A stretch of 64,000 nucleotides of DNA, filler included, from Asterionella formosa (GCA_002256025.1; 24 parts of 24 records of this genome joined end to end with filler, not necessarily neighbours in it), one strand, 5' to 3'. Counted from the first letter of the whole stretch, positions 1-64,000 are shown. Notes: generated by a model not told the origin, from the sequence alone. Program-made: numbers and translations.

Positions 1-264
1 GTAGAACTTTCGTTAGATCTTGTATTTTTTTAGTTCATTCAATTATGGACATTTTTTCATTATTTATAAATGATTTCGAATGCTGCTGGCGCGCGATACC
101 CGAATCCGTCGTAAAAAGGTACACAATAGCAGTACAACAATTTTTTTGTACATCGCAAACTCAGTATTTTTGCACACTGGTGGTGGATGAATGATTATCA
201 TCTTCATTAATTTTCGTCACTCACTCTTCTTGCTCACTGCACATTCAATTGCAACAATCAAACC

Positions 265-1143
265 ATGTCTGGGAGGCCAAAGACTAGGCAAGAACAGGCA
301 AGGCTGAAAGGGTCTTGTGACATACGAGGGTGAGTAAAATGCCAGTAATAATGGACGTCCAGAGTTATTGCAATGTGCTCATTTTCTTGTTTACTTGTTC
401 TGTTACTAGATAGATTCCTTTACAGCGTGGAAAACCTCCAAAGGATCAGTCTGATTTGTTTCATCAGAAACCAGTGACAGTAATAGCAAAAGCAATAACT
501 ACAATAATGAAGGCAGCGACCAAGGCCAAGAAGAGCAGCCATTCAGTGATTATAGAAGAAATGAATGATGTTGAAAATTTAGTGAGTCAATCTCTGGTTT
601 CGAAGAAGAATCATTGCGGTCGATACAAGAACTGGAACTTGCCTGGTAACATCAAAGTACTGTTGGAAGAATTGAACATCATGGGAGGGGGAATGAGGCA
701 AATATTGTGTGCACTCACCGAGTGGTTCCAAGATCAATATTGTATGATGCAAGGAAACAATTGCAGGTTGCCAATCCCAACAATAAGAATTTGGTCGGAA
801 TTGCAACCATAGAATTGCTGCGCCCACACCCAACTTGTCCTTTACCCAAATCTTTAACAACATTGTCGGAAAGAGATGAGCTTCAAGGTATAGCTTGCTT
901 CAGGGATAAAAACAACAATGGGATGATGAGGAAGGAGATGATTCTTTTAGTTATGGATTTTACTGGATGTTGTAAATGGAAGCAAGCTGAGAATCACTTG
1001 GACTTTCTGATCTGCGCTGGCAAGCTTCCTAATTTGAAGCGTGGAGGTCGAACAGTTTCTGCACAGAAGACAACTGCAAAGCATTCCCAGATAACAATTG
1101 AGCAACAGCGGCTCTGCTGGCACGGCAACATAGAATCTGTTTG
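265..1143 (+). pseudogene. Frameshifted, probably transposase-like gene fragment (3' truncated by linker)
   Basis: ATG at 265, GTGAGT donor near 330, overlapping ORFs 456-812 and 707-1143 in different frames. 'QAENHLDFLI..GKLPNLKRGGRTVSAQKTT' resembles diatom DNA-transposon proteins (recollection, not searched). Confidence 0.35.
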
Positions 1144-1243
1144 NNNNNNNNNNNNNNNNNNNNNNNNNNNNNNNNNNNNNNNNNNNNTTAATTAATTAAN
1201 NNNNNNNNNNNNNNNNNNNNNNNNNNNNNNNNNNNNNNNNNNN
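1144..1243. other. Artificial contig linker (first of 23)
   Basis: Identical 100-nt N44-TTAATTAATTAA-N44 block with stops in all six frames. Starts at 1144, 2387, 3630, 4872, 6114, 7356, 8598, 27013, 28255, 29497, 47900, 49141, 50382, 51622, 52861, 54101, 55341, 56579, 57817, 59055, 60293, 61531, 62769. Short-contig lengths fall almost monotonically from 1143 to 1138 bp. Confidence 0.99.
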
Positions 1244-1326
1244 ACAAGCGGACAATTGAGAGTCCGGAGACAAGATCTGAGGGTACCAGACCATCCAGAG
1301 TCTGAAGAAGTCGCACAAGGCGCATC

Positions 1327-2386
1327 ATGAGTGGCAAAGGAAAGTTTACCAAGAAGGCTCAAGCCAAGGGCAAGTTTCAAGCCAAGGGAGGGAGCAATAT
1401 TGCTTCTCACTCCATCAAGAAGTCAGTCAATGACTATAACTACTACCTTGGATCATCAAAGCAGGCATCTGATTATGAGACTACTACTGAGTACCTCATC
1501 AATCATATCAAGAAAGTGTTTGATTATGGCAGCGACATTGGAAGCGCACTCAAGTCATTAGAACCAATCAACACATCGGCATGGAAGCCAAGAATGCAAG
1601 TGAGCATTGCAACAACAGAAGAAGATCGCGCTGCAGAGAATCGACAATATGAGATTGAGTTCAAGGCTGACTATGACACCTACAGTAAAAGGGTACAGGC
1701 CTACGAAAATAATAATACCAAGGCATATGCATTGCTCTGGGAAAGATGCAACAAAGCCATGAAGAACAAGATTGAAGCGAGATCCGATTACAATAGGATC
1801 GAAAATAACCCAATAACATTGCTTATGGCAATTAAAGAACACGCATTAAATTTTCAGGAGAATCGATATTCAATGTCGATCATTTTAGATGCGATGAGAA
1901 CGCTTTTATTCACGAAGCAAAAGGAAGGAGAAAGTCTACAAGACTACACCAAGAGATTTCGTGTGGCACGAGATGTGCTCAAGTCACACATGGGAGGACC
2001 CATTATCCTCACCAAGTTCGTTGAAGCCATGGATGGATACAATGAGAATGACATCAAACAACGAGATAAATTTCGCGAACAAGCTTTCAGTCAATTTATG
2101 GCATATTTATATCTCGATAATGCCGATAAAGCTAAATACGGTTCAATTATGACCAGGCTGAACACTCAACAATCACTCGGCAACGATCAATACCCAAAGA
2201 CCATCACCGAATCAAATAATGTTCTCAGCAACCATCGGTTTGACGTAACAAATAAATCTGTCTACAAGAAACCAGGAGATAATGATAAAGAGAGGAAACA
2301 GAAGGATGCAGGCAGGGAAGACGAAGACGTGAACTTATCGTTCGCACAGTTAGAAGGAAAATGTTACTGCTGCGGAAAAGCAGGTC
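1327..2386 (+). mobile_element. Ty1/Copia (diatom CoDi-type) LTR retrotransposon gag ORF, 3' truncated
   Basis: Uninterrupted 353 codons with 'QKEGESLQDYTKRF', 'GNDQYPKT' and the start of a zinc knuckle (CYCCGKAG) at the contig end. Confidence 0.75.
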
Positions 2387-3729
2387 NNNNNNNNNNNNNN
2401 NNNNNNNNNNNNNNNNNNNNNNNNNNNNNNTTAATTAATTAANNNNNNNNNNNNNNNNNNNNNNNNNNNNNNNNNNNNNNNNNNNNATACATTTTATAAA
2501 ATTCAAAGGCGCTCTCGATATGGAACATCTGATATGGTTGAGATGATCATACTCGCATATACATAATTCGAAAATACTCAATGCACTATATGTCCATTGT
2601 TTTCCACGACTACGTGAACCGTGTAAGTCATAACCGCCAGGGTTATGGTGGCAAATTGTTTAAGCCCCCTTTTTGGGCGGGAGCTCTTTACAGTAAATCA
2701 TCATAATTTTAGGATCGTATGATCGTAAAACTAAAAACCAATGAAATACCAAATATTCAGGACTGTTGCTACTACCGTGGGACAATAAATCATCATAGTT
2801 CTAGGATTGTATGATCGTAAAACTAAAAACCAATAGTCGGAGTAATACCGGTAAGCGAGCAACAGAACACCATATGTTCTGGCATACCTACCCGGTAGTT
2901 ATCATGATATTGCTTTTATGAATTTAACTGGCGCGATAATTAGCCAGGCTGACGAGTTACTACCGGTACCAGGTAGTACGTCTACATCTTTTATCAGCAC
3001 CTACGGTTATGGTGGTACTATGTTTTTCCCTATTATTTTCTGTCGCAGCTCTGTACAGAGGCTGTGAAAGTCAAAGCGCTGCCCCCCGCCCCCCCTCTAT
3101 TATACCGGAAAAATTTGGTACATCACCCATTATCGTGCGTTGCAACGGCCCGCGACAGGGTGGCTGTGGTTATGGAGCAGGGGGTAGAACGCCACAACAT
3201 GACGAAGTCCCAAGGATCATGAATGGGAAGAAAACTTTGCTGCATTCTGGTGGTACCATTGGACTTGGGAAACAGCGAGGAAGGTTGTATCCCGCCGTAT
3301 CAAACGGTTTCGAATAAGAGGAGTTGGAACGAAGAGATGTGACAAGAACTGACCTGACACTTCTGTCCGACTTGGTCGATGGATGTCTCCCGCCTATTTG
3401 TGACTTCCTGCGCAACACAACAAAACTTGCCACAACGACGAATCAAACGGGTTTCGAATATGAGGAGTGGTTGGAACGAAGAGACTTGGCATAAACATGA
3501 CACTTCTGTCCGACTCGGTCGATGGAGCAAAAGAAACGACACCAGCGTCCGGTTATTTGCAAATGGCTGTACTTGATTAAAAACAAATAACCATTTTGTT
3601 AGTAACTATTAATGAGTAAATAAAAATTCNNNNNNNNNNNNNNNNNNNNNNNNNNNNNNNNNNNNNNNNNNNNTTAATTAATTAANNNNNNNNNNNNNNN
3701 NNNNNNNNNNNNNNNNNNNNNNNNNNNNN

Positions 3730-4724
3730 AGCTGAGTCTGGCCAAGTCGTTAAAGGTATGTGTTGCCCGCTTGTATCAAGTGAAGGAATCCCTTGCCAAA
3801 GAAACTCAGTGCCATTTTTCACCACCAATTTTAGTCGGAGGGTCAGTTGACCGCGCTTGTAAATTGGAAGCAATGCTTATTAATACTGCGACTCGTCGTC
3901 GAACGTTGCACGCAGAACTGATAGAGCTGGACAGCCAATTCATCGCTATGATGCGTGATCTTCAATATGCTTTGACACAGGATGAAGACCTTACCGTGAT
4001 TGGAGCTGATACTTTTAACAACGTTGGCACTGAAGAAATTAAAGTCAACACTGAAGAACGAATCAACGAATCGGTTGCCGGTACCAAATCAGATGATTTG
4101 TTCAAACCCCATCGACTGGATCGACAGGTGACGCCTCCAATTCTCCAAGAAAGTGGCCTTGTCTGCTTTTCCGTTCCGAATGTCTTTTGCGCCTTTGAAG
4201 GAGGCAGTCTTTCTCCACCTCTCTTAGCCACACCGCGAAGAAATGATCGCGAGGAAGATATTATTGCCGGAATTTTAGGTGCCTGCTCCCAGGGAGACGA
4301 AAACTCCATCCTGGACCAAGCCCTTGGTGGCATATCCTTCGGTGATGGAACCTCAAGTGTTGATCAATCCAGTCCTCACCGGCAATCTAGGAACCACCCT
4401 TCTCCTCGCGCTCTATCAGCCGGAGCAAGGGCTTGGCGAGAACGCAACGGAAGGGAGCCGTCCTTTGGGGTTGACTTTCGAACAGGATTTAGCGGCCATA
4501 TGGCTTTGACTTCGACCCATGCCCAGTCTCACGATGATATGTTTGAAAGGAAGAACACATCACGAAAGATGAGCAGCCACTCTGGTTTGAATCTATGGCG
4601 TCCGAGCCGTGGGAGCCGAAGGACTGCAGAGTCAAGTGATGCACTAAACATGCCTTCCTTTGCGTCAGCTCCATCCATCAATGAAGGGAATGATGTACCA
4701 AACGACAACAATACGAATTGCTGA
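3730..4724 (+). CDS. Hypothetical protein, 5' partial; probable intron 3756-3834
   Basis: Long open frame to the stop at 4724. The GTATGT...TTTTAG intron (79 nt) joins AESGQVVK to VGGSVDRACKLEAML in frame. No family recognised. Confidence 0.6.
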
Positions 4725-4971
4725 ATGCAACCGCAAAGATTATTTGACTTCAACGTTCTATTGTATGCATGCACAACTCCATGAGACCATATACACCTTG
4801 TCAGTCTATTGTAAGTTTACATAAACATCTTGTCTTTCATAGCTCTTACTTTTTTACCGATTCATAGTGCANNNNNNNNNNNNNNNNNNNNNNNNNNNNN
4901 NNNNNNNNNNNNNNNTTAATTAATTAANNNNNNNNNNNNNNNNNNNNNNNNNNNNNNNNNNNNNNNNNNNN

Positions 4972-5456
<485 letters not shown>

Positions 5457-5995
5457 GTTGGATGATTTCGCTTGCTTGCAAAAGCGAAACAAAGTGGGGA
5501 CTAATGGTGAGTGGACGCAGAACTGTTTTTCACACCCACCAACACTTAAAATCATTGCCTACGGCACCCTACCGGTAGGAAATTGCCGGAGTCAGCCTCA
5601 AGTAAACAAACAAGAGGTAAGAGGTAAACACTTATTGACTTGATCGACTAAAATGTGTAGATTTAATACCCCCCCGGCCATGAATGATGGCATTAGATGT
5701 ATCATACAGATTAATGTACTACCCTGGTACCTCGTACTAACTGGTACCTTGTACAAGGTACCCGTACAGTGCTCGGGAGTTGATACCCACAAGCGTCATC
5801 CTGCTCTACTTATTAGATCTGGTAATCCTGCATATGACGTGATTAACTGAATGTCCCAAGGTCACACACCCAAGCTCCTTCAGTCCTTTGCGTACAAGTG
5901 CCCTTCCTTTGAGCTACGGACGGACGCAGAATGCGTATGATTTTTTAACGAGGTAGCTACCCCTCATGCAAAAAAACTACGCAGACTACCGTATA

Positions 5996-6078
5996 CTTCA
6001 TTGTCCTGGACCCCCCAATGTACACTGCCGTGACTGAATTTGACTGATTTTACTTAAGGGGGGCCCAGGACAATGAAG
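5996..6078. repeat. 21-bp inverted repeat (hairpin or facing transposon ends)
   Basis: CTTCATTGTCCTGGACCCCCC and GGGGGGCCCAGGACAATGAAG pair with one mismatch. TTAA lies immediately before the G run. Confidence 0.7.
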
Positions 6079-7940
6079 AGATTTCCCTTATAATGGACCT
6101 AAGTAAATTTCTTNNNNNNNNNNNNNNNNNNNNNNNNNNNNNNNNNNNNNNNNNNNNTTAATTAATTAANNNNNNNNNNNNNNNNNNNNNNNNNNNNNNN
6201 NNNNNNNNNNNNNTACAATGATTTCACAATCATCACTGTGCAATGGACTTCGATTTCAAGTTCATCATGAATGAACTCAACCATGACAACAATGAGATTG
6301 GATGAAAAAATTATTTAAATGGATACATAAAATTTATTCATATGTGTATTACTTATGTACAAAATTTTACTTAAGCTAAAATTATGTTGTACTGGTAGCT
6401 ATGTATGTTGGCTACCTCATGTACCCGTAGTTTCAGGATGCACCCAGCCATAAAATAATTTGAGTCGTAACAGGGTAAAATAAGGATGAATGTCAGTTTT
6501 TATGTGGTAGCAGTAGCTTTACTCTACCAGGTAGAGTACAAGGAGGTACCCTGGTACCTAGAAGTTGCGGTAAAACACGTTTTCAACTTAAGAAAAGATT
6601 TAGCTACAGATCTCGATTACCGGACCTTCCTTTAGTCCCAAATCTACACAGGTAAGTATTTACCAATCGAAGATGGCATTCGGAACCCTCGGAATAGGTA
6701 CAATGGGACCACGTACAAAAAAATACAGTCACCCCCATGAGTATGATGTATGTGCAGGATAGCGAGAACTCAAATGAAGTTGGATTGTGCGCAGCGTTGT
6801 CTATCAAGTCGATTCGGGGCACAACAGATCATTTCGCTTCTCTGATTCCTAATCTCCACTGTTGAGGTCATTGTCTCGCTTTCGACGTTTTTTTCAGGAG
6901 AGTATTACAATAGAAAATCCAAACGGAACCAAGTTGTAAAAAGGTTCTAAAATCAATTCGGAACTTCAAAATTGTTTCGGTTCACTGTTCGTGTCTGTCC
7001 TTCCACGGGGTAATGGCGAAGATTTTTACTTTTCAAACTTCAATAGTGATTACCGGTATTTGCCTTTTATAGCAGAATATTCATTTTCGCGTGTGCCGCT
7101 CGCGCCTTTCAACCCTGGACTTGTTTGGATCACCTCATCCCGCCATTTTCCTTGAACTTCACATTGAGTTGTGCATGATTGACGAAGGAAAAAAGTCTGC
7201 TTAGGGTGATCTGTGGTATACCATTTGGCATCATCGCCGAGACGATTCGAATATAAACCTCAAGATTTTCTCGCTGCGTCAAAAGGCTCGTTCAAGGAAG
7301 CCTCACAATATCGACGTTACAATCATCAATCCACGCACCAATATCCATCGTGGCANNNNNNNNNNNNNNNNNNNNNNNNNNNNNNNNNNNNNNNNNNNNT
7401 TAATTAATTAANNNNNNNNNNNNNNNNNNNNNNNNNNNNNNNNNNNNNNNNNNNNTGAATTGGGATGGAAACGAAGATGTCAATTACCAAAAATAGTAAC
7501 AAAGCAGTCTTTACTTGACGTTGACATTGGGCTGTTTCTTCTGCTTCAACGTCAACAAGAGAGGCACTGCTGGCAAGTTCGGAATCAACCACAAGTTCAG
7601 CATTGAATAGTGTTGCAGGTTCCAGCTGGCCTAGTTCACTTCTGAATCTCATGGGTGGCAAAATCATTGTCACCATTCAAAAAGGAATCATGCTGTGGAG
7701 TGATTCTTGATCCCCGTACTGGAAATGCGCCAGGATGTGCCTGTTGTGGTGGTGATGCCACATGGAGCTGTTGATGAGAGTGCTGTGACAAAGATATCAG
7801 AAGAAAGGTTGTCATCTTGAGGCACCTCTGGTATCTCCTGCAAGGTATTGGCTCCCTGGTATTGAAAAAAAAATGGCTGATCTTGCCTCGCCGCCCAAGT
7901 ACCGGTACCTGTTACTCCAAGACTTCTGTACAACGGTGCG

Positions 7941-8032
7941 TACCTGGTACTGGTACCCTGGTACTGGTACCCTGGTACTGGTACCCTGGTACTGGTACCC
8001 TGGTACTGGTACCCTGGTATCTGGTACCAGGT
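7941..8032. repeat. Tandem array of GGTACT/GGTACCCT units
   Basis: tacctggtactggtaccctggtactggtaccctggtact... read directly from the sequence. Confidence 0.9.
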
Positions 8033-8045
8033 AACGGTAAAGCTG

Positions 8046-8597
8046 TGTTGAAATATATGGCGCTACTCTAGCGCGCTCCAGTACTGCCCTGGAATGACCT
8101 AGCTGTGTTGAAATATATAGCGCGCTCCAGTACTGCCCTGGAATGACCGGTCAAGATCTTTCTCACGCCGCTCGTCTGCAGATTCTTCTGCTATATAAAT
8201 CCTGTCTACCTATTTCCGTTTAGACATTCCTCAGACTACCTAGTCTTCGGACACCTGTCGATATCAACAGCCTAACAGACACACTCTGACACCCTCCCCT
8301 GTTGATGCTCGACATACCACATCATCCTAATGTGTATGCTCGACACATCCTTTCCTACAGGATTTCTCATAGTGCCTTCTCGTTTTCTACGTCTCTGTTT
8401 TTCTTTTTCTCTTCTCTTTTCTCTTTCTGTTCTTGCTGATGGACTCGAACTGTCGACCTCTGGTTTTCACGTTCTTCCTCGTACCACTTGTACTAACGAG
8501 CCCGCTACCATGTTGAAATATATGGCGCAACTCTAGCGCGCTCCAGTACTGCCCTGGAATGACCGGTCAAGATCTTTCTCACGCCGCTCGTCTGCAG
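8046..8597 (-). mobile_element. Miniature non-autonomous LTR retroelement (TRIM-like): 5' LTR >8597-8511 (cut by linker), PBS 8510-8498, 219-bp internal region, PPT 8300-8292, 3' LTR 8291-8106, extra partial LTR end 8046-8099
   Basis: Near-identical direct repeats with TG...CA ends. On the minus strand, TGGTAGCGGGCTC follows one LTR directly and AGGGGAGGG directly precedes the other. A diverged solo copy lies at 62877-63073. Confidence 0.8.
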
Positions 8598-8697
8598 NNN
8601 NNNNNNNNNNNNNNNNNNNNNNNNNNNNNNNNNNNNNNNNNTTAATTAATTAANNNNNNNNNNNNNNNNNNNNNNNNNNNNNNNNNNNNNNNNNNNN

Positions 8698-8894
8698 ATC
8701 CAAGGGAAAATGCATTGCTTAGCTGATACTGTCCTAGAAATAGCACCATAAGGCATTTTTCCACCATTGTTAGCCTTCTTAGCTTCTAGCTCCCTAATCA
8801 CATTGTTAAGACAAATCTGAACACTGACCAACTCTTCAGGAGACAATTTCTTTCGAGGCAAGACATTGCCTTGTCGAGGCGCTTTCGAGGTCAT
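8698..8894 (-). CDS. N-terminal fragment of a probable DNA-transposon protein
   Basis: ORF MTSKAPR...NNGGKMPYGAISRTV...FPW runs off the contig. It resembles N-termini of diatom pogo-like transposases (recollection). Confidence 0.3.
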
Positions 8895-11105
8895 GATGTT
8901 GGTATTGTGATGGGTGATGGGTGACTGTTGTGTGTTTGCATTTAATTTTTGTACTCATAATTCGGGCGCGCCAGGAATTCCTATTTGACGTTTTCCATTA
9001 GTGAATTTATCTCTTTATTATGGCGCACGAGCGAAAGCGCAATGACGTCGTAGCCATATTAAATAAATTTTAGAGGATACTAAATTAGTTTTCTAGCGGA
9101 GGAATATTCTCATAGCTGAATACGTATATAAAAGGTGATGCTTGCTCAATCGAGTAAACGTGAAAATATCCAATTTTCGCAATTTCACGTCGACAGCAAC
9201 CTTTGGGCGATAATACCTAATTAACAATGTACACAATGCAACAATACAAGTACGGAAGTATTTACTCGCTATATAAATCTGAACAACTCGTTCGTGACAA
9301 TAAATAGCGTATCTTGTAAAATGAGTTCAAACCGTGCGTTTACTCCGTTTAGCGGTGGCTTACAGTTCAAAAGTGGCCGTAGCGGTGGCTTACAGTTTTT
9401 AAGTGGTACCCTGGTACCGTACCTGCAAGTTGCGGTAATTAGTCTACAATGCTGAAACTAAAAGTTTATCTTTTGTTAGAGCATCGCCACCGCATCAACC
9501 AAATACCAAAGCCAATTGCAGTTGAAAATATAAATACACGTCACTTGGTCGAGAATTTTTTATCAATAGTCGAAATTTTCTTTTTTTTCCCCACCACATC
9601 GACCATAAATCCTATAGGCAGGTACAAGAATTGACGCAAGACAAATTGAAAAATTCAACAGGTCGTGGAAAGCTATGAACTCATCATGCATTGTATATAT
9701 TTGATGATAGTATACACAGGATGTGCCGTATAATGACTGTGTTTAAAACAATGCAAATATTCAACTATAAATACATTTAAACTTACAAATCTTTATATAT
9801 ATGTATACAGCAGCCATGGCTGATCATGTTCCTTATCATGCATACACTTTGCTCCTGAAATGATGGATCATCACATGCACATGATGACACGGAAAACGAA
9901 AGTGACAATACAATACAATGATACTTGCGGCTTAGAAGGAGTCATCATGTTTTCCTTGTCATGCATACAGTTCCTGAAAGGAAGGATCTCAAGCAACACA
10001 TGATGTGAAAAACTGAAGTGACAATACAACACGATGATACACCATGCGGCTAAGAAGGAGTGAATATGATGGAGAAGGGCGGAATCAACAAGCTGTGCAT
10101 AGTATCACAGCATGTCAAGAGCAAATGCCAGGATGATCAATTGTTGGGATTACAAATATGGAATGACTCATCCCCTTTCGGTGATTCAATAGTTCCTTTT
10201 GGATTTGTTGGCCAACCATCAATGTGGACAAAAGATATCGGTAAGTGCTACCATCTTTGGATCAATCCACAACTGTTAGAAAAACTGACACATGTGTGTT
10301 GCTTCTTTCAGGAAAATGGTAGACAAACAGTATTTGTAAGTTACAAACAGCAGCGTTGGAGCCCATCTATTGATCAATTCTTTCTTATTCAATCCTCAAC
10401 TGACACGCACATTATTTTACAGAAATATGTATCAGTTACTTCCTCAATTTGTGGTAAGTGAAGATAGAAGCGAAATGCATGTTGTCGTGTAAGCAAAACA
10501 TGAACAACTAACAATGAATTGCTTCTCTTTGTTAGTATGATTGGGACAACAAAACGGATTAAATAGTAATGGGAAATTGCGTGAATGCAAACTCAGATCC
10601 GTCAGGATTAAAAGGAAAGCAGGGGAACAAGGGCAAGGCAACCAGTACAACAACCTTAAGAATTGGATTGGGGGGAAGGTGGAAGTGAAAGCGGCACCAA
10701 CAATCATTGCGATGAGAGCATTGTAGAACATTCCGTAGCCACTAAAGATATAGAAACATAGAACCATTCTTAAATATAGTTCCAAATTTCGATCCATTTC
10801 ATCCTATTTTAGACGGTGATATCTATGAGAATTACGATCATGCATGTTAAGATAGATGTATGACAAAAGTACACACATCATAGGCCCATGTTTAACTAAT
10901 TATATGATGCAATAGTATCATAATACTTCAAGTTCAGTAAAATATTAATAAATCATCATATTTACAGGATACCTTGATCATAGTTTTGATCGAAAAACTA
11001 TCATATATGTGAAAATCCTGTGCCACTTAGCGTATGATACCCTTGATCATATATGCATGATACTTCTTATTTGCAGACGTTTGAAAAAGAATTTACTCGT
11101 CAGCA

Positions 11106-12177
11106 ATGTTCAGGAGGCGCTTCCGGATGAGACGTTTGTTGTTTGAGAAGATTCTTGATGATTTGGTTGCTTCGGATTCTTAATTTTCTCAGAAAAAGGA
11201 TGCCTTGTTGGGTTCTTTACTGGGATTTTCGCCACACCAAAAACTTACCTCGGCGCTTTGCATGTTAGCCCATGGATCATTGGCTGATCTGTTGGACGAT
11301 TTAACAAGGAGGTCAGAGTCAACAACACTCAACAATTTGCAACACTTCTATATTGCAATAATCAACAGGTATGGGAAAGAGTATCTTAGTGCTCCGACCA
11401 AAGAGGACCTTGAGATGATTCCACGTTTGCATGAAGGAAAGGGTTGGCCGGGGCTTCTTGGTTCATTGGATGTCATGCATTGGGAGTGGAAAAACTGTCC
11501 AAAAGCACACAGAGGAGCATATCAAGGAAAAGAAGGAGTGGCGAGAATTTCTTTGGAAGCTGCGGTTGATTGTAGACTTTGGTTCTGGCATGCATGGTTT
11601 GTTGGAATACCCGGGGCAAACAACGATCTTAATATTTTGGATCGTTCATCGTTTTTCCATGATTTGTCAACTGGAAGGACTCCAAAAGTACAGTTTGCCA
11701 TCAACAACCAACAACACAATCTGGGGTATTATTTGGTTGACGGAATCTACCGAAATTGGCATATATTTGTCAAGACAATTTCAGAGCCACAAAGTCCAAA
11801 ACGGAGTTTTTTCTCGATGCGTCAGGAGCACAGCGCAAGGATGTCAAGCGAGTATTTGGAGTTCTACAGGCCAGGTGGAGTATCCTTGCACTACCATGTA
11901 AACTTTGGTCAGTGGGTGCTATGAACAGTGTAATTATTGCATGCATCATTTTGCACAACATGATCATAGAGGATGAATGGGAAACTGAAATACAAATGAA
12001 TATCTATTTGACAATATTCAGGATGGATTTTTGGTTGACAATGTGAATCATGACAATGTACACACATTTCTTGATTTCAAGAGTATTAGAATGAACTACA
12101 TGAGTGAAGGTGAGCAGCACTTTAAATTGCGTAACAATTTGATTGAGCACTTGTGGATTCAAAACGAAAACAAATAG
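11106..12177 (+). pseudogene. Harbinger DDE transposase (plant transposon protein type), disrupted
   Basis: MFRRRFRMRRLLFEKI, SPHQKLTSALCMLAHG, GWPGLLGSLDVMHWEWKNCP, GANNDLNILDRS, GYYLVDGIY, RKDVKRVFGVLQARW, ACIILHNMIIEDE. In-frame stop near 11181 and frameshifts near 11200, 11825 and 11990. Degenerate 5' part near 10660-10815, with a possible intron 10816-11076. Confidence 0.9.
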
Positions 12178-12288
12178 TAGATAATAACTTGATTCTAGAT
12201 TTATATTTTTAAGTCTGTAAAGTACAAGTTCTAGATTGGCAATAATGAAAGGGTTAGTGTAATGTAATGTCACTATAATCAAACTAGT

Positions 12289-13107
12289 TTAATACTCTAA
12301 TGGTCCAGTCTCTAGAATCGAAACCTCATCATCAGTAGATGATGAATGAGAAGTTGAAATATCGATTTCAACTGAACTGCCTGACTCCAAAGAACCGGTC
12401 TTGGTTTTTTTGCGTGATGGTTTTGAACTATCCTCCATCTCCTCCATAGCTTCTTGAGCCTTCATAGCAAACCAGCTTTTAGCTTCCTCTGAATTAATTT
12501 TAAGAGAGAAAATCTTAAACAAGAATTCTTCACGTTGAGTCTTCACCTTTCTTTCCAACATCTGCACATGTTTTTGTTCAATGACAAGCTGAGCATTTGC
12601 GAGCAGCTTACTATCTTTTGCTGCTTTCGTCCCCATGGGACGCACATCTAGTAACTCAGGACTCTTCTTTGTGATTTGCTGCTGATCTCGGACATATCCA
12701 CACCTACCCTTCGTCCACTTTGGGGCATCCTTCAAAATTCGCCAACACCCTTCGAACAGGAATTCTCTACCCAGTTTCCTTCCTTTTCCCTCTAATTTAA
12801 ATAGCTCCCTGGCTTCTTCAAGGTAGTTGTCGTCTGTCCATCCTGACTTAGCAATGGACGTAACCTGTGAATAGAGGCCGCAAAACTTTTTCACATCTTG
12901 ATTGATTGTTCCCCATCGAGCAGTGCACGCTGTTGAGGTGCGATCCTTCCCATCTGGGATAAGCTCAACATAAATCTCAAATACCCTGCTCCAAAACTTG
13001 CTTGCTTTCTGATCAGTCCCAGTGATTGCGTCTTCACTTGCAGCTACCCAGGCCCGAGAGAGGATTGCTTCCTCCTCTTCCTTCTCCCACATGACACCGG
13101 AACCCAT
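12289..13107 (-). CDS. Harbinger ORF2, Myb/SANT-like (NAM-associated domain) DNA-binding protein
   Basis: WEKEEEEAILSRAWVAASEDAITGTDQKASKFWSRV, F.FEGCWRILKDAPKW, RPMGTKAAK. Convergent with the transposase inside the TIRs. Confidence 0.85.
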   Translation of the reverse strand: MGSGVMWEKEEEEAILSRAWVAASEDAITGTDQKASKFWSRVFEIYVELIPDGKDRTSTACTARWGTINQDVKKFCGLYSQVTSIAKSGWTDDNYLEEARELFKLEGKGRKLGREFLFEGCWRILKDAPKWTKGRCGYVRDQQQITKKSPELLDVRPMGTKAAKDSKLLANAQLVIEQKHVQMLERKVKTQREEFLFKIFSLKINSEEAKSWFAMKAQEAMEEMEDSSKPSRKKTKTGSLESGSSVEIDISTSHSSSTDDEVSILETGPLEY

Positions 13108-14169
13108 CCTGACAATGATGATTGTTGTTTTATGATGTTGACTCAATATGATGTATGCACCACACCAAGATCACATTGGCCTATAGAGTTCTACATGAAA
13201 AGACTATTGTGAATGTACTGAAATTATGTATGCACTCATTAAACTATAAACATTAGGTTGCCAGTGCGAGCCACAATCAAAACCAATAGAAATGCTCCTT
13301 TTATTTGGCTACGGTCGGAATCTAATCGACCAAATACCTGATATTTGGTCGATAAGGGGGTCATCCTCGATCAAGACCAAAGCATATTTGATCTTGGTCG
13401 ATGCGGTGGCTAAAATATTTTTGCTTTTTCGACCAACACAACGCATTATGACGTGTAATGACCCGCAACTTCAATTGGCTTGGTATTTGGTCGATGCGGT
13501 GGCGACGCTCTTATGTCCCATAATAAATTGTTTGTTCAAGCAAAATGACCGCAACTTGCCTGGTACTCCTACCAGGTAGCTGGTAGGAGTACCAGCTAAG
13601 TAGTAATTATAGACGAAGGAAACAGGGGATGTGCACGAAGCGCGCATTGAAACGGCAGAAAAACAGGCCCATGGGAGCCAATTAAAAAATACATGGCATA
13701 AATTGAAGAAGAGGTTCGAAAGCAAGCAAGCGACATGTAAAACACGCAAGAAGGTCATGGAAGAGTCGATCTGCCAGAGAACGACCATGCAGAGGGTCCA
13801 AGGCAGAAAGCTCACAATTCTGCGAATTAGCTTTCCACAAAAGCAAATTGTTGATCACCAATCTGCAAATTTATAGTCTTGAGATAAAAATTCACCCACC
13901 CAAACTCCCACCCACATCTAATGTGCAAAAATCGACTGCAGCTATGTGAAACCCAGAGGAAAAGAACTACCCAAGCTACCACCATAGCCAAATTCAAAAA
14001 CCAACTTCGAGTCTAGATAACAAGTTGGTGCAACAAATCAACCTCAACAAAGAATCAAAAGAGGAATAAAGGAACATTTGCAGAAAAGGCAGTCGAATGA
14101 GTTGGTAATTGAGTTAAAGTTCATTCGATATCATGGTTGTTAATGGTTCTATGTACATGATGTGGGATA

Positions 14170-14620
14170 TACCAGTATGTTCTTGGAACAGCATGATGAT
14201 GTTTGCCAGTGCTGCTAGGACCAGGTACCTGACTCCTACAAGGGTAGTGGCACCATAATGACAAAGATGATACACCTCCATTGTAAACAGATAAATCATG
14301 AATAACAAGTCAATTGTTGTTTTCAGCTACCTTTACTTATGTCGTAGTTTATGTCTGCTTGATGTACAATGGTTATGTACAAACAATTCAGGTTTTGATC
14401 CGGCATGAAATTATGGAGGTATTGTCACTGCAGTTGAGCGCCATTTTTCTTCCACTGATTTTCTATTTTAGATATTTTGCAATGAATATCAAAGCTATAT
14501 GAAAATTTATTTCACTGCTTGCTAGCGATACTTGTCTTAAATTAAAAATCATTTGCTTATCGTGGTTTGTTTGATGGTAATGGGAAATTTCTCATGTTTG
14601 ATTCGTCATGATTGTATTAA
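14170..14620 (+). repeat. Dispersed ~450-bp repeat; second copy at ~39930-40375
   Basis: Colinear blocks such as GTATGTTCTTGGAACA, ATTGTAAACAGAT, CAATTGTTGTTTTCAGCTAC, GCAATGAATATCAAAGCTA and AAATTTCTCATGTT occur in both copies. Confidence 0.85.
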
Positions 14621-14938
14621 TATGTTTGCACATTGACCATGCATGCTGTGTACACATTAGGAGATGCTAGAGTCCATGATACTCCAGCTTATGGGCTACT
14701 TTTACTGTTCATAGCCTGATTGTTAGACACATGGGTTTCCAGTCTAGTGCTGCCATTGGCCACTGAGTGAAGACCAACTCAACCACTACAAAACTGAGTA
14801 ATTTCATAGCACAATGCGGTTAATATCATAGGTTCAAAGTGCGCTTATGACTGACTTTATATTGCTACAGTCCTTGAGAATATATCAAGTGCAATGAAGA
14901 AGTGTTGAATAGAGAGTAATAAATGGTATTGGCTGAGT

Positions 14939-16051
14939 TTATGGTATTCGATTCAATTCTCCAACCTCTGGTAAGCAAGGAACCAGGTCCATCGCCTTTA
15001 CCTTAGTCCATCCAATTCCGCCTTTTCCTTTTATTGCTGTGTGCACCAAAATGCTAACTGTACCAAAACCGTGTTCTACCAAGAATGTACGTGCGCCAGC
15101 AAATGGGGGATGAGCAATTCCAAATTGATCGCACATGACCATGCTATGAACGCCGATACCACTTTGCCGCTTAGCTTCCAGAATTGGGACCAATTGTATA
15201 ACTGCATCCAAGGTTCCTCCAAACTCCAAGGCCTTCTTTTGGTGTGCTGACGCGTATGTTTTGTCTCTGAAATAAACGGCTGCTCCATAGGATATGGGAT
15301 GAAGATACCTTTGCCTGTCCTGTTCGGCAGCAGTTCTTGCTAGTTTCCTTAGATAATCCTCTGCGTCCATACATGCCTCTGACCATTTTGAGCCGAGGGC
15401 AACACATTCGTCCAAGGAGAGTCCAGTGTACAGCGATTGATGAGGGTACAATGCTGCAATGCTCGTAACTTTTTCCAAAAAGTCGTGAGGCATACCTCCA
15501 CAATCGTCATCCAAGTCCACGTCCTTGAAATTTCCGTGGCATCTACGGCAAACACACCCACCCAAGACAATGGGTGTCTCATTGGACATGTACGGCTTGG
15601 ATGCCATGAACTCTCTGCAGTATATTCCCGGCGTGACCGCATGTTCTGCATCAGTGACAATAACAACCTTGGTAACCTTGGCGGTCGGTATCCATCTCAG
15701 TTGTAGCAATGCGGCTCGTTCTGCGCAAATGGCACCGATCATGTTGCATGGTTCGTCGTTGGTCCCAACGAGATATCGTCGTCCATTGTCGTCAAAGCAG
15801 GATGCTACAGGAGCAGAAGTAGAGGAGGAGGATTCATTGTCCATTTCAAAAAATACCAGCGCAACAACTCGAAAGTTGGATTGAGTTGGCGCTGTCGTGA
15901 GCGACAATCGATAGCGATGTGCGAGTTTCAAGTCAGCATTGTTCCAAATGTGCCGTGCAGTGTTGTCATTGGCAGACTGCTGCATGTGCCTGGCTAATAT
16001 CGCTCTCTCCTTCCCTCGCAAATTGACATTATGCTCGAGTTTGCTCGACAT
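14939..16051 (-). CDS. Cytidine deaminase-like protein, tandem domains
   Basis: SNFRVVA, GTNDE, ICAERAAL and TPGIYCRE in domain 1. A degenerate second domain has HPISYGAAV, TLDAV and PPFAGARTFLVE. 370 aa, intronless. Confidence 0.8.
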   Translation of the reverse strand: MSSKLEHNVNLRGKERAILARHMQQSANDNTARHIWNNADLKLAHRYRLSLTTAPTQSNFRVVALVFFEMDNESSSSTSAPVASCFDDNGRRYLVGTNDEPCNMIGAICAERAALLQLRWIPTAKVTKVVIVTDAEHAVTPGIYCREFMASKPYMSNETPIVLGGCVCRRCHGNFKDVDLDDDCGGMPHDFLEKVTSIAALYPHQSLYTGLSLDECVALGSKWSEACMDAEDYLRKLARTAAEQDRQRYLHPISYGAAVYFRDKTYASAHQKKALEFGGTLDAVIQLVPILEAKRQSGIGVHSMVMCDQFGIAHPPFAGARTFLVEHGFGTVSILVHTAIKGKGGIGWTKVKAMDLVPCLPEVGELNRIP

Positions 16052-16918
16052 TATGTTTAATTATGCCTTGGATATAGTGTCAAAGTCTCGACTTCGACAG
16101 TGATGACGGTCGATTAATCGACAGATGGAACGAAAGAAGGCACGAAAGCAAATATCTGTGATGCTGACATACAAACCTGAAAAGTGGACTGAATGTATTT
16201 ATGTATTTATACCGGATACCGGTATGTCCAGCCGTATTCATTTGTGTATGCATCAATCCATATACCTGTACGAATATGTACGGGTATTCATCATGTATGT
16301 ACCAAGCAATGTACCAGGTACCAGGTACCAATATGCAAGTGGTGCACCTAAGATAGATATGATATACCAGAAAGCAATGAACTGATAAAACGATGACGCC
16401 TACATACGGTACCAAAAAGATGATTGCTTTGTTACGTTGCTGTTACTACGCACATTTGCCTACAGCCATACCAGGTACCTGGTAACCAAATGTAGCATCA
16501 TGGGTTTAGTAGCTCCTCAAGCATGTTCTAGTACGTAAGTACAAGAGTACCTGGTACCAGAATAAAATTGCACAATACATGTACCGTCACAAATGTATCA
16601 GGTAGTCTACTCCCTCTGTCAGGTTGGAGTACCGGTATGCATTTACAAAATACTCGTTTGTCAGCAATCTCAAAACAAACATCGCTCGTCATGGGCAATT
16701 TAAAAGATACACCGGAGGGGTTGATGGCGTGAAGTTCCTTCCCTCTGTTTAGGGAATTAAGACGAGTACATGTTATTTTTGAATATAGTTTGTATTCTTT
16801 TCAATTCACCAGGAACTTTCACATCATTTCACACATTATAGCTATTATACATGATGATTGTATTAGAGGCCGGACCACTTCAACTTTAGTACATGCCGGT
16901 CAATATATAGCAACTCCT

Positions 16919-17968
16919 TTACAGTATCTCTTTCACACCATCATATACCACCAACAAGAGCGCTGCTCCAATGCTTCTTACTAAATTGGGTCCTATCCCC
17001 AAGAAAAAGCCTCGTACTCCTTCGTCTACTGCAATGACTCGCATCGCGTGTATAGAGTTCCGGTACAGCCTCTCGTTTCGCGGCACACCCGCCTGCATCA
17101 TCATGCGCCGTCGGACACTGTCAATAGGATAACACACGGTCCCCGCCAGGAGTGAAACGGTCTGCGCCACAACAAGTCGTTCGGCCCAGGATAGGTCGGT
17201 CGATTGTTTGTAATGAGCAATTTGCATCTTCAGCGCATCGTACCCACCAAGATGCAATCCACGATATATAAATACGCCAAGGAGGGCAATGCCGTACCCT
17301 TGGTACATTCCCTTGATGCCGTCTGTCTTGAGCGTCGACATAATGACATGCTTCATACCGGTCCGTCCAGATGACTCCATAGCCAATTTGGTGCGCAGGA
17401 ACTCAATGGGATACAAGACTGTGGTGCAGGTTCCGCCAGCGAGTCCACCCGAGATAAAGGCAGCTCCCATCTTTGAATTGTGCGTGTCGGTAAATGCTGC
17501 CGACATTGATTTGTAATAATCCATAAGCATAAAGTTCAAGGCCACTGTTCCAGCTTGGCGAATGACATTAGGACCATTTCCTCTCCAAAAGCTGAGAATT
17601 CCTTGTTCTCTGTAAATGGTTGTCGTCACTTGCCATGCCGTCTTGGAGGAAGGACCTCCCAGTTGGAGTAGTAACTTGACGCGTTCAATTGGAGCGACGA
17701 GTGTTTTGGCCATGGCACCCGCGCATCCTCCTGCAACTGCTTCTTTCCATCGACGTGACGATGACGGCGTCTCTAGTATGCTAGCATTACTTTTCTTAAT
17801 ATTAATGGCCCTAGTGTTTGATGACATGCTGGTGTTGTTGTCAACAACTAGGGCTGCATGTTGAAGGGGAGAGTCGGCCGCACAAGCAGTTGCAGCTGAC
17901 GCTGCTACTTGAGAGCTGCAATTGCTGACTAATACGGATTCAACAACAAGTGTATGCCTCCTCATCAT
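16919..17968 (-). CDS. Mitochondrial ADP/ATP carrier (SLC25/ANT family)
   Basis: Three carrier repeats (APIERVK, YPIEFLR, YPIDSVR), SFWRGN and the ANT signature RRRMMM. Confidence 0.92.
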   Translation of the reverse strand: MMRRHTLVVESVLVSNCSSQVAASAATACAADSPLQHAALVVDNNTSMSSNTRAINIKKSNASILETPSSSRRWKEAVAGGCAGAMAKTLVAPIERVKLLLQLGGPSSKTAWQVTTTIYREQGILSFWRGNGPNVIRQAGTVALNFMLMDYYKSMSAAFTDTHNSKMGAAFISGGLAGGTCTTVLYPIEFLRTKLAMESSGRTGMKHVIMSTLKTDGIKGMYQGYGIALLGVFIYRGLHLGGYDALKMQIAHYKQSTDLSWAERLVVAQTVSLLAGTVCYPIDSVRRRMMMQAGVPRNERLYRNSIHAMRVIAVDEGVRGFFLGIGPNLVRSIGAALLLVVYDGVKEIL

Positions 17969-18016
17969 AATTGCTAGTGCGATGTGTTATTGAGTTGTTA
18001 TTATTTTGGCAGAATG

Positions 18017-18043
18017 AAAGAGAGAGAGAGAGAGAGAGCGAGA
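18017..18043. repeat. (GA)n microsatellite
   Basis: gagagagagagagagagagcgagag read directly. Confidence 0.85.
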
Positions 18044-19117
18044 GGGTTGGATTCTGGGAATTTCGGGCAATATGTGATGAATGATAGTTGTTTATTATTT
18101 GTTGTCTTTTCTGTTCCACAGTGCTTCTTTATTACTCCTACACCGGTATCGGTAATTTTTGGAGGAGTATCAGGCCCCTGTACCAGGGTACCACTACCTG
18201 GTACCTACTTGTATATTATTTACCGTGATGTCTGTTTTTGGATTCTTGAAATGTGATGCAGTGGCAGGTGTTTTTACATACTGGTATGTAGTGTATTGTG
18301 CCGACGAAGTGGTGACGTAAGCAAACGCAGTGCTGTTTTGTGACAAAAGCAATTCACACCAGCCAATCATGTAGCGTATGGTACTCCAAAGTACCTGATA
18401 GTCTAGTAGATTACAACTAGCAGAGTACTAGGTACCTGGTACCTGGTACCAGGAACCAGGTCACCGCATGATACGATGTGTCGATGGACACGTCATACGA
18501 ATGGCTACATTCCTACCGGTACCTGTTACTGGTGCACGGATACCGGTACCTGTAGACTAGCTAGATCTACGCACGGTTACTTATTTTACTGTGTTTAGTG
18601 TTCACATGTTTACGGACGATAATGAACAATCATCAACATGCCATAATCAAGGCTGTGCATGATAATCACGGCATATGTGTACCTAAATATATAAATCAAT
18701 ATACATGAATTGATGTGCATTTGATTTGTAATTACTCCCTGATATAAATATTTGATATCAAGAAAATTGATATGTGAATAAACCAAAAATGTATATTTAT
18801 ATCTGTCCTTACATGAATAAATATATGGACAGTTGTAATGATATAGCAATTTCTTGTGCGGGTATCTTAGTGTCATGGGTGTTCAGAGGACGTACGGTAA
18901 TTTCATTGAACAGCCAGCCACCACGACAACAAAGACAAACCTCAGATCTCATAAATGATCAAGACAGGAGGAGCCAAACTACAACAAGTCACAAATTTCC
19001 GTACTGATTCCTTAGTGGCAAACAAAACTATTGCCATCAACGTCAACATATACATTCAGTAACTGTCAACGCACAGAGCAGCACTGTAACTCCACAATCG
19101 GTCATCTCAGAGACTTC

Positions 19118-20452
19118 ATGAACCTATCGTTCGTCATCTGGTGCTCGCTTCTAGCCCTCCCACCTGCGCTAGCCTTCGTCGCCCCTCCTCCTGTGATTTC
19201 GAAGCCCTCGCCGTCGTCCATCCACAGCACAACGACAGACACAATGTCCTATCTCGACGCCATTCCCCAGGGACCTCCAGACGCCATTCTCGGGATTGCT
19301 CAAGCGTTTGGTGCCTCGAAAGCGCCCAATAAGGTCAACGTCTGCGTCGGCGCATATCGTGACGAAAACGGCATTCCATGGGTGTTGCCCAGCGTCAAGG
19401 CCGCAGAAGAGAAACTGCTCGGAACTAACAAGGAGTACCTACCCATTGAAGGCGACGGGCTATTCATTGACAAGGCGCTTCGCTTCGCCTATGGGGCGAA
19501 TGCGGATTTGACCAAGCTGGCTGGTGTGCAGTCTCTGTCCGGGACGGGGGCTTGCCGCGTGGGCGGAGCGTTTTTGGCGCGCTTCTTCCCGGACAAGGAG
19601 ATTTACATTCCAAACCCAACGTGGGGCAATCACATGTCCATCTTCAAAGACGCGGGCTTGGCGTTTAAGCGGTATAGATATTATAGTCGGAAGACGAATG
19701 GACTGGACTATGAGGGACTCATTCAAGATATCACTGCGGCTAATGACGGAAGCATCATCTTGTTGCACGCATGTGCTCATAATCCCACTGGATGTGATCC
19801 CACCCAGGACCAGTGGAAGAAAATCGCTGCACTTTGTCAGAGAAAGAACCATATTGTGTTTTTTGATTCGGCATATCAAGGCTTTGCTTCGGGTGACGCT
19901 GAAAAAGATGCATTCGCACTGCGCTACTTTGTGGATCAGGATATTCCTGTGCTATTGGCACAATCATTCGCAAAGAACTTTGGCCTTTATGGTGAACGTT
20001 GTGGAACATTTTCCATCGTGTGTCGAGATGAAACTCAGAGAGACGTTATCATGTCACAACTCAAATTGGTCATTCGTCCCATGTACTCGTCGCCTCCTAA
20101 ACACGGGGCTGCCATTGTCAGAACAGTCTTGTCAGATGAAACGCTGACAGCACAGTATTACACTGAGTGTCAACTCATGGCATCGCGTATTCAAAAAATG
20201 AGAACTGCTTTGGTGGAGACGCTGGCGACTGTTGGGAGCACACATGACTGGTCTCACGTGTCTGCGCAGATTGGGATGTTTGCTTATACTGGCATGAATG
20301 AGGACATGTGCGATGCATTGACAAGGGACTATGCCATTTATTTGACGAGGGATGGGCGGATCAGTATTGCAGGGTTGAATGACGGAAATGTGGAGTATGT
20401 GGCCAAGGCGATCCACTCAGTGACGGATGGAAAGAGTATTACTGGGGAGTAG
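19118..20452 (+). CDS. Aspartate aminotransferase (class I, PLP) with a probable plastid presequence
   Basis: PPDAILG, VGAYRD, QSLSGTGA, HACAHNPTG, FDSAYQGF, QSFAKNFGLYGER, QIGMF, DGRIS. First ATG at 19118 gives MNLSFVIWCSLLALPPALA-FVAP. Confidence 0.95.
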   Translation: MNLSFVIWCSLLALPPALAFVAPPPVISKPSPSSIHSTTTDTMSYLDAIPQGPPDAILGIAQAFGASKAPNKVNVCVGAYRDENGIPWVLPSVKAAEEKLLGTNKEYLPIEGDGLFIDKALRFAYGANADLTKLAGVQSLSGTGACRVGGAFLARFFPDKEIYIPNPTWGNHMSIFKDAGLAFKRYRYYSRKTNGLDYEGLIQDITAANDGSIILLHACAHNPTGCDPTQDQWKKIAALCQRKNHIVFFDSAYQGFASGDAEKDAFALRYFVDQDIPVLLAQSFAKNFGLYGERCGTFSIVCRDETQRDVIMSQLKLVIRPMYSSPPKHGAAIVRTVLSDETLTAQYYTECQLMASRIQKMRTALVETLATVGSTHDWSHVSAQIGMFAYTGMNEDMCDALTRDYAIYLTRDGRISIAGLNDGNVEYVAKAIHSVTDGKSITGE

Positions 20453-20684
20453 GTTGCTGAGAAGTACTCCTAGTTTTGATTGCATTTAGCCATAATATTA
20501 GTTAAACATAATCGCGAGTGGATACATTATATGCATGCTTGCTCGGCAATAAAATCTAGATTTATTTAGAGTTATGTAGTATGATGATATACACTATGAG
20601 GGACAACTATGGGTGGTTAGCTACAACGAGGAGCGACAGGTTGTATAAACTTGCACCACGCGATTGAATAGAGAGCCGATAACA

Positions 20685-21806
20685 TTATTCCAAACCCAAA
20701 CTCTTTGCGGTTGGTGGAGTTGGAATGATACCGCCAGGATTAAGTGGAAAGAGCTGTGCATAATAACTCCCACATGCTTGCGCCAGATCAATCGACTCTG
20801 GAACACCTTCCAAATTCCAACACTGCTTCAACCACCGAAATAAATTAGGATAGTCCTTGATTCTAGCCACACCTCCAGCCTTGAATAGAGGAGCATAGGC
20901 AGCATCGAAGCGCAATATTGTAGGCAAAAGGCGAAGATCTGCTTCGGTAAAGGTTGAGCCACATAAAAAGTCTTGTTGAGAAAGAACTTCATTGCACATT
21001 TCCAAGCCTTGTAGGACTTTGTTGGATGCTTCGTCATAGGCATTTTGAGTTGTACTAAAACCACACCGATAAACTCCATTGTTAAGAAGTTCATAGGTCC
21101 ATTTATTGGTTTCATCAATCAATTCAACAAGGGAAGGGGGGACCAAATCACGTCGTGTTTGGTCACTGCCAAAGTTGCATTCGTTGAGCATTCTCACAAT
21201 ATCTGAAGACTCATTGGATACAATTTTTTTGCTTTTCTTATCAACTAGAAGTGGTGCCGTACACCTACCCTGAAAGCTTGGAGAGAGCATGTCGTAAACT
21301 CCCCTCAAATCAAATGCAGAAAAGAGTGGGTCTGGATCACTTTGACTCAAAATCCAGCCTCCTCTGGTAGCCTTGGTAGGATCATCGATCAATTGAGTGA
21401 CAGAAAGTTCAATGTTGCTGATTCCTCTTAGATTGAGAGCTAACTTCACTCGATGACACCAAGGACACGGACCTCCTAGATACACATGATAGCGACCCGG
21501 TTCGTCGGGAAAGTCCATCGACCCTATTCGTCCACTAAACGAATAATTCGGACGCTCGTAATTTCCTTTCTTGTCTTGAGGAGCTAATTCTGCCATCATA
21601 CGTCTCCAAAGGAGCTTCCATCCTCCCTTGACAGTTGCAACTAGTGGGCCTTGGGGAATCAAGGCTTGTTCGAGGAGATTAAAGCCTTTATCGACATGCA
21701 GGTTGGTTCGAATGGTGTCCTTTCTCGATAGGGTAGCAAATGCAGTGCAATGGTTCCATCGTACTAGTAGGAGAAGAAGTGCTAGGTACATCCTGAAAGT
21801 TCTCAT
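20685..21806 (-). CDS. Glutathionyl-hydroquinone reductase (Xi-class GST, YqjG/ECM4-like) with a probable plastid presequence
   Basis: GRYHVY, CPWCHR, TAPLLVDKK..IVSNESSDI, NNGVYRCGFSTTQ.AY, RFDAAY, NPGGIIP. N-terminus LLLLLVRWNHCTA-F. Confidence 0.9.
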   Translation of the reverse strand: MRTFRMYLALLLLLVRWNHCTAFATLSRKDTIRTNLHVDKGFNLLEQALIPQGPLVATVKGGWKLLWRRMMAELAPQDKKGNYERPNYSFSGRIGSMDFPDEPGRYHVYLGGPCPWCHRVKLALNLRGISNIELSVTQLIDDPTKATRGGWILSQSDPDPLFSAFDLRGVYDMLSPSFQGRCTAPLLVDKKSKKIVSNESSDIVRMLNECNFGSDQTRRDLVPPSLVELIDETNKWTYELLNNGVYRCGFSTTQNAYDEASNKVLQGLEMCNEVLSQQDFLCGSTFTEADLRLLPTILRFDAAYAPLFKAGGVARIKDYPNLFRWLKQCWNLEGVPESIDLAQACGSYYAQLFPLNPGGIIPTPPTAKSLGLE

Positions 21807-21960
21807 GACCGTGATTGACAGCTAATATAGTCGGATGTTTTACGGCTCGACTGCCATTTCTTTTTGTGCATTTGTGAAATGATGCCTGCGTCCGGCCCCC
21901 CGTACATGAAATAGAAGCAATCTTACCAGCAGGCGTTCTTACCTCTTCGGAGTACCGGTA

Positions 21961-22055
21961 TCAGAAAGTTGCGGTAGTTTTGTTGAACCGTAGATTTAGC
22001 TCACTTTATCCCAGATTAATTTGTTGATTTAAGCAAAATGACCACAACTTGCAGG
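21961..22055. mobile_element. Intact ~95-bp MITE of the CCNGCAAGTTGCGG family
   Basis: TA|TCAGAAAGTTGCGGTAGTTTTG...CTTTATCCCAGATTAA...AAGCAAAATGACCACAACTTGCAGG|TA. Aligns with the reverse complement of 42270-42369. Confidence 0.8.
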
Positions 22056-22869
22056 TATACTGGAGGTATATACGTAAGCTATGTAGGCAATCTTTTTATT
22101 GTGTGGTATCAAGGGACTGTAGTTGCCTATATGTGTACGAAGCTATACAAGCATACCCCTATCTTACACACAGATCGCTGCTTTCTTGTTTGCTAGATGG
22201 TGTCAAGTGTATGACTCGCCCTAACCCCAACTACCTGGTACCAGTACCCTGGTAGCACGGTATCTTTGACAGATGTCTGTGGTGGGATTCACAGCATTCC
22301 AGGACGAACCACGCTGTTGCAGTGCATACGACCGATCATCCTCTGATAAATGCTGCACACCACTCCTGTTGCAGTACCAGGTACTATTATTAGATCATAA
22401 ATACCGGTATCAGGAATGCATATACGGTATTCTTTTATGTACGAGTACGTCAATCATATAAATACGCATAAAAATGATTACAGCTACTAACTACCGATAA
22501 CCAAGTCGACCACCAATTTTGAGTTCGCTCACCAGAAAACCAGAAATCCTCAAGGTCCTATATATTCATTCTTCATATTCCTCTCTTGCTCAACACCAAA
22601 GTGAAATGAAAATGCAAAATCTATAATAATGATATTTCAGAACCTGACGGCACCTGGTACAGATAGTCAAGAATTTAATGAACAATGGCTTGACTCAATG
22701 TTTTGAACAGGAAGGGAACTTGCAACTGCCCAGTAATGGACTACTAAAACAAGCAATAAAGCTGATAGAGACTGCTGCATGTGCAGTGCTGAGATTTTCG
22801 AAATAAAAAATTGCTCAGGTGTATATTCATGCACGAACATAATTCTTCTTAAATCATCTATGTATTGTT

Positions 22870-24754
22870 CTACTTGAGTTGTTCCTTGAGAATAGGTGTG
22901 AGGTATTCCGCAACCTTGAGAGTTTCCACGGCAATCCCGATAGTTGCTACACCCTCCGCAGGAGCCCCAGAAACACAGTGAGAGGCAACGCGCTCCTTGA
23001 CGGTGATGTAATCAGGGTCTTGAGTGAAAAAGTAAGGCATGGCAGTAGGGTATTTCTTCTCCAAAGCAACAACATGAGCCTTGTCTTCGTCATCGGGCAT
23101 GTAATACCGGAAGACTTCAGCACCATTGCTGGTGACAGTGGCATACGAATCAGTTCCTCCACAACGATCAGCAGCGACGGAAACTTCCTTTCCAGTCTTG
23201 GTCTTGATGGTGAACTTAATCTTATCGAAATCCGTCCATTCCTTACCAGAGGGTCCCTTCAGGGTTTGCATCGAGGAGAACTCCTTGTCAGCAGTCACAG
23301 ACTCAATGTTGTCTACAGAAACATCATAGAACGAAACAAGCAAGGCAAGTTCGTGAATGGCCATGTTCTTCAACATACCCTCGGCATTACGCTCAAAGCA
23401 CTCTCCAAGGGAAGCAGCAGTATTTTCGTAGGCATTGTTGGACACAAAAGTAACGTGCGATCCAGGAATGGTTTCAGCGAATTCACGAGTCTTGCGGACA
23501 TACTTGCAAACGTTCTTGTTATATCCCATGAGCACCTCGACATTGGCAGCTTCGGCTTCCTTTTGCATTTGCTGCAACTCAACGACAGTGGGAGCACCCG
23601 GCTTTTCCAGGTAAATAGTTTTGGAGCCCTGTTTGATGCATTCCGTCAAAAGGCGAGGGTTGTCAGCCGTACGTCCACTAATAAGCGCCAATCGCGGGGC
23701 AGAAGGAGGGGGAAGGGCATCCATGGATGCAACGAACTTGACCCCGTTCTCCTTCTCCGCAGTAGCCTGAAACTCAGCGAAATCCTTGCCGGCTTCCGAG
23801 TCAGCTCCACCTCCCATGAACCAAGGCTCAACGACGTAATCTAACGAAGCCGAAGGGCATCTGACGAGAAAACAATGGTTAGATCGAGCTGTTCCAGTGA
23901 GGATTGCGCCAAGTAACAAACGAAGGTATCCAATCCATAATCAATGATCATGAAAAAATTATGCAAGCAAAGTAGAAAGATAGTCTGCTCGATTATCATG
24001 GTGTGCGACATTTGTGTTTGAAAATATGGCTGTCGTTTGGACCTCCTTCTATAGATGCGCTCTCGATCTTCCAGAAGCGAACACGATTTCGTATCACACT
24101 TCCGGAGGCAGTTAACCGCTCGCATAAGAGCTAAATACTTCTTAGGAGTGAAAAGTGGGAAAACTCCGTATACGGTGACAGATCTGGGAGCTCGTCATGG
24201 AGAAAGGCTGCATGTTTCCCTCACAACGCCCAACTGCTGACATCTGGTCCATAGCGCCTCTATTACTACGTCCATAGCCATTGACCTTGATGAGCCGCAC
24301 TCAATGAGGAAGAAACTCTCGGATCGTAGCAGCCGGAACAGGAAAACCGAACAGATTGGACTTACTTATTCTCCAACATTTGGATCGCATGGTACTGTTG
24401 TGAGATGGGGACATGAATCTCAAAGTTAGTGTCAATCAAAATATATACCATGTAACTTCACGAACACCGCAAAAGCACCAACAAAAGACTGCTTTTCTGC
24501 AAATGTCTCAAATTCTTCAGATCTTGCGCATTTTCTTTTGTGCGCTTGACAACATAACGTACCCATCCCATTCCACGGTTAGGAGCTCCACATCCAACCA
24601 AGACTACTTCGGCTTGTCCCTTCTGGGCTGTTGCAGCCAAAGTAGGACGGAATGCGCGAGCACTAGAAGCTCGGACCTGAGACTTGGTCACAAAGGCGGA
24701 CACAGAACGAAGAGCAAGCATGGTAAGAATTGTTGATTTGCAGAAAGTGAGCAT
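22870..24754 (-). CDS. Gfo/Idh/MocA-family NAD(P)-binding oxidoreductase; exons 24754-24563, 24394-24366, 23860-22870
   Basis: Spliced frame reads VVLVGCGAPNRGMGW|YHAIQMLENK|CPSASLDYVVEPWF, then IYLEKPGA and NMAIHEL. GT-AG introns of 168 and 505 nt. Presequence LALRSVSA-F. Confidence 0.88.
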
Positions 24755-25451
24755 CTTGATGTGGAATACCGGTAGGTATTTCAGCTAATATACGTGGCGA
24801 TCTTTGGGCTGCAATTTGGGGTTTTATGAACTTGATGTGTCTGATTTCCATCTGCAATTTTCGCAGACCCGGAGGTTCGCATTAATACCGGCGGTAACGT
24901 AAACGGGTCGGCCTAATACTCCGGAGTATGAGAACTGCTCAACCTTTAGGTGTACTGAACTTCTCCATTTTAGACCCTTGATACCATCCGAGTTGTGAAG
25001 TTTGCAATAATTCACAAATAGAGTTCGGAGGAAAGATTCAGTGGAAGGGAAGCAGAAGATGCTTGGTCCCCTCCGTAGAAAATTACCTGGTGAACGGGTA
25101 CAAGTTTCAAATATTGCACCTACGCTAGTCGTCCCTTTACTGTCCCAGTGAGCGACTGATTGTAGTTCCTGAAGATCGTCGCTATTTCCAAAAAAAGTGA
25201 CCAGCAACGCTCTGGGGTACTAGCTGCCTGCTTTCCTCGACCGGTAGCGGGATTACACTAGCTACGAGGAAAAATTGGGGGACTACCAGGTGCTTTGACA
25301 ATAGCAAGGGTTAGTTGACGAGGAGGAATTGGTGCTCCTGAGAAGGGAGGCACAGCATGAATCTCAGTTAAGTCTATTTTTACTATTGCTAGCTCAGAGC
25401 TACAACAAAATAGCAGTATAATGGGTATATACCGCATTCGGATCAGGAAAG

Positions 25452-26563
25452 TTAAAATTCAACCTTTCTCTTCAAGGTTACATCCACTTTGTCGAATTTG
25501 TAGTAATTGGACATTGGAGTATACATGTTGGCCACCCATGGTCCATCCTCCCACTTTACATTCAAAGATTCGTTGGGCTTCAACGACGTTGTCACTTTAC
25601 CAAATTCATCAAGCGAACGTTGGACGTCTAGGGTAAATTTTCCAGCTGCGGTAATCGATGGAATAATATTTGTCTTTTTCCCAATAGCCTGGGAGATGGT
25701 CAACCTTTTGGCAGCCCCGTCCACCTTGAAGGTAGTCTTGTCGAGAGCAAAGGCACAGACGACATCACCAGATGAGGATTTCAAGTTGTAACTAGGGCTA
25801 ATAAGGCACTTTCCTCCAAGCATGCCAAACAACTTAGTGATCTGAACCTTGTTCAGTGCCACATTTGAGCCTACGCAGTTGTAAAGGAAAAGAAAGGGCA
25901 GAGAGCCATCAGTCGGCACCATGAGTTAGAGTGGAAAAAATCTTTAAAAAATTCAAGCCTATAACTCCAGTTGACTCACCTCCCTTACCAAGAAGCTGAA
26001 ACGATGTAGTAGGTCCGTTGGCTTGAATGTCAAGGTCGATGTTGTCCAAAAATCTAGAATCTACTTTGCCTCTGGCAGATACATCAAAGCCAAAAAATGT
26101 TTTCTTTGCCTTGCCCCAGATACTGTAAGGCAAGGTTTTCAAATCTTCAACGACGACATCCAACCCTCCCTGCTCGTTTTGGGTGACTTGGTTAATGAAA
26201 CGAATAGCATGACAAGCCACCGCAGTAGGCTCGTAGTATCGTCCACCATGCACACAGGCGTGATATTAGATTTGCAGCTGCTTACCTCAACATCGACACT
26301 CCCCACTTTTCCCGATGTCATCCACTTGAGAGCAGGCTCAAGGGCGCCTAGGCTATCAAATTTTCCGTTGGAAATTCCAATCTAAAAATTGATTCAAGAA
26401 ATTGAAATTGAGACAATTGGAACGAGGTGCAACAATATCAATGCAAGTTGCAAGTGAGCAATGGCCTCGCAATTAGAGCTGATTAACTTACAGTTACTTG
26501 CGGTTTCGGGATACTTGAGGTTACAGTCCCCAAGAGGCCGACCAGAAGGGCGAAGGACTTCAT
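25452..26563 (-). CDS. Signal-peptide protein, putative beta-barrel/porin-like; exons 26563-26492, 26381-26286, 26169-25980, 25870-25452
   Basis: Three GT-AG introns keep the frame from MKSFALLVGLLGTVTSS to ...DVTLKRKVEF*. Short alternating-polarity strands and a terminal Phe. The gene model is solid; the function is inferred. Confidence 0.7.
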
Positions 26564-27235
26564 TGTCGTGTCTTGCTTGCTCTGCAATACTGGCACACTT
26601 TGTAATTGGTTAAAGAAAGAGTATTTCCAGTACCTACCGGTATACCGGTACCTGGAACCAGGTACCGGTTGTCGATTACCGGTAGGAGTACTTGTACCTT
26701 CCAGCAAGCAGTTGCAGTAATTTTGCCATCATGTCCAGTTCCACATACGAATACGTACCGGGCAATACTGATTCCAATTCCAAATTGATACACGTTTGTC
26801 ATTTCGAATGGGAGTCTATAAAAAGAAAACGAGCAACCTGCAAGATATTTACGCTACATGACCTTCCTTTGAAAAAGATGAGAAATAGTCGCTCTTACGG
26901 CTGATTGGTGCACCCAGACCAAAGTACATTGGGTAGTCTACCAGGTAGCCACCCGTAGCTTGTGCTATGCTGGAAATTTGGTATCACAAAATATTTGTTT
27001 TGCATACAAATANNNNNNNNNNNNNNNNNNNNNNNNNNNNNNNNNNNNNNNNNNNNTTAATTAATTAANNNNNNNNNNNNNNNNNNNNNNNNNNNNNNNN
27101 NNNNNNNNNNNNACTACTATGCCTACCGGTATGCCTATGACAAGTGGCTCATGTTCCTTCGAGTCCACGATTGCATCAAATGTGTTGCTTTTAACAGTAC
27201 ATGGAGTACCGGTAACTTGGATTGGTGGTTACCAA

Positions 27236-27640
27236 TTAACTACTATCAGTATGACAAGTTGATCTTGTTCTTTCCAACACCATCATTGACGGACATACTG
27301 GATGCGTCACAGGATGGGTTGGCAAAAGTGTTGGGGGACGTGTCGGGGACCACGTTGTTGGTGCAAGTGCTTGGGTATTTGTTTGTGTTCGTCTTGTCAA
27401 GGGCTTCGTTCTTGTCGTACTTGTTTGCATCTGTGTCGAGGGCCACGTTATTGGTGCAAGTGCTTGGGTATTTGTTTGTGTTCATCTTGTCGGGGGCTTC
27501 GTTCTTGTCATACTTGTTTGCATATGTGTCGGGGACCACGTTGTTGGTGCTTGTGCTTGTGTATGTGCTTGTGTATGTGTTCGTCTTGTCAAGGGCTTCG
27601 TTCTTGTCATACTTGTTTGCATATGTGTCGAGGGCCAGGT
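27236..27640 (-). repeat. Degenerate ~87-bp tandem repeats encoding a Thr/Pro-rich mucin-like peptide
   Basis: Minus frame reads ...WSPTHMQTSMTRTKPPTR*TQTNTQALAPITWPSTQMQTSTTRTKPLTRRTQTNTQALAPTTWSPTRPPT. Repeats are visible at DNA level. Confidence 0.65.
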
Positions 27641-27690
27641 TGGGGGCGAAAGTTGAAGTGTTGCTCATGTTGGGGGTGAATTTAGCGGAT

Positions 27691-28254
27691 ACAAAGGTTG
27701 CTAAATACATTTCCGACAAAGAAAGCAAAACACAAGTTTGTATGAAGGATGCCAGTGTGACTGCTCTTGTAAATGCGATGCCAGAGTTTGTGCTGAAAAG
27801 TACAAAGTCGTCAATTTGTCCTTACCCTGCTGTACAAGCTATGAAGTCCCCTCGTCTCAGTGAGCATACCGCCGAAGGATCGCCAGCGAAAATATTCAAG
27901 CTTACTTGGCTGCCGACTGTCTCCCTGCATCCCTACTATGCACCTGGAGACGGAATGGTACCTCAAGTGAAAGCAAGCTCTGTTTCTGCTGCTCCGAAAG
28001 TCTACAGGGGGGCATCTCATCCTCGTCCTCTACATACGAACTACTGGGTGGATTACAGGCCAGCCAAAGATCGTCACATGCGACAAGATGATGTATGGTT
28101 CTTGATTTGCTACTTTGATTGTGAGGCATGGAATTTAAGAAGGACAAAGATCAAGACAATGCTGGATGGTGTGGTTGCAACAAAGGTTGCTAAATACATT
28201 TCCGACAAAGAAAGCAAAACACAAGTTTGTATGAAGGATGCCAGTGTGACTGCT
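27691..28254 (+). repeat. Direct repeat with 489-bp period (75 bp identical, second copy cut by linker)
   Basis: ACAAAGGTTGCTAAATACATTTCCGACAAAG...GTGACTGCT at 27691 and 28180. Confidence 0.9.
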
Positions 28255-28929
28255 NNNNNNNNNNNNNNNNNNNNNNNNNNNNNNNNNNNNNNNNNNNNTT
28301 AATTAATTAANNNNNNNNNNNNNNNNNNNNNNNNNNNNNNNNNNNNNNNNNNNNGCTAACAAATCATTCCTTCTCATTGTTTCTGTAACTGCATAGGTTG
28401 CTGCAATGTCAATTGAATCCTCGACTCAAATGAAAGAACTCTGCAATACAGTTGAATGGTGAGTGTGTTCTTGTTGTGTACCTAAATGCTAGTATGGCTT
28501 GTCAGCTCACGCATTGTTGTTGACAACAGGCAGGGACAATGAGGTCCGGAATGAACTGTGTGTTGCTTTCTGCTGTTGCTAGTTCTATCATATACATTAC
28601 TGACACACTGTTGTTATGAAAATCTCTGCAGGTCAATGAAGAAGTCATTTCAAGTACAAGAAGGAAATCAGTGTGTGAGGATGCATTCATGTTGCAACTT
28701 CGTAGAATGATGCCTGTTCAAGAGTGAATAATTTCCCCCTTCTGAATGAATGGCTTCTCCTTGTCTTGCAATGTCCTTACAGATGTCTCATAATGCCTGC
28801 CTTCTTAAGACTGAAGATTCCATTCTGATAGAACAGCTTTGTTTGATTGCATATCGAGATTTGTTTCCCATGTAATGTGAAATACCGGTTGTTGAATTAG
28901 TAATCAACATTATTTGATAGTACTTTTAA

Positions 28930-29309
28930 AATACGTAAAAATTTAATAAATTACGTGAACCATATTATAGAATTACGTGAACAAAAATTTAAGACAATGT
29001 GAACTGAATTACAGAATTAATTGAAGTATTTCAAATAATTATGTGAAGTATTTCAAATAATTATGTGAAGTATTTCAAATAATTATGTGAAGTATTTCAA
29101 ATAATTATGTGAACGTGATCACGTAATATAGTGATGATCAGGAATGCATGCATGATACTCTGATCAAATAATTAACGTGATGTATTCAGATAATATATAG
29201 ATATATTCAAGTAAGCATTTTGATGTATTCAACTAATTCATGTGATCCATTCAAAATCAACTAGGCTTATTTACGTGATGGTCACTTCACGTAATACGCG
29301 GCTTAGATG
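28930..29309. mobile_element. End of a DNA transposon with subterminal 22-bp tandem repeats
   Basis: Four copies of TGAAGTATTTCAAATAATTATG at 29022-29109. Near-identical segment at 52658-52860. Terminus ...CGCGGCTTAGATG|TA matches TA|CATCTAAGACGCG at 48759. Confidence 0.7.
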
Positions 29310-29764
29310 TATGTCTATGTTGCTCCTGATAGTATGATAGTATGAACATAAAAGGCATCACTTTTAGTATCCCAACAACAAAAAGATGATGCGTTTCCAT
29401 TGTTATTCTAATATGAAAAGTAGACACGATTCGTACACTAGTAATGGTAGTCGGTCTCTTCCTATGTACAAAGTAGCTTCTTTGACGTCAACACGTNNNN
29501 NNNNNNNNNNNNNNNNNNNNNNNNNNNNNNNNNNNNNNNNTTAATTAATTAANNNNNNNNNNNNNNNNNNNNNNNNNNNNNNNNNNNNNNNNNNNNCGAG
29601 TGCAAGAAATGACTGTTGATGACCCAATTGACATCGGATACTTGTGCCGGTATAATCTTTGTATACTTTTATGTATGACGCAGTAGAAAAATGTTATTGA
29701 TGACTAATGATGATACCGGCCAAATCGTCCGACGAGACGCAGAATAATCTAAACGACGACCACG

Positions 29765-32068
29765 ATGATGAAACACCGTTCGCACCCCCAAGAAGGAGAT
29801 GATTTCTCCCCTTCACCCTCTTCCGAAACAAGCCCAACACCGTCTATTTCTCGAGGGAAAACACAAGAAAGACGACGGCGCAATCGATTTGTGCACACGC
29901 GCGGCCTGTCGATGGATTCAATCCCCGAAGAGTTTGCAGGGAATAAGGTTGCAAAAGACAGCACCAAAACAGCGACGTATCTTCTGCTGCCTTTATTGAT
30001 CATGCTAGCGACAACAGCAATGTTGGTTGGTTCAACTGAGCAGTGGAATGATATTCAATTTCATAGATCATTACTGACATTAACTACCGAACATGTAAAT
30101 CAATACCCGTTCAATAATTTCTTGGACGTGAGTGATGTTTTGACGCAAGAGAAAACCATGGGATTCTATTGGCAAGTTCCTCGCTGTGGAGGAACCACAT
30201 TGAAACACATAATTGGAACTTGTCTCAAACGAGTCCAAGCTTCAAGAGCAGCTGCCGATTATTGTGACATGAATTCGGATGAATTATCCATTTGCCATAC
30301 CAAATTGGGGACATTTGTTAATGCAGATCCTTCTGATCATCTTGGAATTCAACGTAGCGAAAAGATGGGACTGGTAACATCAGGAATAGCTGACGTTGTA
30401 GTGAGTTCTCGTGTCCTGCATGCGGTAACACTCTTTGACGCTGAGCACAAGGGCCGCCTCTTTACCTTGCTGCGTGATCCTATTGAACGAGCAATCAGTA
30501 CGTTCTATTATTTACAAAACGCGTACTGGGAGCGTCATTACCGACCCGAATACAAGGAAATGACTTTATTAGATTATGCAGCCATGCCGGATACGTCGAA
30601 CAACTGGATGACGCGTTGGTTGACTGGAAAAAATGCTGAACCCCACTTAACAAGGGATGATTTAGCTTTTGCAAAAGAATTACTGCGCCGTAAGTTCTTG
30701 ATCTTGCTGACTGAAGAAATGACAGTATCTACGCAAAGACTTATGCATTATCTAGGATGGGAACTTGACGAGGCCGACATGGATGACGCACAAGAGTGCC
30801 TGTTAGCAGCAACGGACAAGAAAGGCGGGCACAACAAAAACAATCATCAGTTGATTGAGAAGGATTCTGCAGAATATGACGCCTTGCGGCAAATCAACAA
30901 CCTGGACATTGAACTTTATGAGTATGCTAAGGAACTTTTCGTGGAGCAGTGGAGTGTCTTGAATCGTAAGGGAAGTCCATTTGATATGGATAGAGTCAAT
31001 TCACTCTTTGTTCCCGGCAATAGGACAAAGGCGAAACGCACCAAAAAGAAAATTCCAGCCAAGAATTTTGATGCTCTGCCGTTACAGTTTGTCGAAAAGT
31101 TGGCAGAAACACATTTAACCAAAGACTTGGTCAAAGAAGCGAGCACATCAACAGCCTTGACTGCGGCGTTACTGACACTTGGTGAGAAGGTCAATGGGGA
31201 ACAAGCAGCAAACAACAAGTATGCCGCACCTGGTGATGAGGCTGGTAGCGCAACAGACAATATTAATGCCCAGGGAGACTTCTCTGATAGGGAGTCAGTG
31301 AGCAGGCAGGAAAATAATGCGGACCTAGTAAATTGGACTACACTTAGAGGAATGGAGTCTAACACGGGCGCTGCCTATGGGTTTGACTTACCCCGAGATG
31401 AAGAATCAAAGACCAGCACAATTAGTAGCTCTCAAGGTTCTTTACCCTCGTTTCCATTTGCACACAACCTCCCGAAAGTGGAAATCACCAACTTATCAAA
31501 TGAACCTCATAGTGACACTTCATCGCTCACCGTAAATCAGAATCAAGGGTCGTTGGCCAGTAGTGCACAACTGCCGACAAAGCATCAGCATTTACCTATA
31601 GCCAAAGAAGCTTGGAATGCGACAAATCCCCGGTCAGAGGCGACCTCCACAGTTCCTCCTCCTCAATCCAATGGAATGGAAACAAACTCTCCACGTGATT
31701 TGCAAACTCCTCTTGCTGGTGAATTCATGAATATGTTGATAATTCATGAACCAGCTTCAGCTGCTATCAACCAACACAGGAATGTGCAATGGCAGCAAGA
31801 ACATCAAGATATGCCAGAAAAAGGTGGTCCCACAGGTCAAGCCCAGGACCTTTCTGATGAGATTAGAGAGCCCCACCAGCAAACAGATACTACCAAAACG
31901 CTTCATGCTGGTGTTGAAAACTCACAGCAACAAACAAATGCCCTGCTCACTGCTCAATCTCAAGCTCCTTCTGCTGTTACAGGAAAGCCCCAGCAACAAG
32001 CAGATGCTCCCACAGCTGAAGCTCATAGTCATCCTGCTGGGGTTGAAATGGCCACAGAACAAGTGTAG
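29765..32068 (+). CDS. Type II membrane sulfotransferase-domain protein with long disordered C-terminal tail
   Basis: N-terminal TM (YLLLPLLIMLATTAMLV), PAPS-binding-like WQVPRCGGTT and LLRDPIERAIS, NNWMTR, NNLDIELYEYA. 767 aa. Confidence 0.85.
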   Translation: MMKHRSHPQEGDDFSPSPSSETSPTPSISRGKTQERRRRNRFVHTRGLSMDSIPEEFAGNKVAKDSTKTATYLLLPLLIMLATTAMLVGSTEQWNDIQFHRSLLTLTTEHVNQYPFNNFLDVSDVLTQEKTMGFYWQVPRCGGTTLKHIIGTCLKRVQASRAAADYCDMNSDELSICHTKLGTFVNADPSDHLGIQRSEKMGLVTSGIADVVVSSRVLHAVTLFDAEHKGRLFTLLRDPIERAISTFYYLQNAYWERHYRPEYKEMTLLDYAAMPDTSNNWMTRWLTGKNAEPHLTRDDLAFAKELLRRKFLILLTEEMTVSTQRLMHYLGWELDEADMDDAQECLLAATDKKGGHNKNNHQLIEKDSAEYDALRQINNLDIELYEYAKELFVEQWSVLNRKGSPFDMDRVNSLFVPGNRTKAKRTKKKIPAKNFDALPLQFVEKLAETHLTKDLVKEASTSTALTAALLTLGEKVNGEQAANNKYAAPGDEAGSATDNINAQGDFSDRESVSRQENNADLVNWTTLRGMESNTGAAYGFDLPRDEESKTSTISSSQGSLPSFPFAHNLPKVEITNLSNEPHSDTSSLTVNQNQGSLASSAQLPTKHQHLPIAKEAWNATNPRSEATSTVPPPQSNGMETNSPRDLQTPLAGEFMNMLIIHEPASAAINQHRNVQWQQEHQDMPEKGGPTGQAQDLSDEIREPHQQTDTTKTLHAGVENSQQQTNALLTAQSQAPSAVTGKPQQQADAPTAEAHSHPAGVEMATEQV

Positions 32069-32141
32069 ACTTACTCTTGCTGTTGGGGTTGAAAAGGCCA
32101 CAGAACAAGTGTAGACTTACTCTTGCTGTTGGGGTTGAAAA
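32035..32141 (+). repeat. 46-bp tandem repeat (~2.3 copies) spanning the stop codon
   Basis: GGGGTTGAAA(T/A)GGCCACAGAACAAGTGTAGACTTACTCTTGCTGTT repeated. Confidence 0.85.
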
Positions 32142-33229
32142 GCCTCAACAAGAAAAGTGTAGGAAATATTTACGAATCAAAACAATCAACTCCAGACTAA
32201 CTTGATTCACAAAATATTAAAGTATGAAGATTTATATACATGCAATATGATTATCAGTATTGTATTCACAGGCAATTTTTTTAACCTGCTACCATCTGAC
32301 TGTATGTGTTAACATATGGAGTAAGTGTAAGTTAGTCTGTGAGTTAAATTTCCATTAGATCTAACCTTTTACATACTAGGATATGTTCCAAAAGTTATCA
32401 ATTAAGCAAAATTTTGAAGTATCAACAACTTCTTATATTGTTATCATATGATATGCATGGCATCCTTTGGTTGTCAGGTGAATTCTTGAGGGAACTATCA
32501 CAGTAGGTTTGCAAAAACTCGCTAGAATCAAGACCGTTTGGCATGATAATGAGAATTGGTTGGTGTTGTATCGTTATTCAATGTTGTGTCCATTGTCGGC
32601 TAAATAAGAACTGGCAAAAATTGATTTGCATGACAGCCTTTGGTTGTGAGACTAATTGTTGAGGGATTCATCATGGAAAGGCATGATAATGTCAGAACAA
32701 CAATCACATCATGAATGCTTGAGCGACAGTGTACGATGGATGTTATTGGACAAACATTCAAGTTGTTGGTGTCGATTCATTGTTGGATCATCAACTGTCT
32801 ATGCTATGTGCAGTCAGTGGCACCATTCGGTTGTCACATCAATTCTTGGTGGAATCATCATCACCACGCATTTACAATAAAAAATTACAATGAAACATGA
32901 TCATGACACAACAATCACATCATAAAGATTTGAGAAACAATACAATCAATCAAATCATTGTCGTTGTTTGAGTGTTGAAGATGGAGTGAAGAGCGGAGCT
33001 AGTGATGATGATGACAAATAAACCAATACTTTTGCTGGTACATCATTCTACAAGGAAGCTTAACCGCAGGAACAAAAATGAATATTATACATATAATTGT
33101 ACAATAAGCATAATCCAAAAAGTTTTCTATTTAATTTATGACAATAATTGTTATACATATTTCATAATATATATTGAAATTATATGAACATATGATTGTC
33201 ATCACAAGGTGCATCACACAAATAAGATG

Positions 33230-34400
33230 TTTTCTATTTGCAGATGAACTTTTGTATATCCTTCAATTGTATTTGTTCTAGACTGATGATAGGAAACAAG
33301 TATGTCTGTTGTGGTGTCCAAACTCATACAATGAGACAAATTAACATCCCTCCTTTGCTGTTGAGAATGGGCCATAGTAAGAGTAGCAAAATGGTCACTT
33401 TTTTCATGCGTGAATACTCTGCTGATTTTTAACTGGACTCTTCATATGATCTGTTCCTGAATAAATTCCCATCGATTGGTAAGTTCCGCCTCCAAAATCA
33501 TGTACCCCTAGATTGTCCAAGTGAGTGCGAAATTCTTGCATCCTAGGGTATCCTTGAGAATCCCAATACCATTGGACTTTGTAATAAGAATAGTACTTGC
33601 TAAGCTCCAATGCTCCAACTGAAGCAAACAATAAGTTTTGCCACAACTGGGCACATTTCTGGAGAATTGAGAGCATTGATGCAGCTGATAGCAATGGTTC
33701 TCTTGGGTAATCTGTAATCCCTTAGGAGATATCATCTTCAAAGGGTCAGCACTTTGTTCAGCAGTAACAATACATTAAATCCTAGTCATTTCTGCATTGT
33801 GCCATGCCCGAATTGCGACTCTGCCACCTTCCTGTTGATGACAGTGCTTCAGTATTTCCGACTCTAATTTATCTGAGTAAAGCAAATTCTGTCATCCAAG
33901 ACAAAGTATTAACAGAAGTATCCTGTACTGGGATGATAACGTTAAAGATAAATCCTCCTGCTGAACTAGGTTTGCATACCTGTTTGATTCTTTGAACACT
34001 TTCCTTGGTTTTTTGCATTGAGAATAGCATTAAGAATCTTCAGTTTTTTGCTTAGATTGTTCCCTTGATCTATGTCATTGAAGATTTGCAATGTTGTTTT
34101 CAATTTTCTGTTTTCGAAGGTTCAAAGAATCTCTTAGTGCCTATCTCAACTCTGTTTCTGCAAGCGTAATCTTGATACTAATCTGCTCTGTGGTACATCC
34201 CCAATCAGGATCAGCTATTTCTGCAATGATTCGCATGGCTTGTAATCCGGGGTGAGTGGCCTGGTTTGCGTGCTTCATCTTTTGACGCTTTTTCCAGTAT
34301 TTAAAAGCTGGGCTTTCGCTCGAAGTACCTTGGACCATGTTTGTTTAGCGATCAGGTGTTTCACCGCTTTTTCACCTGTTCGCCACTGCCACCAGCTGCA
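33230..34400 (-). mobile_element. Decayed non-LTR (LINE) retrotransposon fragment
   Basis: AQLWQNLLFASVGALELSKYYSYYKVQWYWDSQGYP resembles the post-YxDD region of diatom LINE reverse transcriptases. Many stops and frameshifts. Confidence 0.55.
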
Positions 34401-36089
34401 GGTGAATTCATGACATTGGTATTTGGCTCAAGTGAAGTACGGATGCGCTGCCCTGTTATGTTAGGAAGACAACCAAGTTAGAAGAAGTATTCATAATATC
34501 ATTGCAAATGAAAAAAAACAAGAAAGGACTCACCACCAGTTCAGTTATCAATCTGAATTTGGTCAACTAATTTGGTCATGCTGTTATGAAAAGCATCGAG
34601 AGAAAATTTGGCTGCCCATCCATCCTGCGAGGTCCTGATACTCTCTGAATTGAATGGACGGCTGGGATCATGAAACTGAGAGGCGTCAAACGCATCTTCA
34701 CGAAAGCATTGCATGATTTCAGAATTTTCTGGATCGCTTTTTTGTAACAGTCCTCGTCCCCTGTCTGTCATAGTGAATATATCAGAATCGTTGGATATGT
34801 ATGACAAAAAATTGTTTTATGATTTTGTAAATATAATTCTGTGCAGTAAATATTGGGTTACAATGTATTTGAAATCATACCAGATGACCTTTGAAACATT
34901 ATCCTGCACTCTATGGGTCCGGGGAAGTAGTAAGAGACTGGGCGCGCTTCGAAATTTAAAAATATTGGGCGCACTCTGATATTAAAAAATTATTATATCA
35001 TGTGTATTATAACACAAATTGTTGTACCCATGACCCCAAAATTTGTCTTTGTGTTGACCAAATTTGGTAAACCTGATGGTGAGGTGCCTACCAGGCTTAC
35101 CAAATTTGGTCAACACAAAGACAAATTTTTTACTGTTGTAAATAGCAGTGCATTATATAAGAAGATTTTTAGGCATGAATGACTAGCTACATATAATTTC
35201 TAGTAATATTTCAAGACTTGCTTGCTCTCAGTAGGTTTTAGAATAGTAGTAATAGTAGTGGATACTGACATTGAAAGGAAGTGGGAGTGCATGGGAAAGA
35301 TCAGAAAGCAGCAATAAAAGAAGAGAGTGAAGAAAAGTAAAAAAGGACTGGGCAATTGTCTCAGTGGGCAATACTGGATAATAAAGCAAGAAAAGAAAGA
35401 GAGAAGAAAAATAAGTACTAGGCAATTTCTCAAGGGGCAATAATGGGTAAAAATGAAGAAAATGCAATGAAGTTTGCTGAAAGAAGAAAGAGAGAAGAAA
35501 AAAAGGACCGGGCGATTGTCTCAAGGGGAAATACCGGGTAACAAGCAATGAAAGAAAAAGCAATGAAGTTTGCTGAAAGAATTTTGACACTGTCGCTGGT
35601 GGGACAAGAAAATGAACTGGTTTTAGAAAATTGCTCTGGGAACAAAGGAGCAGGAGAAACTAACTGAAGAATGCGCAGGTATAAGCGTTTTGGGCTTGTA
35701 ACCACTTGAAAGAGAAGTCATGATAGATTAACCTGAAAGGAGTTCGACTTATTGAAAAATAGAATATATATCTCGATATATATACTCAGCAACATAGGTG
35801 CTGGGCAGTGGATCGAAGGATCATGGTGATTTTAGGAGAATGTTATTGGATAGATCTGACTCTATTGGTATTTCCAAATTAAGTGAGCTTATAGAATTAA
35901 CTTTTAGCAAACCAAACAAACAAAACTAAGTCATATATGAGTAAATCGACTCATGTTCATGACAAGACTCAAAGATTGATTCAAATATGAGTAAAGATTG
36001 ATTCATGTTCATGACTAGACCCAAAGAGGTCATCACTGGGCTAATTTGGAGACACAAACAAGATTCATTTGACTTGTCTGTTTCAACCT

Positions 36090-36460
36090 GCTCCAGCATG
36101 CCCTCCAATCTGGCACCGCCAGTAGGGTAAAACTTACGCCACCAGTTCAGGAATTTTTGCAGGATTTCTAGCACATCTTTGACACCCTCCATGCTCACCC
36201 TGCCCGCCTCAGAGAACTCATTCCCACCGATCCTACTTTCGTTGGGGCCTGCGATGCCTTGGGTTGGGCACTTAGTAACCAACTCTGACCTGGTGGAACT
36301 TGCGGCCACAATTAAGCACCAAGACATACTTGGCACCACCTACTCCACTGCTGAACTCACCAACAGAAGTGGAAGCGACAACATTGCTGCGGTGGCATGG
36401 CAACACAAAGGGTCTTCCACAACTACCGCACCAGCCTGTGCCTACTTGTTGCATCAGTTT
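36090..36460 (+). mobile_element. DIRS/Ngaro-type retrotransposon RT-RNase H relic
   Basis: LTPPVQEFLQDF*...HPARLRELIP, then VTNSDL.ELAA, SDNIAAVAWQHKGSSTTTAP..AYLL. Confidence 0.7.
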
Positions 36461-36899
36461 TGAAGATATGACCAAAAACGAGATGGTGTTGAGTCCGCGG
36501 TGATTAGCTTGATAACTTTGACTAGATAAGGTTTTCCATGTTTTGTAGAAGTAGGTGAGAAAACTTGAGCAACAGTATTCTCGGAGAGGGTACAACATTT
36601 CAAGACGCAACAAATTCCTCTATGTCAATTTTGAAGTGAGTTTCATGTAAGCACTAATTGTCATGGTCCATAGTTCTATGGAATCTTGATAAGGTCATTT
36701 GACAGTTTACTATTGACATACTTTCAGCCATTCAACAATGCACTGCGTGTTCTTTACGCGAATAAAAACTTTGCATCACAGAAATGATCACAAACTCCCC
36801 TGACTGACAGTTCATGCATTTTCTGATACTTTTATGGAAAAATTGTATTCTTTCGCCAAGCTTTCCATCTCACCAATGATGCCCTGCTCTCACATTTTA

Positions 36900-37960
36900 T
36901 TCAAATTTTCCTCAGACCTCCTCTCGGCAACTGCACCATTTCACCTCCGACATGTGCTCCGCCTTGACCTCGTCCGTGCTGTGCAGGAGGCGGTGGCTCC
37001 TGGGGTCTTTCACCATCAATCCCGCATGGCCTGTTGAACATGGCTAACCTTCGGCGCAACCCTCAACCTTGACCCCTCCTTTCAGACCTTCCCGATAATA
37101 TTCCCATCTTACAAATTTTTGCCTTCCGATAACGTTATGGCGTCATTTGCCCCCTCTCAATGACCGGTCAGGGCTCAAACAGTTGAGGATGCCAAGAATC
37201 AGCAGGTTGCAAAGACATACGCCAGCTTGGGTACCAAGGACCCTCGAGTCAACCAATTTGGTTCGTTAGATTTCCGTCTCCTTCAACAACAAAAATAATG
37301 CTCCAAATGAGAATCACCACCCACCCGAGTGAAACCAATTGCCCACCACAGTAGCCTGCGTTCCCCATGTGCTACCATTGACATGGCCATCATTGCATAT
37401 TTTTTCCTCATGCAGCCAGGGGAATATGCTGGCCTCCCCCATCCGGATTTAAATCAATGCCAGCTGTTTCGTCTGCAAGAGATTCAGCTCTGGATTGGCC
37501 ACCACCGATTAGCCTTTCTTCTTCAGTGTCCTCTCCAGGATCTCCAGGTTTGTGGTGAAGTCATTGGCCACCCCTTTGCCTGCCCTGCCTTGGCTATATG
37601 TTGTCGGCTTACCCATCTCCGCCTTCACCATGCTGCCCCCACTAGTAGCCCACTGAATTGCGTCACCACCCATGCCTGCTCCACATATGATGTTGTCTTC
37701 TCACATCACGGTCGCCCTCCACGCATCCACTACCATCCTTGGCCGCTCCTTGGGTTTTCTCCCCTCTGATGTGAGTGAGCGCTCCTTATAGGCCCTCCTC
37801 TTTGCCCATGTTGATATGGACTGTATTCTACTGGTCGGCTGATGGCGTTCTGACGAAATGCTCTGTTACCTCCACCTTCAAGCACAACCCATCATGCACA
37901 ATCTCTCTTGTCAAATGCTGCTGGTGGCAACTACTCCTTAATCCCTGGCCAGGATATCCC
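36900..37960 (+). mobile_element. DIRS/Ngaro-type tyrosine recombinase relic
   Basis: PVRAQTVEDA, LGTKDPR, LDFRL, PPTRVKPI, IIAYFFLMQPGEY, LFRLQEIQL, VG*WRSDEMLCYLHLQAQP. Multiple stops and frameshifts. Confidence 0.78.
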
Positions 37961-39424
37961 CAATGTCCTGCAGGAAAAACCCCACCCAGTCATCCCTTCC
38001 GGGATCCCAGGCAAGGATCCCATGCGGCTCTTAGAGGACTGAGGAGATATTTTTTTAAGAGTGTAAATAGGGTGAGTCAGGCAAGGAGCCCAAGTGACTC
38101 TTAGAGTAGTACAGTGGACATAAGTGAGATAGTATCTGGCAATGAGTGAGGGATAAAATAAGTATACTAGCAAGAAGGTGATAGAATGGACAACAGAAGC
38201 TGATAATTAGCTTTGAAGCAGGGTTTGAGAAAACTTGAGTAGATATTTTATGCGTGGTGTCAGAGATAGAAGAATAGCATGGGAGCTGTGGATGGTAAAT
38301 TGATAAGAAGGTATCAAAATTCAGATAAATAAAATGCAGCAGTCAAAATGGATTGAAAGCGAAAGGAATTCTTGAAGCTTGTGCAAGGCAGTATGTTTCT
38401 TTGGGGGGTAATAAAAAGGATAAAAGAAATGCAGGGATGGAAGTATATATTTGCTTGACAAGAGAGAGGCCGGTCTTGATAGTGCTGGCATTGACTTGTT
38501 CTGGGGTGTAATCAGCTGAAATTGGAGTGGGGACAGACTTAGACAATAAGTAAATTGAAGTACTTGATGGATCTGATGGATCTGATGGTATATTAGGAGT
38601 CGAGATTGCCAATGAAGTAGCAAGATCAGAGGAAAAAGTGTTATTCCTGGCTGCTGCCTTTGGTGCCTGCTGAGCGATGGCAAAGAGTGTGGGTGACAGC
38701 TGTGATGGAAAGCAGTTCCTTGGGATTTCCGGAGGGTCTACTGAGGGTCTTCCAGGTGAATATGAGAGAGTTGGAAGTGGTAGAGAGAGACAGGAAGGTG
38801 TCATGGGTAGAAGAATAAGCATTTGCGTGAAGAAATCGCTGTGAGAAGTGTGCAAACCAGGCGAAATTGCTTTTCTCAGGATAGAGTGGGCGGATTTGAA
38901 TGATTTTTGCTGTGGAGTGACCGGCAGGGCTAACAGAGCAAGTTGAGCGTGAATAAAAGTGGAGGAGGAGTGAGCGAAGGGAGAGGCAGTGTTCAAAGAG
39001 GACATGGTGAATGAGGAGGGTGTCAGCAGCAGCGCTACAGACTGCAGACGTAGGCTTAGTACTAGAAAATTGAAGAGAGTGGGGATAGTAACCCGGAAAA
39101 TTCAATGGTGCAATGTTGAAACTATGGATAATGGCAAATATGTAACACACTGTGGGAGATCGAACAAAATGACCTTAAAAGAACGCGAAGTTTGCAAGTT
39201 CGAAAAAGAAAGGGAAAGCCCGGATATGTGACGTTTTGCTCCTTTCTTTTGCGCTCTTTGCTTTGCGAACTTCGCATTCTTTTGCGGTCCTGTTGGAAAA
39301 CGTGATGCGAGGTTGATTTGAGATTAAAAATACAGTTTTTGTACGTGACTTTCGTAATTTGGAGTTTCCGTGAACTCCCAGAGGAGTATTACCAGTACTG
39401 GTTCAAGTATGTATGATCATTGTA

Positions 39425-40767
39425 CCTGCAAGTTGTGGTCATTTTGCCAAAAATGGAATGCGGCGCCATCAAGCACTCATGCATATTCGACTCCCCGGTA
39501 ATATTACTTAGAAATTTAGAAATTTCTAACGGTTTCGCGCTGGCCAATCAATTTCATTATTATCAGAATCTAATTTTGAAGAAAATTTTTCTGAAAAAAC
39601 CAGTTTCCAAACTTTGACGATTGGGGGGTTTTCGATTGGGGTTTTTCCCCCAAATCACAATTTTGAGTTTCAAGATTCCTTGTTCCAGAAATCTCCTATT
39701 TTATATGCATTTATCTCCCAGTATGAATGTACAGAAGTGCAAACAGCTGTGGTAAATATCGGTATGCATTATACATATGAGTACGACGTAGTACATACAT
39801 CATGCATCCCTGTAACATACCGGTATCAACTACCGATTCATACTGGTACTGGAATACCACACCCTGGTACAATTCAATTTATGTCAGTATACAATATGGT
39901 TTTTTGTAGCTCTACATTCTACAAGCATGTGCCGGTATGTTCTTGGAACATGATGTTTGCCGGTTTGGTACCGGTAGTAGTGGCAACATCATGACAATGA
40001 TGATACGCCTATTGTAAACAGATCAATCACGAATTATAAACCAATTGTTGTTTTCAGCTACTAATATTATAGTATATGTCTACTTGATGTACAATGGTTT
40101 TTGTTCCGGCAAGAAACAATGGAGATATTGTCATTGTGGTTGAACGCCATGTTGCTTCCACCGATTTTCTTTTTTAGCTATTTCGCAATGAATATCAAAG
40201 CTACGTGTTCGTTTCATTCACTACTTGGCTGCTAGCAACACGTGTATTCTATCTAAGCAACTAATAAAAGAGTTAAGCAGTTGTATAAAATCGAAAATTA
40301 ATAATCATTTTATCAAGGGTTGTTATCATGATGGTAATGGAAAATTTCTCATGTTCGATTCTTGAGCGATTGTATAGTAGTTATTTGTAGGCAGAGAGCA
40401 GCATATATATTGTACATATACCAGTATGTGAATGTACCGCTATATGTATTCCCGTACTTGTGCACTTATTGGCAGGGGTCAACAATCATGTTCTCTCTTT
40501 GATCCCTATCCTGTGCCTGCATCTGACCCCAACACAATCTAACATACCGGTAAACCCCCCCTAACTTTTTGGATTGGGGGAATGAGTTTGATCCTAAAAT
40601 CCTAAAATAGTTCCTGCCAAACCCCTAGCATAATAGTATTCAAAACGATCATGCCATGAATGAAAGATAACTGGTATCCGAACTAGCCAGATTATTTATT
40701 CTAGTATTGGATCTGCAGGCGTGTATATCCAAATCGTCATTTCGGAAATTTTACCGCAATTTGCTGG
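39425..40767. mobile_element. Possible 1.3-kb non-autonomous element bounded by CCNGCAAGTTG-type ends
   Basis: TA|CCTGCAAGTTGTGGTCATTTTGCC at left and TTTTACCGCAATTTGCTGG|TA at right. Encloses the repeat shared with 14170-14620. The two ends could belong to separate copies. Confidence 0.5.
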
Positions 40768-42269
40768 TACCTGGTACCAGGGTACCGGGGTAAAATGCTA
40801 GACATACAGACTACAGCCTATATATACTGTAAAACCTGGTGTCTCGTATCTCCCCAGATACCTGTACCCCCTTTGTACATCCTGGCACAACACTCCCAAA
40901 TATTTCATGTGTACAGAAAAAATAACACAACATAACCGTATTCTATTGATTGATATGTATTTTTGTATATTACCGGTACCATACTGTTCCCTGTAAATAA
41001 AGTATCGTTACATAGATGCAACATGAGAATTGCAGAAAACATTCGTGATGGCGAAGCCTTGGCCTCTTAGGTACTACCACCAATGGAAGAAGCTGTGAGC
41101 AGCATGCCTGCTGTGGGGCAATCTTGAGGCTGAATGATTGTGTTTGGTTAAAGACATCAGTTGTCCTGATTGATGGAGTTGATCAGGCAGGTAGCAAGAC
41201 TGTTCTGGTCCTTGATGGGATGGAACTATGCACAGTTGGTTTCCTTGCTTGCCAAGACTATACCAGCTTTGAAGAAAACAAGTGACAAGTTTGTCAAAAA
41301 GTTTTCTCAAGTCATTGAGCTCTATGAAAGTAGTGAAAATTCTGCCAAAAGGGCGAAAAGCCACAATAACCTTGGAGTTTGTTCATTCCGGCTTCTTGAG
41401 GACATCTAGATTCAGGAATAAATGTTACGAAAACTGGACAAGCCTTCAAGTCCTTCAATCAATCTACATTAGAACATTGATATTCTTGTTAGAAATTAGC
41501 ATTTTCAACATTAGAATCACTTCGTTTTAGTTTTTTAAGTCGCCAGCATAATTTGTTTGACTAATAAGGTTAGCCATCCGATCTTATTGACAATTGTGAT
41601 TGTTTCACTAAAATTAAATGTTAAAATAGATTATCAAATGATCCGATCCTACTTGACTAATTAACAGTAGCAAAGCCCTCAAATCCAATGCTCCTCCAGG
41701 TATTGGTGATTGTTTCAATTGAGACTCTAGCCCATGCCATCTCTACCTATGGTGCAATCAGATACTAATCTAGGAAATCCCGGGGTGTTCTTAGTATTCA
41801 ATACTACAGTATACTGCCAACCCAGTAAGTAATCCCAACCTATGGTCCCAACATCCCAAGTAAGCAATGTTGTTTCTACCAGGGATAACTTGGATACTTC
41901 ATTGATGACTTCACTTGAATACAAAACAGCATTGTGATAACAAATTTCATTCGCAATTGCTGTACTCTTTATACCCACAAAAAAAGTGCAGCTATAAGTA
42001 TATACATATTGGTAACATGACCTTACGAATAATACCGTACTGTATCTGTTAAGCATATCTGGTACCAGGTAGCAGGTTCAGTACTCTGTTACCCTGCGGT
42101 ATTGTAGTCATTGCAGTCATAACCAAGTCATTATGACCCTTAGGCAACTACCTCAACCTTCTCTGTGTAGTAATAAGTATACCGGTATCGATAATAATGA
42201 TCTGCTTCTACATACATGAATACATAAAATGATGACTGCGCGGACCACACATAATACCGCGACCTGGTA

Positions 42270-42369
42270 CCTGGCAAGTTGCGGTCATTTTGCTTAAACT
42301 GACATTTTAATCTGGGATAAAGATGGCTAAATCTTTAGTTTCAGCAAAATTACCGCAACCTTGCTCTGG
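42270..42369. mobile_element. Intact ~100-bp MITE of the CCNGCAAGTTGCGG family
   Basis: TA|CCTGGCAAGTTGCGGTCATTTTGCTTAAAC...GTTTCAGCAAAATTACCGCAACCTTGCTCTGG|TA, ~30-bp TIRs. Confidence 0.85.
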
Positions 42370-42592
42370 TACATTTGTGCCTGGGATTAACAAAATTGGA
42401 ACATCCTTATTGTTGTAGATGACATGACCGATAGAACAAGACGTATGACTAACCCCGATGCACGCATTCACAAAGGATGTAGTAAAACGAAAAAATATTT
42501 TGAGTTTAGTCCTCACAGAATTCAATTTGGTTATGTTGTTTGACAAAACATCTAGCCAGCTTACAGAAGCAAAGTAGCAGAAAGCTTATACC

Positions 42593-44424
42593 ATGATGAC
42601 CTATGTTCGAGGTGTGGCGCTAGCGACTTGTTGTGTCGTTTTGGTGATTGGATTGCTGAACTACAATGACTCCATACACTCTATCGCTCGGCGCCAACTT
42701 CAGGCGCAAGGTGGGCGGGGACAGCAGCAACAGTATGCTGGTACTCAAAGTGGTCAAGGAGAAAGTGGCGAAGGTTGGGGGAGAATGCAGCAACAGCAGC
42801 GACGAGTTGCAATTGATCCTCAAAGCGGTCAAGAAGGAAGTAGTGGAGGTTGGGGACAAGTGCAACAGCAGCAGCAAGTTGATCCTCCAAGCGGCCAAGG
42901 AGGAAGTGGCGGAGGTTGGGGTAAAATACAACAACAGCAACAACAAGTTACAGTAGATAATCAAAGTGCTCAAGAAGGGCATAGCGGAGCCTGGGGACAA
43001 GTGCAACAACAGGAGCAGCAATTTTCTCCTCAAGACAGTCATGGAGGAAGTGGCGGAGGTTGGGGACAAGTGCAACAACAACCACAAGAGCAAGTTGGTC
43101 CTCAATACGGTCAAGGAGGAGGCAGTGGAGGATGGGTAAAAGATCAAACTGAAACTCAAAGCCGTAAAGGATTAGGCTCAGTCGGTAGCACTGGGTGGGG
43201 AAACCAGCAACAGCAACAAGGTGGTACTCAAAGCGATCAAGGAGGCGGGTTTGCTGGGTGGGGACAGCAGCATCCGCAAGTTTTTCCGCAAAGTGGCGAA
43301 GAAGAAGGTTCTCAGCATCCCAAGAATCAGCCGTTTGTTGGCGGTCAGCAGAATATTGTCCAAGCTATGGGAAGTGAGCAGCAACTGGTCCCTCGAAGCG
43401 TTCTGCAGAAGGGAGGCAACATTGCACCGAATGTGGAAGTTAAGCAACAGATTGGCTCCAACAATGCCCAGAATGAGAAAATCCAGCAATTTGGGCATAA
43501 CATTTCATCGAATAACCAGTGTCAAGTGAAAAGTCCTAAGGAAATGAAGGTCAAACCAACCTGGGCCGCATCTTTCCCTGGATCAGGCATCAAAATTTTC
43601 TGGAAAACGATTCAGGGCACAACAGGACTCTTTACAGGAGATGATAATGATTCTTCTGGTCAAATGAAGAGGGGCGTCGTAGTGACAGTGAAGACACACT
43701 ATCCCAGTACACATGTTTCTGTGAGTTTCAGTTTTCGAGTGTGTTGATTGCTCTTTTTAGCTTCTTTTCATAGTTGTATCTCACAAAATGGTTACCACAT
43801 AAACCACAGCCAAAGTTCTTTCTCTTGGACACTGCATCCCTTAAGTCCGCCATTCTCTTGGTTCGTAATCCCGTGACCACCCTGCCTGCCTACTTCAAAT
43901 TTTTGTATCGCTATGAATTTGGTCATGGACCAGACGCAAAAATTCCCATCGCAGATTGGATCGCATGGAGGAACGACAACCTTGAAGTACAAATGAAGAA
44001 GTGGGTGGAGCACACAAGGTGGTGGTTACAACAATACAGCGCAAGCGGCAACTTGCTGGTTGTCCAATTTGAAAAATTGGTTTCCAAAAGTGAAGGTCCA
44101 CAGACATTGGTGCAAATCGTTAATTTCTTGAACAGTGTGGACCCCGAGATTGGTGCAACGAAGGCGCCAGATAATGATATGCCTTGCCTATGGCAAGAGT
44201 TGATCGGAGACACGATCCCTGAAGAGAAATTGCCGAAGAACATGAAATTGGAGGCCGAAGCACCCACTTTTCCGTTAACATTGGATCAGTTGGATATGAT
44301 CAGTAAAATATTGAAAGACTTCAAACGAGAATTTGCAAGGGATCCCAATGTAGACCTTTTTATCCCCGACTTCAACAAGGGTGTCACTGTTGCAAAGAGA
44401 CAAGTCGAAAAGTTGTTGGCATAG
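42593..44424 (+). CDS. Type II membrane sulfotransferase-like (WSCD-family-like) protein with Gly/Gln/Trp repeats; intron 43721-43809
   Basis: N-terminal TM, WAASFPGSG, TTGLFTGD, VKTHYP, AILLVRNP, VVQFEKL. The GTGAGT...CAG phase-0 intron joins the two ORFs. An alternative acceptor at 43773 is possible. Confidence 0.85.
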
Positions 44425-45386
44425 AATTATACTCTGTATTGAGAAACACCAGGCAATTTAGGGTCATTGCATATAACATAATTGACGTCCATATAAGTAA
44501 AGAGCACATTCTTCAATCCTAGCCTGAAGTTTAGTAGCTTCAATTTTCCTCACTGGTTTAGTTTTGCTGATTCAATAATAAAGTGCCAATACTTCATGGT
44601 ACTATACCAATGTAGAAGATAGCTTTGATGTAACAAAGAAAGCAATTTGCTCCAGTTGCAACAAATGCTTCAATGCGTATGATTTTCCCTCTCATTATAC
44701 AAATGGGATAAGTCTGAGGACTAACAATGGGTGTGTGAAATCATTGATGTTGAAGCTGCTCTTCTTAATGGAAGAGTGAACCTACATTGAATGGCCAGAT
44801 GGGGCTTTAGAGTTTGGTTTCAAAACACAAAAAACAATGAAACAAATGCATTAGGTTGGAGAAGGCCATGTATAGCACAGTTTAAGCAGCGCTACAATTC
44901 TTCAAGAAAATGGTTCAAAACCTAACCAAAGTTTGATTACAGCAAAGCAAAGAAGATGCCAGTGTATTCTTCAGCAAGGAAAACAATGCACTAATCCTAA
45001 GAAATGCTAAGGGTAAATTTTTGTTGGATTAACAAAGTTGAAATGATTGATTTGTCTCAAATGATTCAATAGATCATCTTGCATTTGGTGGGAAACCACT
45101 GATATGGACAAAAGACATTTGGTAGGTGCTTTCACAACTGATAGAACATAGCTGACACATGCATATTGTTTCTTTCAGGATACTAATGGAAAACAAACCG
45201 CATTTTTAAGTTATAAACGCCAGTGTTGGAACAATATTGATGATTTCTTGTGTGATAATCAATTGACACATTTATTTCAGAAAAGTTCGAAAATACATTG
45301 ATAAGTAGTAAACTAACAATATAGAAACAGAAGTACTTGTTGCGGCGTAAACAAGCAATACATAACCAACAACTTGCTGCTTATCA

Positions 45387-47232
45387 TCGTCACAATGATT
45401 GGGAGAGCAAAACGAACATTAAATGGATCAGCATCTCCTTTGGTAGGACCAAAAAACGAGCAAGAAAATGTAAACCAGCGCAAGAGCTGAGAGGAGACAT
45501 ATGTAAAACCGGAAAAAAGGACAAAGAAATAAACAGTGATATGAGGAGAAAGTAGAACATGGTAGATGAGTGATTGGCAAACAATTACTTTCCAAGTTGA
45601 GTGACAATGAGGACCATAGGTTTATCTGCAATCGCCGTGAGAAGTGGATGTGGAAGGATACATGTGAAATTCCTAGGTATAGTGATGATAAAATATATGG
45701 AATCCAATAAGTGGAGGATCAATATTTTTAGTGATTAGAAGCCAAGACATGCGACAATTATTGACAAATGAATTGAGATGCTTACTTATTGACAAATGAA
45801 AAAGATACTCATTTATTGTCAAATGAATATGCTTACTTATTGTCAAAAAACTAACAACATATTGACGAGATTAAGGAAAGTGTGAGATGTCTTTTCAGGA
45901 TTACATGAGTAATCAGGCAAGAACAAGACTAGAGATACGATTAACAGATAGCTCACAATATTACAAAGTGTAAAGTAAAAATACGTTTCCAGCTTTAGTG
46001 ATCTTAAATGTAAGATCAGTGACATTTCAACCAGACAAATTATCATAGTGATGCAATTCGCAGACACCATGTGCATATTTTATTCAGTACTTTGTACGCT
46101 ACGGCATCTACTCCGTAGTATTCTTGATGTGGAGTTGGTTTGATTACAACACCTTTGGTACCTGGTACTATCTGGTAGTGAATAATTGCATCAGCAGTTC
46201 CTGCTCCAGCTATCGTCTTGCCACTAGCTAGGGTACCTCCAAGTATATTTGTAGCGATAGTATCTACATTTCACATGCAGTGTTTCACTGTTATACTCAC
46301 CGATCCGCTCGTCACAATGATTGGGAGAGCAAAACGAACATTAAATGGATCAGCATCTCCTTTGGTAGGACCAAAAAACGAGCAAGAAAATGTAAACCAG
46401 CGCAAGAGCTGAGAGGAGACATATGTAAAACCGGAAAAAAGGACAAAGAAATAAACAGTGATATGAGGAGAAAGTAGAACATGGTAGATGAGTGATTGGC
46501 AAACAATTACTTTCCAAGTTGAGTGACAATGAGGACCATAGGTTTATCTGCAATCGCCGTGAGAAGTGGATGTGGAAGGATACATGTGAAATTCCTAGGT
46601 ATAGTGATGATAAAATATATGGAATCCAATAAGTGGAGGATCAATATTTTTAGTGATTAGAAGCCAAGACATGCGACAATTATTGACAAATGAATTGAGA
46701 TGCTTACTTATTGACAAATGAAAAAGATACTCATTTATTGTCAAATGAATATGCTTACTTATTGTCAAAAAACTAACAACATATTGACGAGATTAAGGAA
46801 AGTGTGAGATGTCTTTTCAGGATTACATGAGTAATCAGGCAAGAACAAGACTAGAGATACGATTAACAGATAGCTCACAATATTACAAAGTGTAAAGTAA
46901 AAATACGTTTCCAGCTTTAGTGATCTTAAATGTAAGATCAGTGACATTTCAACCAGACAAATTATCATAGTGATGCAATTCGCAGACACCATGTGCATAT
47001 TTTATTCAGTACTTTGTACGCTACGGCATCTACTCCGTAGTATTCTTGATGTGGAGTTGGTTTGATTACAACACCTTTGGTACCTGGTACTATCTGGTAG
47101 TGAATAATTGCATCAGCAGTTCCTGCTCCAGCTATCATCTTGCCACTAGCTAGGGTACCTCCAAGTATATTTGTAGCGATAGTATCTACATTTCACATGC
47201 AGTGTTTCACTGTTATACTCACCGATCCGCTC
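45387..47232 (+). repeat. Head-to-tail duplication, 922-bp period
   Basis: Copies 45387-46310 and 46309-47232 share a TC at the junction. The only difference I saw is G46215/A47137. The ORF track is duplicated at a +922 offset. Confidence 0.95.
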
Positions 47233-48129
47233 TACATAACATAACAAGCAGCAGATGATTGAAATGAGAGAAAAGTCAAAAGTTCCCTGTTGCAAGCCCA
47301 AATTGAGCAGCTGCAGGCAGGATAGAGTGATAATTATGATAGTGAGGACGAAATCGGGAATTCGTAAAATCAATAAATATGTGAAGCAAATAATTTAACA
47401 TACTAGTCTAGTAAAGATAATACCAACAAGTCTACAGCATGTATATTGTAACAATGTGTTCAAATTAATTGTTAAAGTTTAGCTAAACCCATGCTTGGTT
47501 GTTTTGAGTACCACGTACATATGTAGGTTAGATGACTAGAATAACAGTTAGGTATGGATGATGCAACTATTTGAATCCCTCGAGAAGACTAGCAATACAA
47601 CAACCAACCACATCTGTTAGACAACGAATCGCTACTGGCGTCATCACGGAACTGCTTTCGCTTCAAACCGGTCATGATGGACGACGATTGGCATGGCGAA
47701 AGGTGAATTGCCAGAGTCTACTTTTCAGGAGACAAACAAAAATGAGGTGAATTCTAGAAAATAAATTATTAGAATCTGTATAGTATATAAAATGGTTTCC
47801 TTAAGTAGATCCCTTGCCGATTTCGGCAATCCCAGGGCTGGAAAACCGAGGGGCAATTGGTGTCTGTTGTCTTGCCAAAATGCGAACATATGAAATATAN
47901 NNNNNNNNNNNNNNNNNNNNNNNNNNNNNNNNNNNNNNNNNNNTTAATTAATTAANNNNNNNNNNNNNNNNNNNNNNNNNNNNNNNNNNNNNNNNNNNNA
48001 AGACTACAGATCCAAGCCAACTGATGAAGCCCCTTCAGGCGAAAAGTAACATTAGTCTCATTACTTTTTGGCAACTTAAGTAGTCACCTCATCGTCGCTT
48101 GGATAATAGTCATTGTAGCCCTCACCTCT

Positions 48130-48149
48130 ACCCTAACCCTAACCCTAAC
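48130..48149. repeat. Short interstitial telomere-type repeat (CCCTAA)3
   Basis: accctaaccctaaccctaac read directly. Confidence 0.6.
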
Positions 48150-48238
48150 AGTAGAATCTTGGCACACAACACACATAGTTAGGTGCTATCATTCAGGTTA
48201 TGATTGTCAAAGGCAATTATCATTTGAGGTGATTCACA

Positions 48239-48756
48239 TCACCCATTATGATCTATTGGCCTTACAAGTTGACCCAACTTAACAACCAATTCATTAGTTG
48301 TTGGTCTCTTTGAGCGATTTAACTGAATGCAACGAATGTCTAATGAGCACACAGAGGCCAGAATTCCATTTTCCCATTCCTTTGCTAGAGGATCAACATC
48401 TTTTACCAGTTTTGGAATTGCCAATTTCAATGCCTCTGCTGCATTTCCTTCAAAATCACTTGGGAAGTAGCGTTCAGGGAAATATAGGAACCTTGTCTCA
48501 TCATTTTGGAGGCAGCCTGTCACAAGCTCAATCATGACAATGCCAAATGAGTAAACATCAGATGATGCTTCAAATTTATAAACTCCCCTAGAATACAATG
48601 GACACATGTAGCCACGTGACCCAAAGATTTCATCAGTTGATGTGATCTGAACTGAAAAAGAATTTGCACTGGTTTCAATGGAGTCATCCACAAGAACAAA
48701 TTTGGCTAGACCATAATCAATCAGCTTGGCAGTATAGTTCTGATCAAGGCAGATAT
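48239..48756 (-). pseudogene. IRAK/RLK-Pelle-like protein kinase C-lobe, 5' part replaced by a transposon end
   Basis: NICLDQNYTAKLIDYGLAK, FGSRGYMCP, SDVYSFGIVMIELVTG, RCIQ..RSKRPT. Homology stops abruptly at TA 48757-48758. Confidence 0.8.
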
Positions 48757-48758
48757 TA

Positions 48759-49030
48759 CATCTAAGACGCGAAATACGCCACTTTTCGAAATTTCGTCTA
48801 CGTATGAGTGTTAATTATGTGGTACTTCACATGCATTAATGCCACTCTTCACGTAAAAAAGATTACTTTTAACGGTTTCATGTGAAGTTTTCACAATGAA
48901 TTTTGAACGCGAGACTGAATTAGTTGATGTTTCAAATAATTCATTTGACTTTTCGAAATTTCGTTTACGTACGAGTGTTAATTATGTGGTACTTCACATG
49001 CATTAATGCCACTCTTGATATCACGATGAA
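48759..49030. mobile_element. DNA transposon end (CATCTAAG terminus) with internal direct repeat
   Basis: Begins after TA and shares its terminus with 29309. ACTTTTCGAAATTTCG...GCCACTCTT is repeated at 48781 and 48948. Confidence 0.6.
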
Positions 49031-49240
49031 ACAGACCAAGGTTGTCCTTTGTACCAGTATGAAGGTAGTGGATGGCACAAAAGATTTCGAACATGATTCG
49101 AAGTCAGATCTTACTTGAGAGACCTGCCCTTTTTTGTTCANNNNNNNNNNNNNNNNNNNNNNNNNNNNNNNNNNNNNNNNNNNNTTAATTAATTAANNNN
49201 NNNNNNNNNNNNNNNNNNNNNNNNNNNNNNNNNNNNNNNN

Positions 49241-50139
49241 TCACTGGCACACTTCCCACAGAGATTGGACTCTTGACAAGTCTCACTTCTCTATATTTGG
49301 ACAACAATGAATTCACAGGAACAGTGCCAGCTGAGATATTTCCTGGACTTCAGACAAGTCTCATTCACTTAACATTGGGGAAAAATTCATTCAAAGGTTC
49401 AGTTCCCAACTCATTTGCGTTTAATTTCAAACAGAGTCTGAAGGAAAATCCCATACCTTTCCTGCTCAACGTTTGTGTCTGCATGATCTGCATGATTATT
49501 GCTGAAGCAGGAGGTATCACTACGATTCTGTCTGCAATGAAGACTCATTCCTCAAATGCTACTGTGCAAGAAAAAGGTTGTGGAGCACTTATGAACTTGG
49601 CTTTGAATGACAAGAATAAGGTGACAATTGCTGAAGCAGGAGGTATTACTACGATTCTGTCTGCAATGAAGACTCATTCCTCAAATGCTACTGTGCAATA
49701 CTATGGTTGTTGGGCACTTGCGAACTTGGCTGTGAATGACAACAACAAGGTGATGATTGCTGAAGCAGGAGGTATCATTACGATTCTTTCTGCAATGAAG
49801 ACTCATTCCTCCAATGCTAATGTACAATATCAAGGTAATTCAGCATTTTGGAACTTGGCTGACAATAATGAAAACAACAAGGTGATTATTGCTGAAGCAG
49901 GAGGTATTCCAACAATTCTTTCTGCGATGAGGACTCATTCCTCAAATGCTACTGTTCAAGAATATGGTTGTGGAGCACTTTGGAAGTTGGCTTTGAATAA
50001 TGACAACAACAATGTGACAATATCCAATGCTGGTGGAAAAGCCCTAATTGAGTCTGCTATGAAAAATTACTCATCCAATGATGGTGTTCAAGAAAAAGGT
50101 AATGGAGCACTTCGCAATTTGACCCATTGTTGGAAATGA
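49241..50139 (+). CDS. LRR plus armadillo-repeat protein, 5' partial
   Basis: TGTLPTEIGLLTSLTSLYLDNNEFTGTVP (LRR), then ~5 ARM repeats IAEAGGITTILSAMKTHSSNATVQ..GC.AL.NLA with DNA periods of 129, 129 and 132 bp. Confidence 0.8.
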
Positions 50140-51280
50140 TCATCATGGTAATATTTAGGAGGATCAACTAGTTTTTATTATTCTAATTACGGACCCTTTA
50201 TGTTTTGATTATCAATCAGGGTACATTTTTGTTAAACTGTTAGTTGGAATTTATGTTCATGCTCTTCTTTATGGATGTTTCCCTGATTATGATACATGCA
50301 TGGTGAGCGATGCTTGTTTTGTAAACTCGTTAATTTTGCAAACAGAAGGATCTATCAACATGGACGTGGACGTGGACGTGGNNNNNNNNNNNNNNNNNNN
50401 NNNNNNNNNNNNNNNNNNNNNNNNNTTAATTAATTAANNNNNNNNNNNNNNNNNNNNNNNNNNNNNNNNNNNNNNNNNNNNATATTTTGTGAGCGAAAAA
50501 TGTGAAGAAGGTAAGATAATCTTTTTTAAACTTAAGTTTGCTGCATGAGGATGGTTTCTGGTACCCGCCTACCCCCTGATACCGCAACTCAAAAACCGTT
50601 TTGCACGAAAGGGCACGCACTGTGCTTGTGCAAAGGTAATGACAACATATAAGTATTATACGTCCCGGTATACGTTAAAATGGACGACTCAAATTAGAAC
50701 AGCCACGTGGAAAATGGATGGTATTCATCACTCGGAGTATACGTTGTATTCACGACAAAAAATATTTCGTGGGAATACCTGCACCGGTAAGTCGTTTACG
50801 GTACCGGTACCTGGTGAGCAATCCTGCACATTGATACAGATGTACATAGGGTTAGGGTTATATCAATTAAATCGGAATTCAATAATAAGGGAACTCGACT
50901 AACACCCAATCTATACTTTGATGTCAGTTCAGGAAATGAGTTGTACATAAGGATTAAGGTTCCTGCATTTGAACCCCTAGGCAAAAATTAAAATATTGCT
51001 TAGGGTTGCCGAAATTCCCTGGAACTGAGAATTTTTATGAGTTAATTTTGAATGACGTGATTCCAATTGAAAATTTTGAATCACTGGAAATTTGCGCGTA
51101 CATACATAGATTCCTTTTCGAATTCAATAAATATATACATAAACGTTCTGCATCGCTCAATGTTTATATACCCTATCATACATTCAACATATAGTATGTG
51201 TCAGACGAGCTGGCAGCATGGCAAATATTGTTGATGACTACCGGTAAGAAACAAAAAAAAAGCAACAATCAACCATCAGC

Positions 51281-51621
51281 GAAATTACACATCAAAATGA
51301 TGACAATGGTAATGACAAATTTAACTACAGTCATGATACTAGTTGCCCTACCTGCCAAGACCGGTTGATTGTAGAGTCGTATGTGGAGGGATGTGAGGAT
51401 CGCATCTTCTGCGAATGCTGCGATTTTTGCTGCCCTGAATGTCAGTGCCGATGGGATGAAGTCGAAGAGTTGGTGGAGAAGTTTCTGGAAGGTGAATCCA
51501 TTCTTACCAGGTTGAAGGATGAAGAAATTACGGCATCAAGAGCCCGCAATCTTCTGTACAAGTTTCTAATCAGAGTTTTCAGTGGTCCATTGGGAAAAGG
51601 TGTTCGGATGCAACTTCCTGA
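51281..51621 (+). CDS. Cys-rich protein resembling the P2X7 C-terminal zinc domain / Kolobok KolX, 3' truncated
   Basis: CPTC...CECCDFCCPECQCRW...ARNLLYKFLIRVFSGPLGKGVRMQLP. Start codon uncertain. Confidence 0.55.
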
Positions 51622-52657
51622 NNNNNNNNNNNNNNNNNNNNNNNNNNNNNNNNNNNNNNNNNNNNTTAATTAATTAANNNNNNNNNNNNNNNNNNNNNNN
51701 NNNNNNNNNNNNNNNNNNNNNGGAAGAAAGTGTCAACTCCACAGTTTTGAGCAGCAAGGAGAAGAGCTTGACAGAGTCCACTGAGAGTGTAGTCCTTGAG
51801 GGGATCATTAGCATTGGGTCCCCGGTAGAGCCGTTTAGGTTCTTTATTGCAGTATTCAAACAGACTGCGTCGTTCCGTAGCATCACCAAGCCGAGCTTGA
51901 TAAGGCGACCACTGAGGGCGGCGGGCGACAGAAAAGTCATTGTTAAGGGTTCCACCAGAGTAACCAGAACCTAGGCGATCAACATGTCCAAACTTGGTAG
52001 CCATTGTAACAGAAAAAAAAGGAAGTATTCAGAAGGAAAGAAAGAAAGGGCTAGTCGAAGAAGACTACCGATGGAAGTAATGTAAATGAAAGAAGGAAGT
52101 ATTCAGAAAGAATGAAAGGGCCAGTCGAAGAAGACCACCAATGGAAGTAAAGTAAATGAGAGAAGGAAGCAATTAGAAAGAAAGGAAGGGCTAGTCAAAG
52201 AAGACTACCGATAAAATTAAAATAAAAGAGAAGAATAAAAGAAATATGATGTTGGAAGGTTTGGGCTCAATAACCACTTGAAAGTGTTATGGAAACTGTA
52301 GATAATTGAAGAATAGTAACTTAAATGAAGGCTTGTAGACTCTATGTTTCGGAATAAAGTGAGCTAAATGTTAAATGATAAAAGTAGAACAAGCTAGGAG
52401 TTGTCGCCAGTTGACAACAGTCAAATTGGAGAGACAGGAAATTATTAATAGTGGAGTTACCACGATGGACATGACTGTTGTGGGACCGGAACTTGTTAAT
52501 AGGGGGCGGAGTAACCATGATGGACAGGACTGTTGTGGGACAAGAAAATAGTAATAGAGGAGAAACAACAGTCTTGGCAGGGCTGTTAAGAGACAGAAAG
52601 TTAGTAGTAGGTGGAGTATCCACGATGGGCAGAGAGGTATAAGTTGGTATTTAACTA

Positions 52658-52860
52658 ATGTGAACTAAATTACAGAATTAAGTGAATTATTTCAAATAAT
52701 TATGTGAAGTGTTTCAAATAATTACGTGAAGTATTTCAAATAATTTTGTGAAGGTGATCACGTAATATAGTGATGATCAGGAATGCATGCATGATACTCT
52801 GATCAAATAATTAACGTGATGTATTCGGATAATATATAGATATATTCAAGTAAGCATTTT
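52658..52860 (+). repeat. Second copy of the 22-bp-repeat transposon subterminal region
   Basis: Aligns with 28996-29221 but has three diverged 22-bp units. Confidence 0.88.
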
Positions 52861-53699
52861 NNNNNNNNNNNNNNNNNNNNNNNNNNNNNNNNNNNNNNNN
52901 NNNNTTAATTAATTAANNNNNNNNNNNNNNNNNNNNNNNNNNNNNNNNNNNNNNNNNNNNGTAATTACTGTAAAAGTGTCAAAGCTCCTTGTAACATGTC
53001 ATTTTTAAAAATGGTGCATCACTGATTTACATGAAAAAACGTGCCATCAGCGTCTTCAATTTTCGTTGTCAATATCATTGTATTTAGTATAATTGTTTTG
53101 ATTGTATTGTCGATGATGTCATTATTGTACATACCAAATAGCAAAGCGTCGTTCTGATTTTCATTAAGTTATTTGTTATCTTTGTCATGGTCAAGGCTGA
53201 GACAACATTTTGCAATATTCGCTCTCCAGCCATTCAGAATGACTACACTGTAGTGTATTAAATATAGAAAAAGCATAATCTAAGCTAAATAATTACATTC
53301 TAGTGCCTATGTGGGCTACCTCAGGTACCCTGTACATGAATCCATCAAAAGGTGTATGATATATTGCATGTTTCATGGGCAATACATTGCTTACTTCACC
53401 TTATGTTTACCGGTATGTTGTATCATCATTAACTACAGTGTTATGTCGGTATGCGGCTGTGATGGCATTTGGGTTGAAATGATGACATCACACATCAAGG
53501 GAAATTGATACTTTAATCAAAATGGTCAAACATTAAGCAAATCCTAGCTACTATGGTACCAACTGGCAGAATAAGTAAAAAGATCCTACTAGTACTAGGT
53601 CTCAATATTGTAGGCTAAATCAGATTAAAGTTACAGACAATTCCAAACAACCAGGTGGTCAGGTGGTTTATTAAATGAAAAATCAAAAGAGATACACAT

Positions 53700-53799
53700 G
53701 AATCAATTTGGAATTGGAATCACTATTGCCAGCATGATGACGTATGTAGCACTAAAGTTTGGATACTGCTCGTTTAGCAAAATTACCGCAACTTGCCGG
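53700..53799 (-). mobile_element. Single CCGGCAAGTTGCGG end of a longer subfamily; related copy at ~26700-26790
   Basis: AGCAAAATTACCGCAACTTGCCGG|TA. Internal GGCAATA.TGATTCCAATTCCAAATTGAT is shared with 26761-26789. Confidence 0.65.
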
Positions 53800-54200
53800 T
53801 AAGCTGAGTACCAGGTACCTGGTACCTGGTACAACCATCTTGCTTCATGTGCATATTTTTATGCATCATCACGCACATCCCGGACTTTCTACGACTAATC
53901 AGAGTTGATTTTTCAACCAAAAAGGGAGTACAAAATCAACCGTCAATGCAACCGGGTTGATTTTTTCTTTGTTGTACAATACTGTATTTTCTCGTGATCT
54001 AGTACGGAAAAATACCGTCAAGGTATTTTACCATCCGCAGTAGAACGATACTTGAGGCCTACAGAAAAATACAACCTGGGTTGATTTTTACAAGTAATAC
54101 NNNNNNNNNNNNNNNNNNNNNNNNNNNNNNNNNNNNNNNNNNNNTTAATTAATTAANNNNNNNNNNNNNNNNNNNNNNNNNNNNNNNNNNNNNNNNNNNN

Positions 54201-54260
54201 CTAACCCTAACCCTAACCCTAACCCTAACCCTAACCCTAACCCTAACCCTAACCCTAACC
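54201..54260. repeat. Telomeric repeat (CCCTAA)10 at contig start
   Basis: Perfect CTAACC x10, C-rich strand at the 5' end, as expected for a left chromosome end. Confidence 0.9.
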
Positions 54261-54269
54261 CTTGGCAGC

Positions 54270-55340
54270 ATGATCCTTCTGGCACCCCCTCGCACTTATC
54301 GCGATGCTGTTCTGCTGCCCAGTCCCCTACCACCTTCCCCTTCGGACACTTATGACACTACCACTGTGCCCAAGAGCCGTCGTCGCCGTAAAAACACACC
54401 ACATGATGCACCACATGCCAGCCAACCCCACACCCAATCTTTGCTTGCCAACTGTGCTCTCTCCACCCCTCCTCAAACCAGTGCTACTCCCCTGGCCACT
54501 AATTTTTGTTTCCATGGCACCGCTATCAACCCTGACAATGGCAAAATTGCTGGCTATCGCGAATTATTGACTTGCAGCACTGCTCCCCTGTGGGCCACTG
54601 CCAACGGCTTAGAAATTGGCCGGTTATTTCAGGGTTTGGGACCCCATTCTGACATGCCAACGGGTACTAATTGCTGTTTTTTCATTCATAAGCATGAAAT
54701 GCCCTCACACAAACACGCCACTTACATCCGCATTGTGTGTGCCGATCGCCCTGAAAAAACCATTCCCCAACGCGTTCGTTGGACTGCTGGGGGTGATCGT
54801 GTCATTTACACTGGCAATGTCAGCACCAAGACTGCTGATCTCACTACTGCAAAATGTTTGTTCAACAGCACCATCAGTACCCCCGGTGGCCGCTTCATGA
54901 CTCTGGATTTATCTGATTTTTATCTGGAAAGTCATCTTGCACCTGCCGAGTATGAATACGTGCGCATCCCTATATGGATGATTCCCCCACACATTCAAAC
55001 CCTCTACAACCTAGCTCCAAAAATCATTGATGGGCACATCTATGCCGAAATCCGTCGTGGCATGTATGGGCTGCCTCAAGCTGGTAAACTTGCCAATGAT
55101 CAACTTGCTCAGTTCTTGCTACCACATCATTACCTCCCCTGCCCAGTCACCCCTGGCCTATGGATGGATACCACCAGTGATCTCATGTTTACGCTTGTTG
55201 TTGATGATTTCGGTGTACGTTACACCAAACGTAGTGACGTGGACCGTCTCCTCACCACTTTACGTACCAAATACCGACTCACAACTGATTGGACTGGCTC
55301 TCGATACATTGGCCTTACACTGACGTGGGACTATGAACAT
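54270..55340 (+). mobile_element. Ty1/Copia pol fragment (RVT_2 reverse transcriptase)
   Basis: INPDNGK, EIGRLFQG, RVRWTAGGDR, STKTADLTTAK, DLSDFYL, GMYGLPQAG, FTLVVDDFGV. Open frame. Confidence 0.92.
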
Positions 55341-55440
55341 NNNNNNNNNNNNNNNNNNNNNNNNNNNNNNNNNNNNNNNNNNNNTTAATTAATTAANNNN
55401 NNNNNNNNNNNNNNNNNNNNNNNNNNNNNNNNNNNNNNNN

Positions 55441-56030
55441 CACTGTATAATACTATCATATTAACTGTTGACTTTAACAGTATATATTAAACGACAAACA
55501 TATATATTAATTAACATACTTTATGATTGCTTGATTTATATTCTGTGATGTATCGATAACACTTGCGTACATATTTTATCGAATTTTATTGTCATTGTAC
55601 TATTTTTACATGATCATATTTTGATCAAAATTATATCATATTTATTTCATAAAATCATCATAATTTTAGGATCAATGTATCATACCTATGTGATGTACTT
55701 TATTCAATATTACGTATCATACTTTGGTGATGTATGCATCGATGTAACCTTATCATGATATCACAGTATCATCTTGTCAATCATGATGAGATGATTGGGA
55801 AGCAACTGTATTCTGCATCGTGCTACAGGGTATATTATTATATCACGCAATTTAGTAGCGAAGTCACTCCGCCTGTAATGTACAAAAGTCGACAGTGCAC
55901 ATACTCACATGCTAATCAGGTTTGAGGAAACGGACAGTGGTTCCAACGAGCGAATAATGATACCAAGAGTACCAATTTTTCCAGCGAAAGAACTTGTCTC
56001 TCTATTGATGAGGATGACATGGACACCGAC
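55441..56030 (+). repeat. AT-rich dispersed repeat; inverted second copy at ~60575-61184
   Basis: Colinear over ~590 bp from CACTGTATAATACTATC to GAGGATGACA.GGACACCGAC. Short related motifs at 2697-2834 and 10970-11010. Confidence 0.9.
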
Positions 56031-56937
56031 TTCTATGTGGACAGTAGTCTGTTACGCACATTTTCGTATCTCCTTTTATGCTGAATCGAAATAGTAGATG
56101 TAGTATCATGTGAGAATTGAAAATTTCAACGAGAACAAGTGGAATGTGTTTGTTTACGGGTTGATTGGCGAGATTGTCATGCTGAAGTGGACGAAACGGA
56201 TATACTTTGTGCGCAAAATCGGAAGTTGGTAGGGTTTATAATGTCGTTTATATCTCCGTTCTGAATGATTGGACCATTAATAGCAGCAGCATCATGATCT
56301 ACTAAACTATCAAGGAATAAACCATTATCATAGTCATCGGCATCAAAACAAACTGTTTGAACGAAATCAATGGCTGCTGGCGATTGTTTCAGGAATTTTG
56401 CAAGGGGGTCTTGAGAGTGGTGTCGTCCATCTCTTCGAGAAGTCGCTACCATTGATGATGTCTGCGATGCTTGAATCTGAGATTGAATCATATATTGTTG
56501 CCCACACGAGGGGCTGTGTCTGTGATGACCACGAATTGATTTAAAAGGACCTTTACCACAGAATTTACATTTGTCCTCNNNNNNNNNNNNNNNNNNNNNN
56601 NNNNNNNNNNNNNNNNNNNNNNTTAATTAATTAANNNNNNNNNNNNNNNNNNNNNNNNNNNNNNNNNNNNNNNNNNNNAACATTGTCAAGGTGCACAACC
56701 GACGTGGTCTTTTGGAAAAGTCGGCTCTGTTTCAAGCTGGACAGGAGTAAGCGAAGGACACAATGATAAAAGGATATTAAGGGTGATCTGTTTTCAACTT
56801 GTACATGGACTATTTTGATTCTTTATATTCTAGGCGTTTCTTTTTACTTGCAAATATGGTCATCGTTCATTTACAGATCTATATGCCTTTCTTTAAAAAA
56901 ATGTGGCTTTCCTAAATAGGAAATTAAATAAATAATT

Positions 56938-57816
56938 CTAATTTTTCTTGCTGACAACGGAATCATTGCCGTAGGATAATCGTTGATAACCTTCTCGGTT
57001 GCTAAGGGAGGAAACAACATATTTAGATCGATTCTTTGCCCAATAATACATGGCCGCTCCAATAATAACAAATAGGAGAATTCCAAACATCCCCCCACCC
57101 CCACCAGGGACATCATCAGTCGCAGCAATAACAGGGAGCCCTTGAGAAGGAGGTAAGCTTTGATTGGTGATGGCGCCGCTGGATAAACCAATCGTTTGAG
57201 CCGGTGGAGAGGTAGTAATAGCAGATTGATACTGATTTGTACCAGCCAAAAGGTCTCCAGCAGCATCTGCGTTGCCACCTTTATCCCCACCAACTTCCTC
57301 TTCATTGTCCCCACCAACTTCCTCTTCATTGTCCCCACCAACTTCCTCTTCATTGCCCGTGCCTTCCTCTGGCCCTGATGCATCCTTCTCAGCAACAACA
57401 TCCACTGAACCGATGTTGCCAGTTTCGACGATTTCTTCGGATTTATCCAGGGACGTGCCATCGGTCTCTGCGTCCTTCTCGTCAATATCGATCGTTTCGA
57501 TTGCTAGCTCGGATGTCTCGTCATTGCTGTCAAGCGATTTCGACGAGACACCAATCTCGTTCTCTCTTGAACCATTATCAAGAGCAGTTTCATTATTCGC
57601 AGTCTTGACATCGACTGTTGTTTCCTCCTCATGACCATTGTCAACCGTCGTGGAGGAGCTTCCAGTCTCGCTCACCGTTAAAACATTGTCAGCAGCAGTT
57701 TCGTCATCCGTGGCTTTGACTGGATCCTCATCCCCGCCGGTCGTTTCCTTGGACGAAGAAACTTTGTCATCATTATCAGATGTCTTGGAGGAGCTGTCAC
57801 TCTTGTCCTTTGTCGA
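56938..57816 (-). CDS. Acidic low-complexity single-pass membrane protein, 5' partial
   Basis: D/E/S/T-rich region with three 24-bp NEEEVGGD repeats, TM MFGILLFVIIGAAMYYW, short tail containing YQRL. Confidence 0.8.
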   Translation of the reverse strand, partial: STKDKSDSSSKTSDNDDKVSSSKETTGGDEDPVKATDDETAADNVLTVSETGSSSTTVDNGHEEETTVDVKTANNETALDNGSRENEIGVSSKSLDSNDETSELAIETIDIDEKDAETDGTSLDKSEEIVETGNIGSVDVVAEKDASGPEEGTGNEEEVGGDNEEEVGGDNEEEVGGDKGGNADAAGDLLAGTNQYQSAITTSPPAQTIGLSSGAITNQSLPPSQGLPVIAATDDVPGGGGGMFGILLFVIIGAAMYYWAKNRSKYVVSSLSNREGYQRLSYGNDSVVSKKN

Positions 57817-57916
57817 NNNNNNNNNNNNNNNNNNNNNNNNNNNNNNNNNNNNNNNNNNNNTTAATTAATTAANNNNNNNNNNNNNNNNNNNNNNNNNNNN
57901 NNNNNNNNNNNNNNNN

Positions 57917-58330
57917 CATCACCTCTGCAGTTCGAATTTGCCTTGAACCCCCTAATAGTCGCTTTGTGACGCTATTATTAAGAAAAGAAGCGACATTACT
58001 GTTCTTCGGAAACAAAGGAGCAGGAGAACCATGGTCAGAAAAGAAGAATAGGTTGTAGCGGACGCTCTTGACTTGACAGTTGGCTCTATAGAAGTCCACC
58101 ACTGTGCCACTTGGAATGGTGATTCTATTGGGATCATAGGACATTGAAGGGTAGCACTTGTTCATGTATGTCATCAATGTTCGCGTAGTCAATAGCATGT
58201 CGCTTCCAATGTTGAATTTTTGGTTCATGTAGTGAATGAGGAGGTCGGCCGGAATCCAGCGCCCACGTAGTGATGACTCCGCCATCACCAAAGAAAAATA
58301 TCGTCCAAACAACTGAAAGTTTGATGTCAT
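57917..58330 (-). CDS. Hypothetical protein fragment, probably repeat-borne
   Basis: Open frame running off the contig. The PAPLFP segment has a decayed DNA match at 35634-35660. Confidence 0.4.
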
Positions 58331-58731
58331 CTGTTTTGCGGTTTGGTTTCCGATCAGCGCTATGATCACGGTTCTAATACTATATCGCAAAACACAAGGC
58401 ACTGAAGGGAAGCAAAGGGAACCAACCGAGCGCAATCAACATGGTGATGGTTGTAACAACAAGAGATTCATCGCACAAAATATTTAGCTATATTTTTAGA
58501 AATAATGGTTTGTACCAGGCCTGCTAGAGCTACTATACCGGTATGTTCTTCGATCATGCACCCAGCCATATGTATATAAAGCAAGGAGCGAAATAATACG
58601 TAATGCATGGGAATACCACCAGTAGTTTGTACTTTTTCCCACGGACATGGTATCTGATGATACCTGGTACCAGGTACCTGGTACCCTCGTACCTGGTACC
58701 GGCACAGGACCAGGCGTCTGGTGCCTGGTTA

Positions 58732-58806
58732 CCAGCAAGTTGCGGTAATTGTGCTGAAACTAAAACTTTAGCAATCTTTATCCTACATTCAACCAACTTG
58801 CAAAGG
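58732..58806. mobile_element. Internally deleted MITE of the CCNGCAAGTTGCGG family
   Basis: TA|CCAGCAAGTTGCGGTAATTGTGCTGAAACTAAAACTTTAGCAATCTTTATCC...CAACTTGCAAAGG|TA. Confidence 0.75.
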
Positions 58807-59340
58807 TACCAACTACCGGTACACTATACTTACTAACAGGTAACACTGCCTAGCACCAGATGTGACAACGTGGGCGGTACTTTTTCAACTGATTATTTTC
58901 AACCAGAGGCGTACCTGGTACCGGTAGTCTGGGACAAGTGCAAGGAGGTAATTCGCTCAGTTTGGATATGTTCATTTGATTTTAGATTACAAAGTGCATG
59001 CACGAATACAGCATCTCATATGAGGCTACTCTATGGCCTTGTTTTCCAACTTTTNNNNNNNNNNNNNNNNNNNNNNNNNNNNNNNNNNNNNNNNNNNNTT
59101 AATTAATTAANNNNNNNNNNNNNNNNNNNNNNNNNNNNNNNNNNNNNNNNNNNNGGTACCGGGTACCAGGGTACCAATACTCTCTTTTGTTCCCCTCATG
59201 CTGCTGCCTCGTTCAGCCTTGCTTCTGTCGACGGCGAGGAGCGATGCAAGCGAATATCATAAGAGTATTGACAAGCGTTTCTCCCCCTTGTCGTTCCATA
59301 GTGCCTTCCCTCCATCTCTAACTCCAACTGTCGTGTCAGC

Positions 59341-59859
59341 ATGTCGGCATCCGACGAGGCGTACATCAAAACGGCCACTCACGTCTTCGTATCCCGCCAA
59401 GCTACCATTGACAATCCAAATCAAGTCCAACTTCAGGGAAAGTCAGTCTTACGCGAAGGCGTTTCCCTTCTGGGCAGTATACGCATGGGCCGCTATTGTT
59501 ATATTGGTGAACATACCGTCCTATCATCACCTATGCATCAAAACTTTGGAGTTCCCCTGGTGGTTCGTGGCCACGTTCAAATTGGCAAGCATTGTGTCAT
59601 TGAAGCTGCATCGATTGGCTCGAACGTTTGGATTGGGGATGGATGCAAGATCGGCAAGCGATGTTTGATTAAAGACAATTGCTGGCTGGCATCGGGGACG
59701 GAAATAGGAGACGATACTGTCATTGCTCCCTTTTCGAGAGTCGCTGGAGCTCCTGGTAAAGTTGTTGCGGAACTTCCACCATCCGCTGCTACTGACCTGC
59801 AAGAGCTTGCGCAGCAGGCCTTTCAGAAATTTGCGACGAACCCAGTGTCCTCACAATGA
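59341..59859 (+). CDS. DCTN5: Dynactin subunit 5 (p25), left-handed beta-helix
   Basis: YIKTAT..FVSRQA, GKSVL, IRMGRYC, IGKHCVIEAASIGSNVWIG, IGKRCLIKD, VIAPFS..AGAPG..VAELP. Confidence 0.88.
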   Translation: MSASDEAYIKTATHVFVSRQATIDNPNQVQLQGKSVLREGVSLLGSIRMGRYCYIGEHTVLSSPMHQNFGVPLVVRGHVQIGKHCVIEAASIGSNVWIGDGCKIGKRCLIKDNCWLASGTEIGDDTVIAPFSRVAGAPGKVVAELPPSAATDLQELAQQAFQKFATNPVSSQ

Positions 59860-61320
59860 ATATCATATCAGCCCTGGAAGAATGTTTGTTGTTTGTGAAG
59901 AAACGACGGAACAAAAAAAAGCAAGGTTGACAATCAGAGAAATGCTGTTCGAGTCAATGCCATGGAAATTTTCTCTCAAACATTCACTCGGTTTCACAGA
60001 TCCAGCACAAGTGCATCGCACCCCTAATTTTAAGAATGACAAGTATCATTCCATTGTTGCAAGACTTGGCAGGGTATTTACAACTTTGCACAGAACTTCC
60101 GTGGTCACTGTCATCCATTGTTGTGTTTGTTTTCCTTACTTTTTACTACCAGTACGACAGTTGAGGCATTGTGGTTCATGGACCTTGCTCGCTAGCCTCT
60201 TACAGTTTTATATTTAGGACAAATGTTTACGAGTAGTGCACACTGTTGCATGGTATAAGTAGATCACTTCGTAGCTAGACTTGGATCTATGANNNNNNNN
60301 NNNNNNNNNNNNNNNNNNNNNNNNNNNNNNNNNNNNTTAATTAATTAANNNNNNNNNNNNNNNNNNNNNNNNNNNNNNNNNNNNNNNNNNNNATCGTCAT
60401 TTGCTTGTTGGAATTGTCCGTTGCCTCAAACTTGCTTGGCGTGTGCGTGCACACACTGTCGACTTGTTTTCAATGGTACGTTGTTCTTTGTATTCACTGT
60501 TGAACTTGTCTGCATCTTTTTTACCATCAATAGAGCAACAAGTGGGTCTCTTCATTGTTGTTTGCTCCTGAAAAAGTCGGTGTCCGTGTCCGTGTCATCC
60601 TCATCAATAGAGAGACAAGTTCTTTCGTTGGAAAAATTGGCACCGTATCATCATTCGCTCGTTGGAACCACTGTCCATTGCCTCAAACCTGATTAGCGTT
60701 TGAGTACCGGTACCCGGTATGTGCACTGTCGACTTTAGTACATTACAGGCGGAGTGACTGCGCTACTAAATTGCGTGATATAATAATATACCCTGTAGCA
60801 CGATGCAGAATACAGTTGCTTCCCAATCATCTCATCATGATTGATAAGATGATACTGTGAGATCATGATAAGGTTACAGCGATGCATACATCACCGAAGT
60901 ATGATACGTAATATTGAATAATGTACATCACAGAGCTATGATACATTGATCCTAAAATTATGATGATTTTATAAAATGTTTATGATATAATTTTGATCAA
61001 AATATGATCATGTAAAAATAGTACAATGACAATAAAATACGATAAAATATGTACGCAAGTGTTATCGATACATCACAGAATATAAATCAAGCAATCATAC
61101 ATAAAGTATGTTAATTAATATATGTGTTTGTCGTTTAATGTATACAGTTAAAGTCAACAGTTAATATGATAGTATTATACAGTGGATAGGATCTAAGTAT
61201 ACGGATGCGTTGATATGTACATCACTATAATATGATTTGTGATATGGATTGATGCATATCACATACCGGTATCCTCAACAACCAGCCATCACGTTCATTG
61301 TCGTGTCGTCTTTCCTTGTT

Positions 61321-61530
61321 TTAGCTATATATATGCTCAGATCCGTTCTTCCATTGCAAATCTTCCTTCAAAAGGTCAAACTCGTCATCCTTGAGCATTT
61401 GCATTCCAGTGGCATCGTAGGACTGAAGCGCGTCCAGAAAGATACGCTCCTTTTCGGCTACTGTGAGACGAATGAGTTCCCCACTTTCCGGATCGACGAC
61501 ACAGTATTCCTCGTCAGGACTACTTTCGTT
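61321..61530 (-). pseudogene. PGRL1: PGRL1 (PGR5-like 1) fragment, prematurely terminated
   Basis: Manual translation: NESSPDEEYCVVDPESGELIRLTVAEKERIFLDALQSYDATGMQMLKDDEFDLLKEDLQWKNGSEHIYS*. Not in the ORF track. Confidence 0.75.
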
Positions 61531-62876
61531 NNNNNNNNNNNNNNNNNNNNNNNNNNNNNNNNNNNNNNNNNNNNTTAATTAATTAANNNNNNNNNNNNNN
61601 NNNNNNNNNNNNNNNNNNNNNNNNNNNNNNTTTGTCACTATAACTAGCTACATACCTTGGTTGCAGGAACAACTGGAGGTGTTGGAGCCTTGGTAGCCTG
61701 AGGGGAAAGGATCAAATTGTAAAAGTTAGTGAATGTACAACAGTAGCCAGCATTGTACTCGTTTGCATGACTTTGCTGCCGGTTTTGTAGGTTTTGTATT
61801 CTTAGTCACCGCTCTACAACATACCTTGAGGACTCTTTTTTGCTGTCAGGTTTCAGATGAAGGAGAAGTAAAATAGATTCAAAATGTAAGTAAAACGTAT
61901 ACCACAAAATCCTCGAAAGTAGCGGTTTGATGCTCCTCGACCGAACTTTTTACTCTCCGCCACTGATTGATTCAGTGCAGGCAGATGCAAACGCATGCAT
62001 CATCCCGGTTTTTGGCGTACCTCTGAGGTTATGGTAGAGTCTGCCATGGTCGAGTGGAAGACTGCAGCAAGCAAGAGAAGAGAACGAATGGCCTTCATGT
62101 TGATGAGTGAGAAACCGAGTATAATGATGGTCAATTTTGAGTTTTATGAACCACCTTGTGATATGAAACGTTTGGAACCGATTGGCCAATAGTCTTATGA
62201 ATGATGATCGAGTACCGGTAATTTTGTTCAATGCGAACCTTATGACTTATTTCCGAGTACCGGTAATTTTGTTCAATGCGAAACGACCATAATGTTCCTT
62301 TTGTCATCAACACAATAACATCATGTGGACGACATTAATTAATTCTCGTGCTTAATGTCTCGTGCAGTCATATGTGTACATAGATGAATCTTATGCAGTC
62401 ATACACATCTGCAAGTTACGGTAATCGTGCTAAATTTAGTAGTTTAGTTCTCTTTTCTCGATATTAAATTGTTTTTTTAAGCCAAATGACTGTAACATGC
62501 AGGTGTACCACATTAAGTCAGCAGTCAGTAATTCAAAGTCAGAAGTCCGGGATTTCATTTCAGCAGTGAGCAAAGAAGTTTGCAGTCAGCGGTTGTTTCA
62601 AATTTTCAGCGAATCAAGTCAGCAGTCAGCGAAACGAAGTCCATAGTCCTTAGTTGGCAAGTTGAAGTCATCATTTTTACGATAGTACATTGTGGTAGTA
62701 ATATGAAGAAGTAGATAGCAATGTTATTTTTCAGGCATTAATGTCTATTTTACTGTTTTTTATGTTCGNNNNNNNNNNNNNNNNNNNNNNNNNNNNNNNN
62801 NNNNNNNNNNNNTTAATTAATTAANNNNNNNNNNNNNNNNNNNNNNNNNNNNNNNNNNNNNNNNNNNNAACATGAG

Positions 62877-63073
62877 TGTTGAAATTTTTGGTGCTTCTTC
62901 CTAGCATGCTCCAATACTGCCCTGGAATGATCAGTCAAGATCTTTCGTGCACTGCTCATTTGGATATTATTCTGCTATATAAATACTGTCTATTTCCAGT
63001 TAGACATTCCCCAGGCTACATCTAGTCTTCGGACACCTGTCAACATCAACAGCCTAACAGACACACTCTGACA
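62877..63073 (-). mobile_element. Solo LTR of the TRIM family
   Basis: TGTTGAAAT...CAGACACACTCTGACA aligns with 8106-8291. No PBS or PPT in the flanks and no clear TSD. Confidence 0.82.
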
Positions 63074-63861
63074 AAGGAGTACCATCATTATTAGTATGTA
63101 TATAGTCATGAGTCACACTAAGGTTGTGTGGGATGCATGAAGATATAAAATATAAGTAAGGGTTTATGGGGTTCCCTTCACAGGCAGGGATACTCACAAC
63201 TGATTTTGTCAGTGGTAACAACTATTCTATCTTCCTTCATAGGTATCAAGTGCAGATGGTAATCTGGTATGAAACAGGAGAGAATAATTCTCCATCAAAT
63301 TTCTCTGCTGAACACATTCTCATTTTGCTGGAGCCTGTTCCAAAAAGAAATCTTCACAGGCATTTTGTCCCTCATCCCACATCTTTTCGACTGCAGCACA
63401 AAGTTGGACCAAATCCAGGACATTATAAACATCTTATAAATGGTCATTTCTAGTGTCTCTCATCCAGAACTTTCTCCTTGCAGAAGGGAACAATACTGGG
63501 CATATAGTGGACAGCCATGGAAGCCAAAAAATAGGGGTGAAAAATAACAAAGAGTAAGGGTTCAAAAAAACCCGGTTAAAAGCTGACGGTAACTCTAGAA
63601 TTATAAAGTCTGTCAAAAGTAATCAACATCACCTTTTGCATTTCGATCATGCATACCCAACATACCTTTACCTACTCCATACCTGGTGCCTGGTAGTCTA
63701 TACTAAAAAATTCCAGGATTTACAATGATTCTGATGGACAAGATGATGAATATTAGATATGAAGGGAATCACCATAGGATAATAAAGTAAGCAACAGCAT
63801 ACCCCCTTTCCCCTCATCGACTTCAATTGCTCAAGAACCACAACATTAATAGCAGAACATC

Positions 63862-64000
63862 ATGAGATTCGATTTGGATGGGCTGGATGTGTTCTTTCCT
63901 TTCGATCGTATCTACTTGGAACAGCATCAATACATGCGTTCCTTGAAGCAATCGTTGGATGCTGGCGGCCACTGTTTGCTTGAAATGCCCACAGGGACAG
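63862..64000 (+). CDS. XPD: TFIIH helicase XPD (ERCC2/Rad3), 5' end
   Basis: [46 protein letters not shown]. Confidence 0.92.

Follow-up and report, generated by a model that had tools for sequence, protein, structure and literature searches.

TA-site micro-insertions and a probable CWG-duplicating Harbinger-type MITE family in palindrome-rich DNA of the diatom Asterionella formosa

Non-coding DNA of Asterionella formosa is densely populated by short TA-CC(N)GG-TA palindromes, and the explanation that we favour, with modest confidence, is that two overlapping processes have met there, namely micro-insertions at TA sites and a Harbinger family which duplicates CWG and targets the palindromes. 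According to this explanation, fixed units of the sequence CCGGTA or CC(A/T)GGTA would repeatedly enter TAs of non-coding DNA, duplicating TA alone and thereby creating the palindromes. New units would favour sites beside old ones and, together with slippage copying, give rise to GGTACC-rich arrays. MITEs belonging to the PHIS (PIF/Harbinger) superfamily would duplicate CWG and strongly favour the CWG centre of GTAC-CWG-GTAC (the TACCWGGTA palindrome), from which they probably excise precisely. The analysed stretch of DNA (64,000 nucleotides, hereafter called the window) comprises 24 diatom contigs joined by artificial N44-TTAATTAATTAA-N44 linkers; for comparisons it was supplemented by 28 further loci, giving 89 kb altogether.

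In the whole window, the motifs TACCGGTA, TACCTGGTA, TACCAGGTA, TACCCTGGTA and TACCAGGGTA were counted 32, 16, 12, 9 and 3 times, respectively. Dinucleotide-preserving shuffling gave a mean expectation of 0.27 for TACCGGTA, and none of 100 shuffles reached the observed number; for TACCWGGTA, 28 observed copies stood against 0.34 expected ones (100 shuffles of the same kind). Under an order-3 Markov model, the palindrome words and GGTACC were the top over-represented k-mers alongside telomere repeats, while each of the other 15 words of the type TA-(4-nt palindrome)-TA occurred only zero to four times in the window. The density of the motifs amounted to approximately 1.2 per kb. Only 6 out of 77 motifs (N = 0-2) resided within stop-to-stop ORFs of at least 150 aa, which cover 22,643 of the 61,976 non-N bases (36%). 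Thus, the original prediction was right in three respects: the palindromes recur at the positions it had listed (no more than 2 nt off), they are scarce in coding sequence, and a k-mer comparison run within the window places them far above both the Markov and the shuffle background. The literature searched, whose coverage did not extend to subscription journals, made no mention of comparable palindromes in diatoms, nor of arrays of footprints or GGTACC repeats there. A metagenome search with the mitochondrial-carrier ORF, whose gene borders one of the clusters, as query yielded no relative.

The motifs fall into two classes. Those of the CCGG type were mostly isolated (43 of 54) and had flanks at background level, and the flank logo of isolated TACCGGTA copies gave no clear target consensus beyond TA, the neighbouring bases resembling those around TA sites in general. 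Motifs of the CCWGG type were mostly clustered (63 of 87), and their isolated copies exhibited G...C flanks on 35 of 48 sides. Since both classes behave differently, one source may not account for both of them.

Alignments of paralogs and alleles revealed how the palindromes arise. In five non-redundant comparisons, 10 of the 16 gap runs of at least 4 nt were CC(N)GGTA insertions at a TA, by which TA alone had been duplicated. Two stacked units are present in the window where a paralogous copy has a plain TA (Table 1), and among the allelic contigs L009, L017 and L027 a 13-nt double unit was found within a MITE copy at the site TTA/AAC. Among the same contigs, CCGGTA is present or absent at GAGAGTA/TCATC and, moreover, occupies two different TAs of one underlying stretch in different alleles. 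In contig L018, two CCTGGTA units are separated by an additional CCAGGTA; as it differs from both neighbours, it is no copy of an adjacent unit. The insertions at TTA/AAC and GCATA/TTT exclude a 3-bp duplication for the micro-insertions. The motifs are therefore not only enriched but originate by insertion at TA. This is in line with the original prediction, which had attributed the palindromes to TA-duplicating insertions rather than to substitutions and had proposed to align TA with TA-CC(N)GG-TA; the ten indels are of that kind, though part of the array growth proceeds by slippage.

The latter process is central to a reading that needs no transposon, in which the motifs result from microsatellite-like slippage or recombination of GGTACCW, from selection of protein-binding sites in promoters, or from TA-specific repair of breaks. 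Such an origin would suit the perfect 14-bp array of five units at 7943-8012, the location of the motifs in intergenic DNA including divergent promoters, and the W units of the arrays, where adjacent units agreed in 20 cases and disagreed in 8. It would also suit alleles differing by whole units inside arrays; the allelic contig L019 (97% identical) contains one CCAGGTA unit more in the array at 53809-53831. Slippage, however, can neither seed a plain TA nor two different TAs in two alleles, and the unit inserted in L018 is unlike either neighbour. Furthermore, TACCGGTA is the only enriched one among the 16 TA-(4-nt palindrome)-TA words, and the near-background flanks of its isolated copies are expected of insertion, not of a longer selected site. 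We consider an origin without a transposon unlikely. Slippage adds to the growth of arrays beside insertion, so that the idea of arrays being built by reinsertion holds insofar as TA-site units do stack, but does not cover the whole process.

Table 1. Positions of motif arrays, micro-insertions and PHIS elements in the window (numbered from its first letter)
Feature	Position	Strand	Remarks
Motif array, five perfect 14-bp tandem units	7941..8033	.	slippage-type expansion
Autonomous-type PHIS (PIF/Harbinger-superfamily) element, decayed, 4.1 kb	9426..13558	+	inverted ends, PF04827
Transposase pseudogene	11091..12174	+	residues 65-422 of intact 422-aa P0121, 90% identity
Second ORF, open, 293 aa	12292..13170	-	possible accessory DNA-binding protein, plant PIF type
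Intergenic motif cluster, 7 motifs, between two minus-strand genes	16217..16637	.	
Motif cluster, 6 motifs, mitochondrial carrier / aspartate aminotransferase divergent promoter region	18181..18548	.	
MITE copy B, 87 bp	21965..22051	+	CAG 21962-21964 / CAG 22052-22054, inside GTAT...GTAT
Copy C, 1.3-kb non-autonomous relative	39429..40763	+	CTG 39426-39428 / CTG 40764-40766, inside GTAC...GTAC
MITE copy D, 92 bp	42274..42365	+	CTG 42271-42273 / CTG 42366-42368, inside GTAC...GTAC
Copy E, right end only	53750..53795	+	followed by CCG, GTAA and CCWGG array 53809-53831
Mixed-unit arrays (CCTGG, CCAGG, CCTGG, CCCTCG, CCTGG, CCGG...), both sides of MITE F	58661..58926	.	
MITE copy F, short, degenerate right end	58736..58800	+	CAG 58733-58735 / CAAAG 58801-58805, between arrays
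Two stacked micro-insertions TA-CCGG-TA-CCCGG-TA, 13 extra bases	60705..60719	.	92%-identical copy 55441-56030 has plain TA

The MITE family described in the original prediction was located at the places given, within motif clusters (Table 1). An autonomous partner had been thought to be missing from the window; the element at 9426-13558, however, contains a transposase pseudogene between the inverted ends typical of this family (CAAGTTGCGGT... and ...ACCGCAACTTG), so that the proposed search for inverted repeats flanking a DDE transposase was successful, the type being PIF/Harbinger. The pseudogene is disrupted by an in-frame stop near 11181 and by frameshifts near 11828 and 11988; most other copies of the element possess one extra base behind 11827 and another behind 11987. 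It matched PF04827 (E=5.9e-53 and 6e-19) and PF13359 (E=9e-4), and both families are also present in the intact relative P0121 (422 aa). The product of the second ORF gave a match to PF14303 below the curated cut-off (E=0.0017) and none to any Myb/SANT model, whereas in a feature similarity search 28 out of 30 matches were plant NAM-associated clusters (score 0.94). These similarities provide a first lead that it might be an accessory DNA-binding protein. The terminal inverted repeats are common to this master element and the MITEs, and an 88-bp MITE can be split into halves that correspond to the left and the right end of the master. By their sequences, the MITE family and the master element can be assigned to the PIF/Harbinger (PHIS) superfamily. 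The ORF of copy C (39530-39991) disclosed no Pfam family. Immediately to the left of copy D, a degenerate older MITE end was observed.

To which target the family duplicates can be read from 36 distinct ends and from 11 complete copies at distinct loci. Although this sample of complete copies is small, the flanking trinucleotides were identical on both sides, i.e., direct repeats, in 7 of the 11: CTG/CTG in the copies A, C, D, L005, L012 and L015, and CAG/CAG in copy B. Three of the others were one base apart or degenerate, and one (L002) was inverted. Relative to the orientation of the element, W was T in three copies and A in six. At the 36 ends, the positions beside CAAGTTG were occupied by C (26), W (29) and G (33), while the outlying TA was conserved at less than two thirds of them (T 16, A 22); examples of ends without TA are L002, L014, L022 and window position 62412. 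TAC-CWG adjoins 15 of the 36 ends; of all CWG trinucleotides in the window, 4.3% are in this context. One or two extra bases separate the inverted end from the CWG in three of the seven concordant copies. The master element is flanked by CTG (9423-9425) on the left and by an extra C and CTG (13560-13562) on the right, inside GTAC...GTAC. These flanks suggest that the target duplication of the family is CWG and not TA. Three other candidates were discarded: a 2-bp TA duplication, because TA is not obligatory and CWG forms the direct repeat; a 3-bp GTA duplication, because it would make the ends asymmetric; and a 4-bp GTAC duplication, which is at odds with copies F and L009 and would need inversion of the tips.

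A CWG duplication implies GTAC-CWG-GTAC as the empty site, and targeting of its centre would explain why the copies seem to end TA/CCNG...CNGG/TA and sit in motif clusters. Most copies indeed read in this way, but these supposed ends probably do not mark the true element boundary. They had led to the view that the MITEs are elements of the Tc1/mariner kind whose tips read CCNG...CNGG and which duplicate TA, that TA-CC(N)GG-TA stays behind when they excise, and that reinsertion builds the arrays. The reading TA CC N G...C N GG TA of most copies, their position in arrays and the TA duplication by the micro-insertions conform to this view, which we nevertheless regard as highly improbable: the partner encodes a transposase of PF04827 (PIF/Harbinger), the supposed tips are direct repeats (7/11 identical, 1/11 inverted), W varies among the copies and is yet concordant within each of them, and TA is absent at many ends (T 16/36, A 22/36). 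The original prediction itself had named different true termini or another target duplication as findings that would speak against it, and with CWG in place of TA such a finding was apparently made. What stands of the footprint idea are the TA-duplicating insertions; the MITE family as their donor had to be given up in view of the CWG duplication and the PF04827 partner. The palindromes are landing sites of the MITEs, and there is no sign that the MITEs make them. Neither the window nor the additional loci contained an allele pair with the element present in one member and an empty or scarred site in the other.

Similar target choice is known from the same superfamily; PIF, too, favours an extended palindromic target. 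According to PMC4482050, members of the NuwaI group of PHIS generate CWG target duplications and carry two ORFs, and in PMC3016246 the zebrafish element Harbinger3_DR is described to integrate into the palindrome AAACACCWGGTCTTT, which has the core ACCWGGT in common with the diatom target. Both resemble the diatom family by a PIF/Harbinger-type DDE transposase, a second ORF and short inverted ends; NuwaI additionally shares the probable 3-bp CWG duplication, and Harbinger3_DR the integration into an extended CWG-centred palindrome. NuwaI hosts are mainly animals (PMC4482050), while here the host is a diatom. Unlike in NuwaI and Harbinger3_DR, the best Pfam match of the diatom transposase is PF04827, a plant model, the outer target flanks are GTAC...GTAC, and the target itself is an insertion-derived repeat, about 100-fold over-represented. 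With Tourist and Ping/Pong/PIF (mPing), the family shares the superfamily and the structure of a MITE which is a deletion derivative keeping both ends of a two-ORF master. Tourist/mPing duplicates TWA instead of CWG, and its landing sites are no hyper-abundant palindrome.

One may also ask whether the PHIS family produces its own landing pads by a non-canonical route, the palindromes stemming from flanks carried to new sites or from imprecise repair at the CWG duplication, by which their centre would come to vary (CWG, CCWG, WG, CG). The spacers between successive GTACs (CWG 17, CCTG/CAGG 9, TG 5, CG 3) deviate from CWG by at most one base gained or lost, which imprecise repair of the duplicated trinucleotide might yield, and because the ACCWGGT core is also that of Harbinger3_DR, the family may have had its preference before the motif became abundant. 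New units, however, appeared at plain TAs without CWG, and a 2-bp duplication does not come from a 3-bp staggered cut. Doubled-CWG scars (TACCWGCWGGTA) did not occur at all, and the related Tourist element mPing is repaired precisely (PMC4561436). Self-made landing pads thus appear quite unlikely.

As to their donor, the micro-insertions most likely derive from scars that a cut-and-paste element duplicating TA left on excision. The inserts are bounded by a duplicated TA, and one allele or paralog may have an insert that another lacks, as is expected of footprints; tips of a matching TA-duplicating element, to which the inserts would correspond, were not encountered in the 89 kb. When these 89 kb were searched for elements that are flanked by TA and have CC...GG tips with arms of 14 nt, only self-matches of the arrays and copy C were returned, and the only family with apparent CC...GG tips seems to duplicate CWG. 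Pfam scanning of 56 ORFs plus other ORFs of the window gave no match to a Tc1/mariner or pogo transposase, the region 43700-47899 contained no second transposase, and among the window and loci no pair showed the same site filled in one member and scarred or empty in the other. After excision of Tc1/mariner- and Stowaway-type elements, a small duplication and short stretches of the element ends usually stay behind (PMC4561436), and their footprints likewise consist of a few fixed bases bounded by duplicated TA. The diatom motifs differ from these footprints by the lack of a matching donor in 89 kb, by their density of about 1.2 per kb, by their arrays and by the two flank classes. They can also be compared with HIP1, as both are single palindromic octamers far over-represented genome-wide. 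HIP1 is the highly iterated palindrome of cyanobacteria; it is bacterial and lies also within genes. Unlike HIP1, the diatom motif resides almost exclusively in non-coding DNA and originates as an indel; HIP1 is not known to have arisen by insertion at a dinucleotide.

Several observations weigh on the explanation by two overlapping processes, among them the differing behaviour of the two motif classes, the extra bases in three concordant copies, the small sample of complete copies, the lack of a donor in the 89 kb and the Pfam profile of the transposase, which is nearest to the plant PIF type. It also demands a striking coincidence, in that an unrelated process makes exactly the target core used by this transposon group in zebrafish, and neither the CWG duplication nor the origin of the units as scars was seen directly in the window and loci.

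In its widest form, the explanation would mean that the scars of one transposon became the niche of another. A TA-duplicating element might have left its scars about once per kb in non-coding DNA, and a Harbinger-type family might have specialised on their centres as safe landing pads, deposition, slippage and targeted insertion together building the GGTACC-rich tracts. We put this forward tentatively, rating it at somewhat less than an even chance. For annotation, a Stowaway-like, TA-duplicating reading would misclassify the MITEs and shift their boundaries by three to four bases. If the explanation is true, much of the indel mutation and of the promoter-region sequence in a common freshwater diatom would go back to one stereotyped micro-insertion, and a eukaryotic highly iterated palindrome would have a traceable origin by insertion. 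It would also place a CWG-duplicating Harbinger-type family outside animals, whose unusually sharp 11-bp palindromic target may be of interest for site-directed transposon tools in diatoms.

The palindromic motifs, named in the original prediction as recurring intergenic sequences, were counted in the window as 32 TACCGGTA, 16 TACCTGGTA, 12 TACCAGGTA, nine TACCCTGGTA and three TACCAGGGTA, and the positions named for them matched counted occurrences. According to 100 dinucleotide-preserving shuffles, TACCGGTA was expected 0.27 times and TACCWGGTA (W, A or T), which occurred 28 times, 0.34 times; neither observed number was reached in any shuffle (0/100 each). An order-3 Markov model likewise placed the palindrome words and GGTACC at the top of the over-represented k-mers. 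Among the 16 words consisting of TA, a 4-nt palindrome and TA, enrichment was found only for TACCGGTA, the others being present zero to four times each. Stop-to-stop ORFs of at least 150 aa make up 36.5% of the non-N bases and harbored six of 77 motifs, none of these six lying in a gene that matched a Pfam family. Thus, the enrichment over background and the scarcity in coding sequences are real and far beyond chance. Palindromes, footprint arrays or GGTACC repeats of this sort were not found described for diatoms in the portions of the literature available.

The window (64 kb) comprises two contigs of 18.3 kb and 22 of about 1.14 kb, joined by N44-TTAATTAATTAA-N44 linkers. The long genes (mitochondrial carrier, aspartate aminotransferase, GST and others) are intronless, and diatoms provided the best named relatives of the aspartate aminotransferase (65-72% identity), pointing to a diatom as the source. 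Many freshwater metagenome runs contained contigs with DNA nearly identical to the window. A scan of the metagenomes by the inverted-end pattern of the MITE family yielded 28 loci, several of which were allelic to one another or to window contigs.

Comparisons of paralogs and alleles supported the assumption that the motifs arise by insertion with TA duplication. Two window copies with 92% identity differed by 13 bases, one reading ...CACA TA CTCA... where the other contained two stacked units between duplicated TAs. Four of the differences between the allelic metagenome contigs L009, L017 and L027 were informative: a double unit of 13 nt inserted into a MITE copy between TTA and AAC, a site between GAGAGTA and TCATC with or without CCGGTA, one underlying stretch carrying CCGGTA at two different TAs depending on the allele, and one further variable unit. 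The use of two different TAs in different alleles establishes that the polarity is that of insertion. At locus L018 an additional CCAGGTA is flanked by two CCTGGTA units, and since it is unlike both of them it was not copied from a neighbour. In five non-redundant comparisons (the window pair, L009/L017, L019/window, L005/L018 and L010/L025; 13 other pairs, repeating the same loci or only 88% alike, were left out), ten of 16 gap runs of at least 4 nt were TA-site units, the remainder being ordinary tandem duplications or unrelated. TA alone was duplicated in the case between TTA and AAC and in another between GCATA and TTT, which rules out a duplication of 3 bp.

The MITE family itself (CAAGTTGCGGT family) was present at the places originally named, where it had been regarded as a TA-duplicating donor of the palindromes. 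To determine its termini, 57 ends were reduced to 36 distinct ones by removal of allelic duplicates, with four non-diatom-looking loci left out. The trinucleotide next to CAAGTTGCGG was nearly always CWG (C in 26, W in 29 and G in 33 of the 36 ends), and the TA previously read as the duplication was missing from many ends (T present in 16, A in 22). Out of 11 complete copies at distinct loci, seven exhibited the same trinucleotide in direct orientation on both sides, three of them (A, D and L012) with one or two extra bases; in three copies (F, L001 and L009) the flanking trinucleotides were one base apart or degenerate, and in one (L002) they were inverted. In element orientation, W was T in three copies and A in six. 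W thus varies between copies and agrees within a copy, which is the behaviour of a target duplication and not of an inverted tip. These data argue strongly that CWG is the target duplication of the family.

Direct CWG repeats at the element ends imply GTAC-CWG-GTAC as the empty site, i.e., the TACCWGGTA palindrome. TAC-CWG adjoined 15 of the 36 ends, as against 4.3% among the CWG trinucleotides of the whole window; a pair of filled and empty MITE sites was not seen. Insertion into palindromes would explain the apparent TA-CCNG ends of the family and its position inside motif clusters. The passages of PMC4482050 on target duplications in the PIF/Harbinger-ISL2EU-Spy (PHIS) superfamily list TWA, AT, none, ANT, CWG (NuwaI, a group with two ORFs) and C-TNA-G. 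Moreover, the zebrafish element Harbinger3_DR is reported, in the relevant part of PMC3016246, to integrate into the palindrome AAACACCWGGTCTTT, which has the core ACCWGGT in common with the diatom palindrome. We reassign the MITE family to the PHIS superfamily, in which it would be a CWG-duplicating family targeting the palindrome.

Features of the window and of related metagenome loci
Position or copy	Feature	Remarks
8046-8208, 8511-8597, 62879-63073; loci L005, L018, L027	Second dispersed repeat family (TAGCGCGCTCCAGTACTGCCCTGGAATGACC...)	82-96% identity between window contigs and metagenome loci
8698-13585	4.1-kb element and DNA to its left	Summed contig depth hundreds of times that of neighbouring genes in 4/4 runs
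9426-13558	4.1-kb element (copy A)	Inverted ends same as MITE family
13554-13601	48-bp near-perfect palindrome (GGTACTCCTACCAGGTAGCTGGTAGGAGTACC-like)	Right after right end of 4.1-kb element
42578-43744 (+)	389-aa ORF	About six Gln/Gly-rich repeats of ~24 aa (GGWGQVQQQQ-like); no Pfam family
45387-46310, 46309-47232	924-bp tandem duplication	99.9% identity; same TACCTGGTA site in each copy (46159, 47081)
48121-48150	CCCTAA telomere-type repeats	
49243-50136 (+)	LRR + armadillo-repeat protein fragment	129-132-bp DNA repeats
53809	Array	One unit more in L019
54201-54266	CCCTAA telomere-type repeats	Open a contig; followed by ORF weakly matching RVT_2 (reverse transcriptase of copia type; E=5.9e-4)
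58698-58731; L005 1158-1201; L001 ~850-890	Array units with GGTACC changed to GGTGCC or GGCGCC (e.g., CCAGGCGCC...)	Look like mutated or variant units within arrays
60705-60719	Two stacked units between duplicated TAs	
Copies A, C, D, L005, L012, L015	Complete copies of the MITE family	CTG/CTG flanks
Copy B	Complete MITE copy	CAG/CAG flanks

A partner of the autonomous type, not visible in the window according to the original prediction, was identified in the 4.1-kb element, although this copy is dead. Of an 88-bp MITE, one half matches the left end of the element and the other half the right end. The transposase of the element is of the PIF/Harbinger type (PF04827, E=5.9e-53, continuing in another frame with E=6e-19), and the partner is therefore not of the Tc1/mariner type. 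The transposase showed 90% identity to an intact relative of 422 aa (P0121, 75 member sequences); compared with P0121, the window copy contains a single in-frame stop and two frameshifts, and nothing in it matches the first 64 residues. The majority of other copies in the metagenome runs possess one extra base at each of the two frameshifts, and adding the first of these gave a frame of 287 aa. On the opposite strand, the element contains an ORF of 293 aa weakly resembling plant NAM-associated proteins. Judging by the summed contig depth, the element and the DNA on its left side are highly repetitive in this species. Because of the PF04827 partner, the direct CWG repeats and the absence of TA at many ends, the MITE family was dropped as TA-duplicating donor. 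With termini and target duplication other than those presumed, its role as donor of the palindromes is refuted, and this model ranks last among the explanations considered.

The two motif classes were analyzed with 11 loci left out as non-diatom-looking or allelic duplicates. Motifs of the CCGG type were isolated in 43 of 54 cases and had flanks resembling the background found around TA sites in general. Those of the CCWGG type were clustered in 63 of 87 cases, and isolated copies were flanked by G...C on 35 of 48 sides. Adjacent units shared the same W 20 times and differed eight times, and a perfect array of five 14-bp units was present, indicating that slippage contributes to array growth. 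The spacers between GTACs were CWG (17), CCTG/CAGG (nine), TG (five) and CG (three). They leave room for the PHIS family to act in a non-canonical way, in which imprecise repair at the CWG of the MITE would change the unit centres; however, doubled-CWG scars were absent.

This possibility ranks behind another origin of the micro-insertions, namely scars of a TA-duplicating element, and so do mechanisms that would produce the units without any transposon. A TA-flanked element with CC...GG tips was not found in 89 kb, and the window contained no Tc1/mariner or pogo transposase. With moderate confidence, we place first the explanation that a TA-duplicating element, itself unseen, leaves scars behind, which would be the micro-insertions at TA sites.
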